The notes under the pieces are model-generated. The model saw only the letters and a program-made list of their open reading frames with translations, was not told the origin of the DNA and did no database searches. Below are positions 1-55,160 of a stretch of DNA of 55,160 nucleotides, piece by piece. Source of the stretch: an uncultured Candidatus Saccharibacteria bacterium. GTDB lineage: Bacteria > Patescibacteriota > Dojkabacteria > SC72. Numbering within the stretch: the stretch's first letter is position 1; each line of letters opens with the position of its first letter. Both the position numbers and the translations under genes were made by a program. Where the stretch lies: positions 1 to 55,160 of the forward strand of contig CAYVBS010000002.1 of the NCBI GenBank assembly GCA_964449955.1. Reading direction: 5' to 3'.

Positions 1-1508
1 ATATCTATCATATCTGCTTCTTTTCTTCTTGCTTCTTCTAATTCTTGTACTTTTATCTGTAGTTCTTTAGTTTGCTCGTTTACTTTTTGTTGGAGTACCT
101 TATTAAAGTTTTCTACTTCTTGATAGAGAATGGATCTTCCAAATGCCATAGAGGCGTTTATGATCAGATTCTCTAAGAATTGAATCTCTTCTATTGTGTA
201 CGAAGAGTCAGAACCTTTTGCTCCTAGCAGTATTACACCATTTAACTGTACTTTTCTGTTTAATGGCATTATGATTTCTAAATTTTCTTGTTCCATGAAA
301 GATATTATTCTATTAAGTCTGGAATTCTCTTCTTTCTTTGAAAGGAGTTCATCTTTCACTAGTACAGTACTATGTCCTAATTCTGTCCAATATTGAATTA
401 CTTGAAGTAAGTCTCTTAATGGAAATCTCTCCTCACTCATACCTCTTAATGCTTTATAAAGTACTTGAGAGTTATCCTTTCTAAATATTATTACCCCTGC
501 TTTTGACAAAGAGAACATTTTAGCAAGGGTACTAATTACTTCTATGCCCAATGTATTTATATTTAGCTTAGTACTTATTGATTTAGTGAACTGTTCTCTA
601 ACCTCTTCTGGGTTGTACTCACTAAATGCTAATACAGGAAATATTTTATCTTTTATAATGTCCCGGATTTTAAGATAACCAAGGGTGAAAAGTGCTGAGC
701 TAATTATCGCTACTATATATGACTCTTGTGAATATGATGTTTGATAAAAATATCTCTGAACACCAATAGTCATATACAAGAACGCGATAGCAAGTAGGAT
801 CAGGATTGCATTGTAGAGTGTTTTCCCCACAATAAATTTAATACCGAACAATCTATTCTCTACATAGGAATATGTAGTAAAAATACTAATACTACTAACA
901 GCTATGGGTCCCCATACTGTGGAATTAGAGCTTCCCGTTAATATAGGAAAAATTAGGTTAGTAATAAGTGCAACTGTCCCGCCTACTACGATACCTGTAG
1001 TTAAATATGTTAATCTGAGTGAATCAAGGCCTCTTACTGTCTTTCGATACTTAAATATAGTTACTAACAAGATTGAAATGCCAGATAACACAAAGGCTAT
1101 ATAGAAAAGAGCTAGAGGTCCGAATTCGACAGGAACAAATTGAGAATCTGTCGTATGAACAGAGACAACCATTCTATCCATGAAAGAGACAACTATGGAA
1201 AGGATGCTACCAAGAACAAAAACCCAGGAAGTAGGATCTACCTTCTTATAAATAATGTGCCTGAGAAAGAGTACAAAGCTTGTTACTGAAATAGAAGTAG
1301 AAGCAAATGTTAACCTGATGAGCCAAATAATATCAGCATTGTTTGGGAATACTCCAATAATCCATACAGATACTATCCACAGTATAATGCTTATATTGAA
1401 TATAGCTAGCATTTTTAAGGGAATATTATTTCGCCATTTGCGAGCAATCAAGAACACTAAAAATAAGTGCAATAGAATCTCTGCTATGTATAAGATTTCT
1501 GTGTACAT
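1..1508 (-). CDS. sensor histidine kinase, N-terminal portion (polytopic membrane sensor + GAF + coiled-coil linker); the kinase core lies beyond the left window edge
   Basis: Absent from the ORF track because there is no stop in the window. Hand translation of the minus strand from ATG 1508-1506 stays open to base 1: MYTEILYIAEILLHLFLVFLIARKW..., about 8 hydrophobic spans. A GAF-like segment follows (...IIMPLNRKVQLNGVILLGAKGSDSSYTIEEIQFLENLIINASMAFGRSILYQ...), then a heptad linker (...LQIKVQELEEARRKEADMIDI) of the kind that precedes a HisKA H-box. Confidence 0.7.
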   Translation of the reverse strand, partial: MYTEILYIAEILLHLFLVFLIARKWRNNIPLKMLAIFNISIILWIVSVWIIGVFPNNADIIWLIRLTFASTSISVTSFVLFLRHIIYKKVDPTSWVFVLGSILSIVVSFMDRMVVSVHTTDSQFVPVEFGPLALFYIAFVLSGISILLVTIFKYRKTVRGLDSLRLTYLTTGIVVGGTVALITNLIFPILTGSSNSTVWGPIAVSSISIFTTYSYVENRLFGIKFIVGKTLYNAILILLAIAFLYMTIGVQRYFYQTSYSQESYIVAIISSALFTLGYLKIRDIIKDKIFPVLAFSEYNPEEVREQFTKSISTKLNINTLGIEVISTLAKMFSLSKAGVIIFRKDNSQVLYKALRGMSEERFPLRDLLQVIQYWTELGHSTVLVKDELLSKKEENSRLNRIISFMEQENLEIIMPLNRKVQLNGVILLGAKGSDSSYTIEEIQFLENLIINASMAFGRSILYQEVENFNKVLQQKVNEQTKELQIKVQELEEARRKEADMID

Positions 1509-1560
1509 ATTGATCTAGATCTTTTAATATAACAGCTGTTAATTTCCTTGGGTTTTGTAT

Positions 1561-3348
1561 TTATCTATTGCTAAGGTCTGTACTGTCTATTACAGTATAA
1601 TATACAGAGACGCCATCTTCTACAAGTTTACTAGTAGTAGAATTCTCATTGCTCTTACTGAATAGCTTGTTTATAGCAGATTCATATATATAGGGAGGGT
1701 TCGTTAATTGAGGAAGTATATCTTTCCAGGTTTCTCCATTGTGGATGTTGCTTCTTATCTCTTCAATGAGTGCAACTTCGTCTGGTTCTAAATTACTCCT
1801 CCAGTCCTTTAGGAAGTAATCTGCTCCTGAAATAATAATACTCTGTGTCTCGATAGTATCTCTTTTTAATTCAAAGCCTTCTAATTTCTTAAATTGTGTA
1901 TTTCTATTAGCCATGTTAAAAAACCTTCCTCTTGACTCGTCTGTCATGAAAAACACAATCATGAGATTCTCTTTCTCTGCATAATCAGTAAACTCTTCGT
2001 TTAATGTTGTGAAGACTCGCTTTACATCCTGTCTTGATAGTTGCATGTCTAGAGCGGTTGCCAACCTTCTTATCTCAGCAATCTTTACATTTTCTCCATT
2101 TTCCAAAGCTTTAGAAATTCTAGGATCGTTTTTCCCTACTGCTACTCTTAAGGAATCTTCTAAACTTATTTCATTTTCCGTATCAAGTGGTTTAATAAGC
2201 TCCTCTATCTCTAATCCTATTTCTCCCGGCTGTTGCATTGTTGCCACTGCGATTGGTTGTGGAGAGTTTCTTGAAGACATTACTACTACTCTTCCTTCAG
2301 GTTTCTTGTCAAAGCGATCTGTCCTAGGAACGTTCCTGTTGACATTGCCCTTGGTATAACTGTCTTTTCTGAAATCTCCTATTTTACCAAGTATGTCTGG
2401 GTGTAACTGTCCATCAAATATAATGGTTTTATCCCACTCGGGTTGAACGTTTATTCCTGCTTCTAAGCCAGTTCGTTCAAAGATTAGGGTAGTATTGCTA
2501 CCGATATAGTTGTAGGGAGTACTTTTCTTTAAGGTAAATAGCCCAGTTGATTCAACAAATTCTATTACTTCTTCTTCACTTTTGAAGAAGTGGCATCGAC
2601 TAGTTAAAGTTTTGTTTTCTTTTAACACATTGAGTAATTCTCGATCGGTGAATTTCTTTACTAAATTACCCCATGAACTGTTTCCTAATGTTCGGGCTGC
2701 ATGAGCTTCTTTTTTTACAAAATCTGCTATTCCCTCCAATCCAAGATTTTTTGCAGACTGTAAAGGGTCAGAAATGATTAATGTACCCCCTTCTTGAATT
2801 ATGCTGGCGGCATTTACTAGAGCTATTTTTCTTAAGTAAAGAGCTTCTTCATCACTGAAATTTCTTGTACCTTCGCTTGGGAGTGTTGTTGCATACCAGC
2901 AATTTTCCATTGTTGCGACATCTACTTTCTCGCTAAGATCCATACCTAAAATGTTGGTGAGATCTCTTTCTATATATCGGAAACGCTTATCCTGTGAAGT
3001 TTCGGCGGGTCCTGCCATGTCTAGATTTCTGTCGATTGCTAAACATTCAATACCAGTACTTTTTAATATGTTGCTGATTGGAGCTCTGCCTGCACCTAAC
3101 TCTGCGAAGGTCGGTGGGAAATGATTACTCTCTGCAGATTCTATTGACTGAACGACTTCGAAGGTTATTTGTAAATCGAGTTGTTTTTTTAGGGATAACT
3201 CTGTAACAGTGTTGTAGGTTTCTCCTCCATACTCTGTACTACTCCATATGATTTTCTCACCTTGTTTTTCTTCGATGTTCATTAGGTTTAAAATTTCTAA
3301 TCCAGTATTTTGATTATATATGAATGTACTGAATAATGACAACGACAA
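1561..3348 (-). CDS. two-domain protein: N-terminal class I SAM-dependent methyltransferase fold plus a C-terminal domain of unknown function (possibly GNAT/FeeM-like)
   Basis: ORF track, 595 aa, TTG start; the ATG at 3282 (MNIEEKQ...) is a likelier start. Motif-I-like FAELGAGRAPISNILKSTGIECLAIDRN. The C-terminal half has ...VKIAEIRRLAT..., which weakly recalls the E-x-x-R-L-A core of FeeM/autoinducer-synthase-like acyltransferases. Confidence 0.5.
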   Translation of the reverse strand: MSLSLFSTFIYNQNTGLEILNLMNIEEKQGEKIIWSSTEYGGETYNTVTELSLKKQLDLQITFEVVQSIESAESNHFPPTFAELGAGRAPISNILKSTGIECLAIDRNLDMAGPAETSQDKRFRYIERDLTNILGMDLSEKVDVATMENCWYATTLPSEGTRNFSDEEALYLRKIALVNAASIIQEGGTLIISDPLQSAKNLGLEGIADFVKKEAHAARTLGNSSWGNLVKKFTDRELLNVLKENKTLTSRCHFFKSEEEVIEFVESTGLFTLKKSTPYNYIGSNTTLIFERTGLEAGINVQPEWDKTIIFDGQLHPDILGKIGDFRKDSYTKGNVNRNVPRTDRFDKKPEGRVVVMSSRNSPQPIAVATMQQPGEIGLEIEELIKPLDTENEISLEDSLRVAVGKNDPRISKALENGENVKIAEIRRLATALDMQLSRQDVKRVFTTLNEEFTDYAEKENLMIVFFMTDESRGRFFNMANRNTQFKKLEGFELKRDTIETQSIIISGADYFLKDWRSNLEPDEVALIEEIRSNIHNGETWKDILPQLTNPPYIYESAINKLFSKSNENSTTSKLVEDGVSVYYTVIDSTDLSNR

Positions 3349-3356
3349 CTATATTT

Positions 3357-4340
3357 TTACTCCACCACCCTAATAAAATACTGCTTAGGTTTTAACTCCT
3401 GCTCTACTACACTTTTCCACTCTGTATGTCTATCTGATAATCTAATTAATTGATTCTTCTCCATAAAATATGGATCCACTATTCTAGATTTACACCATAT
3501 CTCTTCTTCAAAGTTCTTTGGATTGTTCTCAAATACAACCTTGTTATTCATTCTGTTCCAATACTTTTCTAACTGAGGATCTGTATGTACATATTTAATA
3601 ACCTTACCTAGTACATGTGTATCATCCTTCTCAAAATCATCAGTCGAAATATAGTTTCTTTCAAGAGAGTACTTCATCACATCCTTAATACCCTTAAACA
3701 TACTGGCACTCTTAATACCTGAATACTCCTTACTATTCATCTCATTGAATAGCTCTGCAAACTTTAGTGCATACTCTACTGTATCGAAGTACCAATCTCT
3801 CTGCTCATGTGTATAGAGATGGGATAATAGATCCTTAATTTCATCAAGTGTCCTATGTCCTAATCGAATACTATCCTTTAAACAGTAATCTATTCTGTCT
3901 GCACATATGTCAGGTATTTCATTTTCCTTGAGTGGGAAATTCTTCTCTTCAAGTACATAGTCTACATCACATGCGTACCTTTTCAATATCTTTACTACAT
4001 CTGAATTCCTAACATAGTGCTCAAATACCCTGTCCTGTAGATCCTGTTTCTCAATATTTCCATCTTTTAAGATATAATCTACTGCATGAGAGAAGGCGTA
4101 GTGACTTACATCATGTATTAATCCTGCTATTTGCTCCTCAATACTAGCGTCATACTTTCTAAGTAAAAGAAATACTCCTATGGAGTGATCATACCTTGTT
4201 CTTCCATTTGGATAGAATGCCTGACTGTATCCTGCGGTATCAATACCCTTTAACCTTCTTAGTGGATATGTTCTTATTAGATCAATGATAATGGGGTCAT
4301 TTACTTCAAAAGTGCCATAGAGATCATCCTTGAATATCAT
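3357..4340 (-). CDS. HD-domain phosphohydrolase, COG1078 / SAMHD1-like family
   Basis: 327 aa. N-terminal DLYGTFEVNDPIIIDLIRTYPLRRLKGI...YPNGRTRYDHSIGV followed by LIHDVSHYAFSH is the typical layout and H..HD motif of this family. It starts 8 nt downstream of the preceding gene, so probably the same operon. Confidence 0.75.
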   Translation of the reverse strand: MIFKDDLYGTFEVNDPIIIDLIRTYPLRRLKGIDTAGYSQAFYPNGRTRYDHSIGVFLLLRKYDASIEEQIAGLIHDVSHYAFSHAVDYILKDGNIEKQDLQDRVFEHYVRNSDVVKILKRYACDVDYVLEEKNFPLKENEIPDICADRIDYCLKDSIRLGHRTLDEIKDLLSHLYTHEQRDWYFDTVEYALKFAELFNEMNSKEYSGIKSASMFKGIKDVMKYSLERNYISTDDFEKDDTHVLGKVIKYVHTDPQLEKYWNRMNNKVVFENNPKNFEEEIWCKSRIVDPYFMEKNQLIRLSDRHTEWKSVVEQELKPKQYFIRVVE

Positions 4341-4382
4341 CTTTTCAGGTTCTAGAATTAAGTATGAAATATATTAGCACAG

Positions 4383-4398
4383 GTAGACCATGGTCTAC
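4383..4398. promoter_or_regulatory. perfect 16-bp palindrome GTAGACCATGGTCTAC upstream of the HD gene (candidate operator)
   Basis: Read directly. It lies 43 nt upstream of the HD gene ATG (4340) in the aspS-HD intergenic region. There is no loop and no T-tract, so it is unlikely to be a terminator. Confidence 0.3.
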
Positions 4399-4592
4399 AA
4401 AAAGATATATGTTTACTAATTAAGATTGATAACCTGGGTACTCTCACCTTCGTTCTTATTTTCACTAAACTATTGTTATATTAAACATTTTATAAAAAAA
4501 TATGATTAGATCCCATGGCAACATTAGAATAAATGCTCAAAATTCTGAGATGTATATTAAACAGACGGGAAGGTAAGTTCTCTCTTAGAATG

Positions 4593-5924
4593 TTACTTTT
4601 TAGCTAACAACTTCCCCAACCTATTTGGTGTATTAGGAAGATATGTAGTTTCTAATATACTTCCAAACTCTAACATCTTCATTAGTAATCTCTCTGTACC
4701 AATTGCAAAACCACCGTGTGGTGGACAACCATATTCAAAATACTCAAAGTACTCTTTAAGAGAATCTTCTGAAATACCTCTCTGTGCTGCATTAGCTTTT
4801 AGTTCATCTAATCTGTGCTCTCTCTGTGCACCAGTGGTAACTTCTAAACCTTTCCAGAACAGATCAAAACCTAGTGCTAACTTAGGATCATCAGTATTCT
4901 TCATATGGTAGAATGCACGTCTTTCGTGAGGATAGTCGATCATAAAGAGGAATTCACATCCAGTTTCTTCTTCCATGATCTCCCCTATTGCCTTCTCTTC
5001 TACTGGAGAAAAGTCTCCTACATCTTTACTTGGTATACCTGCTTTAGCAAGTTTCTCTTTTGCCTCTTTTACAGTTAGGTATGGGAAGTCTCCATCTGGT
5101 ACTTTAATATCTATACCAAATACTCTTTTAATATCCTCTCCATATCTCTCTTTCACTTGGGTTAACATGTGTTTAAGCATCTCCTGTTCAAAGTGAGTAA
5201 CATCTCTGTATGAATCTATATACCCTATCTCTACATCAAAGCTGGTGTATTCTGTTAAGTGTCTGGTTGTAAAAGATTTCTCTGCTCTAAATACTGGACC
5301 CATATTAAATACTTTTTCTAGGTCTGCAGCTATACCCATCTGTTTATGGAATTGAGGTGATTGAGCTAAGTATGCCTTCCTATCAAAGTACTTCACTTCA
5401 AATACATTCGCACCACCCTCACTTGCAGCACTGATAACTCTTGGTCCCTGTATTTCTCTAAATCCATTCTGTAAGCAGTAATCTCTAAGTGCTTGTCCCA
5501 TTAGCGTAGCTACAGCCATCATTAATTGATTCTTCTCACTTCTAAGATCTATCCATCTGTAATCTAATCTTCTATCCAAAGCAGATACGTTATCTGTATG
5601 TTCATCTTCTATGACAATGGGTAGTGGTGCTTTAGCTAATGAATCTATCTTTAAATTCTTTATACCTACTTCGTATCCACTTGCTACCTGTTTTGCTTCT
5701 TTTACCTCCCCTACTATATCTACTACAGATTCTAGGGTTAATGTCTTAGCTGTTTTGAATACATCTTCATCACCGTGCCATGCTACTGTTTGTACTTTAC
5801 CACTTCTATCTCTTAGTACTATGAAAATGATTTTACCCTGGTCTCTAATGGTATCTACTCTCCCTCGTACTCTTACTTCTTTACCTATATGACTAGAGAG
5901 CTCTGTTATTTGTACTCTTTCCAT
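4593..5924 (-). CDS. aspS: aspartyl-tRNA synthetase, short archaeal/eukaryal type (class IIb)
   Basis: 443 aa. N-terminal OB-fold anticodon-binding domain, LAQSPQFHKQM (AspRS QSPQ motif), FRAE motif 2, GGFAIGTERLLM motif 3. The length fits the archaeal-type enzyme rather than the ~590-aa bacterial type. Confidence 0.9.
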   Translation of the reverse strand: MERVQITELSSHIGKEVRVRGRVDTIRDQGKIIFIVLRDRSGKVQTVAWHGDEDVFKTAKTLTLESVVDIVGEVKEAKQVASGYEVGIKNLKIDSLAKAPLPIVIEDEHTDNVSALDRRLDYRWIDLRSEKNQLMMAVATLMGQALRDYCLQNGFREIQGPRVISAASEGGANVFEVKYFDRKAYLAQSPQFHKQMGIAADLEKVFNMGPVFRAEKSFTTRHLTEYTSFDVEIGYIDSYRDVTHFEQEMLKHMLTQVKERYGEDIKRVFGIDIKVPDGDFPYLTVKEAKEKLAKAGIPSKDVGDFSPVEEKAIGEIMEEETGCEFLFMIDYPHERRAFYHMKNTDDPKLALGFDLFWKGLEVTTGAQREHRLDELKANAAQRGISEDSLKEYFEYFEYGCPPHGGFAIGTERLLMKMLEFGSILETTYLPNTPNRLGKLLAKK

Positions 5925-6000
5925 TTGTTCAAAACAACAAGTTAATATCGCCTATTATACACTTCTTTTTGAGTGTAGGAAAACAGTAGCTAAGTGAAAG

Positions 6001-6591
6001 TTAATCTGCAGAGATATATAATGTGAGTGAGGTAAGCTCTTCTCTGGTTGTTGGTAATCCTAAGTCTTGTAAGAAGGTTAAATTTACTTCTTGTTGAAGA
6101 AAGTCTTTTCTTACATTTAGCTCCTTCTCTGTATTTAATATCTCTTCTTTGTGATATGGATAGTCTAAAAGATAGAGATTAATATCAACAGTGCTTGTAT
6201 CTGGTTTGTTGTGTTCTTTGAGTATGTATTTGTCAGGAATTTGGTACTTCTCTGTTAGTTTAGTTTCCCATTCTTTTAATTCTTCTTCTGCTTGTATTAA
6301 CTCAGTACTTGTTAATGTAAGACCAAGCAAGTTGCTTGTTAATGAATACCCCTTTATTTCCCCTACCATTACATCTTTTACTAGCTGTAGTCTTGAGATC
6401 ATCTGCGCATTAAATCCATACTTAGGTTTATTCTCTCCGAGTTGGTTTAACTCTTTGTAATTTTTCTTACTTCTTCTCTCAATTACTAATTGTACATTAG
6501 TATTTTGGGGCAGGGTGAAATAACCAAACTTCCTTATGGATTCCTCTATTTCTTCTAGATTAAAATTTTGGTACTCTTTCTCCTCTTCCAT
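6001..6591 (-). CDS. hypothetical protein
   Basis: 196-aa ORF on the same strand as its neighbours; no motif recognised. Confidence 0.45.
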   Translation of the reverse strand: MEEEKEYQNFNLEEIEESIRKFGYFTLPQNTNVQLVIERRSKKNYKELNQLGENKPKYGFNAQMISRLQLVKDVMVGEIKGYSLTSNLLGLTLTSTELIQAEEELKEWETKLTEKYQIPDKYILKEHNKPDTSTVDINLYLLDYPYHKEEILNTEKELNVRKDFLQQEVNLTFLQDLGLPTTREELTSLTLYISAD

Positions 6592-6776
6592 ATTTAAAGA
6601 TTACAAATGTATCCTATAAAATGATAATGGTGAGGGTAAACTAAAGCAAGAAGTGGGTATTTGTACTAACTTCTAGTGAAAGATATATGGTTGTTATCTT
6701 GATGTTGACTGGGGTTACAAAGACTACTCCTGCGCAAGATATTTTGTCCATATGATTATTATACAGGAGAATTCTA

Positions 6777-6812
6777 ATGGTGGGCGATATTGAAGGGTGT
6801 AGAATATTTTTA
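6777..6812 (-). repeat. att-like site S1: tRNA-Val 3'-end core + decayed second arm
   Basis: ATGGTGGGCGATA (6777-6789) matches 20145-20157 at the tRNA-Val 3' end 13/13. The following arm, TTGAAGGGTGTAGAAT, only loosely resembles TTAAAGTGCATGGAAC. Confidence 0.7.
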
Positions 6813-6818
6813 TCTCTA

Positions 6819-7610
6819 TTACAGTCCAAATATTGATATCGTATTTTTGTAGAAAACATCGTCCTTCTGATTGTCAGAAATATCTAAACTCTTTATTAAT
6901 GATATATGATCTTGAATATTGCACATACCGTAATCACTACCATACAGAACTTTTTTATTGTATCTCTTAATGAGAGCCTCTAAGGAGTATTTAATTCTCC
7001 CTTCTCCTGTTTTTATAATAACTTCTTTATCTGCTAATGCAGATGTATCATAATTTATATTGGGAATTTCTTTTGTAATATTGAGACAATATTCTACCTT
7101 TGGCCAAAATAAATGACTGATAACAATCTTCAAAGATGGAAAATGACTAGCAACTTCAGCAATATATTTAGGATCGTTATATTTTGCACACTTGCTATCC
7201 TCACTATTTTCTCCTGTATGTATTACAAGAGGTTTGTCATATTTAATACATAATTTGAAAAAAGGTTCCAATCTTTTATCATGGGGATAATGATTATCAT
7301 GTCCTGGAAAGATCTTGAGGCCTACTATTTGATTAGATAAAAAACAATTATTCAATTCAATTAATTTACTTTTTAGATCATCTTCTAAGATATTTATAGT
7401 TCCTAACACATGAATGTTTGGTACATCGGAAAAAAGGTCTATGCACTGTTTAAGATTGCCAATCGGAGAGACTTCTACATTATCAGGTATTACAATCCCT
7501 AGTTCTATAGAGTTCTTTTTTAATTCTAACAATAGTTCCTCTCTCTGTTGTTTAAGAGATGATAGGTATGGTCTAACAGGTAAGTGTAAATGAGAATCTA
7601 TAATTTTCAT
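6819..7610 (-). CDS. metal-dependent amidohydrolase (amidohydrolase_2 / TIM-barrel hydrolase family)
   Basis: 263 aa. MKIIDSHLHL (HxH), ...VIHTGE..., ...ISHLFWP..., ...YGSDYG... are spaced as the metal ligands of this fold. Confidence 0.65.
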   Translation of the reverse strand: MKIIDSHLHLPVRPYLSSLKQQREELLLELKKNSIELGIVIPDNVEVSPIGNLKQCIDLFSDVPNIHVLGTINILEDDLKSKLIELNNCFLSNQIVGLKIFPGHDNHYPHDKRLEPFFKLCIKYDKPLVIHTGENSEDSKCAKYNDPKYIAEVASHFPSLKIVISHLFWPKVEYCLNITKEIPNINYDTSALADKEVIIKTGEGRIKYSLEALIKRYNKKVLYGSDYGMCNIQDHISLIKSLDISDNQKDDVFYKNTISIFGL

Positions 7611-7634
7611 AGATCATTATAGCAAGGTTTAGAG

Positions 7635-7669
7635 ATGGTGGGCGATATTGAAATATATGGCAAGAACAC
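7635..7669 (-). repeat. att-like site S2: tRNA-Val 3'-end core + decayed second arm
   Basis: ATGGTGGGCGATA at 7635-7647 (13/13). The second arm, TTGAAATATATGGCAAGAACACTTA, is related to the consensus with insertions. Confidence 0.7.
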
Positions 7670-8800
7670 TTATAGATTATCTTTAATCCATTGGTCGAGA
7701 GGATCTGTACTGTTCTTGTAATCCTCAATGGTAATTGGAATCTTTATATCTGGTTCAATCACATCAATATTCTGTCCAGGTAGAAGTTCAAAATACTTAT
7801 AAGAGCATGCAACTTTTATTCCTGAATTGGGAAGAACAATTTCTTTATGATCCCCAAATCTATTTGGTTTTTGTCCTGCATTTTCTCCTACCAAGGTTGC
7901 TCCTTTATTTTGTTTTAGGTATAAGAGGTGATGCATTGTTGCAGAGAAGGTTTTTCTTGCTATAGCTACATAGATAGGTTTGTTGTCTGGAAATTTTTCA
8001 AAAAGGTCTGCCATAATCTCCGTAGAACCACCATCATTCAGTCTGAAATCAACGATAATGTTTCTTGCATTCTTAGCACTCTCTAACAAATGAGCTTTGA
8101 ATTCTTCCAAGTACTCTTCCGTAAAGCCATCATTTGTACAATCGTTATATTGAAATATTAAATTACCATCTTCCATTCGGAATTGGTAAAGTTTGTTCCC
8201 CTCATATGTTGTACTCTCCTCTCTCTGTTGCTTACTCCACACTAATGGGTTCATTCGATAAAAAGTATCTCTATTCTCGCTTACCTTTAACTTTATATCT
8301 CCTTGATCTGTTTCAATTTGAATAGTTTCGGTACTGCTAAAACCATAATATCTAAGAATTTTATTAGATTCTAAAAACCAAGCTAGATCTCGTGCTAATA
8401 CTTCGGAGTTTTCTTTAGAAGAAAGATTTGCTAGTTTAGGTAGAACATTGCTAATTGTTACACCGTTGATAGCTAATAGCTGTCTGCCAAGTAAGTCAGA
8501 ATCTTTGGTTTCAGCACCAGTTATATAGAGGTTTCCTCCTATATCTAAGTACCTTACAGGGAAGAGTTCTTCTTCTCTAAATTCTTCTGACACACGTGTA
8601 TGGGCATCTCTTAAAAGGGCTAGAGATTCCTGCACTGCTATTTGAAAGAACTCCGGTTTTGCTTCAGTTGCTTTTTGTAGGGAATCCGTGAGTGTTTGTT
8701 TCTCAACATTCCTGTATGGGTCAAAGTGTATTTCTTCTAATTGCTGTTGTAGGTATTCAACATCTTTTTGTTCGGGTGTTTTTTCTAGCTCCGATTCCAT
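7670..8800 (-). CDS. S41-family (C-terminal processing / tricorn-core-like) serine peptidase homologue
   Basis: 376 aa. IIVDFRLNDGGS (cf. DLRnNgGG), KTFSATMH (cf. TaSAaE, catalytic Ser), LVGENAGQKPN (cf. GE.T.GK, catalytic Lys). Confidence 0.6.
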   Translation of the reverse strand: MESELEKTPEQKDVEYLQQQLEEIHFDPYRNVEKQTLTDSLQKATEAKPEFFQIAVQESLALLRDAHTRVSEEFREEELFPVRYLDIGGNLYITGAETKDSDLLGRQLLAINGVTISNVLPKLANLSSKENSEVLARDLAWFLESNKILRYYGFSSTETIQIETDQGDIKLKVSENRDTFYRMNPLVWSKQQREESTTYEGNKLYQFRMEDGNLIFQYNDCTNDGFTEEYLEEFKAHLLESAKNARNIIVDFRLNDGGSTEIMADLFEKFPDNKPIYVAIARKTFSATMHHLLYLKQNKGATLVGENAGQKPNRFGDHKEIVLPNSGIKVACSYKYFELLPGQNIDVIEPDIKIPITIEDYKNSTDPLDQWIKDNL

Positions 8801-8825
8801 GGCAGCATTATACAGGAAATTTGTA

Positions 8826-8860
8826 ATGGTGGGCGATATTAAAGTGCATGGAACTTAAAA
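8826..8860 (-). repeat. att-like site S3 (best-preserved copy)
   Basis: ATGGTGGGCGATA TTAAAGTGCATGGAACTTAAAA, preceded by ATTATACAGGAAATTTGTA (8807-8825), which is shared with S5. Confidence 0.8.
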
Positions 8861-8884
8861 GTGGAATTGTATTGTATACAACTT

Positions 8885-9001
8885 TGTAGGTCGTCGGACT
8901 TGCACCGCTAGATTGCTAAACGCCCCACCTTATCTTCGCTTTTCACAGCGTATAAGCAGGAACTTGCAATGTGAGCTTCTACCAACTCACAACCGACCTA
9001 C
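8885..9001 (-). ncRNA. 117-nt tRNA-like structured RNA candidate (not a canonical tRNA)
   Basis: On the minus strand, 5' GTAGGTCG pairs perfectly with 3' CGACCTAC. It has a D-loop-like GTGAGTTGGTAGAAGCTCAC, a T-arm-like CGGTGCAAGTCCG in the correct 3' register (7-nt loop + 5 + 7 + 1), and a long irregular hairpin (ATTGC...CGCT GTGAAA AGCG...GCAAT) where the anticodon and variable arms would be. It is visibly more GC-rich than its surroundings and starts 6 nt after the NUDIX stop. Confidence 0.3.
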
Positions 9002-9007
9002 TATTGA

Positions 9008-9445
9008 TTATAAATTTTCTTGTTTGAAAATTCTATTAACCCTCTTGTATATTAGATCTTCCTTATCTTCAAATACATCTTCTAATTCTAGTAGTGATAC
9101 CCATTGGTAATTCACATGTTCATCTGAAAGTATTACTTCTGGAGTATTATCTAAAGATACCAAGTATGTAGTTTCTGTTACATTCTTAATATCTCCATTC
9201 TCTTTTGTAAAGCTATAACTTTCTGAATCCACGAGTTTAAGATCTTCATGAGATATATCTATACCTGATTCTTCTTTTACTTCTCTTATTACACTTGTTT
9301 CCATATCTTCTCCTTCATCTATTCCTCCAGATGGTAATTCCCAGAATCCTGGAAGTGAGTCGTCTTTAGGAGCCCTTTGTATTAGTAAGAACTTCTTCTC
9401 TGGATTAAGTATTAAACTGGCTATGTTTTCTTTTGTTATTATCAT
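9008..9445 (-). CDS. NUDIX hydrolase
   Basis: 145 aa with a complete Nudix box: GGGIDEGEDMETSVIREVKEESGI. Confidence 0.85.
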   Translation of the reverse strand: MIITKENIASLILNPEKKFLLIQRAPKDDSLPGFWELPSGGIDEGEDMETSVIREVKEESGIDISHEDLKLVDSESYSFTKENGDIKNVTETTYLVSLDNTPEVILSDEHVNYQWVSLLELEDVFEDKEDLIYKRVNRIFKQENL

Positions 9446-9465
9446 GAGAAGTATTGTATCAGAAA

Positions 9466-9500
9466 ATGGTGGGATGTGTTGAATAGCTTGGAACTTAAAA
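9466..9500 (-). repeat. att-like site S4 (diverged core)
   Basis: ATGGTGGGATGTG (9/13 to the core) followed by TTGAATAGCTTGGAACTTAAAA. Confidence 0.6.
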
Positions 9501-9525
9501 AACTTTTAACTTTATTCATTAATAT

Positions 9526-9996
9526 CTAATCAGGAATTTCCTCAAAGATATCTTTGGTATGGAATTTTACACTTTTTCCATTGTTTAATTGCAAGGTTAT
9601 CTTTGGAAATTCATCTCTATCTTTGGCATATAGATCCCATTTAGCATTATTATGTATCTTTAAAAATTCATCAAAAGAAACAGGTATAACAAATTCTAAA
9701 TGGTCTAATTCAGATTCACATATTTGCCTTTCTTTAGGTTCAACTAATTCAAATCCTAGTATTCTATAACTTTCATATTCATATGGGTTTGAGAATCTAA
9801 AAATTGCAACTCTTCTACCACTCACAATATTCTCAGATATTAATTGACCAAGAGTAAGAGATTGTTCCTTAAGATCCTCATAATCTTGTGCAGAGGATGT
9901 TTGATAACCGAAGTGATCTAATTCCAATTTAGACACATCAAAAGGTATCTGTTCTATTAGCGAAGATGCGAAACTGTCAAAGTTGTCTGTAACCAT
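9526..9996 (-). CDS. YecM-like / VOC-superfamily protein
   Basis: 156 aa. ELDHFGYQTSS...GRRVAIFRF...ELVEPKE...ELDHLEFVIP...VKFHTKDI follows the pattern I recall for YecM (paired DH motifs, GR.I, final .FH). Confidence 0.45.
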   Translation of the reverse strand: MVTDNFDSFASSLIEQIPFDVSKLELDHFGYQTSSAQDYEDLKEQSLTLGQLISENIVSGRRVAIFRFSNPYEYESYRILGFELVEPKERQICESELDHLEFVIPVSFDEFLKIHNNAKWDLYAKDRDEFPKITLQLNNGKSVKFHTKDIFEEIPD

Positions 9997-10022
9997 ATGC
10001 TTATTATATCAGGAAATTTGTA

Positions 10023-10056
10023 ATGGTGGGCGATACTAAAAGGCATGGAACTTAAA
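10023..10056 (-). repeat. att-like site S5
   Basis: ATGGTGGGCGATA CTAAAAGGCATGGAACTTAAA, preceded by ATTATATCAGGAAATTTGTA (10003-10022). Confidence 0.8.
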
Positions 10057-10082
10057 CAAGTTTTAAGTATGACAGTTTATAT

Positions 10083-11216
10083 TTAGATGATTGGATTATC
10101 TTTAACATCATTAATTATGGTGATATTACCACCCGCTTCAACTTTTATGAAAAAGTCTTTCTTCATATCTGTTAGATATCTCTCTGGGTATACGTTTATA
10201 ATTGTTGTATATTCTATCTTTCCTAAATGACTCACGATATCTTGTATTACAGTATCCTTGTTATCTGTAACGTATTTCTGGAATTTATCATGTATAGGCA
10301 CACCTATCCATCCCACAGGGTAATCTTTTGTTTTTAGAGACAATTCTCTTAGTGATTTCATAAAACTTTTTTCATTTCGAAATATCTTACTCCAATCTAT
10401 GCCTTCGCCGGTAAAATAAGCGTCATTTTCACTCTGGACATTGAAGTACTTGTTACTACTTAATTTATAACTCATCTCTAATCCTGAGCAACCATGTTGA
10501 CCATCTTTATATTCAGTTATATATACGCCTCTGTCTATTGTATTCAACACCTGTACTTCAAAATCATCCTTTTTTACTAAAATAGTGCCATCTTGTAAGC
10601 TCTCGTTCCAGACTCTCTCTAAGGACCTATTTAATTCACTCCGAATATAACTAAGAACCTTTTTAATGAATTGGTTATTCAAGTAATCTCCTTCTATCCA
10701 GCATCCCATACTTTCACGAAGGTAAGTGTTTTCTTTAATGTAAGCTGTTCCCAGCAAAGAGTCTTCAATTAAATTATAATTAAAATCTAAACCAAATTTT
10801 GTCTTTACAGAGATTATCTTATCTTCACAAAGCCAATCCCCAAACTCACTTACTTTCTGGATATCCTTAAACCCCATCTTCTCAAGTGCTATCATAGCTC
10901 TAAACTCTTCCATGAAAGAAGCTAATTTTCTTTGTGCTTCAAAAACCGAACAATTTGATATAATTAATTCATCAAAAAGTTTGGGATATTTTTCAACATA
11001 TTTTGAAAAGGTCCTCTCTTGTTGATTTAGATACTTTTGGCTTTCATACATACGAAAGAACCAGCCGACTTCTAGTGGATTTTCAATAGTCCCACTGAAA
11101 AGCCATTTTTCTAAGAAACTACTTAAGTATGGAGCTTCTTTGAACTTATTCTTGTAGAAGTTCCAATCTGTTAATTTATTCCCCGGTACAAAGTGTTCTT
11201 CCTTAAATAAACGCAT
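10083..11216 (-). CDS. hypothetical protein
   Basis: 377-aa ORF; no motif recognised. It starts 15 nt downstream of the stop of the preceding (5'-proximal on the minus strand) 209-aa ORF, so they probably form an operon. Confidence 0.5.
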   Translation of the reverse strand: MRLFKEEHFVPGNKLTDWNFYKNKFKEAPYLSSFLEKWLFSGTIENPLEVGWFFRMYESQKYLNQQERTFSKYVEKYPKLFDELIISNCSVFEAQRKLASFMEEFRAMIALEKMGFKDIQKVSEFGDWLCEDKIISVKTKFGLDFNYNLIEDSLLGTAYIKENTYLRESMGCWIEGDYLNNQFIKKVLSYIRSELNRSLERVWNESLQDGTILVKKDDFEVQVLNTIDRGVYITEYKDGQHGCSGLEMSYKLSSNKYFNVQSENDAYFTGEGIDWSKIFRNEKSFMKSLRELSLKTKDYPVGWIGVPIHDKFQKYVTDNKDTVIQDIVSHLGKIEYTTIINVYPERYLTDMKKDFFIKVEAGGNITIINDVKDNPII

Positions 11217-11231
11217 AGTCTGAACGTGCTA

Positions 11232-11861
11232 TTACAATCTTATTTTATAGCTTTTGAAGTCTTTTGCAATTTCAAACTTATACTCAGAGTGTCCTTCTCT
11301 TTCAGGATCAAGATCAACAACAGTGTAAATGTACTTTCCTTCTTTTTGGCTTAAGAGAATCAACAAGTAAAAAGCAAACTCTTTTTCAGATTTAAGGTAT
11401 TCTTTTATTTCTTGGGCTGTAGATTGTCCATCTATATCTAAAAATATAACGAGAACAGTCTCTCCTACCTGGGCATAGTGTTTTTTGTGTTTTCCCTTGA
11501 TTTTATCTACTATTAGCTGAGATATGAGTATGTCTTTTGTTGTTTCTGACGATTCTTCTCGTGTTAGCATTGTCTGTTCTAGTTCTATGTATTCTTCTTC
11601 TTCTCTTGTAGTAAGTTTAAGATAGCCATCTAAGGGGTCCTCGTCTATATTATTTTTACATATGCTCCACGAAACGTTTTTACCTTCGTAAACTTTATTC
11701 ATTACTTCAGAAATAATTAAAGCTGTTAGTGCCTCTCTCATCTTTGTATTAGTTAGTGTACAGTTAATATCTTTTGTCAGAATATTTTGGGGATCCTTTA
11801 TTGCGGGGATTAACTCTTTAAATAAAGCTTGTGGATTTACTGTTTCTCTTTTGATATGCAC
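11232..11861 (-). CDS. hypothetical protein
   Basis: 209-aa ORF with a GTG start. TGATATAAT (11899-11891, minus) lies ~30 nt upstream. No confident motif. Confidence 0.45.
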   Translation of the reverse strand: MHIKRETVNPQALFKELIPAIKDPQNILTKDINCTLTNTKMREALTALIISEVMNKVYEGKNVSWSICKNNIDEDPLDGYLKLTTREEEEYIELEQTMLTREESSETTKDILISQLIVDKIKGKHKKHYAQVGETVLVIFLDIDGQSTAQEIKEYLKSEKEFAFYLLILLSQKEGKYIYTVVDLDPEREGHSEYKFEIAKDFKSYKIRL

Positions 11862-12016
11862 TTTATACGTGAAGACATAAATTATTTATAATTATATCAG
11901 TAAATTCTGATGTTTCATTAGTATAAACATACATAATATATAACGTTATTAGATATGCAGATTTGTTTGGAATCTCATAAACTCTTTTGGTCTAGTCATT
12001 AAGAGGTTAAAAAGAC

Positions 12017-12050
12017 CCTGCTGGCGATATTAAAATGCATGGAACTTAAA
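12017..12050 (-). repeat. att-like site S6 (left boundary of the recombinase-bearing unit)
   Basis: CCTGCTGGCGATA (8/13 to the core; the GGCGATA half is intact) followed by an intact second arm, TTAAAATGCATGGAACTTAAA. Confidence 0.7.
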
Positions 12051-12085
12051 GTCGGTGTAAGTTTTATTGTTAAATACCTAAAGAC

Positions 12086-13039
12086 TTAACTTGGATTCTT
12101 TATTAAACTGATACTACGATTTACAAAGGGATCATGTTTCCAGCTCCTATTTCTTTTTCGAATCCTGTTTATGTGGGTAAGAAGTAGTTCCTGGAATAAG
12201 TAGTTATCTCTTTTAGCAAAGTAAATAAGAAGATTCTCCCCTATCCTATTATTTTTATCTTTTTTCGATTCTAGGAGCTCGTTTACAACTCGCTCAATAT
12301 TATTCTTACCTTCGATTAGTAATTGCTTCTTCCTAAATTGATTTTTAAATTTGTTCATTAGTTGATAAACTGTGTCGTCGTACTTGTCATAATTTTTATG
12401 AATTTGATCTACCAGCTTATCGATATCAGAGTAATCAAAACTTGTTACAAGAGCTTGTTTATCTTTGTGTGCTTTGATTTCTGTTATTAATTTGTTCCAG
12501 GATTCCTCGATGGTAAAAGGCATTGGTAGCCCAACTCGGACTTTTTCAATTGTTTCAAGATACAGTTTCTTTGCATTTGCTTCAGATAGACTTAATTTGT
12601 CTATCATATCCATGGTTATGTATATCATTCCAGGGGCTAGAAATGAGTCTCTAGGATCAAAATCTTTTATACCATACTTCTTTCGCTCCACTTCAGTAAG
12701 ATCGTCTCCACCGGTATTTGAGCAACCATTAATATCTAGATCATTTACTTCAAAATACAAGCATAAACTTTCAAGAAGCTTTCCTTCTCTTTCAAGTAGA
12801 TCTGCCATCTGATGAATATCATTTCTATATAACCCCCAATCCCTGTTTTTAGCATTAATTAGCTTGTCCTTATTCAAGTACGCCCACATTACATCATGAT
12901 ACGATGGTGGGTTACCCCATGCCTTCTTAAGTTGTTGATATATTTGTAATAAGTCCTTGTTCTCTGTAATTCTTTTATCGATATTTGGAGCGGAAGGAGT
13001 TGTTGATCCAGAACTAAGAAGCAATTCTAGAAGTCTCAT
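12086..13039 (-). CDS. hypothetical protein
   Basis: 317-aa ORF, helical and charged; no motif recognised. It starts 58 nt downstream of the DGQHR fusion gene on the minus strand. Confidence 0.5.
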   Translation of the reverse strand: MRLLELLLSSGSTTPSAPNIDKRITENKDLLQIYQQLKKAWGNPPSYHDVMWAYLNKDKLINAKNRDWGLYRNDIHQMADLLEREGKLLESLCLYFEVNDLDINGCSNTGGDDLTEVERKKYGIKDFDPRDSFLAPGMIYITMDMIDKLSLSEANAKKLYLETIEKVRVGLPMPFTIEESWNKLITEIKAHKDKQALVTSFDYSDIDKLVDQIHKNYDKYDDTVYQLMNKFKNQFRKKQLLIEGKNNIERVVNELLESKKDKNNRIGENLLIYFAKRDNYLFQELLLTHINRIRKRNRSWKHDPFVNRSISLIKNPS

Positions 13040-13097
13040 TATTGCTACTAATTAAATTAGTTTAGAGCTTTTAGAAATCCAGGTCTCATAGGATTTC

Positions 13098-15308
13098 TTA
13101 TTTTGCACTATTAATCATCTGATAGCCCTCTCTAAAAAGAGAGTTGTAACTATCTAGTTTATCTTTGAGGTACAATTTTAATTGATCCTCTTTCTCACCA
13201 TCGAGACGAATCTTTTTTGCGTTGAGTTTATACCAACTCTTAAGTCGATTCTTTGATCTTACTGCACATACTCCAATATCTGTCGCAGGCACTATTATCT
13301 CAAGTACTAGAGGGCTGTCTTTGAATTTCTGAAGAATTACATCGTCAAGAGAGTAGCCTTTTACTAATATGTGATCATGAAGTTTACTTTGAAAGAATTG
13401 TTGAAGTTTGTCAAAGTTCCCATCAAAATAATCCTCATATTCTGTATCTATGCCTGTAATCATTTTGTTATCTCGGATCCCAACATAGATGTGGCCCTCA
13501 ACACCCTTGTTTATATACGCACAAATTGTACCGAGTATGGCGTCTTCGAAAAGGTTGGGATCAGCATTGTCTTCTTTAATGTTATAGGCAAATGTCTCTT
13601 TAAATTCATGGGTCAAATCTTCTTCAATTTTTGAAATAAAACTGTCACTTGCAAGTTCTTTGAATGATTCATTTAATTCCCCAGCTTTTAGAATTATATC
13701 TTCAGCAATCTCTCGTCTCCCACTTTCGGAGGAATCCTTTTTCTCCTCCACCAATCTATCTATGCCATAACTTAGTAACGCTTCTGATATGGTGTCTGTA
13801 AAATTTATAAGATCACCTTTCAGCTCACTTTGTGATAGGTGTTTCAGATCTCTTCTTTTAATAAGCAAGTATTGATAGAACTTATTAAGTATGTAGCTCA
13901 AAATTGCGACTCCATTGTTACTGCAAATGAATCCTTTATCTCCCATTTCCCAGTCTTCTTTGATCTTTTCTGTCTCAATGAGGGATCCAAAATATATATC
14001 TAAGAATTTGTAATACTTATCGATGTCTTTATCTAAAAGTAGTTTGTAGACCTTAGTAACTTTTGATTTAAAGGAAACTCCAATGTTGTTAATTTTCAGA
14101 CTATAACTCTTTGCATCTTTTAGAGAGATACTTGGAATGTATATTTGATCCTTGAAAAATACTGACTTTCTGTTCAAGTCTTTAACTAACCGAGCAAGTT
14201 TGTACTTGTCATCTGTTTCAGGATAGATATCTGTGTAGAGATCCCAAAGATAATCTGGTTGTATACTTTTTTGATTTTGGTTGATCTCAACAAATAAATT
14301 TGCTTGCTCAGCTTGTGATAACTGTGAAAAAGCTATTACATTAAGCATATGATCGTGAGCAATCTGATCCAGACCAGAATAGCCAAATAATCTGTGCTGA
14401 CCATCTATGATCCAGGCATAACCATATTCTTCAGGAAACTTAAGCCATCCGGGAGTAACATTCGCTGCTCTTCTTTCTGCATTTCGCTGTTCAAGTGATG
14501 AAAACTCAAGCTTTTTATCAAAGTTGATAAGTATTGGTGTCGGAAATGAATTGCCTTCAATACTAAGAAACTTTTGAATAGCTTTGATTTTGGGAATATC
14601 AATCATTCTCTGGTAAGTAACATCGCTCCCATCAGTATTTATAGAATTTTCAAAATTTCGCCTATGTACATATGCAATTTTGAGAAGATCTTCTGGGCTC
14701 ATTTGAAAATTGTAACAATCAAAGCCTTTATAGTTGCCTTTAGTTACAAGACAATTATAACTTTTATTTCCACGCCCCCATTTTTTTCCTTTTTGAGCAA
14801 GTAAATCTGAGAAGATTATGTGTGAAGACCGATCTTTAAGCTTTTCAGCTAATGATAAGTATTGAGAAAGAATTTTACTATTCCAAAGATCAATTTTATC
14901 TTCTTTGGCTTTTTTAAAGTTTGTTAAGCTTAGGTCGTTATCTGAGTAAATAAGTAAAAATAAACAAGGTTTGTCACTTTTCGTAAATTTTCTCAAGTAG
15001 TTTTGAATCTCACTTTTATTTGCAGCAATTTTATCAATCTCTTCAGTTACGATATGAGAATTACCACTTTTACACTCAACTACAAATTGTACATCTTCAA
15101 ACTCTGCATATACATCAATTTCATAATTCGTTCTAGCTAATTTTACAATGAAAGGTTGCGAACTTATGTTTAGAGGATTCATAAGTAAAAGCATGTATCT
15201 TACTTTTGCCTCTAATCGTTCACTTACCTTCTCAAGCGTTTCATAATTTTTGTTTGTCTGGACTAACTCCTCGTACTCTGCAGTTCCGATCTGTGTTAAT
15301 TCCTTCAT
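13098..15308 (-). CDS. three-domain fusion: PD-(D/E)xK nuclease-like + DGQHR (DndB/ParB-like) + AlbA_2/Schlafen-like DNA-binding domain
   Basis: The ORF track extends to the TTG at 15347; the ATG at 15308 (MKELTQIG) is preferred. N-terminus: EIDVYAEFEDVQFVVECKSG (D...E-x-K). Middle: AWIIDGQHRLFGY and LFVEINQNQKSI (DGQHR domain signature). C-terminus: THEFKETF...ICAYINKGVEGHIYVGIRDNKMITGID (AlbA_2/Schlafen pattern). Confidence 0.6.
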   Translation of the reverse strand: MKELTQIGTAEYEELVQTNKNYETLEKVSERLEAKVRYMLLLMNPLNISSQPFIVKLARTNYEIDVYAEFEDVQFVVECKSGNSHIVTEEIDKIAANKSEIQNYLRKFTKSDKPCLFLLIYSDNDLSLTNFKKAKEDKIDLWNSKILSQYLSLAEKLKDRSSHIIFSDLLAQKGKKWGRGNKSYNCLVTKGNYKGFDCYNFQMSPEDLLKIAYVHRRNFENSINTDGSDVTYQRMIDIPKIKAIQKFLSIEGNSFPTPILINFDKKLEFSSLEQRNAERRAANVTPGWLKFPEEYGYAWIIDGQHRLFGYSGLDQIAHDHMLNVIAFSQLSQAEQANLFVEINQNQKSIQPDYLWDLYTDIYPETDDKYKLARLVKDLNRKSVFFKDQIYIPSISLKDAKSYSLKINNIGVSFKSKVTKVYKLLLDKDIDKYYKFLDIYFGSLIETEKIKEDWEMGDKGFICSNNGVAILSYILNKFYQYLLIKRRDLKHLSQSELKGDLINFTDTISEALLSYGIDRLVEEKKDSSESGRREIAEDIILKAGELNESFKELASDSFISKIEEDLTHEFKETFAYNIKEDNADPNLFEDAILGTICAYINKGVEGHIYVGIRDNKMITGIDTEYEDYFDGNFDKLQQFFQSKLHDHILVKGYSLDDVILQKFKDSPLVLEIIVPATDIGVCAVRSKNRLKSWYKLNAKKIRLDGEKEDQLKLYLKDKLDSYNSLFREGYQMINSAK

Positions 15309-15488
15309 CGATTTTTTTATAAATTTAGTAAAGATAAATATTAGCAAGGATCGCCATTGTCAACTCTTACCATCAAGTTTCTTAGGATAGTTATATTTTT
15401 TTAATCCCCAACGCTCAAAAATTTTACAGTCCGATAAAGATTATTAAAATTTAAACAATTCCTATCATTTCGAGTAGTCAAAGTCTTA

Positions 15489-16478
15489 CTAATAATTCAA
15501 ATTTACATCAATTGAATCGTTTATATTTGTAGAAGTTGTTTCTATGTAACCACTAGACTTATTTCCCGCTTTATCTATAGCAATAACTTTATACTTATTT
15601 AAACCGCCATGTATCATTAAATTAATTCTCTGATATACTTCTCCATTTTCATCCCACTTAATCTTTTTCCCATCTACTGTTAGTGAGGCAAGGTTTCCAC
15701 TAACACAACCTACAATCGGAGTTGAAGTTATAGAGTCTTGATAGCCCTGCCAATCGCCTATTGTTATATCTACAACCTCTTCTGTGTTAGTGTTACTATA
15801 ACTACACGAGGTGCCAAAATAGTTCTTTATTGTAGGAGGCATTGAGTCTAAATAGACACTTTGAGCCAAAATCTTACTAGTTTCATTCCCAAACTTGTCT
15901 GCAAGCTTAAAAGTAAGAGTATTAGTTCCTTCGGACAACTTATAATTAATATTAAAGGTTCCATCTTTATTCACATTGTAAGCTTTCTCATTAACAAGTA
16001 ATACATCTCCTTGAGCTATTTTGCCTTTTAAAGCGATATCTGATTTATTTGTTTGTTTTGGAAAAGATGTTGTTATTTTGAAAGTACTTACATCTGGGGC
16101 GGTGAGATCTACTTTTATTGTTACCGGCGAAGTGAATTCACTTTCGATATTTTTATATATTTGCTTTACTTTAATGACTGTCTCACCCTCTTTTGTGACA
16201 ACCATGTTTTTACTAAAATTGCCTTCATTGTCAATAATTGCTTCTTCTACAAACTTATCATTAATATAAACAAGTACTTTTGCTTTAGGATAACCTACTC
16301 CGAGTAGAACAAATCTTCCTCCTGATTCTTTATTTAAATCCTTGAGTATAGGGGCTGGTAAAAAAGTTAATGGTTCTGGCCGATTAATTACTCTAAAGTA
16401 TAGGAATAGACAGAATATGAGTACTAGTAAAGCCCCTACAAAAAGAAGTACCCTTTTAAAGTGAGGAGAAACTATCAT
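15489..16478 (-). CDS. membrane-anchored protein with Ig-like beta-sandwich repeats
   Basis: 329 aa. N-terminal TM (LLFVGALLVLIFCLFLYF). VLVYINDKFVEEAIIDNEGNFS...DLTAPDV...KLADKFGNET runs parallel to the 23672-24631 protein (VYVYVNDEFVNSANVEDGQFS...DWTPPST...IEDKAGNRV). Confidence 0.55.
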   Translation of the reverse strand: MIVSPHFKRVLLFVGALLVLIFCLFLYFRVINRPEPLTFLPAPILKDLNKESGGRFVLLGVGYPKAKVLVYINDKFVEEAIIDNEGNFSKNMVVTKEGETVIKVKQIYKNIESEFTSPVTIKVDLTAPDVSTFKITTSFPKQTNKSDIALKGKIAQGDVLLVNEKAYNVNKDGTFNINYKLSEGTNTLTFKLADKFGNETSKILAQSVYLDSMPPTIKNYFGTSCSYSNTNTEEVVDITIGDWQGYQDSITSTPIVGCVSGNLASLTVDGKKIKWDENGEVYQRINLMIHGGLNKYKVIAIDKAGNKSSGYIETTSTNINDSIDVNLNY

Positions 16479-16557
16479 TTGTTGTCTTAATTAATTTAGC
16501 TAAAACTATAATTAATACATGTTTGCGTATATTTATTGTGTAATTCTATTCAATAAA

Positions 16558-17250
16558 TCATTCAAATATTGCTTCAAAGTACTGATTTTTAACTATACTT
16601 TTATAGGTATCGTTACTTATTTCCTTTATATAAGGGCATTTAGTTGTATCTTTCCCTAGGAGACCAGTTGCACAGTAATTAATTATTACTAAGTTCTCCC
16701 AAGCGTCAGAAAACACTTCCTCTTTTTTTATATTTGAAAAAGCACTTACAATATCTTCATAAACTGAAGGACTTCTGTATTGAGGATTGTTGTATAGATA
16801 ATCTACCTCTGCATTAATATAATCAGAAAGAACTTTTGACGAAGGTAAAAGATGTACAGCCTTTCTATAAAATTTTATAGCAAAGTCCAAACCTTTCTCT
16901 TCCTTCAAGCCTACTAGTAGGTTTAAGATATTACTCTCTAAGGCAATCTCGTGGAATAAATAGGACAGTAACTGTTTATAATGTTTTTGTTGCTTACTGA
17001 CATCTACCCCTTTCTCTGCTTTTACCTTTTTAACATCTTCTTCTGTAAGATCCGATGCATAAATTGTTCCCAAGACTAGTGACTGAATACATATCTGAGG
17101 ATTGAATAGCTCTGTTATATAAAAAGGAAGTAGAATTATCTCATCAACTGGAAAGTCTTCTTCTGCTCCCCACAACTCCCGGATTTTCTCTTTGGGAAAC
17201 CAATACAGTCCCTCCTCTAGCTTATCTAATTTATATACTTTTGAGATCAT
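16558..17250 (-). CDS. hypothetical protein
   Basis: 230-aa ORF; no motif recognised. Confidence 0.45.
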   Translation of the reverse strand: MISKVYKLDKLEEGLYWFPKEKIRELWGAEEDFPVDEIILLPFYITELFNPQICIQSLVLGTIYASDLTEEDVKKVKAEKGVDVSKQQKHYKQLLSYLFHEIALESNILNLLVGLKEEKGLDFAIKFYRKAVHLLPSSKVLSDYINAEVDYLYNNPQYRSPSVYEDIVSAFSNIKKEEVFSDAWENLVIINYCATGLLGKDTTKCPYIKEISNDTYKSIVKNQYFEAIFE

Positions 17251-17271
17251 CGAAACTTTATAAGAAATAAA

Positions 17272-17733
17272 CTAGGTTATAGCAAAAATTATATTTATCA
17301 CTGAAAGGATTACAGCTATTAGACCAACAGTGTATACAATCATTTTGAAATCTCTTCTTTCGTGGAGAAAAAGCCCCTTCTCTTTCCAACAGAAGTTATT
17401 GTCTTTATCAAAATAGAAAATATATTCTTCCTTGTTTACTTCAAATGTTTTTACAAATGAGTGTTTATCAACAAAAACAGTACCATCTGTATATGTCTTG
17501 TCTGTTTCTTTTAAATGCTCTAATGCGTCAGAAAAGCTTACAATTTTTTCTTTTGGAAGCTGCCTGTCTAGGTACTTATATAAAAGAGCCCCGAAAACAA
17601 GAGTTACAAAGAATAGTGCAAATTGTATTTTAGATGGGTATGCATCAGTCAATAGGAAAAATATGATGAGATATCCAAAGCTCAATATGATTTCAATCAC
17701 TTTATCTAGCTTTTGAGATGTTTTACTTTTCAT
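17272..17733 (-). CDS. hypothetical membrane protein
   Basis: 153 aa with two N-terminal and one C-terminal hydrophobic span. Confidence 0.45.
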   Translation of the reverse strand: MKSKTSQKLDKVIEIILSFGYLIIFFLLTDAYPSKIQFALFFVTLVFGALLYKYLDRQLPKEKIVSFSDALEHLKETDKTYTDGTVFVDKHSFVKTFEVNKEEYIFYFDKDNNFCWKEKGLFLHERRDFKMIVYTVGLIAVILSVINIIFAIT

Positions 17734-17945
17734 TGGTATGTTGAAAATGAGAATTAATAGCGAGACCCAGTTTCAACAGTTTTTGTGGGATAGGTAGATA
17801 AGGGACTATTTGCTTAGAAGTTATTGTTCTTATTAACTTGTTCAAGAGGGTCATAGCAAACAAGTGTAATTTAAATATTGGCATATTATAAACAATTTTT
17901 ACTTTTTTCTAAAGTATAACTACTATTTGATATAATTCTTCAATA

Positions 17946-18356
17946 ATGACCCTAGACGAACTAAAGAAAAACTTTTTACTAAGTGAAAGGCTGCCTAGTG
18001 AAGAAGAGTACAAAAAGAATAAGTACTCTTCTACTCAACTAGTAATCATTGAAGGCAAAGCTTATTGGCTAATTTTCCGAACTAGATTAGAAAGAATCAT
18101 GTATGAATATCTGGAGAACTCCAATAACTACAAAGCTAAAGAGAGTTTATTTGGGATAGGAATAAAGAAGGGATATGCCTATGTTAGTAAACAATCATTA
18201 CCCTTTTTTATACAACTAGTCCTACCTCAGAAGTGGGTTATAGAAGATAGAAACATTAAAAGAGAGTTATCCATAGTGGTTACCAATGGAGATAATCCTA
18301 ATAAGAACCTGTTACATGAGTTGTATTCAAAGACTAGAGATTTAAAAATTAGTTAA
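17946..18356 (+). CDS. hypothetical protein upstream of the recombinase (candidate accessory/directionality factor, speculative)
   Basis: 136-aa ORF, co-directional with the recombinase and 25 nt upstream of it. Its stop codon lies inside the inverted 14-nt arm copy. Confidence 0.4.
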   Translation: MTLDELKKNFLLSERLPSEEEYKKNKYSSTQLVIIEGKAYWLIFRTRLERIMYEYLENSNNYKAKESLFGIGIKKGYAYVSKQSLPFFIQLVLPQKWVIEDRNIKRELSIVVTNGDNPNKNLLHELYSKTRDLKIS

Positions 18357-18366
18357 GTTCCATGCA
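18353..18366 (+). repeat. inverted 14-nt copy of the second att arm (TTAAGTTCCATGCA)
   Basis: Exact reverse complement of TGCATGGAACTTAA found in S3 and S6. It sits 16 nt upstream of the recombinase ATG and has no adjacent core. Confidence 0.6.
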
Positions 18367-18381
18367 GTACCTTCCTATTTA

Positions 18382-20175
18382 ATGGATGAGCAAAATCGAA
18401 AGAAAAAAGTAGCACTATACATAAGGGTTTCGACTGATGAACAAGCTGATATGTATGGAGTGGATTTGCAAAGAAGTGCATTGATGGGGCTAATTGCTTC
18501 TAAAGGGCATAATCTTGAATTTGCTGGAGATCAGTATGTGTATATTGATGAAGGTGTTAGTGGAACAGTAGTACCAGCAGAAAGGCCAGCATTTAGAAGA
18601 TTAATGGAAGACATTTCAAGGTCCTCTACTCGACCATTTGATGTTGTGGCTGTATACAAAATTGATAGATTTGCCAGGAGACTTAAGGTCTTGTTGGATA
18701 TATTAGATATTTTTGATAAAGGCGAGGAGAAAATCGAGTTTCTTTCTGCAAATGAAAGTATAGATACATCTACTCCTTTTGGAAGAGCTATGCTTGGGAT
18801 AATTGGAGTAATTGCAGAACTTGAATTAGAGAATATCAAGGAAAGAACTAGTGATGGTCGGCAATCATCTGCTGAGAAAGGTACATATATGAATATTCCC
18901 CCACTTGGATATGTTAAGGGAATAGATGGGAAGATAGTTGTTCAAGAAGAAGAGAGCAAAGTTGTACAACTAATATTCAACATGTATGTTCTTGAAGGAA
19001 GAGGTGTTCAGGATATTGCAAGGTATTTAAGAAACCATAAAGTAAAATCACCTCAGACATTTAGATACGAGCATAACAAAGAAAACAAGGGTAACAGAAA
19101 GTCGAGTAAAGGTGGACCATATTATTGGGATTCTTCCGCAGTAAAGGCGGTGTTACAAAATGAACTGTATATTGGGATTCAGTATTACAATAAGACTAAA
19201 AATGGCAAGAAACTACAAAAAGATCAGTGGGGAGTATATTACCATGATCAAGAATTAATCGATAAAGAGACATTTGAAAAAGCTCAGAAATATATACTAG
19301 CTGGAAGGAAAAGTTATCATGCTAGACAAAGTGATAACAGATTATACTTACTGCAAGGACTATTAAAATGTGCCAACTGTTTTGATCCAACCCTTAACGC
19401 TGAACCATATGTATGGAATGGAAGTCCCCATGTTGTCAAAAGTACAGGGAACAAGTCTTATTACTATTCTTGTAGTTCTAAACATAGCGAAAAGAAGTCG
19501 CGAAGAAAAATTGATTGTAAAGCCCTACCATTACCTGCAGAGCCTTTAGAAAAGCATGTGATTGATTTTATAAGAACTTTACTTAACAATCCTCGGGCTG
19601 TATTTAAATATCAACAAGAGCTTCAATCAAAGAAGGTGGATGTCAGAAATAAAAGAGACAAGCTCAAGATGATAAAAGAGTTAATTAACACTAATGAGAG
19701 TGCTAAGAGACGAGTACAGATAATGTATAGGGATGGTGATATATCAAGAGAACAAAAAGACAAAGAATTGAAGGAGTTAAAAGCCCAGTTGGATAGGAAC
19801 ATGAGGGAGAAGGAAGCCTTAGATACTGAATTAGCAATATACACTAATAAAGAGGAGTATTTTAAAGCTTTTGAGTTGTTCCAACAGAAATATGAAGAAG
19901 CTATGAATGAGTATATGCAAGATGGAAATAGTGAATATCTGTACAAACTAATTCATATGATGATTGAAGAAGTTATCGTATTCTCTCGACCCAAAAGAAA
20001 AACAGACAGTATTTCTGGACCCAAGAAAGAAGGGCAAATGGTTCCATATAAATTGAATATTGTTCTTAAGATACCTTCAGAAATGCTTAGCGACTTGCTT
20101 TTCTCGCTTGCTCCTGAAGCTAAGTTACAGGCAGAAAAAGATGGATGGTGGGCGATACGGGACTCGAACCTGTGA
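18382..20175 (+). CDS. large serine recombinase
   Basis: 597 aa. Resolvase catalytic domain VALYIRVSTDEQ (Ser nucleophile) ...YKIDRFARR..., a recombinase domain, a Cys-rich zinc-ribbon region (CANCFDP...YYYSCSS), and a long coiled coil. The last 30 nt overlap the tRNA-Val gene on the opposite strand. Confidence 0.9.
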   Translation: MDEQNRKKKVALYIRVSTDEQADMYGVDLQRSALMGLIASKGHNLEFAGDQYVYIDEGVSGTVVPAERPAFRRLMEDISRSSTRPFDVVAVYKIDRFARRLKVLLDILDIFDKGEEKIEFLSANESIDTSTPFGRAMLGIIGVIAELELENIKERTSDGRQSSAEKGTYMNIPPLGYVKGIDGKIVVQEEESKVVQLIFNMYVLEGRGVQDIARYLRNHKVKSPQTFRYEHNKENKGNRKSSKGGPYYWDSSAVKAVLQNELYIGIQYYNKTKNGKKLQKDQWGVYYHDQELIDKETFEKAQKYILAGRKSYHARQSDNRLYLLQGLLKCANCFDPTLNAEPYVWNGSPHVVKSTGNKSYYYSCSSKHSEKKSRRKIDCKALPLPAEPLEKHVIDFIRTLLNNPRAVFKYQQELQSKKVDVRNKRDKLKMIKELINTNESAKRRVQIMYRDGDISREQKDKELKELKAQLDRNMREKEALDTELAIYTNKEEYFKAFELFQQKYEEAMNEYMQDGNSEYLYKLIHMMIEEVIVFSRPKRKTDSISGPKKEGQMVPYKLNIVLKIPSEMLSDLLFSLAPEAKLQAEKDGWWAIRDSNL

Positions 20176-20222
20176 CCTCCACAATGTCAATGTGATGCTC
20201 TAACCAGCTGAGCTAATCGCCC
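20146..20222 (-). tRNA. tRNA-Val (anticodon GAC), CCA encoded
   Basis: Hand fold of the minus strand: GGGCGAT TA GCTC AGCTGGTTA GAGC A TCACA TTGACAT TGTGG AGGTC ACAGG TTCGAGT CCCGT ATCGCCC A CCA. The cloverleaf is regular apart from one A-C mismatch in the T stem. Confidence 0.85.
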
Positions 20223-20233
20223 TAATATTTGGT

Positions 20234-20262
20234 ATTTTATCGTTATTACAAAGAATTATCAA
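20234..20262 (-). promoter_or_regulatory. candidate sigma70-type promoter of tRNA-Val
   Basis: On the minus strand, TTGATA (20262-20257), a 17-nt spacer, then TAAAAT (20239-20234). The -10 box ends 11 nt before tRNA position 1. Confidence 0.4.
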
Positions 20263-20266
20263 CATC

Positions 20267-20626
20267 CTAATCTGTTAATAGAGAATGTATATATTCTAAA
20301 GAATCTTTCTGAAGTGATCTCTGATAATCAGTAACCTGATCCCTATTCCATACCTCTAATGTATCATTACACTCTTTTGTTCTGTATTCCTCTCTTAACA
20401 CTAAAATACTCTCTATGAATACACCCCCTACTTCTTGAGGAAGAATATTTAATATCTCTGTATTTAATCTTTTAATTGTCTCATATCTCTCCTGAGATGA
20501 TAGGGATTTTGAGGAGACAACACTATCGATGGTATATAGTGCACTGAATATACTTACAAAATCACTCATCTTCTTCTCTATATCCCTCTTCCGTTCTAAT
20601 TTTGAAGAATTCTCTTCCTCAATCAT
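20267..20626 (-). CDS. hypothetical protein
   Basis: 119-aa ORF; no motif recognised. Confidence 0.4.
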   Translation of the reverse strand: MIEEENSSKLERKRDIEKKMSDFVSIFSALYTIDSVVSSKSLSSQERYETIKRLNTEILNILPQEVGGVFIESILVLREEYRTKECNDTLEVWNRDQVTDYQRSLQKDSLEYIHSLLTD

Positions 20627-20861
20627 CCTTAACTCTTCAGATACAAATTAATTCTCTGTCTTTGTTTCTTTGCTATCTGTAAGTTCAATATTTTTTAACT
20701 ATCAGACAGCATATTTAAAGGAGACTAACTTATCTCTAAGTCTTACTAAATGACACTTATGAAATATCTGAATCTTGGGCAGAAGAAGTTCTCACAGTAG
20801 TACTCGAGGGACTATCTACTAAGTGTTTCTACTACAATTATTAAACAGAAAGGAGAATTAA

Positions 20862-21176
20862 TCAATTGCTAGTTTCTTGTTCCAAGCTCTCAATGTATCC
20901 AACTAAATCTTCCTCGCTCCAATCAACATACTCAATATCTTCTTGCATACTTGAAGGAGTTCTTGTTACTCTAACGTCTCCTACTGTAACACTACCAACA
21001 TTAAGATCCTCTGGGATGTAGTTAAAGATATACCTGTGATCATCGTGATAGACACGATTTTTAAGCTCTGGATGTTTACATAGGGCAATGTGCTGACGAC
21101 ACCCTGCTGCAAAATATATCTTACGAGCCCACTCTCTTTCTGAAGGGGAAATTGGTGTTGGATCTATGTTTTCCAT
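20862..21176 (-). CDS. hypothetical small Cys/His-containing protein downstream of clpP
   Basis: 104 aa. GCRQHIALCKH is a possible metal site. It occupies the position where clpX usually follows clpP. Confidence 0.45.
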   Translation of the reverse strand: MENIDPTPISPSEREWARKIYFAAGCRQHIALCKHPELKNRVYHDDHRYIFNYIPEDLNVGSVTVGDVRVTRTPSSMQEDIEYVDWSEEDLVGYIESLEQETSN

Positions 21177-21197
21177 GCTGGTACATGTTTAAATTAT

Positions 21198-21782
21198 CTA
21201 TCTCTTGGTTATTACCTTATCAATAAGGCCATACTCCTTAGCCTCCTGTGCAGTAAAGTACTTATCCCTATCTGCATCCTTCTCAATCTGCTTTAAAGTC
21301 TTCCCTGTCTGTTTTGCTAACATCTTGTAAAGAGTTTCCCTTGTTCTAAGAATCTCTCTTGCTTCTATCTCAATATCACTAGCCTGTCCCTGAACACCTC
21401 CAAGTGGTTGATGAATATGAATCTTACTATTAGCTAATGCTAAGCGTTTACCTTCAGCACCATGTGCAAGAAGAAAAGAACCCATTGATGCAGCTAACCC
21501 TACTGCTATTGTTGATATATCACTTTTTATATAGTTCATGGTATCAAGTATAGCCATACCTGCAGTAATATCACCCCCTGGAGAATTGATAAACATTTGA
21601 ATATCAGCATTGGGATCCTCTTTCTCTAGAAACAGTAATTGAGCAATTACCGTATTGGCCATATTAGTCTCAACTATGCCACCTACGAAGATAATTCTGT
21701 CTTTGAGTAACCTAGAATATATATCATATGCTCTCTCTCCTCCTCGCTCTTTCTCTATTACTGTTGGTATTAATATAGACAT
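21198..21782 (-). CDS. clpP: ATP-dependent Clp protease proteolytic subunit
   Basis: 194 aa. [16 protein letters not shown]..., [17 protein letters not shown] (catalytic Ser), IHQP (His). Confidence 0.95.
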
Positions 21783-21799
21783 TACTTTAATGACTAATA

Positions 21800-22849
21800 T
21801 TAACTATGTGCATGTTCATCTAAGAATTTCTCTCCTAATACTTCCTTTATGAAAGCTCTATATGCCTTCTCCTTGACTTCTACACGTTTAATATATTCTT
21901 TCCACTCTTCATTTTTAAATATATTCGGATCTGCATCTGGTTGAGAAGCCTTAATACCTTCTATTCTTTTATTTAACTCATCATCTGATACAGAGATCTC
22001 TTTATCTTTGGCATACTGCGTAAGGAAAGCATCTGTTTCAAGAGCCTCTCTGGAATCCTGTAACCACAGCTCTCTCATCTTCTCAATATTAACATTGTTA
22101 GCAGTAAGGAACTGATCCATCTCGATACCTCGATTCTTCATCTCTTCAATAAAGGATTTCTCTCTTTCTCTCGCTTCATATTCTACTGCCGCTTGGGGAA
22201 CCTCAATATTAGATATCCCTATTGCACTCTTTAGAGCTTCATCTTGCTTTTTATGTAATTGCATGTGCTCTTTCTGTGTAAGAAGAGCCCCCTTTATTTT
22301 CTCTTTTAAATCACTCATACTCTTTACCTCTTTAGCATCTATAATCTTTCCTATCTCCTTTGCCCAGTCATCGTTTAACTCTTTAGCATTGGTCTTCTGA
22401 GAGCTTTTAAGCTCCTGTATTGCACTATCTACCTCTTTTTCCTCTACTTCTACTTTCTCATCTGACACCTTTACTTTCTTAAGGTTGCCCAGTTTAATTT
22501 CTGGCATTACAGTTACCTTTATTGTAAAGGTAATATCTAATCCTTCAAGAATCTTGGGAAGCTCCTTGTACTCAGGAGGTGCTACTGGTTGTAAGTTTTC
22601 CTTTGTTATGGCTGTGCTTACATAGAGAGGAGCCAGTTTCTCAAATGTTTCCATTTTAACAACCTCTTTGACCTCTTTGCTTAACATATCTGTTGGGAAC
22701 TGTCCTTTTCTGAAACCTTTAGCCTCTACATCTTTAGCATACTCCTTAAGCATTAAGTCATATGACTGCTTGAAACTATCCTTAGGTATGGTAATTGTTA
22801 ACTCTACTGTATCTTTAGAGACATCGTCTCTTTTATAGAAATCGTCCAT
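21800..22849 (-). CDS. tig: trigger factor lacking the PPIase domain
   Basis: 349 aa. Ribosome-binding signature [10 protein letters not shown]. The N-domain/linker ([19 protein letters not shown]) runs straight into C-domain-like sequence ([11 protein letters not shown]...). No FKBP-type segment is visible. Confidence 0.8.
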
Positions 22850-22883
22850 GAAAAATGTTTTCGAATTTAAAAAGTCTTTAATT

Positions 22884-23576
22884 TTATGTGTTTTTGTATA
22901 ATTTGTCCAGTTTAGCGGTTATCACCAACCGTTTCTCTGATGTCCACAAGGGTGAGCAGGTAATTAGTGTAAGGCGGTAATCATTGTAATTCTCTAATAC
23001 GGAGACATCATTTTTTTCTACTTCTCTTACATTTGTAACAACGTACGTATATTCGCTATTGTCCTGTAATACTTCTACTTTATCACCTACTTTAACTTTA
23101 TCCAAATTAAAGAAGGTGTCCTTGCTCGGAGGTAGTTTTGCATATCTGTGTCCAATCACTACAAAGTTACCTCTTTCTCCAGGTCTCTGTGATATTGGAA
23201 AGTGCCAGAAACCTTTATTCATAGTTGTAGAGTCTGAACCTTCAAACACTTTCCCATTTACCTCTATAGACTCTATCTGTATTCTAGTGTTCTGTTGTTC
23301 GATCAGCTTTTCTTCAATTACATATCCATTATTTAAACTCTCTTCAATGCTCAAGTGTGTAGTACGTACATCTTCTACACCCAAGATCTGCTCCTTTGTA
23401 GGAGAAATGGATGTTAAAAATTGGAAGTGTACCTCTTTGGCATATCTTTCAATGTTAAATCTTTTTATAGGTCCAATGAGCTCATTGTAGTTTGGGTATA
23501 TTACAAAGTATCCCATTGGTAACAAAAGGATTGCTAAAAGACCTATGGTAATTGCTACTTTTGTATGTCTCTTCAT
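22884..23576 (-). CDS. sortase
   Basis: 230 aa. N-terminal TM anchor, VVIGHRY (His), TLITCSP (TLxTC catalytic Cys), and a downstream Arg. Confidence 0.85.
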   Translation of the reverse strand: MKRHTKVAITIGLLAILLLPMGYFVIYPNYNELIGPIKRFNIERYAKEVHFQFLTSISPTKEQILGVEDVRTTHLSIEESLNNGYVIEEKLIEQQNTRIQIESIEVNGKVFEGSDSTTMNKGFWHFPISQRPGERGNFVVIGHRYAKLPPSKDTFFNLDKVKVGDKVEVLQDNSEYTYVVTNVREVEKNDVSVLENYNDYRLTLITCSPLWTSEKRLVITAKLDKLYKNT

Positions 23577-23671
23577 ATCTTAATTCTATCAATATTTCGT
23601 TTTTCTTGCACTCTTTAAATTTTTAGTTTATGCTAGAAGTATAGAGTATATAAATTATAATATAGGTTGGA

Positions 23672-24631
23672 GTGGCGAAGAAAAAAAATAGTAAAACAAA
23701 AAGAGCTGCCCAAAAAGATGTAATTAAAAAGCAGGATAGAGAAGAAACTTCTGTTATCCAAGACGAGACCTCAATGAGAGATAAGGTAGAAGTTAAGCAT
23801 ATTGATAGAGATCGGGAAAGAATCTCTAGACTTGTGGGATCCCTATTTATCGGGATTGGTGTTTTGTTGGTTGCTTTTGGTATTTACGCATTTATTCGCT
23901 TTAGAGAGAAACCTGTATTAGATAATGAATTAGAGGCTCCTGTGTTGGAGGAAGTAACTTCTTTAACAAATGGAGAAGAGATTACGGTCAGAGGTACTGC
24001 ACAGGGATATGAAACTGTGTATGTATATGTAAATGATGAGTTTGTAAACAGTGCAAATGTTGAGGATGGGCAATTTTCATATCAACATACGGTATCTTCC
24101 CAGGGAGATCTGGCAGTAAGTGTAGCTGGTGTTAAAGGATTCCCTTCCCGTATTATCAGCCCAAGGAGTGAAACTAAGATTGCTACAGTAGACTGGACAC
24201 CTCCTTCTACTGAAGATGTAGCACTAACCTACGGCTCTGAGACAAACAAAGAAACATTTGCTTTGGTTGGAACTGCTGAGCCATCAAGTAAAGTAGTTGT
24301 TAAAAGGGGAACTGATAGCTATGAAGGAGTAGCTGATGATGGAGGAAGATTCCGAATAGGGGACATTCAACTGGATGAGGGTAGGAATGTATTCACAGTA
24401 TATATTGAGGACAAAGCCGGCAACAGAGTTGAATTGGATGAGAAGATCAGAGTAACCTACAATCCAGCGGGAGATGTAAATGGTGATGCTGTAGTTGATG
24501 GTAAAGATCTACCTCAAGCAGCAGGTGAACTAGATTTCCTAATCGGTAACAAGTTGATGATGCTATTCGGAATATTAGCCCTACTAGCATTTGCAGGAAG
24601 CTCTGGATATATGTATTACAAGAGGAAATAG
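23672..24631 (+). CDS. surface protein with Ig-like repeats, a dockerin-like Ca-binding motif and a C-terminal sorting signal
   Basis: 319 aa, GTG start. GDVNGDAVVDGKD; LPQAAG (24509-24526), then the hydrophobic stretch LMMLFGILALLAFAGSSGYMYY and the basic tail KRK. It is divergent from the sortase gene. Confidence 0.65.
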   Translation: MAKKKNSKTKRAAQKDVIKKQDREETSVIQDETSMRDKVEVKHIDRDRERISRLVGSLFIGIGVLLVAFGIYAFIRFREKPVLDNELEAPVLEEVTSLTNGEEITVRGTAQGYETVYVYVNDEFVNSANVEDGQFSYQHTVSSQGDLAVSVAGVKGFPSRIISPRSETKIATVDWTPPSTEDVALTYGSETNKETFALVGTAEPSSKVVVKRGTDSYEGVADDGGRFRIGDIQLDEGRNVFTVYIEDKAGNRVELDEKIRVTYNPAGDVNGDAVVDGKDLPQAAGELDFLIGNKLMMLFGILALLAFAGSSGYMYYKRK

Positions 24632-24632
24632 G

Positions 24633-24650
24633 GGTAACCCCGGGCTTACC
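24633..24650. repeat. palindromic GC-rich element, copy 1 (GGTAACCCCGGGCTTACC)
   Basis: Begins 2 nt after the stop of 23672-24631. Related to copy 2 at 29699-29714 over about 27 nt (ATAGGnGTAACCCCGGG.TTACCAG..TGG). Confidence 0.5.
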
Positions 24651-24691
24651 AGAGTGGTTTAGGTATGGCTTTTCTTAAAAGGATAGGGTAT

Positions 24692-24720
24692 GGAGGGAGG
24701 ATAATCTCCCTCCTTTTCTG
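24692..24720 (+). terminator. intrinsic terminator
   Basis: GGAGGGAG GATAAT CTCCCTCC followed by TTTTCTG, 60 nt after the stop at 24631. Confidence 0.7.
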
Positions 24721-24734
24721 TATAATGGTTTAGT

Positions 24735-25829
24735 ATGAAAAAATTTTTACTAGCACTACTACTATTGTTAACTCCTGTTTCAGTATATGCTCAAAACAGT
24801 GGGCAGGAAGAATCTATTACCTACAAAGGGAGCGTTGCAGAGGTTAAGGAAGTACCCTGTGGTGAGATGCTAGATCCCAGTTCGAAGTGTTTTCAGTATG
24901 TTGTATATGTAGATGAATTGGAGGAGGAAGTAGAAACCATATCCTCTATGTCCGAAACTGGAGAGAGCAAATTTAAGATTGGGGACAAGGTATATATAGC
25001 TTCCGCAAGTAATGATATCGAGGGAGAGGTCTGGAGTATTTCTGGATTTATACGAGAAGGTAGCATCTTTATGATATTCGCTATCTTTGCTCTAATTGCA
25101 ATACTTGTAGCAGGTAAACAAGGTATTGCTTCTTTGCTTAGCTTAGCCATCACCATTGGCTTGATATATGGATGGGCAGTACCTAGGATGCTAGATGGTG
25201 GTAATATCATTCTTCTAGGATTAGTTACCGTAGCTGTTTCTCTTGTTATCAATATGTATCTCTCTCATGGCTTTAATCTAAAAGCTACAGTGTCGACAGT
25301 ATCAACTCTTGTAGGCATTGGTCTAGTTGCACTACTTGCCCTACTCTTCACAGCACTCATGCGAGTTGATGGAACCGGTAGTGAAGATGCCTTCATATTA
25401 ATGAGTCAAACAGGTGGAAGTATAGATTTAGGTGCTGTGTTTTTTGTAAGCATACTGATAGGTGCAATGGGAGTACTAGATGATGTAGTTATGAGTCAGG
25501 TATCCTCTATCCAAGAGATATATACTGCGAATCCGAAGTTAACCCCTGCACAACTATTTAAACAATCTATGAATATTGGTAGGGATCATATATCTACAAT
25601 GGTAAACACACTTTTCATTGCATATGCAGGTTCTAGTCTTGCATTGGTTATGCTACTTACCTACAACAGTGGAGGTGTGGGCAATATCTTGAGGATAGAT
25701 TCCATTGCAGAAGAAATAGTGAGAACAATGGCCGCTAGTCTTGGAATACTTCTAGTTGTTCCAATTGCTTCATTTTTAGCTTCTAATATCATCTATAGGA
25801 AAGGGAATACAATAAATAGGGAGTTCTGA
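24735..25829 (+). CDS. YibE/F-family integral membrane protein
   Basis: 364 aa. Signal peptide, soluble N-domain, then multiple TM spans with GAMGVLDDVVMSQVSSIQE, typical of YibE/F. Confidence 0.6.
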   Translation: MKKFLLALLLLLTPVSVYAQNSGQEESITYKGSVAEVKEVPCGEMLDPSSKCFQYVVYVDELEEEVETISSMSETGESKFKIGDKVYIASASNDIEGEVWSISGFIREGSIFMIFAIFALIAILVAGKQGIASLLSLAITIGLIYGWAVPRMLDGGNIILLGLVTVAVSLVINMYLSHGFNLKATVSTVSTLVGIGLVALLALLFTALMRVDGTGSEDAFILMSQTGGSIDLGAVFFVSILIGAMGVLDDVVMSQVSSIQEIYTANPKLTPAQLFKQSMNIGRDHISTMVNTLFIAYAGSSLALVMLLTYNSGGVGNILRIDSIAEEIVRTMAASLGILLVVPIASFLASNIIYRKGNTINREF

Positions 25830-25890
25830 TATAATAATTTAGACATTTAAGTTAAAAGCACTTAAATTAAAATATATTAGTTAAAAAGAC

Positions 25891-27036
25891 ATGATTCTTA
25901 ATATCGGTTCCCAATCTGTAGAACGAAAAGAAAGTAAATTATTAAAAGACTTAAGAGAAGTGAATAAGCTTAAAAGAGATAGTAATAAACCCGTAATAGT
26001 AATAGAGTTTTCTTGGCAAGTACTATTTGTATTGCTCATAGCTTTAGCCTTTATATTCTGGGGTAAGGAACTTGTAACAATTGGCATCTTTATCTTTGCT
26101 GCATTAGTAATTATGTCTGCTGCAAGACCAGTAGTTAGTTGGCTTATGCGTAGAAAGTTTAGTAAGGGATGGGCTGTAACAGTTACATATATGTTTGCGA
26201 TAGTAATTTTTTCTGCATTAATTTCTGCCGTTATCGTTCCCCTGATTAATCAAGTCGGAACCATAAGGGATACCTTGCCTGAATTAGTAGATCGTTTTGT
26301 TTCTGATTTTGATGGAATTAGTATAGGAGCATTTACAATTGACTCCACCACTATTACCAATATGACAGATGATTTCCTTCAGAACTTTTCTGTAACTGAT
26401 AGTTTTGCTAGCTTAGCAGGTACTGTTGGAAGTGTCTTTAGTTTCTCTACTATGTTTCTCGCTGCGATAGTGTTTTCCATATATATTCTACTAGATCATG
26501 ACAACCTACTAGATCTTGGTTTAACAAGAATTTCTTCTGATGATAGAAGAAAACGAGTTAAGAAGTTAGTAGTTGACCTAGAGAACAAACTGGGTGTATG
26601 GCTACTTGGACAAGCAACAGTTAGCGCTATCGCTGGAATTGTAATGGGCATAGCCCTGTCTCTCTTTGGAGTACCCTTTGCGCTTCCCTTGGCTGTATTT
26701 ATTGCTTTAATGGATGCTATCCCTAGTATTGGTGCCACTATTGCCACCATTCCTGTCTTCATAATTGCATTAATTGCAAATGGTCCACTTACAGCTCTTC
26801 TTGTTGTAATCATCTTTATAGCCTACCAGCAGATAGAGAATACGTTCATTAGTCCCAAAATTATGGGTAATGCAGTAGGAATCAAACCCGTATTTATACT
26901 ACTGATTGCAGTATCCTTCCTCATTCTCTTTGGAGTGTGGGGTGCACTGCTTGCAGTTCCAATTGTTGCCATAATACAGATTTTCTATGAGTTCTACATA
27001 GACTTGCAAAAACTTGAAGCTAAAGGTAGCATCTAG
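25891..27036 (+). CDS. AI-2E family transporter (PerM/UPF0118)
   Basis: 381 aa, polytopic. LGQATVSAIAGIVMGIALSLFGVPFALPLAVFIALMDAIPSIGATIA matches the family core. Confidence 0.7.
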   Translation: MILNIGSQSVERKESKLLKDLREVNKLKRDSNKPVIVIEFSWQVLFVLLIALAFIFWGKELVTIGIFIFAALVIMSAARPVVSWLMRRKFSKGWAVTVTYMFAIVIFSALISAVIVPLINQVGTIRDTLPELVDRFVSDFDGISIGAFTIDSTTITNMTDDFLQNFSVTDSFASLAGTVGSVFSFSTMFLAAIVFSIYILLDHDNLLDLGLTRISSDDRRKRVKKLVVDLENKLGVWLLGQATVSAIAGIVMGIALSLFGVPFALPLAVFIALMDAIPSIGATIATIPVFIIALIANGPLTALLVVIIFIAYQQIENTFISPKIMGNAVGIKPVFILLIAVSFLILFGVWGALLAVPIVAIIQIFYEFYIDLQKLEAKGSI

Positions 27037-27061
27037 TAACTAATATAACTGCCCGTTGTGA

Positions 27062-29659
27062 ATGTCTGATACTAGTGGAAAATCAAAAAGATTTGTTTAC
27101 TTCTGGGAAGATCATCAGTTTCGAAATCTGCGTGAATCTACTGTTGGAAGAAAGGGTTTGAGTCTTTTTGAGTTGAAAGATATGGATATTCCCATTCCTG
27201 AATTTTTTGTAATATCCTCTACTCTCTTCGATAACGTCATATCTCAATCTCTGGAAAGAGATGTTGAAAAGATGTTAGAGAAAAATCGTAATCCTGAGGA
27301 AGATGAGGTTCTAAAAAGTATATTAAAAACAGATGTTGGGAAAGAGGCTGAGGAAGAGATACGTTCTGCATATACTCGAATATCTGGTTTTACAGATGCT
27401 TGGGTATCTGTCCGCTCTTCTGTTGTATTTCCTTCTGTTCCTGATGTGTCTTTTAGTGGTGTGTTTGCAACAGAGTTAAATGTTAGGGGTGTAAACAATC
27501 TACTAGAATCTGTTAAGAAGATATATGCATCCTGCTTTACTGATGATGTGGTTGCATATGCTGCTGCCAAGGGTATTAATTTGGCAGATGTAAAGCTGTC
27601 TGTAGTTGTACAGAAAATGGTACAGGCAGAGGTGTCCGGTGTAGTATTTACAGTGGATCCAATTACTCAAGACCCTACTAAGTTAAGTATTGAAGCTGTA
27701 TTTGGGTTGGGTGACACCATTGCTTTGGGAGAGTTAACACCAGATACATATCTACTTAACAAAAGGGATATATCTTTAATTGAAAAGCATGTATCTCCCC
27801 AAGAATGGATGAAAGTTAGAACAATGGGTAGAGGTAGTAAAGGAGGTGTCGAGAAGATAAAGATCTCTAGTAACTGGAGTCATATGCAGAAGTTAGAAGA
27901 GAAGTATTTAAAGGAGATATCTAAGATAGCGTTGATCGTAGAGAGTAAGGCTAGGAGAGCTCAAAGTTTGGAGTGGGTATTAGCAGGGGGAAAGGTTTGG
28001 GTACTTCAGAGTAAAGATTTGTATGAAAAGCATACAGAGAATACTGTTTCTGTAGTTAATAGTAAAGAGTTTGATACCCTGGGTGAGGTTTTAAGACTCT
28101 CTGCAGAGAAATATGCAGGTATTGGTCTCATTGAAAGTAAAGCGGTAGATCATGCCAAGCGGATTGTTAATAGTAATAGGCATGAATATGATGGTATGAC
28201 CGAGAAGTTGGTAAATGTTGCTAAGGTTAAGAGTACTACTCCTGCTCCTCAATCCACCCCTATGCTTAATAGAGACAACTTTGTACTCTCTGGAATAGGT
28301 GCCAGTTTTGGTACAGTAACAGGACGTGCAATAGTTTTAGAGAAAGACAAAGCGATTGAGGTTACAAAGAATGATATTCTTGTGATCCGTGAGTATGCAT
28401 CTGAAATGGAATCCCTAATTGTTAAGGCTGGTGGTGTGATCATGGATGTTGGTGGTGTAACTAGTGATACTGCAATACTGTGCAGGGAGTTTAATATACC
28501 GGCTGTGGTTGGGGTTGGTACTGCATCCTCCGCTATACATAATGGCGATATTGTAAGGGTGGATGGAAATGCGGGCAGTATATACAAGGAAAGTAATCTA
28601 AAGGTTAAGGAGGAATTCAAGGAGAATATTCAAAGCAAAGTACACCCAGTTGTTGAAGCGTACAAGGAGGAGAATCTGTCGGGGATTGATCTCCTAAAAG
28701 GCGAAGAGGAGGAGAAAGTTGAGGCTGTTGATAGGGGTGAAAGTAAGGAAATCTCTGTACTTAAAATTCCCCATGATGTTTCCCTACCACCTTCTGCTAC
28801 TAAAGTATTTACATACTCTAATTTGGAGTATGAGAAGTTAATTGATTATGTTGGGAATTCTCACGGAATTGTCTATGTGGATTTGGATAAGGTAATGCTT
28901 GAAGATGGAAGGCATATGCTTGCGTATGTAGAAGACAAGAAGTTTGTAGAATATGCAAAGGATATCTCAGAGAAGGTCTGCAGATATATAGATCTGGCTG
29001 AGGGTAACCAGGTAGTTCTCTCAATTGGTTCACAGAAGGTTAAGGAGTTTAGAGGATTGGTTAAGGGTAAACTTGAGAATCAAGAGCTAGATGATTCTGT
29101 ATATGGTTTAACCAGATATCTTAAGAACAAAGAATATCTTAACAGGGTATTAAAGATCGTGCGAAGGATTAGGAATGTTCACAAAAAGAGAAATGTTGAT
29201 ATTGCTGTTCATTCTCCTATGAATGGTACTTTTATGAAAGATTTTAAGAAGAGCCTTTCTGCAAATGGATTAAGAAGAACAAACACTTTCAGAGTTTATG
29301 CAATACTAGATAATCCCACAGAGATCATTATGGCTGACGATATCTTGGAAGCAAAAATAGATGGAGTAATTCTGAATATGCCAAGAGTCGTACGTGTAAT
29401 GCAGGGCTTTGATATGGACAATGAGAGTGCTAGATATGACCTGGGTGTAAACAGCGCCTTCAAGATTGTAGATACTGTTGTGGATATATCTCGCCCATAT
29501 GATAAGCATGTCATCGTTATATCCGAGAACAACAAAGCCTTAATTAAGTACAGTGTGCAAAAAGGAGTATATGGAGTATCCGTGTTTGCAGAAGATATCA
29601 AAGAGAGCCGTAGACTGGTGTCTGAGGAAGAAGCAAAAGTAATACTGGGTACTAAATAA
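27062..29659 (+). CDS. PEP synthase / pyruvate phosphate dikinase-like protein with the phospho-carrier His replaced by Asp
   Basis: 865 aa. PPDK_N-type ATP-grasp (VSVRSS..., VSFSGVFATELNVRG, VVVQKMVQAEVSGVVFTVDP). Swivel domain GGVTSDTAILCREFNIPAVVG versus canonical GG.T.HAAI.ARE.GIPAVVG; the Asp codon is GAT at 28466-28468. The C-terminal domain lacks a recognisable NDL.Q or catalytic Cys motif. Confidence 0.65.
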   Translation: MSDTSGKSKRFVYFWEDHQFRNLRESTVGRKGLSLFELKDMDIPIPEFFVISSTLFDNVISQSLERDVEKMLEKNRNPEEDEVLKSILKTDVGKEAEEEIRSAYTRISGFTDAWVSVRSSVVFPSVPDVSFSGVFATELNVRGVNNLLESVKKIYASCFTDDVVAYAAAKGINLADVKLSVVVQKMVQAEVSGVVFTVDPITQDPTKLSIEAVFGLGDTIALGELTPDTYLLNKRDISLIEKHVSPQEWMKVRTMGRGSKGGVEKIKISSNWSHMQKLEEKYLKEISKIALIVESKARRAQSLEWVLAGGKVWVLQSKDLYEKHTENTVSVVNSKEFDTLGEVLRLSAEKYAGIGLIESKAVDHAKRIVNSNRHEYDGMTEKLVNVAKVKSTTPAPQSTPMLNRDNFVLSGIGASFGTVTGRAIVLEKDKAIEVTKNDILVIREYASEMESLIVKAGGVIMDVGGVTSDTAILCREFNIPAVVGVGTASSAIHNGDIVRVDGNAGSIYKESNLKVKEEFKENIQSKVHPVVEAYKEENLSGIDLLKGEEEEKVEAVDRGESKEISVLKIPHDVSLPPSATKVFTYSNLEYEKLIDYVGNSHGIVYVDLDKVMLEDGRHMLAYVEDKKFVEYAKDISEKVCRYIDLAEGNQVVLSIGSQKVKEFRGLVKGKLENQELDDSVYGLTRYLKNKEYLNRVLKIVRRIRNVHKKRNVDIAVHSPMNGTFMKDFKKSLSANGLRRTNTFRVYAILDNPTEIIMADDILEAKIDGVILNMPRVVRVMQGFDMDNESARYDLGVNSAFKIVDTVVDISRPYDKHVIVISENNKALIKYSVQKGVYGVSVFAEDIKESRRLVSEEEAKVILGTK

Positions 29660-29698
29660 TAAGTTGTTCTCCACTCTTTTCCCTGTTAAACTATAGGT

Positions 29699-29714
29699 GT
29701 AACCCCGGGGTTAC
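29699..29714. repeat. palindromic GC-rich element, copy 2 (GTAACCCCGGGGTTAC)
   Basis: Perfect 16-nt palindrome 40 nt after the stop of 27062-29659, with flanks similar to copy 1. Confidence 0.5.
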
Positions 29715-29775
29715 CAGTATGGCATGTTGTCGATGAGAATCGATATACCTGGGGTATATATTTACACTTAACACT

Positions 29776-32397
29776 ATGGCAGAGAACTTAAAAGAGACTC
29801 CTATGATGAGTCAGTATATTAAATTTAAGAAACAGTATCCGGACAAGATCGTACTTTTTAGGATGGGGGACTTCTTTGAGACCTTTGGTGATGATGCAAA
29901 GCTGACTTCTAAGATATTAAATATTACATTGACTACAAGGGATAAGAATACCAACCCTACTCCCCTGGCCGGATTTCCTCACAAAGCACTTGAACAGTAT
30001 CTTCCGAAGATAATAAATGCTGGGTACTGTGCGGTAATTGTAGATCAACTAGAAGATCCAAGACTTGCAAAGGGTATTGTTAAGCGTGGAGTAACACGTA
30101 TAGTGACTCCTGGAACTTTAGATGGGGACAATGCTGTATCGGTTAAGAATTCATACTTGGTAGCATTCTTTAAAGAGAAGAAAGAACTAGGTGCTACACT
30201 TTGTGATCTCTCTACAGGAGAGTTCATGTGGATTGAGACTACATACAGTGAGAACTCAATATCTTCTATACTCTCTTCCTATGAACCCCAAGAGGTACTT
30301 CTGCTTGAGAGTGAGAAGGATATTAGGGTTGGAAATTTACCAGTTCAGTTTGTTGAAAAGGGTATAAACAATAGTAAGTATGCTACTGAAGTAATAAAAG
30401 AATTTTTTAATATCCAGAATCTGAATTCTCTAGGAATTGCTGAGAAACACTGTGCTACAAGAGCCATAGCTATGGTCATTAAGTATGTTGAAGAGACTCA
30501 GCTCATGAACCCAAAGCACATACAGAAACCAAAAAGAATCAACTTGAATGGCACTATGAATCTGGATAGATCGACTGTAAGAAATTTGGAATTAGTAGCT
30601 AGTGCATACAGTGGAGATCCTAAAGAATCACTCTTCGGTGTGATTGATAAAACCTGTACCCCTATGGGAAAGAGATTACTCTACTCTTGGGTACTTAACC
30701 CTTTAATTGATAGAAAGGATATTAATGAAAGGTTGGAGATTGTAGAGAAGTTTACTAGTAATACGGATATCTTAGAGAAAGTAAGAGTACAGTTAGATGG
30801 AGTTAATGATATAGAAAGGATTGTTGGGAAGATAGGGTTAAATAGAGCTAATGCTAGAGACTTGAAAGCATTACAGATATCCTTGGAGAGTATAAAGGAA
30901 TTGAATAGTATACTAAGCTCTCTGGAGGGTCTAAACAGATATCTTGAGGTATATAACGCTACTATAGATACCATTATTCAAATGATAAGTGAGAGTATTG
31001 TAGATAACCCTCCCCTATCAGTAACTGAAGGCCATATAATTAGGTCGGAGTTTAATAAGGAGGTTGAAGAATTAAGAACTCTGACAGGAGATAGTAAGAG
31101 CTGGATTAAAGAGTTTGAAGAGAAGGAGAAACAGAGTACTTCAATACCTAGTTTAAAGATTGGTTTTAACAAAGTTTTTGGCTATTACATTGAAGTCACA
31201 AAGGCTCATCAACAGAAGGTCCCTGATAGATATATTCGTAAACAGACATTAGTTAATAGTGAGAGATATATTACACAGGAGCTTAAAGATAGGGAAAGTA
31301 TAATACTTAATGCTGAGGAAAAACTTTTTGAGCTCGAGTATAAACTGTTTGAAGAGTTTCGTAACTCGCTTGTACAGTACATATCTTTGTTACAGAATCT
31401 TTCTCGTGATATTGCTAAGCTAGATATACTAGCTGGATTTGCATATCTATCTATTCAATCTAATTACTGTCGCCCTGAGATCTATGATATGGGTGAGAAG
31501 AATGGAATACTTAGAATTGAGGGTGGAAGACATCCTGTTGTAGAGAGTATTACCCAGGAAGAGTTTATATCTAATGATACATACTTAGATTCAGAGCAGG
31601 CTTCTATGGCGATTCTTACTGGTCCCAATATGTCAGGTAAGTCTACGTATATAAGGCAGGTGGCTAGTATAGTTCTACTTGCACAGATAGGTTGTTTTGT
31701 TCCTGCTAAAAGAGCAGAGATCTCTATAGCGGATAGGATATTTACCAGGGTTGGAGCATCCGATGATCTGTCCCGTGGAAGAAGTACTTTTATGGTAGAG
31801 ATGGATGAAGCTGCTAACATTGTAAACAATGCTACTAAGTACAGCCTTATTGTGCTGGATGAAGTAGGACGTGGTACAAGCACCTATGATGGAGTAAGTA
31901 TAGCGTGGGCACTAGCTGAATATCTAGTTAAGGATCTTAAAGCACGAACTCTATTTGCTACTCACTATCACGAATTGCTCAAATTATCAGAAAGAATCCC
32001 AAATCGAGTTAAGAATTACAATGTTTTAGTTGAAGAGGATCTTGAGGAGGGTACTGTAATATTTCTGCGTAAGATTGTAGAGGGTGGAACAGACAGAAGC
32101 TATGGAATATATGTTGCTAAGATGGCAGGACTTCCAGAGAAGGTTATAAAGAGGGCGAATGAGATTCTAGAGAGTTTTGAACAGGAGCAAATGTTTACAG
32201 AGGATAATAATGTAAGGGAATCTGGAATACTAAGTGTGAAGGATGTAGAAAGTGAAGATATTAAAAGTGCATACCAGTTTCCTTTGTTTACTGCTCAGAA
32301 CTCAGAGATAGAGAAAGAGATACAATCTCTTGATCTAGATAAATTGACTCCACTCGAAGCATTAAACAAGATTGCTGAATGGAAGAAGAAAATCTAG
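29776..32397 (+). CDS. mutS: DNA mismatch repair protein MutS
   Basis: 873 aa. TPMMSQY...FYRMGDFFE-type N-terminus, Walker A GPNMSGKST, DEVGRGTSTYDG, FATHYHEL. Confidence 0.95.
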   Translation: MAENLKETPMMSQYIKFKKQYPDKIVLFRMGDFFETFGDDAKLTSKILNITLTTRDKNTNPTPLAGFPHKALEQYLPKIINAGYCAVIVDQLEDPRLAKGIVKRGVTRIVTPGTLDGDNAVSVKNSYLVAFFKEKKELGATLCDLSTGEFMWIETTYSENSISSILSSYEPQEVLLLESEKDIRVGNLPVQFVEKGINNSKYATEVIKEFFNIQNLNSLGIAEKHCATRAIAMVIKYVEETQLMNPKHIQKPKRINLNGTMNLDRSTVRNLELVASAYSGDPKESLFGVIDKTCTPMGKRLLYSWVLNPLIDRKDINERLEIVEKFTSNTDILEKVRVQLDGVNDIERIVGKIGLNRANARDLKALQISLESIKELNSILSSLEGLNRYLEVYNATIDTIIQMISESIVDNPPLSVTEGHIIRSEFNKEVEELRTLTGDSKSWIKEFEEKEKQSTSIPSLKIGFNKVFGYYIEVTKAHQQKVPDRYIRKQTLVNSERYITQELKDRESIILNAEEKLFELEYKLFEEFRNSLVQYISLLQNLSRDIAKLDILAGFAYLSIQSNYCRPEIYDMGEKNGILRIEGGRHPVVESITQEEFISNDTYLDSEQASMAILTGPNMSGKSTYIRQVASIVLLAQIGCFVPAKRAEISIADRIFTRVGASDDLSRGRSTFMVEMDEAANIVNNATKYSLIVLDEVGRGTSTYDGVSIAWALAEYLVKDLKARTLFATHYHELLKLSERIPNRVKNYNVLVEEDLEEGTVIFLRKIVEGGTDRSYGIYVAKMAGLPEKVIKRANEILESFEQEQMFTEDNNVRESGILSVKDVESEDIKSAYQFPLFTAQNSEIEKEIQSLDLDKLTPLEALNKIAEWKKKI

Positions 32398-33062
32398 GTT
32401 ATATAATAGCCTGCTCCATATTTACTATGTATTAGATTGAATCCTGTTATATATCTTATCTTCTTTTTTAAACGTGATACCATCATGACCATAGCTTTAC
32501 TGTTATATTCTTCCCCTGACTGATTCTTAATATATGATATGAGTTGATCTTTTTTAGCAAAACCATCGTTTTCAATTAGGTATTGTAAGAAGATATTCTC
32601 TTTGTATGTAAGTCTGATCTTATAATTTTTAAAATACAGATCCCCTTTGTATTTATCGAGATATATATCCTCTATATTACTAATGTATATATTTGTATGA
32701 ATATGGAAGTTGAGTAATCGGCTAATTCTGCAGAAGAGATCGTTTTCGTTAAAGTTCTCTTCGATTATATAGTCATCTAGGCCGTAATCAAGGAATTTCA
32801 TGATCGTGTGAGTATCATTGGGTAATATCTGTAGGACTTTTATATTGGATATTACAAGTTTACATTGGTGGATGAAATAGAAACAATCAGAACTAATATG
32901 TTCAGTATTAATACAGAGAAGGTCTATGTGTTCATTGTTAAGTATATCTAGGGATTCTTTAAGAGTGCTTACTTTATACACTATCGGATGGAGAGGATGT
33001 TGGGGGATTATATCTTGAAGTAGAGGGGTATCTTCAATTATAAGGACAGTTTTTTTGTTAAT
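32394..33062 (-). CDS. OmpR/PhoB-type response regulator with an atypical receiver (Asn at the phospho-acceptor position); probable non-canonical start
   Basis: The track ORF starts at GTG 32981, but the same frame upstream encodes NKKTVLIIEDTPLLQDII (receiver beta1 plus acidic pair). There is no ATG/GTG/TTG back to the hisS stop, so I extended to ATT 33062-33060. IDLLCINTE replaces the usual DLvllD. The C-terminal winged helix has LTYKENIFLQYLIEN...VSRLKKKI. Confidence 0.6.
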   Translation of the reverse strand: MNKKTVLIIEDTPLLQDIIPQHPLHPIVYKVSTLKESLDILNNEHIDLLCINTEHISSDCFYFIHQCKLVISNIKVLQILPNDTHTIMKFLDYGLDDYIIEENFNENDLFCRISRLLNFHIHTNIYISNIEDIYLDKYKGDLYFKNYKIRLTYKENIFLQYLIENDGFAKKDQLISYIKNQSGEEYNSKAMVMMVSRLKKKIRYITGFNLIHSKYGAGYYIT

Positions 33063-33083
33063 ATTAAGAAAGAAGTTAAGTAA

Positions 33084-34388
33084 TTATTCCTTTTGGCTTT
33101 TTACTCTTTCTAATATGTTCTCAACTGGTACTGTTACTTCTTCTCTGGTTAACATATTCTTTAGATTTACAACGCCATCCTTTATCTCCTCGTCTCCCAT
33201 TACTACTACCCATGGAATTCCCTTCTTGTCAGCATATTTAAGTTGGTTTCCAAGCTTTGTTTCAGTTAGCTGCATCTCAGTATTTAGTCCCTCTTCTCTT
33301 AGTTGTTGTGCTACTTTTACAGTATCCGTATACAAAGTTGAGCTCATTAATGTTACAAATATTTCTGTATTTGTTCTTGATTGAGGAAGTAGATTGTATG
33401 TTCTAAGATAGTCTTCTGTAGTAATGTCTCCCCATCCTAGACCAAATGCTGGTAGAGTCTCTTCGTTAAAGATAGAGAGTAAGTCGTCATATCTTCCACC
33501 TCCAAACAGTGCTCTTGGATTCTCTCTGCTTCCCACATCAAACATCTCTATAACTGTGCCTGTGTAGTACTGTAATCCTCTAACTACTGAGGGATCAAAC
33601 TTAATATTTTCAATACCTAACTGCTCTGCTTCTGTAAATAGCTCTAGTAATTGGTCTGCCCCCTTTGATATATCTTGGAGATCTCTTAAATCATCTAAAC
33701 TCCAGTTTAAGAAATCAGTGATCTTGTTGATCTGTTGATCTGTTAGCCCTATCTCTTTGAGGTATGCTTCAAAGTTACTACTTTCCATTTTAGAATAGTT
33801 GTCAATTGCTCGACTTACTAAGACTTTCTGTGAGTCAGATAGCTGTAAGATATCGTTTAAGAGATACTCTAGTAGATACCTGTTGTTAATCTTAAGTTCG
33901 TATGTGTTCTTTGGAGCTTTAAACTCTTCCATTACAGCCATGACAAACTGTATTATCTCCAGCTCAGCCTCTACTGTTGCTACACCTAATATATCTATAT
34001 TTAATTGGAAGAACTCTCTTTTTCTACCTTTCTGAGGTTTCTCGTATCTATAATATCTACCGATATTAAACCACCTTATTGGTGTGGTAAGTTCATTTCT
34101 TTTTGCTGCGATCATTCTAGCTAACGAGGGAGTCATTTCGGGTCTTAATGCGATTTCTCTTCCCCCTTTATCTGTAAAACTGTACAGTTGATTGTTTGCT
34201 ATCTCATCTCCAGACTTGACCCTGTAAAGTTGGGCCTCTTCAATTAATGGAGTGTCATACTCCTCATATCCAAACTTTTTTGCAACCTTTGTCCAAATAT
34301 CAAAGATATATCTTCGATTTATCATATCCTGCGGGTACGTATCGGTAGTGCCTTTGTACGGAGTAGTTGAGAGTTTTTTGTTTTCCAT
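33084..34388 (-). CDS. hisS: histidyl-tRNA synthetase
   Basis: 434 aa. Class II motifs (LRPEMT, YRYEKPQKGRKREF, GGGRYD) and a C-terminal anticodon-binding domain. Confidence 0.9.
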   Translation of the reverse strand: MENKKLSTTPYKGTTDTYPQDMINRRYIFDIWTKVAKKFGYEEYDTPLIEEAQLYRVKSGDEIANNQLYSFTDKGGREIALRPEMTPSLARMIAAKRNELTTPIRWFNIGRYYRYEKPQKGRKREFFQLNIDILGVATVEAELEIIQFVMAVMEEFKAPKNTYELKINNRYLLEYLLNDILQLSDSQKVLVSRAIDNYSKMESSNFEAYLKEIGLTDQQINKITDFLNWSLDDLRDLQDISKGADQLLELFTEAEQLGIENIKFDPSVVRGLQYYTGTVIEMFDVGSRENPRALFGGGRYDDLLSIFNEETLPAFGLGWGDITTEDYLRTYNLLPQSRTNTEIFVTLMSSTLYTDTVKVAQQLREEGLNTEMQLTETKLGNQLKYADKKGIPWVVVMGDEEIKDGVVNLKNMLTREEVTVPVENILERVKSQKE

Positions 34389-34578
34389 AATGATTGATTA
34401 TATACCATTAAGTACGGATTATAAAATATTCTACCCCTACTCTGTTGGATAATAGTGCTAACAAAGCGTTCTTGTCGACGCGGGTCTACCTTGAGGTTGA
34501 ATATTGGGGGTAAATAATATATATTGGGGTGAGTGTAATTTGAGAATAAAGTGGGTGTGTAGTGCACCAGAAAATACT

Positions 34579-37320
34579 ATGAAATATACAATGTCTGTAT
34601 CAAAAAGTAATAGTAAGATAAGAAGAAGGAAGCTTGGTAAGAATGTTTCTGCCAAACGGTTAAATAATTATAGTCGAGTTAAGAAGTATGGTGGTAAGAG
34701 CAGTACATCTAAGAAGAATGCTATTGGTATAAAGGGTAATTCTTTGTTTACTGGGAAATTTAATAAGGCAAAGATTAGAAAGATTGCATATATAGTTGCA
34801 GGTATTGGCTTTTTCTTGGCTTGTGTAGCTTTAATCGTTGTTGGTATATATCTAAAGAATTTGCAGAATTCCCTGCCTTCTCCAGATGAGTTGGTAGAGA
34901 GATCTTCTGATCAGAGCACTCAGATATTTGATAGAAACGGTGAGCTTCTTTATACAGTGTATGGAGATCAGAACAGGGAATTTGTTTCAATTGACCAGAT
35001 CCCTGAACATACTAAATGGGCTTTACTTGCTGCGGAGGATATTGAATTCTATCAGCACAAGGGTATCGATTATACAGGTATTGTAATGTCCTTTATTAAA
35101 AATATGCAGGCAGGCTCTACAGTTAGGGGTGCTAGTACAATTACTCAACAGCTGGTGAAGGGTACCATTCTGTACGATGTGGTTGGAGATGAGATATATC
35201 AGAAGACATATTCGAGAAAGGTTAAAGAGATCCTCATTACAATGCAGGTTGAACAATCTTTCACTAAAGATCAGATTCTACAGATGTATATGAATGAGGT
35301 TCCTCTTGGTGGTGTTAACTATGGTTTCCAGGCTGCAGCTAATGCATATTTTGGTAAGGATGTAAGTGAGTTGGATTTAGCAGAGAGTGCTCTGTTAGCT
35401 GGCCTTATCCAGAGTCCTGGTTCTTACTCTCCTTTGTATGGTACTAATCCCGATATGGCCAAGGTTAGACAGAACTATGTGTTGGATCAGATGTTGAAAC
35501 ACAAAGATTTGACTGGTGTAACAGAGGAAGAGATAGAGGCTGCACGTAATCAGGAGTTAGCTTACAACAGTAAGAGAATTGATATTAAGGCTCCTCACTT
35601 TGTATTCTATATAAAGCAGATGTTGGAAGAGGAGTATGGTGTTGATCGTGTTGAGAGAGGTGGTTTAAAGGTTACGACCTCTTTGGATTTCTCTGTACAG
35701 GAGATAGCTGAAGAAGAATTAATAAAAACAATTAATGGGGAGGGTCATCGATACAATACATATAATGGGTCTGTTGTTGTAGTAGATCCCAATACTGGAG
35801 AAATATTGGCTATGGTAGGATCTGTTGATTACTGGAATACTGATGACAAGAGAATTGATGGTAACGTAAATACAGCTACTAGTCCTAGACAGGTAGGCTC
35901 TTCTGCAAAACCGTATACATATCTTGCAGCTATAACTAAGGGGTACGGTCCTTGGACAGTAGCACCGGATATAAAGATGACGTTTGGTAACTACAAACCT
36001 GAGAACTGGGACTTTAAGTATGAGGGTATTGGTACTTCTAGAAAGAATTTGGGTAGATCTCGAAATCTACCAGCAGTATATACTCTGCAATATACAGGTA
36101 TAGATACAATGCTTCAAACTGCCGAGAAGTTAGGAATAACGACGTTAAAGAACAAGGGGGATTACGGTTTAGCTTTGGCACTTGGTGCAGGTGAGATGAA
36201 GTTGGTTGAGCATACTGCAGCTTTTGGAGTGTTTGCAAATGAAGGAGAGAAGAACGATACAATTGCTGTGCTTAAGGTAGAGGATTCTAAAGGTAATGTA
36301 TTGGAAGAGGTAACTGAGTATACTCCTAAGAGAGTATTCTCTGAGCAGGAAATATACTTACTTAACTATACTCTTTGTGACTTAGGTGGACATGGAGATA
36401 GGCTTGGTGCTGGATATACAAGGGTTAGTGGTAAGAATGTATGTCTCAAGACAGGTACTACTAATGGACCAAAGGATGTTACTGCTGTAATGTATCACAA
36501 GAATTTAGTAGTCGGTGTATGGGCAGGTAATAATGATAATAGTACGCTAAGGGGTGCATGGGGTTCTTCCATTGCCCTTCCTATCGCCCACTCTATTACA
36601 AGTAGGTTGGCAGATAGATATCCGGTTGAATCTTTTACTAGACCTTCTGGGGTACTTTCTACTGCAGTTTGTACAGATACTGGAGCTATTCCTGCTGATG
36701 GTGTTGATTGTAAGAAGGAGGCTACGGTGTATATTTCTGGTCATGCTCCTCAGGTAGATAACAGAGAGAAGGTGTATATTTGCAAAGCCAATGGTTTACT
36801 GACATCAGATAATTTAGAGGCTGCTTTGCAATACAATCTGGTTGAAGAGAAAATATATTTAAATATCAATATTGAGAACAGACTCCAACAGGATGCATAT
36901 AGGAAGGCTTTAGGTAAGGCTTATATATTTGAGAAGCCAGAGGCTGGGAATTGCTCTCTTCCATTAGGACCTAATGAGGCTCCTGTAGTAGAGATAACTA
37001 AGCCAACTACTGGTTTGGAGGTTAATTCTGGAGAGAGTATTGAGATTGCAGGTTCAGTAAGATACTTAAGCTCTATTACCACTTTCTCTGTTGCTGTAGA
37101 TGGAAATCAAATACAAAATGTTTCTCTTAATCAGGAGGGTAAGTTTAGTGTAGTATACCCCGTTAACAATCTTACTTCTGGAGAACATGTGATCTCGGTC
37201 TCTGCAACAGATAACTTCGGAAAGAGTGATAGTAAATCGATCACCTTTACCGTTATCGGTGGGGTTGATAATAATGAGGATGTTTCTGGGGTTAATAACT
37301 CTAGACGTTCAAGGTTCTAA
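34579..37320 (+). CDS. class A penicillin-binding protein (transglycosylase + transpeptidase) with a C-terminal Ig-like extension
   Basis: The track ORF starts at TTG 34504; the first ATG is 34579 (MKYTMSV). GT51 motifs EDIEFYQHKGID and RGASTITQQLVK. Transpeptidase motifs SSAKP (SxxK) and KTGTT. Confidence 0.9.
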   Translation: MKYTMSVSKSNSKIRRRKLGKNVSAKRLNNYSRVKKYGGKSSTSKKNAIGIKGNSLFTGKFNKAKIRKIAYIVAGIGFFLACVALIVVGIYLKNLQNSLPSPDELVERSSDQSTQIFDRNGELLYTVYGDQNREFVSIDQIPEHTKWALLAAEDIEFYQHKGIDYTGIVMSFIKNMQAGSTVRGASTITQQLVKGTILYDVVGDEIYQKTYSRKVKEILITMQVEQSFTKDQILQMYMNEVPLGGVNYGFQAAANAYFGKDVSELDLAESALLAGLIQSPGSYSPLYGTNPDMAKVRQNYVLDQMLKHKDLTGVTEEEIEAARNQELAYNSKRIDIKAPHFVFYIKQMLEEEYGVDRVERGGLKVTTSLDFSVQEIAEEELIKTINGEGHRYNTYNGSVVVVDPNTGEILAMVGSVDYWNTDDKRIDGNVNTATSPRQVGSSAKPYTYLAAITKGYGPWTVAPDIKMTFGNYKPENWDFKYEGIGTSRKNLGRSRNLPAVYTLQYTGIDTMLQTAEKLGITTLKNKGDYGLALALGAGEMKLVEHTAAFGVFANEGEKNDTIAVLKVEDSKGNVLEEVTEYTPKRVFSEQEIYLLNYTLCDLGGHGDRLGAGYTRVSGKNVCLKTGTTNGPKDVTAVMYHKNLVVGVWAGNNDNSTLRGAWGSSIALPIAHSITSRLADRYPVESFTRPSGVLSTAVCTDTGAIPADGVDCKKEATVYISGHAPQVDNREKVYICKANGLLTSDNLEAALQYNLVEEKIYLNINIENRLQQDAYRKALGKAYIFEKPEAGNCSLPLGPNEAPVVEITKPTTGLEVNSGESIEIAGSVRYLSSITTFSVAVDGNQIQNVSLNQEGKFSVVYPVNNLTSGEHVISVSATDNFGKSDSKSITFTVIGGVDNNEDVSGVNNSRRSRF

Positions 37321-39800
37321 AGTTTCTTAACCTTCTCATCCAGTACTCTGAGAATCTTTTCAACATCTTTCGATGTTAAGGTTCTTTCTAAATGTTCTAG
37401 TGACAATCTGACTGTAATATTTTTACTCTCTGATTCACTATTTGCCTTGTATATATCAATACACTCTACTCTTACATTACTCTTTCTGTTTTCTACTGTA
37501 TCTCTAATTACTGTTTCCAATGTACTGTATTTTGTATCACTATCCACTGTGAATGATATATCCTGAGTTATAGCAGGGAATCTAGAGGTCTCGGTATATT
37601 TCTTAACTTCCCCCTTTATCTTCTTTAATACTTCCAGATTTACTTCTAAAGCAGAAGTATACTCAGGTAATTTGAAATTCTTTTTAACAGTGGGGTTGAT
37701 ATTTCCTAGTATACCGACAAAGTTTTTCTTGTTTCCATCATATTGATATATTACAGCACTACTATTTCTAGCAAATGAAGGAATTAAGTTCTTAAGCCAG
37801 ATGGGAAGATCTGTATCAGCAGTATCTGCAACTAATTCGTACTCTATATTGGTCACCCCTAGCTTACTAACTAACTTGTCAAAGTATCTTTTCACTTGAT
37901 AGTAAGGATTACCAGATAGGATGTCTTCTCTTGTGGTAAAGAGAAGGGACAGGTGCCAATCTTCTTTTGGTAATTCGAATTTGTCCATATATCCTTTTTG
38001 GTGGGATATATTAAACTCATACAAACAGAATGTAGGTATATTTCTATTAATATTCTGTTGAGCTTTCTCAAGCATTGATACTAAAAGTGAGGGTCGCATA
38101 AATTCAAGTTCTGGTGAAAGAGCATTTTTAATATGGTATGCAAGATTTACATCCTGATTAGCTTTCTCTATGAGACTACTGCTTACAAAATTGTATGTAT
38201 CTATTTCATTTGCTCCAGAGTTAGAAAGAATATTTCTAATCTTTTTCTTTATCTCAATTCCACTATTTAGCGCAGAAGCTTGGGTACTTCTTAATGGTAA
38301 GCTTGGGTTAATGTTTTCATATCCATATATTCTACCGATATCCTCATGAATGTCTTCGGGTATTAGGATGTCTCTTCTAAATGTAGGTGGAGTAACAGTC
38401 AGATATTCATCTCCCTGAGATACTGTGTTTATTTGATATTCAAGGTTTCTTAATATTTCAGACATATCATCTTTAGTTAAGGTTGTTCCTAAGTGAGTAT
38501 TAACGTAGGGTACAGAGAGCGTTATTTCTTTTGATATAGCTCTTAGAGGATATATATCTACTACATCACTTGCTACTATTCCATTTGCAAATTCTTTGAG
38601 TAATTCTACACACCTATTTAGTACTGGAAGGCACTGGTTTGGATCTTGAGCTCTAGTGAATCTTGTTACAGCATCTGTAGTGATGCCGTATGCCATAGAA
38701 GATTTTCTTACATTAAATCTGTCGAAGTTAGCACTTTCGATAATGATTCGTTTTGTATCACTATCAATCTCAGTATCTACACCTCCTATCATTCCTCCGA
38801 GTGCTATTGGATTGGTGCTATCAGCAATTACTAGTGTGTTACTATTCAACTCGACGACTCTATCATCAAGAGTGTGTATGCGTTCCCCTTCTCTTGCCAT
38901 TCTCACATTTATATATGCTGTTCCATTTGAATTGGGATCATTCTTAATTAGCTTGTCATAGTCAAAAGCATGTAATGGTTGCCCAGTTAGGATCATTAAG
39001 TAGTTAGTAATATCAACAATATTATTAATTGGTTTTATTCCGGTTCTCAAAAGTACTGATTTAAGCCATATGGGGGATTCTTCTACCTGGACATTATCTA
39101 TCGCTATACCCATATATCTGGGACATATTGTTTCTGCATCATTCTTAATCTCAAGGGGTAATATATTTCCTTCAGGTTTCAAGTTCAATGATTGCTCCTT
39201 ATACCACTGAGGGCTTTCAAAGGGTATGTTCTGTGCAGCTGCTAGCTCTCTTGCAAGACCTAGTACTCCAAAGAGATCTCCTCTATTAGTAAGAGCTTTG
39301 TTCTCAATTTCTATTACAGTATCATCTAGATTGTAATATTTTGAGAAGCTCTCACCTACTGGAGCATCACTTGGTAGCTTTAATACTTTAGTATGGTCTG
39401 AGCCAATGTTTAATTCTCTTTCTGAGCAAAGCATTCCGTTTGAGAGTACTCCTCTCATTTTAACTGCCTTGATCTTGAATTCCTCCGGGGTATTGTAAGT
39501 ACTGGGAACTATATTTCCAGGTTTAATATATGCTACCTTATCCCCTACTTCTAATGTTTTGTCTCCGGCAACCACCTGTATGCCCTCTTCTCCAGTATTA
39601 ATTTGATATATACTTAGCTTATCTGCATCTGTATGCTCACTTTTTTCTATGATCTGTGCAATTTGTATTCCTTCATATGCTTTAGACCATTGAGTAATAT
39701 TTTCTACCTCTCCTACCTTTGTAGCAAGTAGTTGGACAACTTCTTCATCTGAGAGATCTAGCTTGGTATATTCTCTTACTATATTTAATGGTAGTTTCAT
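37317..39800 (-). CDS. pheT: phenylalanyl-tRNA synthetase beta subunit
   Basis: 827 aa. tRNA-binding OB domain, B3/B4 and B5 domains, and C-terminal FDX-ACB-like region; sits immediately downstream of pheS. Confidence 0.9.
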   Translation of the reverse strand: MKLPLNIVREYTKLDLSDEEVVQLLATKVGEVENITQWSKAYEGIQIAQIIEKSEHTDADKLSIYQINTGEEGIQVVAGDKTLEVGDKVAYIKPGNIVPSTYNTPEEFKIKAVKMRGVLSNGMLCSERELNIGSDHTKVLKLPSDAPVGESFSKYYNLDDTVIEIENKALTNRGDLFGVLGLARELAAAQNIPFESPQWYKEQSLNLKPEGNILPLEIKNDAETICPRYMGIAIDNVQVEESPIWLKSVLLRTGIKPINNIVDITNYLMILTGQPLHAFDYDKLIKNDPNSNGTAYINVRMAREGERIHTLDDRVVELNSNTLVIADSTNPIALGGMIGGVDTEIDSDTKRIIIESANFDRFNVRKSSMAYGITTDAVTRFTRAQDPNQCLPVLNRCVELLKEFANGIVASDVVDIYPLRAISKEITLSVPYVNTHLGTTLTKDDMSEILRNLEYQINTVSQGDEYLTVTPPTFRRDILIPEDIHEDIGRIYGYENINPSLPLRSTQASALNSGIEIKKKIRNILSNSGANEIDTYNFVSSSLIEKANQDVNLAYHIKNALSPELEFMRPSLLVSMLEKAQQNINRNIPTFCLYEFNISHQKGYMDKFELPKEDWHLSLLFTTREDILSGNPYYQVKRYFDKLVSKLGVTNIEYELVADTADTDLPIWLKNLIPSFARNSSAVIYQYDGNKKNFVGILGNINPTVKKNFKLPEYTSALEVNLEVLKKIKGEVKKYTETSRFPAITQDISFTVDSDTKYSTLETVIRDTVENRKSNVRVECIDIYKANSESESKNITVRLSLEHLERTLTSKDVEKILRVLDEKVKKL

Positions 39801-39802
39801 TT

Positions 39803-40831
39803 TTAGAATTGTCTCAAGAAATTAATATCTCCGTCTCTTAATTTGCGGATATCAGTTATTCCTAGCTTTATAGCAGTAAGTCTGTCTAATCCTACTCCCC
39901 ATGCAAAACCGGTATATTCATTTGGATCTATTCCTCCTGCTCTTAGAACATTTGGATGTATCATTCCACAGCCCATTAGCTCTATCCACCCAGTATATCC
40001 GCATGCAGAGCATCCACTCTTCTTACAGAATGGACAGCTTATTACAAACTCTGTATCAGGTTCTGTAAAGGGGAAGTATGCTGGTTGGACCTTGATCTCT
40101 AAGTCTGTCTCTAAGTAACTTTCTAAGTACTCTTTTATGACACCTTGCATATGGGCAAGTGAGATGCCCTTGTCTACATATATCCCCTCTATTTGATAGA
40201 AGGTGTGCTCATGACTTGCATCTGTGGCTTCATTTCTAAAACATCTTCCGGGTAATACTACTCTAATTGGTGGAGGTCCTAATCTTCTCAGTGCTCTGTT
40301 TTGCATTGTAGAGGTGTGTGCAGGTAGTACATATCCATCATCTGTCCAGAATGTGTCATACATGTCCCTAGCGGGATGTCCTTTGGGAAAGTTCAGGCTT
40401 TCAAACATATGGAAATCGTCATCAATCTGTTTGCTTTCCAATATCTCAAAGCCCATTCTTTGGAATATATTGAGGATCTTCTCCAGCTCCTGCATTAGGG
40501 GATGGGAAGTACCATGCAAATCTAATATGTGAGGTCTACTATCTGTTGGGGTATTAACATCAAATGGTGCTGTTGGATCTATTCTTACATCTTCATGCTT
40601 GTCTGTTTCTTCTGCATTCTTCTCATTGATTGCGCTTTCAAGAATTCCTTTTATTTCATTTACACTCTTTCCATACTTTGCTTTCTGGTCATTGGGGATA
40701 TTTGCAATATCTTTAAACAGCTGAGTAAGTATTCCATCTTTGGAAAGATATTTGTTCTTTAATTCTGTGGATGAGAGTTTCTTAATGTCTTCTTTTACTT
40801 CATTTAGTACAGTATTAAGATTGTTTTCCAT
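39803..40831 (-). CDS. pheS: phenylalanyl-tRNA synthetase alpha subunit
   Basis: 342 aa. HPARDMYDTFW, FRNE...THEHTFYQIEG, GFAWGVGLDRL. Confidence 0.95.
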   Translation of the reverse strand: MENNLNTVLNEVKEDIKKLSSTELKNKYLSKDGILTQLFKDIANIPNDQKAKYGKSVNEIKGILESAINEKNAEETDKHEDVRIDPTAPFDVNTPTDSRPHILDLHGTSHPLMQELEKILNIFQRMGFEILESKQIDDDFHMFESLNFPKGHPARDMYDTFWTDDGYVLPAHTSTMQNRALRRLGPPPIRVVLPGRCFRNEATDASHEHTFYQIEGIYVDKGISLAHMQGVIKEYLESYLETDLEIKVQPAYFPFTEPDTEFVISCPFCKKSGCSACGYTGWIELMGCGMIHPNVLRAGGIDPNEYTGFAWGVGLDRLTAIKLGITDIRKLRDGDINFLRQF

Positions 40832-40891
40832 AGGTTATTCTTCTGAGTTTATGTTGAAAGTATACAATATTTTAATACTAAAAGAACATAT

Positions 40892-40920
40892 TAAAAAGAA
40901 AAAGGACTCCGTAGAGTCCT
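40892..40920 (-). terminator. intrinsic terminator between rplT and pheS
   Basis: On the minus strand, AGGACTC TACG GAGTCCT followed by TTTTTCTTTTT, 24 nt after the rplT stop. Confidence 0.75.
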
Positions 40921-40943
40921 TTAAAAATCTATTTAGGAAGACT

Positions 40944-41282
40944 CTACAGACTTTTTACAATAAAGGAAAAAGTTTTAGGGTCATCCATTGCAATATCAGC
41001 TAGTACCTTTCTGTTTAGTTCAATATTCTTAGCTTTCAAACCACTTATCAGATCACTGTACTTAATATCATTCTGCTTACATGCAGCACTAATCTTTTGT
41101 ATCCAAAGCTCTCTCATCTGACTCGCTCTTCTCTGTCTGTGGTTGTATGCATACTGTCCTGCATGCATATATGCTTCATGAGCAACCTTGTAGAGGTTGT
41201 TCTTTGTCATTCTGTATCCCTTGGTTTGGGAGAGAATTTTGTTATGTCTTCTTTTTCTAACTGTTCCGCCTTTAACTCTCAT
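40944..41282 (-). CDS. rplT: 50S ribosomal protein L20
   Basis: 112 aa. MRVKGGTVRKRRHNKIL...AYNHRQRRASQMRELWI. Confidence 0.95.
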   Translation of the reverse strand: MRVKGGTVRKRRHNKILSQTKGYRMTKNNLYKVAHEAYMHAGQYAYNHRQRRASQMRELWIQKISAACKQNDIKYSDLISGLKAKNIELNRKVLADIAMDDPKTFSFIVKSL

Positions 41283-41289
41283 CTCTAGT

Positions 41290-41505
41290 TTACTTTAAGT
41301 TAACAACTTTTCTTTTTAAGCTTTTCTGTAATGGTTTGTATACATGAGCATCATCACTTTGTCTTCGCTTCTGCTTAGTGGATTTCTTGGTCTTTAGATG
41401 ACCCTGGCTGCTCTGTTTGTACATCATCTTAGCTTTTCTATTTCCCTTTGGATTGGAAAGCTTAATTCTCTTTATTGCTGTTTTGTTTGTCTTTTGTCTT
41501 GCCAT
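41290..41505 (-). CDS. rpmI: 50S ribosomal protein L35
   Basis: 71 aa, very basic. MARQKTNKTAIKRIK...HLKTKKSTKQKR. Confidence 0.85.
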   Translation of the reverse strand: MARQKTNKTAIKRIKLSNPKGNRKAKMMYKQSSQGHLKTKKSTKQKRRQSDDAHVYKPLQKSLKRKVVNLK

Positions 41506-42028
41506 TTTTCTTAAAAGAAATACTTATTCTATTGCCTTCTCTTTTTGGCTCGGGTTCGATACTACTATATTCAGTAAAATTAGTCAATATTCGATCAAAT
41601 ACCTCCCTTGCTTGCTCATATGTTTGTCTACCTCTCTTGGTTACAGTGATTTGGACAGGGTGTCCCTTTTCTAAGAATTCTGTAGCTCTTCTTACTCTAG
41701 TTTGCAAATCTCCAACATCTATTACTGTACTAAATCTGAATTCCTTTAAATCTTTTGCTTTTCCTAGTTTCTTACTTTGTCTTTGTTTTTTATTCTGTTC
41801 ATATACATATTTGGAGTAATCCATAATTCTGCAAACAGGTGGTTTAGCTGTTGCTCCAACTTCTACGAGGTCTAATCCCGCTTCTTGGGCTAGTTTCCTT
41901 GCCTCATCTGTGGGAACTACTCCTTTGTTGTTTCCATCTTGATCTATGAGCATGACTTCTGGAACTTTGATCCACTCATTTCTTCTTGCTCCAAAGTCTC
42001 TATTAGGTTTAGGGGTATTTGAATCCAT
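41462..42028 (-). CDS. infC: translation initiation factor IF-3
   Basis: 188 aa. NEWIKVPEVMLIDQDGNNKGVVPTDEARKLAQEAGLDLVEV. ATG start (not AUU). The Lys-rich C-terminal tail overlaps the rpmI start by 44 nt. Confidence 0.9.
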   Translation of the reverse strand: MDSNTPKPNRDFGARRNEWIKVPEVMLIDQDGNNKGVVPTDEARKLAQEAGLDLVEVGATAKPPVCRIMDYSKYVYEQNKKQRQSKKLGKAKDLKEFRFSTVIDVGDLQTRVRRATEFLEKGHPVQITVTKRGRQTYEQAREVFDRILTNFTEYSSIEPEPKREGNRISISFKKNGKTKDKQNSNKEN

Positions 42029-42059
42029 CTTTTATGTATTAAAATATTTAAATTTAATT

Positions 42060-43817
42060 TTACTTTCCTTTATTACGGATTTCTTCTTTGAGGAAATCTA
42101 TAAATTCTTGCTGTTTCATTAATCCTATCTCCTTATGGAGTCTAGATCTTACAGAAACAGTTCCTGTCTCTATCTCTTTGTCTCCCACTATGACAACATA
42201 TGGAATCTTTAATTTCTCAGCATCTCTTATCTTTGACTGCATACTCTTGTTTCTGTCATCGATCTCAACTCGGATATCTGCATTTTTTAGTGCTTCAAGT
42301 ATTCCATTGGCATATTCCATATGTTTTTCGGATATTGGAACTATCACTACCTGATCTGGTGCTAACCATAGGGGGAAATCACCTCCGTGATGCTCAATGA
42401 GGAAAGCAAAGAATCTCTCAAATGAACCAATCAGTGCTCTGTGAATTACATATGGCTGTTTCTCTTCTCCATTGCTGTCTACATAGGTGAGATTGAATCT
42501 TTCTGGCATGTTGAAGTCTAATTGAACTGTAGATACAGAATCTTCTTTACCGAAGACATTTACTGCCTGAATATCAATCTTGGGGCCGTAGAAGGCTGCA
42601 TCTCCTGGCATCTCTTCATACTCTAGACCTCTTTTCTCTAGTACGGATCTTAGTGCTTCTTCTCCGAATTGCCATTTTTCTTGTTCGCCTACATACTTGT
42701 CCGATTTGTTCTCCCAATCTGAGAGAGAGAGTCTAAATTTGTAGTTATCAAAGCCTACATCTTTGTAGAAAGTATCGAGCAGATCCAAGGTCTCGTTTAG
42801 AACATCTTCTAACTGCTCAGGAGTACAGAAAAGATGAGCATCGTTTTGAGTAAAACCTCTAACTCTCTGTAAGCCATGAAGTTCTCCTGATTTCTCAAAT
42901 CTATATACTGTACCAAACTCGCCAAGCTTGTAAGGTAGATCTCTGTAGCTCTTAGGTTCTAGTTTGTATACCATGAATCCTGCTGGACAGTTCATAGGTT
43001 TAAGGTAGTAATCTTCCTCTTCTACCCTTATCGGAGCATACATAGAGTCTTTGTAAAAGCCTAGGTGTCCCGATATCTCAAAAAGTTGTCCCCTGTTAAT
43101 GTGTGGTGTAAGAATATGCTCATATCCGTTCTTTCTTTCCAAGTCTATCATGTAGTCTTCAAGTATTCTTCTAATCGTATATCCTCTTGGAAGCCATACG
43201 GGTAATCCCTGTCCTATCTCAGGAATTATCGCAAACAGTTTTAACTGTCTACCCAATATCCTATGATTTCGTTTCTCTGCTTCTTCTAACTGAGTTAGGT
43301 ACTTCTTAAGATCCTCTTTTGTTTCAAATGCAGCACCATATATTCTAGTTAACATCTTGTTAGCTTCATTCCCTTTCCAGTATGCACCTGCAGTTTTAAT
43401 TAGCTTCAAAGGTCCAATATCTCCTGTGTCTTCTACATGAGGACCTCTACAAAGGTCTACGAATTCTCCTTCTCCAGTTACATAGAAGCTTAATTCTTCA
43501 TCAGGGATATCTTTGATTAATTCTAGTTTGTAATCCTGGCCAATCTCTTTTAGATATTGGATAGCATTTTTACGCTTCATAAAGGATTGTTTAACAGGAA
43601 GCTTTCTTTTGATGATCTTGTTCATCTCCTTCTCTATCTGTTTAAGGTCTTCTTCTTCGATTGGTTCTGTAAAGTCAAAGTCGTAGTAGAATCCGTTTTC
43701 AATAGCGGGTCCTATTCCCAGCTTAGTATCTGGATACAGTTTTAATACTGCTTGTGCTAATACATGGGAAGCAGTATGTCTCATTTTTTCAATATTACTT
43801 ACTTCTTCTTTGTTCAT
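42060..43817 (-). CDS. thrS: threonyl-tRNA synthetase lacking the N-terminal TGS domain
   Basis: 585 aa. It begins directly in the editing/SAD domain (MRHTASHVLAQAV...GPAIENGFYYDF), followed by the class II core and anticodon-binding domain. Confidence 0.9.
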   Translation of the reverse strand: MNKEEVSNIEKMRHTASHVLAQAVLKLYPDTKLGIGPAIENGFYYDFDFTEPIEEEDLKQIEKEMNKIIKRKLPVKQSFMKRKNAIQYLKEIGQDYKLELIKDIPDEELSFYVTGEGEFVDLCRGPHVEDTGDIGPLKLIKTAGAYWKGNEANKMLTRIYGAAFETKEDLKKYLTQLEEAEKRNHRILGRQLKLFAIIPEIGQGLPVWLPRGYTIRRILEDYMIDLERKNGYEHILTPHINRGQLFEISGHLGFYKDSMYAPIRVEEEDYYLKPMNCPAGFMVYKLEPKSYRDLPYKLGEFGTVYRFEKSGELHGLQRVRGFTQNDAHLFCTPEQLEDVLNETLDLLDTFYKDVGFDNYKFRLSLSDWENKSDKYVGEQEKWQFGEEALRSVLEKRGLEYEEMPGDAAFYGPKIDIQAVNVFGKEDSVSTVQLDFNMPERFNLTYVDSNGEEKQPYVIHRALIGSFERFFAFLIEHHGGDFPLWLAPDQVVIVPISEKHMEYANGILEALKNADIRVEIDDRNKSMQSKIRDAEKLKIPYVVIVGDKEIETGTVSVRSRLHKEIGLMKQQEFIDFLKEEIRNKGK

Positions 43818-43969
43818 GGTTAAAATAGATAATTAAATGTAATGTGGAAAAGTTTTTTCCAAGGAAAAACAGACATTAAAAAGATGTCGGATATACAATT
43901 TTTGTAAGTTTTGATTTGGTAATACCAAATATTTTGTACATTGAATGTATTTTATGTGTTTTTAAATGA

Positions 43970-44713
43970 TTATGCAATGTTTGTTTTTACAATGAAGAAG
44001 CTGATGGCATTTAATCCAAAGTCATATACCTCTACCCTCTTTATATTTTCCAACTCTAGTAGATCGATTGGATATCTTCTTGGATGCTTCACTATTAGAA
44101 CTCCCTTGAAAACTTTCTTTTTAGGTGTTCTTACTCCTGGTAGTAGTTTACTTGCCATATTAATGACTTCCTGCATTTTGTGTACTCTTTTTCTGTTGTA
44201 CAGTTTGTATGGGGGGTCCATAAAGATTAGATCGAAGGCAGTATCTTCACTTTGCTGTTTGTAGAGGTAATCTTCTACCTTGGACTTTATTACAGTTGCT
44301 TCTGGTAAGAAACCTGCATGGGCAATGTTTTTCTTTAATACAAAATCAGCCTGTTTGGAGGCGTCTACCAAGGTAGCTTCTTTTGCTCCTCTGGAGAGTG
44401 CTTCTAGTGCAAAGGATCCTGCTCCTGCATAGAGATCAAGTACTGTTTTGTTAGCAATATCCTCTCTAAGGAGATCAAAGATTCTTACTTTCATCCTATC
44501 TGTAAGTGGTCGTGTTTTTCGAGGGATATCTATTAGTATGTTCTTAGCCCTACCTCCAGTTATTCTTACTTGTCCTATAATGGTAGGTTCTTTTGCTTGA
44601 AGTCTTTCTTTGGCAAATGTATCTTCTCTTTCTTCATACTCTTCCCAAGAGTCCACTTCCCATTTGGCTTTCTCTTTTCTTAATTTTTTAGGTGAATCGA
44701 ATTTTAAACTCAT
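43970..44713 (-). CDS. rsmD: RsmD-family RNA (guanine-N2) methyltransferase with a charged N-terminal extension
   Basis: 247 aa. VLDLYAGAGSFALEALSRGA (motif I), IFMDPPY (DPPY). Confidence 0.7.
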   Translation of the reverse strand: MSLKFDSPKKLRKEKAKWEVDSWEEYEEREDTFAKERLQAKEPTIIGQVRITGGRAKNILIDIPRKTRPLTDRMKVRIFDLLREDIANKTVLDLYAGAGSFALEALSRGAKEATLVDASKQADFVLKKNIAHAGFLPEATVIKSKVEDYLYKQQSEDTAFDLIFMDPPYKLYNRKRVHKMQEVINMASKLLPGVRTPKKKVFKGVLIVKHPRRYPIDLLELENIKRVEVYDFGLNAISFFIVKTNIA

Positions 44714-44726
44714 GAGGCTAATTATA

Positions 44727-46703
44727 CTAGTTTATCTTGATTCCTTCTAGTTTTAGTCCTTCTAGTTGTAATGATCCAAGATTATCTGTAAAGGTCGCAG
44801 TTTGAGACCATTCGCTAACAAGGTCATCTGTATCCCAGAATCGTATTCTCCAATAATATGAATTTCCACTATTAGTCATTGGTAAACCTGCATATGTTAT
44901 ATCTGGAGTTCTTGCATTAATCGCCAATGAATCTATAGGCTGTTTACCACTGTCCCACATTACTGTTCCTGTAAAGGTAGAACTACTGTTTACTTCTATT
45001 TCGTAGTAGACAACGTTATCTAGATTTGGATCTCCAGAGTGAACTGCTGTGAACTGGAGAATGGGAGAGGGAAGTATCGCAGGATTAATGTGATTGTTTA
45101 TTCGCAAATCAATAGGGGGTGTTGGAGGACCTGACATTGTAAATTGTGCCACTTCAGCCCAGGGGCTTTCCAAATCTGTTTCGTCCCAAAACTTTATTCT
45201 CCAGTAGTACGTCATGCCAGGTGTTAAAGCTGATCCTGCGTACGTAATGTTGGGAGATCTTTCTCCGTCTTTAGTCCCTGCCATAGGTGATTTTCCAGAG
45301 TCCCATACGGTTGTTCCCGAGAAATCGAAAGCTGTATTAACTTGTATCTGGAAGTAGCTTGATGTAGGGAGTACTGTAACTTCGTAATATCCAATTAAAG
45401 AAGGGGAGAATTTTACATCGGTATCACAGTCGTTACTAGTATACCCGTAAACAGTGATCTTACCTTCTGCGGTTTCTTGTAGTACTTGATCAGCAGTTTT
45501 GGATGTGGGAGTGAAGTTAGTTGTATTAGAGGTTTGTTGTACACAGAAATCTTCTCCATCCACTCCGCTACATTCTGTTCCACCTAACCATATATCACTA
45601 ACTCCATAGTTATCTACTACATATCTGTATCCATCCGCTCCTGATATGGTTGGTGTAATGAGTTGTACGCTATCTCCTCGTGGTAGTCTTATCTGTGTAG
45701 GAGCATCCTCTTGTGTTGAGAGTGTATAGGTAGTATCTCCTACTTTCATTTGGACGCTTGTAGGTGCAGATGGTCCAGTTGTGTTGGTTTCTTCATAGTA
45801 GCAGTAAGCTGAAGAGCTAGTTACAGAGCAGGCATCTCCACAGCTGTTGGGATATGTGCAAGTTGGACGGTTAGTGGTCTCACATAAGGGTCCTGTTACT
45901 GTTGTTGTTTGTCCTGCTGGACAAGTATTGGGAGTACATGATCCATTACAGCTACTATCACAGTAGTATCCCGTACGTGTAGAAGAGTAGTATTTATCTC
46001 CTGAATAGCTTGAACACCTGTTTACCCAGTGCTTTGCCTCTATTCTACCAGTGGAAGAAGGAGTTAAACTTCGTTCTTTGGTTGTACCATCATATGAAAG
46101 TATTTCTGTACCACTAGAATATGCATTGTATGCCTTATACCAGTATCCGCCATTAGAGGGAGCTGTGGTTGTATATGTAGTTACTGCTCCTCCTGCAGAG
46201 AAGTTTATCTTGGTAGGACTTCCAGAACTTGTAGAAAGAGTATATTCGGTTGTTCCGACTTTAATGTATGTAGTGCTTGGTGTTGAGGGGGCACCAGTAT
46301 ATACTGGTTGGTTCCAACAACTTCGAGTGGTTGTTCCACCACATGCATTGCCACAACTATCAACGTTAGTACAAGAGGTTGTTGTTCCTATACCACACCC
46401 TGTGTCAGTAGTGGAATATTGTACTGGACAAGAAGGAGGAGTACAGCCACAACCAGTACATACCTCGCAGGTACACCATCCGGTACCTCCTAAACAGGAG
46501 CATGATTTTACACATTGAGGGAGGCATCTAGCCCATGCGTTATCAAGACAGTATGGGAGAGTACCTGGAGCGCCACATGGACTTCCTGAATCTATACATC
46601 CTGCAGGGCAGCTAGCAAAAACAGAACTTGTAAGTATTGCAGAAGATATTGTTACTAGTGCTATTCCTATTGCTATTATTGTTCTTTTAGTTAATCTTTT
46701 CAT
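44727..46703 (-). CDS. large secreted protein: Cys-rich modules + FN3-like (rhamnosidase-N-like) repeats
   Basis: 658 aa. Signal peptide. Two Cys-dense modules, each followed by a (K/M)VG.T.YTLST segment. Two C-terminal repeats ...F(S/T)GT..WDSGK...P(N/D)ITYAG...YYWRI(K/R)FWD... Confidence 0.6.
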   Translation of the reverse strand: MKRLTKRTIIAIGIALVTISSAILTSSVFASCPAGCIDSGSPCGAPGTLPYCLDNAWARCLPQCVKSCSCLGGTGWCTCEVCTGCGCTPPSCPVQYSTTDTGCGIGTTTSCTNVDSCGNACGGTTTRSCWNQPVYTGAPSTPSTTYIKVGTTEYTLSTSSGSPTKINFSAGGAVTTYTTTAPSNGGYWYKAYNAYSSGTEILSYDGTTKERSLTPSSTGRIEAKHWVNRCSSYSGDKYYSSTRTGYYCDSSCNGSCTPNTCPAGQTTTVTGPLCETTNRPTCTYPNSCGDACSVTSSSAYCYYEETNTTGPSAPTSVQMKVGDTTYTLSTQEDAPTQIRLPRGDSVQLITPTISGADGYRYVVDNYGVSDIWLGGTECSGVDGEDFCVQQTSNTTNFTPTSKTADQVLQETAEGKITVYGYTSNDCDTDVKFSPSLIGYYEVTVLPTSSYFQIQVNTAFDFSGTTVWDSGKSPMAGTKDGERSPNITYAGSALTPGMTYYWRIKFWDETDLESPWAEVAQFTMSGPPTPPIDLRINNHINPAILPSPILQFTAVHSGDPNLDNVVYYEIEVNSSSTFTGTVMWDSGKQPIDSLAINARTPDITYAGLPMTNSGNSYYWRIRFWDTDDLVSEWSQTATFTDNLGSLQLEGLKLEGIKIN

Positions 46704-48598
46704 TATAGATCTGCGTCTGGGTCATTAAATATTGCTGTAAAAGAGGGTGTTGCTGGATATACTTTGATAGGATTTACCTGACCTTCTGTTTGTAATTCTG
46801 TAGGAGCTTCTGGGGGGGTTGCCATTGTAAAGTGTGCTGTTGCAGACCATACTCCCTCTGCGTCATCCTGGTCCCAGAACTTTATCCTCCAGTAATAAGT
46901 GGTACCATTGAAAGTAAGTGCTGTTCCAGCATATGAAATGTCTGGACTTCTTGTTCCGGACGTTAAGGGGGTGATGGCAGTTTTACCACTATCCCATATT
47001 ACAGTACCAGTAAAATCAGAAGCGGTGTTAACCTGTATTTGATAGTTAAGTGCGGTATCACCCGTGTCTGGGTCGTTGTATATTGCACTAAATTCTGGAG
47101 TGGTATCTGTTAGATTAAATGGATCTATTAAACCCTCTGTAAGGGGAGAAGTTGGAGATAGTGGAGCTTGATTATATATTTCTTCTGTACCAGTCAAAGA
47201 TGTAGAAACAGAAGATTTTCTTTGTATAAAAAGAGTTGTAAGTCTCGGGGGTTCATGATTTGCGGAGGCTGATGTAAAAGTAACTGTATGACCGTGTGCA
47301 TAGTGAGTTACGTTACTTCCTCCAGGTTCTGGATTATTATTCCCACCGACATTTACATTAGGAGAAGTGACTGTTACTGAATGTGTGTGGGTAGTTGTTC
47401 CTCCTGTACTTCCAGAGGAAGAATATCCTCTTGGAATTCTCCCATCAAGATTGGTATATCTATTCCATCCAAGAGGTGGTTGGGCTGTTGCCATTGTTAT
47501 CATAGATGCCAAACCTACCATATTAGAATTTGCCTGCCCAAAGATCATATTTCTGTATGGAGGGGTATTGTTTGCAGTGCCTACTGAAGATCCCGTAAAA
47601 TCTATGTGTGCGTGATCTCCACGCGAAGCATATGCTGCTCTTCCAATACAGTTTGCATAGTCGTACATCTTTCCAGCACCACCAAGACTTGAGGAGAGTC
47701 CACTTAGCGAATGATTGTGAGTAGTCGATCCTCCAGTAGAACCGTATGAGGAAGCTCCTCTTGGCATTCTACTGTCAAAAGCAGTATTGCGAGTCCAATT
47801 AGAAGCTGGTAATGAATCATATAGTGCTATTTGTCCAGATATAATGTCTAAGTTGCTTTTAGAGCAAAAGTACGTATTGGTGTATGGAGGCCATATAGTA
47901 GAACTTGCTACTGTGCCTGAGAATGTGTGTGTATGACTTAATTGATTTAGAGAGGTGCTTCCGCAATCCTGATCTGAACAGCCATAACCTCTTGTGGCTC
48001 CCCCAGTAGTTTTGGAGAATGTCCCATGACCATGCGAGGATGATCCTCCAGTTGTACCATATGAGCTAGAACCATATGGAAAGCGACTATCAAAAGAAGT
48101 ATTTCTTGTCCATCCACTAGCACAACTAGTGCTAGACATTAGTATGAAGTTTCCGCTCCATGCCATCTGTCCCTTTGCTGCAGATGGATTACCATAATAC
48201 ATATATATTGTCTTACCACCACTAGGTAGTGATGGAATTCTTACCCAAACTTGTGTATTAGATGTATTACAACTACTCTCTATCCAATAGCTAAGTGTAG
48301 TTGAGTCATCACTATCCAGAAATCTTAGATCATCACAATCACTTTGAAGCTTACCTGCAGATATTAAAGAAGCTGTATCTACTGTCACTAAAACATCTGC
48401 ATTGCTTACGGTTGAACTAGGATTATTTACCTGTACAGCCCTTCTGTACATCCAGTTTGAATCATACCAAGCCCTTGTATCCTCCTGTCTACTAGCCCAG
48501 AGATAGTAAGCTGCAGGTATACCCACTATTAATACTAATGTAGATGCTATTACTATTGTTTTCTTAGAAATCTTCGGAAGCTTCTTGAACAGTTTCAT
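46703..48598 (-). CDS. large secreted protein: DUF2341 + His-rich tail-collar-like repeats + FN3-like repeat
   Basis: 631 aa. N-terminal TM/signal. WMYRRAVQV...DCDDLRFLDSD..LSYWIES...VWVRIPSLP...IYMYYGN (DUF2341 pattern). Repeats GW(T/N)R.T..D.R.P.G.SS.G.TGG...H.H. One full FN3-like repeat plus a truncated second one. The stop overlaps the next ATG (TAATG). Confidence 0.6.
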   Translation of the reverse strand: MKLFKKLPKISKKTIVIASTLVLIVGIPAAYYLWASRQEDTRAWYDSNWMYRRAVQVNNPSSTVSNADVLVTVDTASLISAGKLQSDCDDLRFLDSDDSTTLSYWIESSCNTSNTQVWVRIPSLPSGGKTIYMYYGNPSAAKGQMAWSGNFILMSSTSCASGWTRNTSFDSRFPYGSSSYGTTGGSSSHGHGTFSKTTGGATRGYGCSDQDCGSTSLNQLSHTHTFSGTVASSTIWPPYTNTYFCSKSNLDIISGQIALYDSLPASNWTRNTAFDSRMPRGASSYGSTGGSTTHNHSLSGLSSSLGGAGKMYDYANCIGRAAYASRGDHAHIDFTGSSVGTANNTPPYRNMIFGQANSNMVGLASMITMATAQPPLGWNRYTNLDGRIPRGYSSSGSTGGTTTHTHSVTVTSPNVNVGGNNNPEPGGSNVTHYAHGHTVTFTSASANHEPPRLTTLFIQRKSSVSTSLTGTEEIYNQAPLSPTSPLTEGLIDPFNLTDTTPEFSAIYNDPDTGDTALNYQIQVNTASDFTGTVIWDSGKTAITPLTSGTRSPDISYAGTALTFNGTTYYWRIKFWDQDDAEGVWSATAHFTMATPPEAPTELQTEGQVNPIKVYPATPSFTAIFNDPDADL

Positions 48599-48629
48599 TG
48601 GATAATAATAGCAGAAAATGAGAGTAAAG

Positions 48630-49085
48630 CTAACCTTCTTTAGTTACTTCATAGAGGATAATAGAAGCACAGTTTGCTACATTCAAAGACTCTTTTAAAC
48701 CTCTCATAGGAATATATATCTTTTTATCAGATCTATCTAAAACATCCCTACTAACTCCCCTTTTCTCATGACCAAATACAAAAGCAACCCTATTTGGGTA
48801 TTCAATCTTTTGAAAATGCTTTGCATCATCTGTTAGTTCTACTGAAAAAATAGGAATACCTTGCTCTTTTATCTCATCAATAGCTTCAATTGTTGTATCG
48901 TAGTGTTCAGAGGGAATCATTTCTGTTGCCCCTAGTGCAGTCTTATCAAGCTTTGGATTATCTATATCAGTTGTAATACCGCATAGATATATCTTCGCGA
49001 CACTACCAGCTCCATCTGCAGATCTAAATATACTGCCTACATTCAAAGCTGATCTTATATTATCAAGTACAATATGTATTTCCAT
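48630..49085 (-). CDS. SpoU/TrmH-family RNA 2'-O-methyltransferase (TrmL-sized)
   Basis: 151 aa. NVGSIFRSADGAG, FVFGHEKRGV, IPM.G..ESLNVANCASIILYE. Confidence 0.75.
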   Translation of the reverse strand: MEIHIVLDNIRSALNVGSIFRSADGAGSVAKIYLCGITTDIDNPKLDKTALGATEMIPSEHYDTTIEAIDEIKEQGIPIFSVELTDDAKHFQKIEYPNRVAFVFGHEKRGVSRDVLDRSDKKIYIPMRGLKESLNVANCASIILYEVTKEG

Positions 49086-51106
49086 TACTTAAACAATCTT
49101 TCTTTAATATTTTCTAACTGCGTATTATCCATTTTAACTATATCTTTTGCAACACCCCTAGCTTTTTTAAGCAGTGGTAAATCTGTGATAGAGGCTATCT
49201 TAAACACAGGAACCCCTGATTGTCTTAAACCGTATACCTCTCCAGGACCTCTTCTGTTTAGGTCATACTCTGCTACATCAAAACCAGATGGGTGTTTTGC
49301 GAAGTATTTTAATCTTTCAATGCTCTCTTCTTTGTCTTCATCACTCTCTCCTGCAATTACATAGCAGTAGGACTGTTTGTCACTACGTCCTACTCTTCCA
49401 CGTAATTGGTGTAGTTGTGCTAATCCAAATCTTTGTGCATCCTCTATGACCATTACAGTTGCATCAGGTATATCTATTCCTACCTCTATTACAGAGGTTG
49501 TTACTAGTACATTGAACTTTTTCTCTCTGAAGTCTTCTAGTATCTCATTTTTTTCTTTCTCTTTTAGTCTTCCATGCAGTAATGCGGTCTTGATCCCACT
49601 AAACTCGTTACTACTTAGATTTTCAAACTCAGTTTTTACAGCTTTAGCATCAAAGTTTTGTGATTCCTCTATTAATGGATATACAATAAAGGACTGCTCT
49701 TTGTATTTACTCTTTTTAATTCTCTCTGCAATCCATTTAAAGCAGTCATGTCTTTTGAAGTAAGGTACAAAGTGAGTCTCTATTTCTTTTCTACTCTTCG
49801 GTTTCTCTAATATTACTGTTACATCTACATTCCCAAATACGATTTCAGTTAAACTTCTTGGTATTGGGGTTGCAGTCATAGTTAGGTAGTGCGGTGTTGT
49901 ACTGTTTGAAGTAAGTAGCTGTTCTCTCTGCTCTACTCCGAATCTATGCTGTTCGTCTACAATAACGAGGTTGAGATTTTCAGGTATATCTTTCTTGTAA
50001 AGTACAGCGTGTGTACCAATTATCAATCTGTTTGGAGATTGACCTTTTGTTTTCTTACTAGATATCCACAGCTCAATATCAATATCAAAGGGTTTAAGTA
50101 GTTTAGAGAATGTTTCAAAGTGTTGTTGTGCTAATACTGTAGTTGGTGCTAATACAACTGCACTAAAGTTATTTCTAATTGCCTGTATTACAGCTAGGGC
50201 TGCAACAACTGTTTTACCACTACCTACATCTCCATTGAGTAGTCTGTTCATTGGTTTTGCTTTTGAAAGGTCTTGGAGTATCTCTTTTACAGCACTCTGT
50301 TGATCTTTTGTAAGTGTATATGGAAGGGATTTGAGAAATTCTTTTGTAAGTTCTCTGTCTTGCGGTACTGGTAGGGAGTTAAGTTTAGATCTAACCTCTA
50401 TATCTTTCTCAATATCTATTGCTATCCTAAGTATTTCATCAAAGGCAAGCCTATCTCTTGCTTGTACAATATCTTCTCGAGTGGATGGGAAGTGAATATT
50501 TCTTAATGCTTTGTAGAGTGGTAAGAGATTTTCTTTCTTAAGAACCTCTTTGGAGAGTGGGTCATCTATTATCTGTTTTATATTTGGTTTAATACTTAGT
50601 AATACCTGTCTTATCCATCTGGAATTAATACCTTCTGTTTCGTGATATATACCAATTATTTTTCCTAAGTGTTTCTGCTCTTTTATATCTCCTGCATACT
50701 TTTCATATTTTGGGTTTATTACACTTCTTGATCTAGCCTTCTCAGTTATCTTTCCATCAAATATGTACCACTCACCTACTTTCAGAGTTTTGGTTAGGTA
50801 ACTTTGGTTGAAGTATGTTAGATCAAGTTTATCTTTGTTGTCTATGATCTTAACTCTTGTTAGAACTTTTCGACTCTTTGTGTATACATTCTTTGTCTCT
50901 ACTATTTGACCAAGAAAGGTACCCTCTTGTACTGTTTTAAAGTCAGATATGCTGAGTAATTCGGAGGTATCTCTGTACCTGAAGGGAATGTGAAAGAGAA
51001 GATCTTTGACTGTAGAGATACCCAGTTTAAGTAATTTCTTTTCTTGATTAGGACCAACACCTTTTAGTTGGGATATTGGGCTTTCCAGAGTAAGATTACT
51101 GTGCAT
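49085..51106 (-). CDS. recG: ATP-dependent DNA helicase RecG
   Basis: 673 aa. Wedge/OB N-terminal domain, GDVGSGKT (Walker A), DEQHRFG, TATPIPR, QLHQLRGRVGR. Confidence 0.9.
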   Translation of the reverse strand: MHSNLTLESPISQLKGVGPNQEKKLLKLGISTVKDLLFHIPFRYRDTSELLSISDFKTVQEGTFLGQIVETKNVYTKSRKVLTRVKIIDNKDKLDLTYFNQSYLTKTLKVGEWYIFDGKITEKARSRSVINPKYEKYAGDIKEQKHLGKIIGIYHETEGINSRWIRQVLLSIKPNIKQIIDDPLSKEVLKKENLLPLYKALRNIHFPSTREDIVQARDRLAFDEILRIAIDIEKDIEVRSKLNSLPVPQDRELTKEFLKSLPYTLTKDQQSAVKEILQDLSKAKPMNRLLNGDVGSGKTVVAALAVIQAIRNNFSAVVLAPTTVLAQQHFETFSKLLKPFDIDIELWISSKKTKGQSPNRLIIGTHAVLYKKDIPENLNLVIVDEQHRFGVEQREQLLTSNSTTPHYLTMTATPIPRSLTEIVFGNVDVTVILEKPKSRKEIETHFVPYFKRHDCFKWIAERIKKSKYKEQSFIVYPLIEESQNFDAKAVKTEFENLSSNEFSGIKTALLHGRLKEKEKNEILEDFREKKFNVLVTTSVIEVGIDIPDATVMVIEDAQRFGLAQLHQLRGRVGRSDKQSYCYVIAGESDEDKEESIERLKYFAKHPSGFDVAEYDLNRRGPGEVYGLRQSGVPVFKIASITDLPLLKKARGVAKDIVKMDNTQLENIKERLFK

Positions 51107-51107
51107 A

Positions 51108-51218
51108 TTACAAATTCAGCAAGGTTAGTATGATTGGTATTACCATACCTCCTATTAGTATTACTGCTACAAATATGCTTAAAAATTTTTTAAGAAAATC
51201 TTTGGTTTTCTGTTTCAT
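51108..51218 (-). CDS. small (36-aa) single-TM protein between the RSH gene and recG
   Basis: Below the ORF-track size cut-off. Hand translation: MKQKTKDFLKKFLSIFVAVILIGGMVIPIILTLLNL, stop TAA at 51110-51108, 1 nt before the recG ATG (51106). No obvious SD. Confidence 0.4.
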   Translation of the reverse strand: MKQKTKDFLKKFLSIFVAVILIGGMVIPIILTLLNL

Positions 51219-51237
51219 ATTGTGATTTTACAAGTAA

Positions 51238-52701
51238 CTACTGTTTTTTCCAAGCTCTTTGTATTTTGTACTGTGTACTAGAGGAGTTTGCATATTTAAG
51301 CCACTCTGGTTTTATGGAGGTTTTGTTTAACTGTGTTTTTATTTCGACAGTATCACCGGTTTGTACAGGGTAATCTAATTTAACAGGTTTACCATTTACT
51401 TTCGCACTTACCATACTGTATCCGATATCTGAGTGAACTCGGAATGCAAAGTCTACTACTGTATCTCCTTTGTCTAGTTGTATTATCTTCCCCTTGGGTG
51501 TGAATGCATATATATTTTCTTCAAATATACTTACATTCATTGGTATAGATATTTGATCTTCTCTCTGTGCAATATTTCTGTTTATCTGTTTGTGTACCTC
51601 TTCTACCCAATTGTACTTGTCTGTTGGTTTAGCGTATCTGCTTTTGCTCTCTTTGTATGCAATGTGTGAGGCAGGACCATAGGTGTTGTGGTAATACATA
51701 TCTGGAGTCATTATTTGTATTTCTACTACATTGTCAGAGATATCTTTAAATATTGCGGGACCTTGTAGTGCACTGTAGCCATTTGGTTTTGGATGAGTTA
51801 TGTAATCATCAAATTCACTTGTAATTATTTCTCCACAGTCTATTATTAGTTCCAATGCTTTAAAGCACTCATCTTCACTACTCACTATTATTCGAAATGC
51901 TAACAGGTCTCTAATGTAATCAAGGTTTAGATTTAGTCCCTCTTTAAGATGTTTTTTTAGTTTGTTGTATACACTGTATTTACTTTTAACTCTTCCATAT
52001 ATTCCTGGTTTACTACTAAGTTTGGAAAACAGCTTGTTAAAGTATGTAAGATATTTATCTTTGTATTCCTCAGTTAAATTCTTCTGATTCATTGCTTCTT
52101 CTATACGTTCGCAATCATCTCTTCGGTATATTTCAAAGGCTCTTTCTTCTAACTCCTTCTTTATATTATCCAGATTCAAATACTCTGCTAATGGAGCATA
52201 TATATGGAATATTTTCTGTAGTTTAGAGTTTAGTCTTTCAGAGGGCATGTATTCAATGGTTCTTACATTGTCCAGAGTATCTGCTAGTTTAATGAGTATT
52301 GGTCTTAGATCTTTGTTACTGTTTAGAATATATTTAGTAATTATTTCATACTCAGTATCTGTACTTGCAGTTGCCTTGTTTATCTCATTTGTCTTTTCAA
52401 TCAGCGACGCTATATCTTCGTTCAACTTCTCAGTAATTTCATTGAGTATCTGATCCTTGATCTGGGGTGAATTAGTTATACTGTTGTGTAGTAGTCCTCC
52501 TAGTATGGTAGCAGTTTCTACCTTCATCTGTGCTAGGGTTATAGCAGTGTTTAGTGCGTGAGTTATGAATGGATCTCCACTGTACCTTGTTTGGTCTTTA
52601 TGATATTTTTCTGCTAGCTCAATGCCTTCAAGTATTTCTTTCTTGAAGTTTGCTGGAGATTCCTGTATTAAATTTTGTTTAAGTTTTTCTATTTTTTCCA
52701 C
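51238..52701 (-). CDS. RelA/SpoT homologue (HD + synthetase + TGS, no ACT) with a degenerate hydrolase motif
   Basis: 487 aa. YSGDPFITHALNTA then LLHNSITNS (canonical LLHDvvEDT). Synthetase: GRVKSKYSVYNKL, DLLAFRIIV, NGYSALQG, VEIQIMT. C-terminal TGS (IYAFTPKGKIIQLDKGDTVVDFAF). Confidence 0.8.
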   Translation of the reverse strand: MEKIEKLKQNLIQESPANFKKEILEGIELAEKYHKDQTRYSGDPFITHALNTAITLAQMKVETATILGGLLHNSITNSPQIKDQILNEITEKLNEDIASLIEKTNEINKATASTDTEYEIITKYILNSNKDLRPILIKLADTLDNVRTIEYMPSERLNSKLQKIFHIYAPLAEYLNLDNIKKELEERAFEIYRRDDCERIEEAMNQKNLTEEYKDKYLTYFNKLFSKLSSKPGIYGRVKSKYSVYNKLKKHLKEGLNLNLDYIRDLLAFRIIVSSEDECFKALELIIDCGEIITSEFDDYITHPKPNGYSALQGPAIFKDISDNVVEIQIMTPDMYYHNTYGPASHIAYKESKSRYAKPTDKYNWVEEVHKQINRNIAQREDQISIPMNVSIFEENIYAFTPKGKIIQLDKGDTVVDFAFRVHSDIGYSMVSAKVNGKPVKLDYPVQTGDTVEIKTQLNKTSIKPEWLKYANSSSTQYKIQRAWKKQ

Positions 52702-52753
52702 CGTAACAAATTCCCCACATTAGGGGTTTAAAATTAAAAAATTTAATACCCCT

Positions 52754-53977
52754 TTATGATATATAGGTGATCTTGTGGAGTTGCTTTCCACATTTAATGG
52801 TCTTAGAAGCTTGTGATGTGAAAGAGATTACTTTTTCCCAATCTGTAATTCTTTCATCATCCACTTTAACGGCTCCCTGCTCTATTAATCTTCTAGCTTG
52901 GGATTTGCTTTCTGCAAATCCAAGTGTAAGTAGTAAATCTACAATTGGAATATTCTCAGTGTCTACTGTGGCTTCAGGTATTTCTACATTCATATCTCTC
53001 TTTTGAAAAACACTTTCAAAGAACTTCTGTGCTTCTACTGCCTCTTCCTCTCCTTTGAGCTCCCTAGTTATCTCAAAGGCCAATTCCTTCTTTAATTCTA
53101 TTGGATTCTCTCCTGCACTTAATCTTTTCTGTATCTCTTCTACTTCAGAAAGCTCTTTGTTTGTTAATATCTCAAACCCTATTACAATATGCTCGTCTGG
53201 GAATGCCATTACCTTGCCAAACATATCATTTGCACTATCTGCAAGTGTTATCATGTTTCCTTCGCTCTTTCCCATCTTCTTCCCATCTGCAGTAGAGAGA
53301 AGTTTTCCTGCTATCACAATCTTTTCCTTGTTGAGTTTACTCATTACTAGATCTCTTCCTGCAAGCATATTGAAAAGTTGATCATTTCCACCTACCTCTA
53401 CATCGATATCCATCATTACGGAGTCATATCCTTGCATCAATGGGTACAGGAATTCATTTAGATATATGGGTCTGTCTTCTTGAAGTCTTTTCTGGAACAT
53501 GCTTCTTTTTAGCATCTGTTGTACTGTAAATTGTGAAGCTAGTTCTATGATATCTGCAAAGTTAAGAGGTTCTAACCATTGGCTGTTGTAAAGAATTCTT
53601 ACTGGATTTTCTTTGTTAAAAATATCGATTACTTTTGAGGCCTGCTCTACATATATCTTAAGATTGTTCTCCACATCTTCTTTTGAGAGTTTCTTTCTTG
53701 CTGCTTCTTTGTCTGAAGGGTCCCCTATTCTTGCAGTAAAATCTCCGATGAGGAAGTTTACTTGATGGCCTAGCTTTCTAAAATCTTCTAACTTTCTCAT
53801 TCCTACTGTATGACCTATGTGTAGTGTAGGAGCTGTTGGATCAAATCCCTGGTAAATGTTTATTCTTTTTCCTGAAAGCAGTAATTCTCTAAGTGCATCT
53901 TTGGAAGGAAGTACCTGTTCTACTCCTTTGTTAAGAATTCTATCTATTATTTTGCTATCTGTAAGTATGTTTTCCAT
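52754..53977 (-). CDS. tyrS: tyrosyl-tRNA synthetase
   Basis: 407 aa. TAPTLHIGH (HIGH), KMGKS (KMSKS), C-terminal S4-like domain. Confidence 0.95.
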   Translation of the reverse strand: MENILTDSKIIDRILNKGVEQVLPSKDALRELLLSGKRINIYQGFDPTAPTLHIGHTVGMRKLEDFRKLGHQVNFLIGDFTARIGDPSDKEAARKKLSKEDVENNLKIYVEQASKVIDIFNKENPVRILYNSQWLEPLNFADIIELASQFTVQQMLKRSMFQKRLQEDRPIYLNEFLYPLMQGYDSVMMDIDVEVGGNDQLFNMLAGRDLVMSKLNKEKIVIAGKLLSTADGKKMGKSEGNMITLADSANDMFGKVMAFPDEHIVIGFEILTNKELSEVEEIQKRLSAGENPIELKKELAFEITRELKGEEEAVEAQKFFESVFQKRDMNVEIPEATVDTENIPIVDLLLTLGFAESKSQARRLIEQGAVKVDDERITDWEKVISFTSQASKTIKCGKQLHKITYIS

Positions 53978-54018
53978 TAATCACTGTATTATATATTCTC
54001 CCCTCACTTTTTACAAAG

Positions 54019-55160
54019 CTATTTAATATATTTCCTGTTCTTTAATTTATCCGGTAAACACTGCTGTTCTGATTTCTTGTCTGGTAGGTCGTGGTCATAT
54101 TCATATCCTTTTCCATATCCTAATTCGGACATGAGCTTGGTTGGTGCATTCCTAATGTTCATTGGTACAGGAAGGTTGCCGAATTTCTCAATGTCTTGTT
54201 TAATTAGATTCTCTGCTATATATGCAGTGTTGTCTTTGGGCGCATTGGAAAGATATATGGCTAACTGTATGAGGAATACCTCGCACTCTGGCATACCCAG
54301 TTTCTGACAGGATTCATATACAGAGTTAGCAAGTATTACGGCTTGTGGGTCTGCATTTCCTACATCCTCACTTGCAAATCTTAGTAATCTTCTTGCTACA
54401 TACAAAGGATCTTCTCCAGCACTTAGCATTCTTCCAACCCAGTAAGCGGCTGCATCTGCATTGCTGGACCTCATTGACTTATGTATTGCAGATATTATAT
54501 TAAAATGCTCCTCTCCATTCTTGTCGTAGTAGAGAGGCTTTTGTACAACCTCCGTTATCGTTTCTTCTTTTAATTTTACTTTCCCATCCTTTGATTCTGC
54601 TTCTGCTAATGTTACTGCCATCTCCAATATATTTAATGCAGATCTAATATCTCCATTTGAAAGTTGCGCAATTGTTTTTAGAACACTCTTCCCTACCTTC
54701 ATTGCTGGATACTCTTTGGTGACAATATCTTTAAGGAAATTCGTAATATCTTCTTCTGTCTGCTGTTTGAATACAAAGACCTTAGATCTAGAAAGGAGAG
54801 CACTGTTAATTGTAAATGATGGATTCTCTGTAGTAGCTCCAATTAGAATGATTATCCCCTTCTCTACATATGGTAGTAATGTGTCCTGTTGAGCTTTGTT
54901 CCATCTGTGTATCTCGTCAAGAAAGAGGACTGTTTTTTTGTTGTACTGCTGGTTAGCGAGTGCAATTTTTAGTATCTTTCTCAGAGCATCCTTACCACTG
55001 TTTACAGCTTGCATTTTGTAAAAATCGTAGTAAAGGTTCTGAGATATTATGTATGCAAGAGTAGTTTTTCCTGTTCCTGGTGGTCCCCAGAAGATCATAG
55101 AGGGAATCTTTTTAATTTCGAGAAACTTTCTAATTGGACCATTACTTCCTACTAAGTGCT
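54019..55160 (-). CDS. rarA: replication-associated recombination protein A (MgsA/RarA), 5' end beyond the right window edge
   Basis: The track ORF starts at an internal Met (55098). The frame stays open to 55160 (..HLVGSNGPIRKFLEIKKIPSMIFWGPPGTGKTT). Walker A, DEIHRWNK, C-terminal MgsA helical domain. Confidence 0.9.
   Translation of the reverse strand, partial: HLVGSNGPIRKFLEIKKIPSMIFWGPPGTGKTTLAYIISQNLYYDFYKMQAVNSGKDALRKILKIALANQQYNKKTVLFLDEIHRWNKAQQDTLLPYVEKGIIILIGATTENPSFTINSALLSRSKVFVFKQQTEEDITNFLKDIVTKEYPAMKVGKSVLKTIAQLSNGDIRSALNILEMAVTLAEAESKDGKVKLKEETITEVVQKPLYYDKNGEEHFNIISAIHKSMRSSNADAAAYWVGRMLSAGEDPLYVARRLLRFASEDVGNADPQAVILANSVYESCQKLGMPECEVFLIQLAIYLSNAPKDNTAYIAENLIKQDIEKFGNLPVPMNIRNAPTKLMSELGYGKGYEYDHDLPDKKSEQQCLPDKLKNRKYIK

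Follow-up and report, generated by a model that had tools for sequence, protein, structure and literature searches.

The Saccharibacteria genome analysed here is small (682 kb, ~0.7 Mb) and AT-rich (37% GC), and in the window, by which we mean the whole 55,160-nt stretch of DNA under study, it carries a series of small co-oriented cassettes stacked behind a tRNA-Val gene (Table 1). The cassettes occupy ~3.3 kb of the minus strand. The 3′ end of the tRNA gene is repeated at every cassette junction, and it overlaps the 3′ end of a gene for a large serine recombinase whose Pfam domains are matched with E-values of 7.5e-33 (Resolvase), 1.2e-20 (Recombinase) and 2.1e-5 (zinc ribbon); the genome's two Phage_integrase-family matches are on different contigs (C5 and C11). 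Sites S1, S2, S3 and S5 share a 13-nt core, TATCGCCCACCAT, with tRNA-Val, forming direct repeats that bound the units, and the cores of S4 (ending at 9466) and S6 have decayed. A junction site consists of a conserved left arm of ~20 nt, which is common to sites across genera, the 13-nt tRNA-derived core and a right arm that is both short and variable. The units measure 0.5–1.2 kb and mostly hold one gene and no recombinase. No Rfam family reached its gathering score anywhere in the array, and a tRNA-like piece at 8885–9001 gave Rfam matches at chance level only.

Table 1. Features of the tRNA-Val cassette array, in order from the tRNA gene.
Feature	Position	Strand	Remarks
tRNA-Val(GAC)	20146..20222	-	3′ end TATCGCCCACCA; recurs at every cassette junction
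Large serine recombinase, 597 aa	18382..20175	+	Pfam Resolvase, Recombinase and Zn_ribbon_recom
Right-arm-like stretch without core	11891..11907	-	AATTTACTGATATAAT; exception in the array
S5 core	10023..10035	-	TATCGCCCACCAT, 13-nt copy of the tRNA-Val 3′ end
S5 extended -10 box	10003..10011	-	TGATATAAT; gap AAGCAT (6 nt); ATG at 9996
YecM-like cassette gene, 156 aa	9526..9996	-	PF06185, E 2e-19, from residue 5
S4 extended -10 box	9453..9461	-	TGATACAAT; gap ACTTCTC (7 nt); ATG at 9445
NUDIX hydrolase cassette gene, 145 aa	9008..9445	-	PF00293, E 5e-20, from residue 8
S3 core	8826..8838	-	Matches TATCGCCCACCAT
S3 box	8807..8814	-	TGTATAAT; gap GCTGCC (6 nt); ATG at 8800
Peptidase S41-like cassette gene, 376 aa	7670..8800	-	PF03572, E 5e-8
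S2 core	7635..7647	-	Matches TATCGCCCACCAT
S2 extended -10 box	7616..7624	-	TGCTATAAT; gap GATCT (5 nt); ATG at 7610
Amidohydrolase_2/TatD-like cassette gene, 263 aa	6819..7610	-	PF04909, E 1e-19; TatD match from residue 4
S1 core	6777..6789	-	Matches TATCGCCCACCAT
S1 box	6758..6765	-	TGTATAAT; gap AATCAT (6 nt); ATG at 6751
S1 ORF, 36 aa	6641..6751	-	Last part of a 72-aa frame whose beginning lies within the preceding gene
Degenerate box	6598..6605	-	TGTAATCT; 6 nt before ATG 6591 of a 196-aa ORF

At each of S1 to S5 a TG-associated TATAAT or TACAAT hexamer lies 5–7 nt before an ATG. The sequences quoted for these boxes and start codons in the first-pass annotation are all in place, with spacings of 6, 5, 6, 7 and 6 nt from S1 to S5, and its reading of the minus strand was borne out: the TG stands one base before the hexamer, as in an extended -10 element, in S5, S2 and S4, and abuts the hexamer in S3 and S1, which are without the canonical TGn register. 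None of the five gaps between box and ATG contains a Shine-Dalgarno core (GGAG, GAGG or AGGA), again as claimed. If the spacer is taken as 17 nt, the hexamer at -35 is CGCCCA, which lies inside the GC-rich, tRNA-derived core and matches TTGACA at two of six positions, and to judge from the sequence no -35 element is possible at the cassette sites. The degenerate box ahead of the 196-aa ORF, which is preceded by a decayed core, CCCTCACCATT, is a loose TAnnnT match only. One place in the array departs from the pattern: the coreless right-arm-like stretch has no in-frame ATG at 5–8 nt, the GTG of a 209-aa ORF being 29 nt away.

In a genome of 37% GC, matches of this kind might be chance products of AT-rich intergenic DNA. 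Over the whole window the 8 occurrences of TATAAT-N5-7-ATG do not differ significantly from the 4.6 expected, and a two-hexamer promoter scan, which returned fewer promoters than shuffled sequence (21 against 27.8) and picked up S4 as the only cassette site of the array, is not discriminating in such DNA. Against chance, 4 of the 8 exact matches cluster within the 3.3-kb array, all of them on a single strand and coinciding with ORF starts, where ~0.14 would be expected; together with the sharp spacing peak and the recurrence of the layout in relatives and orthologs described below, this makes a chance origin highly improbable.

The start codons themselves are well defined for the four cassettes with a recognisable gene. 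A check for true starts further downstream, a possibility raised in the first-pass annotation, upheld the original assignments, in that the ATG of S2, S3, S4 and S5 is in each case the sole in-frame start, the next possible one lying at codon 21 or later and within the Pfam domain, and an in-frame stop is found 6–63 nt upstream (6 nt for S2). S1 is different: its promoter-like box is followed by no convincing gene, and it is probably an orphaned cassette head. The idea that the 36-aa ORF might be left over from a known cassette gene was rejected, no homolog being present among the loci compared.

A box at this distance from an ATG is common in the genome at large. Among 600 ORF-based gene starts, taken by a first-ATG rule so that the percentages are approximate, 71 (~12%) have TAnAAT 5–8 nt before the first ATG, and 67 of these lie outside the array. 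The spacing peaks sharply at 6 nt (4.3% of gene starts against 0.0–0.2% of internal ATGs), and the looser TAnnnT precedes ~31% of gene starts against a background of 11%. The box is found before 19% of divergent genes and before 31% of genes that follow gaps of 25–59 nt, as compared with 4% of operon-internal genes, and the 67 promoters outside the array often carry TG at -15/-14 (24, or 36%), TG abutting the hexamer (12) or T at -17 (64%). Because the box is frequent before divergent and short-gap genes, rare within operons and marked by this TG/T-17 signature, we infer that it acts as a promoter element and not as a ribosome-binding site. Shine-Dalgarno motifs occur at only ~6% of gene starts, and many leadered genes have a second, non-Shine-Dalgarno start signal, TAAWTT at 13–15 nt. 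Loss of ribosomal protein S1 was discarded as the cause of the scant Shine-Dalgarno use, since an S1-like protein is present in the genome.

The same spacing peak was obtained from an analysis of ORF starts on 400 kb each of G001, a member of the same family with no att sites, and G057, a member of the same class. A count of TATAAT-N6-ATG over 61 relatives, made irrespective of ORF context, was uninformative, the reversed-pattern control being equally frequent. The first-pass annotation had taken the box spacing for a feature of the cassettes and had named beforehand an organism-wide spacing as the result that would speak against this; such a spacing is largely what was found, in this genome and in relatives that include one without sites, and it is best regarded as a trait of the lineage. 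The predicted start design at the cassettes would accordingly be the ordinary one of the lineage, found at between a tenth and a third of all genes, and nothing special to the cassettes.

Box-bearing junctions nevertheless recur in other genera. When the box was called blind to the ATG in relatives, 18 of the 27 junctions having an ORF showed a spacing of 5–8 nt; about a third of junction ORFs had longer leaders (13–45 nt), and many junctions had no co-oriented ORF. Of the 61 relatives, 7 have the recombinase and 15 have the sites, with only partial overlap. Three YecM orthologs in three genera, among them proteins of 156 aa each in G009 and G005, have the same start methionine behind TG(n)TATAAT and unrelated spacers, and the YecM and S41 cassettes of G005 and G009 have different neighbours, an indirect hint that units may be excised and integrated by the recombinase. 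The S41-like ortholog of G005, 61% identical, keeps TGATATAAT-N6-ATG intact behind a decayed core.

These comparisons bear on the possibility that the TG-TATAAT boxes are the right half-site of the att site, conserved for recombination and not for transcription. Serine-recombinase half-sites extend ~20–25 bp from the core, which would about reach the box, and a semi-conserved A(A/T)TTTC(C/T)TG stretch that is not seen in promoters genome-wide joins the arm to the box, with C at -16 in 62% of 24 cassettes against 19% of the 67 other promoters. The distance from core to box, however, varies from 8 to 36 nt (mode 14; 8 nt to the hexamer in S4), whereas that from box to ATG stays at 5–8 nt, even where boxes were called irrespective of the ATG. 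The box persists behind the decayed core of the G005 ortholog, box and spacing are likewise found ahead of 67 unrelated genes in the rest of the genome, and the right arm of the recombinase-bearing unit beside the tRNA gene is without TATAAT, all of which makes a purely recombinational role quite unlikely. Since its register is kept with the ATG and not with the core, the putative promoter box is to be seen as abutting the recombination arm and not as a fixed part of it, contrary to what had first been proposed.

A second alternative is that the array is transcribed from upstream, in the manner of an integron, as one or a few long operon-like messages on which the boxes are of minor importance and translation initiates internally. 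All cassettes are co-oriented; a terminator scan of the cassette strand found no intrinsic terminators between them; and the six junction regions, folded with RNA parameters, behave like shuffled sequence (z -0.6 to +0.8), with no stable hairpins. Because terminators are absent, read-through transcripts are also likely. As the sole mode of expression, however, long transcripts would leave the cassette ATGs with neither of the two signals of leadered genes, Shine-Dalgarno or TAAWTT at 13–15 nt, and they do not account for a box at 5 of 5 cassette sites, where the base rate for promoter-proximal genes is ~16%, or for its retention in orthologs. We regard this reading as rather unlikely.

We therefore favour, as the likely explanation, that the boxes are the ordinary housekeeping -10 elements of this lineage, sigma-70-type and often TG-extended, positioned for leaderless mRNAs. 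The spacing would place the transcription start at the A of the ATG or beside it, and directly after the right arm of each cassette there would be a 15–17-nt module for the start of transcription and translation alike, so that a gene could be expressed from any place in the array. Each cassette probably gives rise to a leaderless message of its own. From sequence features we infer that the boxes are active promoters, that transcripts begin at the AUG and that the cassettes are mobile. Of the original proposal of self-promoted, leaderless cassettes, the -10 box at the expected distance and its recurrence in other genera and in orthologs hold up, and the suggestion that this is specific to cassettes does not. 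The cassettes stand out in that nearly all have the module, in that it is packed against the junction and in that an invariant core fills its -35 position.

The closest known counterpart of the start signal itself is that of the group C genomes defined with GeneMarkS-2 (Actinobacteria and Deinococcus-Thermus), in which TANNNT lies 6–8 nt before the start of operon-first genes that have no Shine-Dalgarno sequence and begin with AUG, 25–50% of operons being leaderless (PMC6028130). S1 to S5 share with these genomes the Pribnow-type box and its spacing, the AUG without Shine-Dalgarno and, genome-wide, a position-specific and promoter-proximal box, here before ~12% (strict) or ~31% (loose) of genes. 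They differ in belonging to Saccharibacteria with an AT-rich genome of 0.7 Mb, in a box that is often TG-extended with a weak -35, and in the non-Shine-Dalgarno TAAWTT signal that serves many leadered genes.

As a putative mobile array the locus invites comparison with integrons, and the first-pass annotation had set it apart from them on the ground that integron cassettes are promoterless. This contrast was overdrawn. Dependence on Pc is indeed the default for integron cassettes, as a tendency and not an absolute rule, but own promoters are documented for cmlA, for toxin-antitoxin cassettes and for many cassettes of large chromosomal integrons, in at least one of which most cassettes are reportedly transcribed from their own promoters (PMC8876359). 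Such cassettes resemble those described here in being single-gene and co-oriented, with position-independent expression (predicted in our case). The known integron cassette promoters lie in leaders with Shine-Dalgarno sequences, that of cmlA1 145 bp upstream (PMC8876359), whereas here the candidate promoter is fused to the start codon. Integrons also use a tyrosine recombinase on folded attC hairpins, in contrast to the large serine recombinase and non-folding tRNA 3′-end copies of this array; an adjacent IntI-type recombinase with attI, folding attC sites and promoterless cassettes are all lacking, each cassette having its -10 box, and an attC-like hairpin or terminator at the cassette ends is ruled out because the junctions do not fold.

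In SCCmec elements the Ccr large serine recombinases integrate at the 3′ end of rlmH/orfX. The present array has recombinase domains encoded at the target gene, direct repeats that copy its 3′ end and tandem accretion in common with them, but its units are single-gene and of 0.5–1.2 kb, its target is a tRNA gene, and we know of no SCC counterpart to the junction expression module. Islands inserted at tRNA genes by tyrosine integrases likewise leave tRNA 3′-end copies that mark successive insertions downstream of the tRNA; they typically have an integrase and many genes apiece, unlike the mostly one-gene units without recombinase seen here, in which a left arm of ~20 nt is conserved across genera. 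Within the literature searched, nothing on Saccharibacteria dealt with leaderless starts, mapped promoters or cassette arrays associated with serine recombinases, and no published account of start signals like these was found for the phylum.

Tentatively, and with somewhat more doubt than conviction, we suggest that the 15–17-nt TG-TATAAT-N5-7-ATG welded to the junction may be the smallest possible expression signal of mobile single-gene cassettes, initiating transcription and at the same time supplying the 5′-terminal AUG that translation needs. Any cassette captured at the tRNA gene would then be expressed immediately, whatever its position, and the array would be the equivalent of an integron with autonomous promoters, its one-gene cassettes viable thanks to leaderless translation. 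With its cassette-specific part weaker than first proposed, the finding is also less surprising. If the boxes fire, this would explain how such tiny cassettes can each function as an independent expression unit in an integron-like array associated with a serine recombinase, and expression within this array of an ultra-small episymbiont need not depend on the distance from a common promoter. More broadly, the genome-wide start signals suggest that in Saccharibacteria leaderless starts are used extensively and Shine-Dalgarno sequences hardly at all, which would bear on gene calling and start-site annotation across the Candidate Phyla Radiation and on how expression constructs are designed as genetic work on Saccharibacteria gets under way.

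The strings reported in the first-pass annotation ahead of the ATGs at S1 to S5, the five junction sites heading the array cassettes, are all present on the minus strand (see table). For S2 to S5 the ATG is the sole usable start: an in-frame stop precedes it by 6-63 nt, no further in-frame start codon occurs before codon 21, and the Pfam domains set in at residues 4-8. Across the 55-kb window, exact TATAAT-N5-7-ATG arrangements number eight, compared with an expectation of 4.6, and four of the eight fall on a single strand of the 3.3-kb array, all at ORF starts, where by our own calculation ~0.14 would be expected. With the strings in place, the starts unique and the arrangement in excess within the array, the original observation is confirmed. 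A further right-arm-like box, at 11891-11907, has no start at the correct distance downstream.

Genes, cassette heads and other elements of the window (the single genes of the first four rows belong to the array stretch 6600-10100)
Feature	Coordinates	Strand	Head	Remark
YecM-like protein gene	9526-9996	minus	S5: TGATATAAT-AAGCAT-ATG	convincing single gene
NUDIX hydrolase gene	9008-9445	minus	S4: TGATACAAT-ACTTCTC-ATG	convincing single gene
S41-like peptidase gene	7670-8800	minus	S3: TGTATAAT-GCTGCC-ATG	convincing single gene
Amidohydrolase gene	6819-7610	minus	S2: TGCTATAAT-GATCT-ATG	convincing single gene
36-aa ORF	6641-6751	minus	S1: TGTATAAT-AATCAT-ATG	S1 heads no more than this short ORF
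Large serine recombinase, 597 aa	18382-20175			Resolvase, Recombinase and zinc-ribbon domains; overlaps tRNA end
tRNA-Val(GAC) gene	20146-20222			3' end is the core
749-aa protein	13098-15347	minus		on recombinase-bearing unit
tRNA-like element	8885-9001	minus		between NUDIX stop codon and S3 left arm
Class II aminoacyl-tRNA synthetase gene	4593-5924

The arrangement recurs in related genomes. When the best -10-like hexamer within 50 nt after the core was called with the ATG ignored, in the window and 20 loci from relatives, the box-to-ATG spacing was 5-8 nt at 18 of 27 ORF-bearing junctions (mode 6), and roughly one in three ORFs behind junctions of relatives had a longer leader; in the set checked by hand, TG was present in 19 of 24 cassette heads. 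The YecM cassettes of the window's genome (G000) and of two relatives, G009 and G005, each encode exactly 156 aa from an identical start Met behind the heads TGATATAAT-aagcat, TGATATAAT-tatgta and TTGTATAAT-gtcat, respectively, so that the box and its distance are kept and the spacer is free. At the level of sequence comparison, such orthologous cassettes confirm both the start and the signal.

The box had been described as part of the att-site arm. Each junction comprises a conserved left arm, TTAAGTTCCATGCnnTTTAAT, then the core and then a variable right arm continuing into the -10 box; the junction repeats have a 13-nt core in common, TATCGCCCACCAT, which the tRNA-Val(GAC) gene carries as its 3' end, and a site at ~12040 keeps the left arm with its core broken after ATCGCC. 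The box lies anywhere between 8 and 36 nt from the core (mode 14), whereas its distance from the ATG is tight; the register of the box follows the gene, not the crossover region. The box also persists after decay of the core, as in the S41 cassette of G005 (protein 61% identical), which carries TGATATAAT-N6-ATG behind a core reduced to ATTGTCCATCA, and the recombinase unit's own right arm beside the tRNA is without TATAAT. On these three points the idea of a box embedded in the arm is not supported. The stretch A(A/T)TTTC(C/T)TG 5' of the box is nevertheless common to cassettes with unrelated genes and is atypical of other promoters in this genome (C at -16 in 62% of cassettes versus 19%), so that right arm and promoter are contiguous and may share a few bases. 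The box thus belongs to the att arm only loosely.

Nor is the layout peculiar to cassettes. Gene starts in the 682-kb genome (36.6% GC) were set by a simple ORF rule: 620 ORFs were used, non-overlapping and no shorter than 100 codons, and their first ATGs gave 600 starts. The strict box TAnAAT peaks sharply at a spacing of 6 nt from these ATGs (4.3% versus 0.0-0.2% at internal in-frame ATGs) and lies at 5-8 nt in 71 genes, 67 of them outside the array, and the loose form TAnnnT occupies the same interval at ~31% of starts against a background of 11%. An equivalent peak is found in 400 kb of G001, a genome of the same family with zero junction sites, and in 400 kb of G057, of the same class, with a mode of 5 nt. 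The -10/ATG spacing is thus largely an organism-wide trait, one of the outcomes that the first-pass annotation had named as counting against its reading.

The strongest argument at present for the boxes being functional is this same genome-wide signal. Among the 67 non-cassette boxes TG stands at -15/-14 in 36% and directly adjacent in 18%, T occupies -17 in 64%, and the -35 element is faint. A strict box precedes 19% of genes in divergent orientation, 31% of those whose upstream gap measures 25-59 nt, and only 4% of those less than 25 nt behind a co-directional neighbour. In this the signal resembles a promoter, not a ribosome-binding site. A Shine-Dalgarno motif occurs at only ~6% of starts, although CCUCC is kept in the 16S rRNA 3' end (contig G000:C5). 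The pattern matches the definition of GeneMarkS-2 group C, leaderless transcription with a Pribnow box ~10 nt from the start (PMC6028130), so the way genes start here belongs to this known leaderless class. E. coli K-12 and B. subtilis 168 support low but measurable translation of leaderless AUG mRNAs. Our literature search found no published account of leaderless starts in this lineage.

A contrast had also been drawn with integron cassettes as promoterless. Integron cassettes with their own promoters are known, and their frequent occurrence is reported for at least one large chromosomal integron (PMC8876359), so the distinction is one of degree and not categorical. The array differs from integrons in other respects: a serine recombinase adjoins it, the tyrosine recombinases of the genome lying on other contigs, and folding of its junction regions does not surpass that of shuffled sequence (z -0.6 to +0.8), so that the sites, unlike attC, are not hairpins. 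On recombinase and site structure the array falls outside the integron family. Mechanistically it comes closest to SCC-type composite islands and to tandem tRNA islands.

Searching relatives with a 33-nt query made of left arm and core, at most 3 mismatches being allowed, located junction sites in 15 of 61 genomes, where as many as 9 copies follow one another at intervals of 0.5-1.4 kb. The recombinase is present in 7 of the 61, a set that coincides only in part with the first: G000, G016 and G032 alone have both, and nearly complete genomes such as G005 and G009 carry 4-site arrays with no recombinase match. At ~6095-6127 of L001, a locus of another relative (G015:C30), TCCATCTTTTTTAGCCTGTAACTTAG, which in the window is the tRNA-adjacent right arm of the recombinase-bearing unit, stands behind the left arm and core of a cassette and not behind a tRNA; the recombinase unit thus seems to be itself a cassette within arrays. 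In several relatives (loci L004, L014, L015, L018 and L020) the same left arm and core lie behind tRNA genes whose T-arm is unlike that of the window's tRNA-Val and which have the 3' end (A/G)TCG(C/T)CCACCA in common with it.

Several other elements of the window deserve mention. The GC-rich tRNA-like element (~117 nt) adopts a predicted cloverleaf-like fold closed by an 8-bp helix (-43.6 kcal/mol, z -3.8; none of 200 shuffles did as well) and is unrecognised by ARAGORN and Rfam. In the leader of the aminoacyl-tRNA synthetase gene, the minus strand at 5942-5961 reads TGTATAAT-A-GGCGATATTAA, a -10 box and then, in reverse complement, the left-arm end and half the core (TTAATATCGCC); by our own arithmetic this 11-mer match has a chance of ~4e-4 (~900 nt, both strands), and the array's terminal junction may have left it as an inverted remnant. 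The 749-aa protein has a C-terminal Schlafen/AlbA_2 domain (E 6.5e-10) and is possibly a defence-type gene product.

A separate motif, TAAWTT, precedes ~22% of starts in this genome. As TAA[ACT][AT]T it lies 13-15 nt upstream of ~22% of first ATGs versus 0.1-0.4% of internal ATGs, for example as TAACTT at 5939-5944 on the minus strand, 14 nt before the ATG at 5924. It is just as common before operon-internal genes (42 of 170) and therefore looks like a non-Shine-Dalgarno translation signal, not a promoter; it is found in G001 as well and is weaker in G057.

What sets the cassettes apart, besides the recurrence in relatives described above, is the regularity of the arrangement, with a strict box at 5-7 nt in all five cassette sites versus ~16% of promoter-proximal genes, and its packing. 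Where the right arm has its modal length of 14 nt, the invariant GC-rich core (CGCCCA) occupies the -35 position, so the promoter region to about -36 is remade identically at each junction, whatever the upstream neighbour. We found no intrinsic terminators between cassettes, and transcripts therefore probably extend into the next cassette. In such read-through RNA the downstream cassette ATGs would have neither a Shine-Dalgarno sequence nor TAAWTT, which makes a 5'-terminal AUG supplied by the cassette's own promoter the most plausible route of translation. That the cassettes would be self-promoted and leaderless is, on grounds of sequence statistics and comparison, well supported.

Follow-up and report, generated by a model that had tools for sequence, protein, structure and literature searches.

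The window analysed here, a 55,160-nucleotide stretch of a Candidatus Dojkabacteria contig, contains a row of small units, each bounded by copies of a short site, that leads up to a tRNA-Val(GAC) gene; the unit adjoining the tRNA is much larger and encodes a large serine recombinase (LSR) (Table 1). An earlier note, made from the sequence alone, had drawn this map, and its unit sizes, strands and gene functions hold; the LSR is the sole recombinase within the window. The amidohydrolase gene of cassette 1 has a TATAAT box 5 nt 5' of its ATG, and its family is also found in three related loci (L032, L058, L075). The gene order at cassette 2 is confirmed by same-strain contigs. Cassette 3 begins with a structured-RNA-like module (8862-9001), followed by the NUDIX gene. 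S4, the boundary between the NUDIX and YecM cassettes, is identical in L018 and L039, which also share cassette 4, there with a different right-hand neighbour. No Pfam family matched the cassette 5 ORFs (10083-11861). The probable oldest unit has no recognisable site left on its left side, and homologues of its 196-aa protein sit inside other arrays, e.g., in L036 between sites 4155 and 4909. The earlier note had allowed for a chimeric contig at the tRNA. An independent Logan contig (L001) spans 17896-20419 with 100% identity, so the junction is no assembly chimera.

Table 1. Coordinates of the array, its sites and the LSR element in the window.
Feature	Position	Strand	Description	Support
Probable oldest unit	5925..6776	-	196-aa ORF 6001-6591 and a short ORF	
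S1	6777..6812	+	exact core, right arm decayed; most distal recognisable boundary	
Cassette 1	6790..7634	-	Amidohydro_2 gene 6819-7610	Pfam
S2	7635..7670	+	exact core, right arm decayed by insertions/deletions	
Cassette 2	7648..8825	-	Peptidase_S41-like gene 7670-8800	Pfam
S3	8826..8889	+	full site: core 8826-8838, 9-nt spacer, arm ATGGAACTTAA from 8848	matrix 50.6
S3 mini-ORF	8848-8889	+	13 codons, MELKSGIVLYTTL, then stop	
Cassette 3	8890..9465	-	NUDIX gene 9008-9445	Pfam
S4	9466..9529	+	degenerate: core ATGGTGGGATGTG, arm CTTGGAACTTAA, TTG-start mini-ORF	matrix 38.9
Cassette 4	9530..10022	-	YecM-like gene 9526-9996	Pfam
S5	10023..10086	+	full site: exact core, arm, mini-ORF MELKQVLSMTVYI, then stop	matrix 53.4
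Cassette 5	10087..12016	-	two ORFs, 10083-11216 and 11232-11861	
LSR element	12017..20144	.	8.1 kb, tRNA-adjacent slot	
S6	12017..12089	+	LSR element far end: degenerate core CCTGCTGGCGATA, perfect arm, 16-codon mini-ORF	
136-aa ORF	17946..18356	+	directly upstream of LSR	37-52% identical copies in L025, L027, L092, L098, L110, L111
Further arm-motif copy	18353..18365	+	TTAAGTTCCATGC, 17 nt 5' of LSR start codon	
LSR	18382..20175	+	597 aa; Resolvase, Recombinase and Zn_ribbon_recom domains	Pfam
Proposed P half-site	20121..20133	+	TAAGTTACAGGCA, within LSR CDS	
tRNA-Val(GAC)	20146..20222	-	array anchor	ARAGORN; Rfam tRNA, 65.6 bits; same arrangement at 38 related tRNA-Val junctions

Each site begins with a 13-bp core, ATGGTGGGCGATA, whose five exact plus-strand copies (6777, 7635, 8826, 10023 and 20145) lie where first reported, as do the degenerate cores at 9466 and 12017. 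The tRNA-Val(GAC) gene occupies 20146-20222 on the minus strand according to both ARAGORN and Rfam. The 13-mer therefore corresponds to its 3' end, from the last T-stem base through the acceptor strand and discriminator to CCA, with one flanking base added. With up to three mismatches, the core matches 18 times in the window (6.5 expected), a count that no shuffle reached. The second, right-hand arm is equally real: TTAAARTGCATGGAACTTAAA follows the core at 8839, 10036 and 12030 with 0-2 mismatches (0.01 expected), GGAACTTAAA is also present at 9490, and the arm is decayed at 6790 and 7648. The left arm described earlier, ATTATA(T)CAGGAAATTTGTA, is shared by S3 and S5 (8806 and 10003; a related form at 6757), but it is not a feature of the family, since the left flank is almost without conservation across 185 related sites; in the window it is mostly a leaderless gene's -10 box and start. 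A matrix built from these 185 sites finds four full sites in the window and none elsewhere in it (0 in 20 shuffles), with S1 and S2 scoring below threshold. A cassette site is ~65 bp long and comprises the 13-bp core, a 9-bp spacer, the invariant arm ATGGAACTTAA and the remainder of a mini-ORF of 13-16 codons; one tightly packed gene follows, and the cassette ends at the next core.

Database scans recovered ~225 such sites in ~100 Dojkabacteria loci, always co-oriented within a locus. Where the flanking tRNA is visible, 38 arrays end at tRNA-Val (anticodon GAC or TAC) and two at tRNA-Lys. These loci hold 166-174 units with a median length of 706 bp (166 units), in arrays of up to eight or more units of ~0.7 kb. 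The units are 87% coding, 130 of the 158 below 3 kb contain a single ORF of 60 aa or more, and the 184 unit ORFs fall into 82 unrelated families. The gene is fitted within a few bases of both flanking sites, and most cassettes have their own -10 box and a leaderless start. The mini-ORF has a length of 13-16 codons in 85.5% of sites, compared with 14% for control ATGs; its conservation by codon position is 0.44, 0.79 and 0.29 bits, and it looks translated. Read through the core, it also shares the frame of the LSR, and that frame is free of stops in 92% of sites.

One could suppose that the repeat has a promoter or other regulatory function, or that it is a dispersed, REP-like sequence, and resembles a tRNA end by chance. 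Of the 91 minus-strand cassettes, 79 do have a TATAAT-like box between core and start codon on the gene-sense strand, usually 5-8 nt ahead of the start, and the cores at 6777 and 7635 are exact despite their decayed arms. However, the -10 boxes are in the variable left flank, outside the conserved site, and ~30% of cassettes have their gene on the opposite strand. The site is absent elsewhere in the window, matches at a single place on each scanned contig of 76-760 kb, and is invariably linked to a tRNA 3' end. This explanation, against which the earlier note had warned, is largely refuted and highly improbable; the site is confined to one type of locus.

Comparison between loci reveals that cassettes assort independently. 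Thirty cassette families, which account for 84 of 174 units, recur beside different neighbours and in different orders. For instance, homology of L018 and L023 to the window begins exactly at S3 (8826-8827) and stops, again at sites, at 10056 or 9445, respectively, so that L023 has the NUDIX unit without YecM. Similarly, one and the same cassette end joins the tRNA in L022, L032 and L041 but another cassette in L018/L023, L060/L096 and L095 (three independent cases). In junction pairs that share a left or a right side, core positions 1-8 track the left flank and positions 10 onward track the right flank. Since families recur in new contexts and the exchange points lie inside the tRNA-derived core, the reshuffling is site-specific and acts at the level of the cassette. 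Relatives with altered cassette order and content, as the earlier note anticipated, therefore exist, and their comparison shows cassettes to be inserted, deleted and reordered, evidently by site-specific recombination within the core.

Homologous recombination or gene conversion between sites of ~35-65 bp, e.g., after DNA uptake, would need no dedicated recombinase. The sites do offer 20-35 bp of near-identity, and core and spacer appear mosaic in some pairs (e.g., L051 995 versus L075 698), but such tracts are very short for RecA-type exchange. Nor would this process account for the sharp linkage switch between positions 1-8 and 10 onward, for the co-orientation of all sites, or for strict anchoring at tRNA-Val and tRNA-Lys 3' ends, where the core alone is common. 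We consider it improbable, and site-specific recombination the better account.

The only recombinase at the locus is itself embedded in the tRNA junction. The last 30 nt of the LSR gene overlap the tRNA, its stop codon lies inside the tRNA gene, and the C-terminus ..GWWAI is encoded by the core (TGG TGG GCG ATA). In every LSR homologue, across identities of 75% to 43%, the protein terminates in ..WWA(I/T/M/V) and the gene overlaps a tRNA-Val 3' end. The best solved-structure match is the TP901-1 integrase catalytic domain (E 3e-18), and the LSR is only distantly related to characterised serine integrases. The rest of the element carries cargo, including a DpdB-like/Schlafen-AlbA_2 protein (13098-15347) and an Ig-domain protein (15489-16478). 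Pfam and PADLOC gave no family match for the 136-aa ORF upstream of the LSR, a candidate regulator or directionality factor. Comparable elements of 7-13 kb occupy the same place in L025, L027, L092, L098, L110, L111, L113 and L119; the LSR element is the unit adjoining the tRNA in 9/9 loci that have it, which are a minority of arrays. About 30 of the 38 arrays with a visible tRNA have no LSR between array and tRNA, which contradicts the proposal that a single resident LSR serves the platform. The LSR, when present, evidently belongs to a separate mobile element of 7-13 kb and is not a resident integrase. Overall, the earlier note was largely right in its observation, its tRNA anchor and its independently assorting cassettes bounded by a tRNA-derived site; the resident LSR and the general conservation of the left arm did not stand.

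The presence of such an element raises the question of whether the cassettes are passive relics, i.e., LSR elements that integrated serially and decayed to att-flanked stubs, with no present mobility of single cassettes. The accretion of att-flanked, recombinase-less remnants at tRNA genes is established (PMC5704250; tycheposon islands, bioRxiv 10.1101/2020.12.28.424599). Along these lines, the 749-aa cargo gene in the LSR element of the window has a relative that makes up a single tRNA-adjacent unit in L088, L045 has a fragment of the 136-aa ORF beside its tRNA, and the two most distal sites of the window have decayed arms. Still, random decay would not be expected to leave most units with exactly one intact, tightly fitted gene, or to keep the mini-ORF open at a fixed length. 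Site decay shows no gradient with distance from the tRNA (rho -0.06, p 0.69), tblastn with the LSR as query hit only full-length genes abutting a tRNA and no fragments within arrays, and single units reassort with junctions precise within the core. We regard the relic explanation as unlikely, if less so than homologous recombination.

Three links connect the LSR with the cassettes: its element shares their arm at the far end, the arm forms an inverted repeat with the LSR 3' end, and the mini-ORF continues the LSR frame. The far end has the cassette arm in 7/9 loci, namely wherever it is on the contig, and sites equivalent to S6 bound the LSR elements of L025, L092, L098, L111 and L113. The proposed P half-site TAAGTTACAGGCA and the cassette arm TGCATGGAACTTA match as an inverted repeat at 11/13 positions, symmetric about the boundary of core positions 4 and 5, in five of seven LSR elements. 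The arm-motif copy upstream of the LSR is conserved in L025, L027 and L111. The motif recurs in the tRNA T-arm, 4 bp nearer the centre; this +4 offset, whose advantage over other offsets is modest, is similar to the difference in spacing between attP and attB of serine integrases. Since most arrays have no LSR in the DNA examined, the enzyme assignment rests on these shared sites. On this sequence evidence, the locus is probably an integron-like, LSR-driven array of mobile single-gene cassettes at the tRNA-Val 3' end of Candidatus Dojkabacteria.

Alternatively, the arrays could be mobile through another enzyme, for instance a chromosomal tyrosine or Xer-type recombinase or one encoded elsewhere, with LSR elements just sharing the tRNA target. 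Most arrays indeed have no LSR within the 8-14 kb of DNA examined. Identical 9-13 bp cores derived from the 3' ends of tRNAs are characteristic of tyrosine-integrase sites; as a direct repeat, the core here exceeds what a serine recombinase needs, which counts against the LSR reading. The position of the exchange bears on this as well: linkage puts the crossover near core positions 8-10, off the P/P' symmetry centre, whereas that symmetry, like the tRNA-Lys junctions, where only TGGTG is identical, puts it near positions 4-6, and L111 and L098 give opposite hints. However, searches of the window and of the annotated neighbourhoods revealed no tyrosine recombinase, the far ends of LSR elements carry the cassettes' spacer, arm and mini-ORF, and the arm both pairs with the LSR 3' end and continues its reading frame. 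A coincidentally shared target is an inadequate explanation because it leaves these three features unexplained. Another enzyme is thus doubtful, although it is the likeliest of the alternatives.

The enzyme is most likely the LSR clade whose gene overlaps the tRNA 3' end, with the LSR riding on a cargo element of 7-13 kb that inserts at this tRNA junction too. The reconstructed attP of the element circle would consist of the P half-site in the LSR 3' coding end, the core and a cassette-type arm; the attB half-site would be the tRNA T-arm plus acceptor end, with 20145-20157 as its putative core segment. Cassettes might move alone as circles, with the LSR acting in trans. Because the left flanks of cassette sites are not conserved, such a circle offers only one recognisable half-site, and the pairing of a cassette site with attB would be unusual for a serine integrase, which also counts against the LSR reading. 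Alternatively, the LSR element might excise from a more distal cassette site, carrying a block of cassettes to another genome, and later leave alone. In any such excised circle, the cassette arm would lengthen the LSR reading frame by ~22 residues. Mobilisation in cis, with neighbouring cassettes, fits the data equally well as insertion in trans. Circular contigs were looked for and none was found, the database scans contained no P-core-P' junction, and no empty site was observed.

Several known systems share parts of this organisation. The Ccr recombinases of staphylococcal SCC elements are LSRs that target the 3' end of a housekeeping gene, rlmH (orfX), and build tandem composites in which recombinase-less units lie between direct repeats, much as here. 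Unlike SCC, the Dojkabacteria system targets a tRNA, its units are single genes instead of islands of 3-60 kb, and the att core lies within the LSR gene itself. The pdif modules of Acinetobacter plasmids are likewise small gene modules with short recombination sites in varying contexts, but their dif-like XerC/D sites alternate in orientation, whereas the sites described here are directly repeated, tRNA-derived and chromosomal. CIMEs, found with ICEs and IMEs, are recombinase-less, att-flanked units that pile up next to an integrase-encoding element at a conserved gene's 3' end, and composite excision can move neighbours in cis (PMC5704250). They are few, kilobases long and visibly decayed from ICEs/IMEs, in contrast to the compact single-gene units, conserved 65-bp site, free reassortment across ~100 loci and CPR host of the present arrays. 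Tycheposons of Prochlorococcus, 27 of 937 of which use an LSR, also integrate at tRNA genes and leave partial-tRNA repeats, and later integrations push older material into the island; they are multi-gene, carry replication modules, number 1-2 per genome on average and leave degenerate remnants (bioRxiv 10.1101/2020.12.28.424599). That paper reports no single-gene cassette arrays with a conserved arm and mini-ORF, and we found no description in the literature that combines single-gene cassettes, a tRNA-derived site and a serine recombinase.

The closest parallel in organisation is with integrons (IntI, attI, attC). In both, many small, mostly single-gene cassettes of unrelated function each carry a recombination site, one fixed end is where new junctions arise, and order and content vary among relatives. 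Here, in contrast, no IntI or other tyrosine recombinase lies beside the array, the anchor is a tRNA 3' end instead of attI, and the sites are not attC-like hairpins (single-stranded DNA folds, z -0.6 to -1.1). Unlike integron cassettes, most of those in Dojkabacteria have a -10 box and leaderless start of their own, about 30% are inverted, and the enzyme proposed here is a serine recombinase encoded on a mobile element of its own. In these bacteria, rows of cassettes separated by one short site are reshuffled between genomes, with a type of recombinase that apparently differs from that of integrons.

The window holds a row of direct repeats that ends in a tRNA gene. The 13-mer ATGGTGGGCGATA reported in the earlier note is present in five exact copies, the last of them at the 3′ end of tRNA-Val(GAC), and both degenerate copies described there were recovered as well (see the table). 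The second arm said to follow the core matched at three sites with 0–2 mismatches, against 0.01 expected. A position matrix of 185 related sites scored only four positions in the 55-kb window and none in shuffled sequence; the site is not a dispersed repeat. In related sites, the core consensus reads ATGGTGGGC(G/T)A(T/C)A, and the conserved blocks follow a fixed order: core, nine variable bases, an invariant arm ATGGAACTTAA, and a weakly conserved stretch. The left flank, which the earlier note had taken to be conserved among cassettes, shows almost no conservation; the cassette site is laid out as a direct repeat with a single conserved arm. A T-arm-like or hairpin fold of the right arm, judged by eye, was not kept among spacer variants, and Rfam matched the tRNA as the sole family over the whole window.

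Features of the array in the window and in related loci or contigs (L handles)
Feature	Sequence	Position (strand)	Remark
Core, exact	window	6777, 7635	core kept, arm lost
Core, exact	window	8826, 10023	
Core, exact	window	20145	tRNA-Val(GAC) 3′ end plus one flanking base
Core, degenerate	window	9466, 12017	
Position-matrix matches	window	8826, 9466, 10023, 12017	
tRNA-Val(GAC)	window	20146-20222 (-)	
Large serine recombinase	window	18382-20175 (+)	597 aa
Candidate attP half-site TAAGTTACAGGCA	window	20121-20133	inside recombinase gene
Arm motif TTAAGTTCCATGC	window	18353-18365 (+)	17 nt 5′ of recombinase start codon
Arm-motif copy 5′ of recombinase	L025	near 9983	
Arm-motif copy 5′ of recombinase	L027	near 716	
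Arm-motif copy 5′ of recombinase	L111	near 9782	
ORF upstream of recombinase	window	17946-18356 (+)	136 aa
Fragment of that ORF	L045	3133-3273	beside tRNA; no recombinase present
Cargo protein	window	13098-15347 (-)	749 aa
Copy of cargo protein	L088	288-2480	63% identical
Recombinase element	L119 (IMGVR_UViG_3300001242_001150)	363-12947	integrated, 12.5 kb
Recombinase	L120	5470-7329	44% identical
ORF among housekeeping genes	window	1561-3348 (-)	595 aa; no Pfam match at E <= 1e-5
Minus-strand gene-start regions	window	6751-6776, 7610-7634, 8800-8825, 9445-9465, 9996-10022	
NUDIX + YecM	window	8827-10056	
NUDIX + YecM	L018	4836-6065	97% identical to window
~140-nt module	window	8862-9001 (-)	
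~140-nt module	L032	3629-3768	
~140-nt module	L060	1091-1227	
~140-nt module	L096	4691-4830	
Cassette ending in core-completed stop	L020	2141-2680	TAA
tRNA-Lys(TTT) array end	L063	~6564	
tRNA-Lys(TTT) array end	L086	~1535	
Cassette family 2 order	L032		[7][2][12]tRNA
Cassette family 2 order	L036		[1][2][8]
Cassette family 2 order	L060		[2][12][24]...
Cassette family 2 order	L066		[2][25][28]tRNA
Cassette family 2 order	L096		[2][12][.][24]tRNA

The array is flanked by core genes, with AspRS on one side and ClpP, trigger factor, and sortase on the other. An independent assembly, L001, is 100% identical and runs from the recombinase across the tRNA into the gene downstream; thus, the contig is continuous rather than chimeric at the tRNA. 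Six window proteins looked up for strain alleles returned only short Logan contigs, either colinear with the window or ending inside the tRNA.

One pattern scan of GTDB species genomes found 14 loci, all in Candidatus Dojkabacteria or similarly labelled Patescibacteria bins, and one of metagenome contigs found 82 more; together with loci reached through recombinase homologues, the total is ~225 sites in ~100 loci. Site orientation is uniform within each locus, arrays hold up to eight sites, and contigs of 76–760 kb matched the pattern at one place each. Wherever a tRNA follows the last site, it is tRNA-Val in 38 junctions, with the anticodon GAC or TAC and the direction of reading away from the tRNA 3′ end. 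Two loci end in tRNA-Lys(TTT) instead, and these junctions have in common with the cassette core only [A/C]TGGTG, plus a similar T-arm, GGAGACTCGAAC. In five loci (L021, L044, L050, L067, and L075, of which L044, L050, and L067 are apparently one strain), the tRNA-Val junction reads ATGGGCGATA: it lacks one of the two TGG triplets and has no encoded CCA, whereas TGGTGG is retained in the cassette cores of these arrays. Slipped or misaligned exchange in the TGG-TGG repeat could have produced this junction.

The units between sites are compact. Across 166 of them the median length is 706 bp, with 145 shorter than 1.5 kb; 130 of the 158 units below 3 kb hold exactly one ORF of at least 60 aa, and coding density is 87%. 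In 108 units the largest ORF points the same way as the tRNA; in 47 it points the other way. The 184 cassette ORFs fall into 82 families, and Pfam searches with 64 family representatives matched, among others, radical SAM enzymes, methyltransferases (one of RrnaAD type), NUDIX, Ham1, deaminases, peptidases (M16, M23, and S66), a short-chain dehydrogenase, an alginate lyase, and a 5′-3′ exonuclease. For the window itself, Pfam bears out the unrelated functions first assigned by reading the sequence (Amidohydro_2, Peptidase_S41, NUDIX, YecM, and two ORFs without a family). No replication or packaging hallmark genes were found in the mini-cassettes.

The site was first considered as a promoter, given a TATAAT and an ATG at a fixed distance after each window site. 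A TATAAT-like box is indeed present in 79 of 91 minus-strand cassettes over all loci, mostly 5–8 nt ahead of the start codon, which implies leaderless mRNAs, and the expected -35 position of these genes falls on the tRNA-derived core. A promoter or REP element was rejected as the main explanation, since the -10 boxes belong to the variable flank, 30% of cassettes have the reverse orientation, and the site occurs only in arrays linked to a tRNA. Plus-strand cassette genes begin 66–80 nt past the core and never at the arm ATG (‘MELK’), which was tried as their start and discarded. In 30 of 40 plus-strand cassettes from related loci, the start of the gene lies between -4 and +14 nt relative to the stop of the mini-ORF opened by that ATG, a position that suggests translational coupling. 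In one L020 cassette the first base of the next core completes the stop codon; since the base before the core is usually A, stop codons completed in this way may be common.

One recurrent part of the arrays is non-coding: a structured-RNA-like module of ~140 nt, found in the window, in the three loci tabulated, and in ~15 others, with 90–98% identity over ~20 loci and, in some arrays, standing alone as a 231–236 bp cassette. Its predicted fold is cloverleaf-like, with an 8-bp closing stem and compensatory changes in 5 of 37 predicted pairs. Rfam gave no match to the module, and ARAGORN calls it tRNA-like, with a 38-nt insert, at a relaxed threshold only. It is a candidate for a new structured RNA carried as a cassette.

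Cassette order and content vary among relatives, the outcome to be looked for in a capture platform according to the earlier note: 30 families (84 of 174 units) recur in different orders, as family 2 illustrates. The NUDIX and YecM stretch of the window has different neighbours on both sides in L018, and in L023 the NUDIX unit occurs without YecM, homology stopping at 9445, just ahead of the degenerate site 9466. In three independent cases, a given cassette end adjoins the tRNA in one genome and a further cassette in another (L022 vs L018/L023, L032 vs L060/L096, and L041 vs L095). Linkage was mapped from 24 junction pairs with only the left flank in common and 49 with only the right: core positions 1–8 track the left flank, while from position 10 on there is no linkage to the left flank and partial linkage to the right one. 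This switch places the exchange within the core that derives from the tRNA. Sites farther from the tRNA are of no lower quality (rho -0.06), which is evidence against simple relics. At the level of sequence comparison, these data show that cassettes recombine at the core, that the tRNA junction takes part, and that the recombinase element uses the same sites.

The large serine recombinase (LSR) named in the earlier note has Resolvase, Recombinase, and Zn_ribbon domains (PF00239, 7.5e-33; PF07508, 1.2e-20; PF13408, 2.1e-5) and the motif YIRVSTDEQ. Resolvase catalytic, recombinase, and zinc-ribbon domains in one protein of ~450–700 aa are the hallmark of this class, and homologues are numerous in CPR bacteria. 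A single LSR had been proposed to serve the array. It is the sole recombinase in the window, the remainder of which consists of housekeeping genes with no second recombinase found, but roughly 30 of 38 arrays carry no LSR gene, counted where the tRNA junction is visible and within the sequence examined around the array. Eight further LSR contexts were examined (identities: L025, 75%; L092, 74%; L098, 74%; L027, 73%; L110, 59%; L111, 58%; L120, 44%; L113, 43%), and in all eight the LSR gene enters the tRNA-Val 3′ end. The protein ends in ..WWA(I/T/M/V), encoded by the core, TGG TGG GCG ATA. In L120, a higher-GC, non-Dojkabacteria CPR contig, the LSR reads into the 3′ end of tRNA-Val(TAC), and a cassette array beside it is absent; the overlap habit is thus older than the arrays.

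In Dojkabacteria, the LSR element measures 7–13 kb and is in every case the tRNA-adjoining unit; in the seven of nine loci where its far end is on the contig, an ordinary core-spacer-arm site lies there. Among the cargo proteins are Mrr-type nucleases, a type IIG restriction-modification enzyme, one protein that is DpdB-like/Schlafen, and another that is FtsK/SpoIIIE-like; no primase or polymerase was seen. Directly upstream of every Dojkabacteria LSR of the clade examined is an ORF of 130–137 aa, 37–52% identical among copies and without a family in Pfam or PADLOC, which is a candidate directionality factor. The arm-motif copy 5′ of the LSR gene is oriented as the half-site at its 3′ end, so that the gene is bracketed by two such motifs; the upstream one may serve as a binding site for autoregulation or may be a relic. 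Besides its matches to DpdB (PADLOC) and Schlafen AlbA_2, the 749-aa cargo protein of the window has a DGQHR motif; its copy in L088 is a single cassette adjoining the tRNA, so element cargo and cassettes draw on a common pool. The L119 element, listed as viral in IMG/VR, carries a type IIG restriction-modification enzyme (Eco57I/MmeI-like), a weak small-terminase match, and an FtsK/SpoIIIE-like protein reminiscent of those with which actinomycete integrative elements transfer double-stranded DNA, but none of its genes was recognised as a capsid gene.

Recombinase and cassette site are linked in several ways. The element's far end and the cassettes have one common arm, and joining the element ends yields a candidate attP in which the cassette arm TGCATGGAACTTA repeats, in inverted orientation, the half-site inside the LSR gene. 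These arms, TAAGTTNCANGCA, match at 11 of 13 positions, and five of seven elements have them placed symmetrically around core positions 4|5. The attP of serine integrases, ~50 bp long, consists of imperfect inverted-repeat half-sites around a central dinucleotide, with related half-sites in attB that are spaced differently. The tRNA T-arm motif AGGTTCGAG aligns best 4 bp nearer the centre, only marginally above other registers, and this +4 offset resembles that difference in spacing. The evidence does not agree on one crossover dinucleotide: linkage points to core positions 8–10, attP symmetry and the short identity at the tRNA-Lys junctions point to positions 4–6, and core covariation between tRNA and cassettes gives opposite hints (in L111 all four cassette cores have the tRNA's own position-8 variant; in L098 the single site differs). 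No terminal repeats indicative of circular forms were found on the contigs, no P-core-P′ junction in any locus or in IMG/VR, and no circles or empty sites in the sequences scanned.

The arm ATG opens an ORF of 13–16 codons in 85.5% of sites, vs 14% for control ATGs, with the consensus MELK[NS][RK]IxLxxx[ILF]. Of the three codon positions the second is the most conserved (0.44, 0.79, and 0.29 bits for positions 1–3), equally so in cassettes of either orientation. This mini-ORF is in frame with the LSR across core and spacer, and 92% of sites are stop-free in that frame. In an excised circle joining the LSR gene to a cassette arm, ~22 extra residues would replace the 0–5 encoded by the tRNA. The mini-ORF and the in-frame LSR tail are features of the sequence and may have a function.

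From these sequence links, we infer that the LSR probably catalyses cassette recombination, and two modes fit the data alike. In trans, a cassette circle (variable flank, core, and arm) would recombine with the tRNA junction, each partner offering one recognisable half-site only, an unusual pairing for serine integrases. In cis, the tRNA-side junction of the element would pair with any more distal cassette site, all being able to serve because they have the same arm, and the element would excise; the intervening cassettes would be carried to a new genome and integrated at tRNA-Val, and the element would later excise alone, leaving the cassettes behind. The cis mode would need no reactions beyond the canonical attP x attB and attL x attR, would explain why the LSR always adjoins the tRNA and is usually absent, and would give a reason for selection to act on the in-frame tail of every cassette. 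It would amount to CIME-type accretion and cis-mobilisation (PMC5704250), here at the scale of single genes.

Like integrons, the arrays consist of small cassettes that mostly hold one ORF, differ widely in function, and change their order among relatives. The parts differ: no IntI-type tyrosine recombinase stands beside the array, Pfam shows among window ORFs only the Resolvase/Recombinase/Zn_ribbon protein, and Phage_integrase is not listed in the array neighbourhoods fetched. The attC sites of integrons are imperfect palindromes that fold as single-stranded hairpins; attC-like hairpins were sought at the window sites S3 (8826) and S5 (10023), whose single-stranded DNA folds, on both strands, are no stabler than shuffles (z -0.6 to -1.1). 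Lacking both IntI and attC-like folds, the array is not an integron. Nor is it an SCC element, since its target is tRNA-Val or tRNA-Lys; SCC elements integrate at the rlmH 3′ end by CcrAB or CcrC.

By analogy, the array resembles CIME accretion and tycheposon islands in logic. Like CIMEs, recombinase-less units with att sites on both sides lie in tandem with an integrase element (in the window and L111). Unlike CIME decay products, they are compact single genes without a decay gradient; tblastn found no LSR fragments inside arrays, only full-length genes abutting the tRNA, and one fragment of the 136-aa ORF was found, in L045. Tycheposons are tRNA-targeted elements with an integrase plus replication or packaging hallmark genes, and the LSR elements target a tRNA and carry the cargo given above, in which no primase or polymerase was seen. 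What sets the array apart from both is the size, compactness, and number of its units, their free reassortment, and a conserved site that includes a mini-ORF.

Cassette arrays are a kind already known, as is accretion at tRNA sites through a large serine recombinase; a tRNA-Val-anchored cassette system was not found described in the full text of the literature searched, and there is a substantial chance that this one merits the name of a new kind of cassette platform. We consider it possible, at somewhat short of even chances, that Dojkabacteria possess a second, independently evolved cassette system, with a double-stranded tRNA-derived site, a helper-borne, non-resident LSR, and an alternative LSR tail encoded by the cassettes. 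If so, the LSR would have a short, tRNA-encoded tail when integrated and ~22 extra residues when excised beside a cassette, and this change could be a built-in switch of directionality or stability.

Of the systems that collect single genes and change their order, integrons are, to our knowledge, the only one well understood, and where integron cassettes come from has yet to be explained. A functionally parallel system built from different parts (a tRNA 3′ end as dock, a site that is simply double-stranded, and a serine recombinase probably brought by a visiting element) would show that cassette platforms arose more than once. In practical terms, the defined site pair of ~65 bp and the tRNA-Val-specific recombinase clade are directly testable as genome-engineering tools, and the simple sequence signature can be used to mine Dojkabacteria accessory genes from metagenomes. 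The means of horizontal transfer in CPR bacteria are poorly known, and the system would be a major route of gene flux in these streamlined, uncultured organisms.
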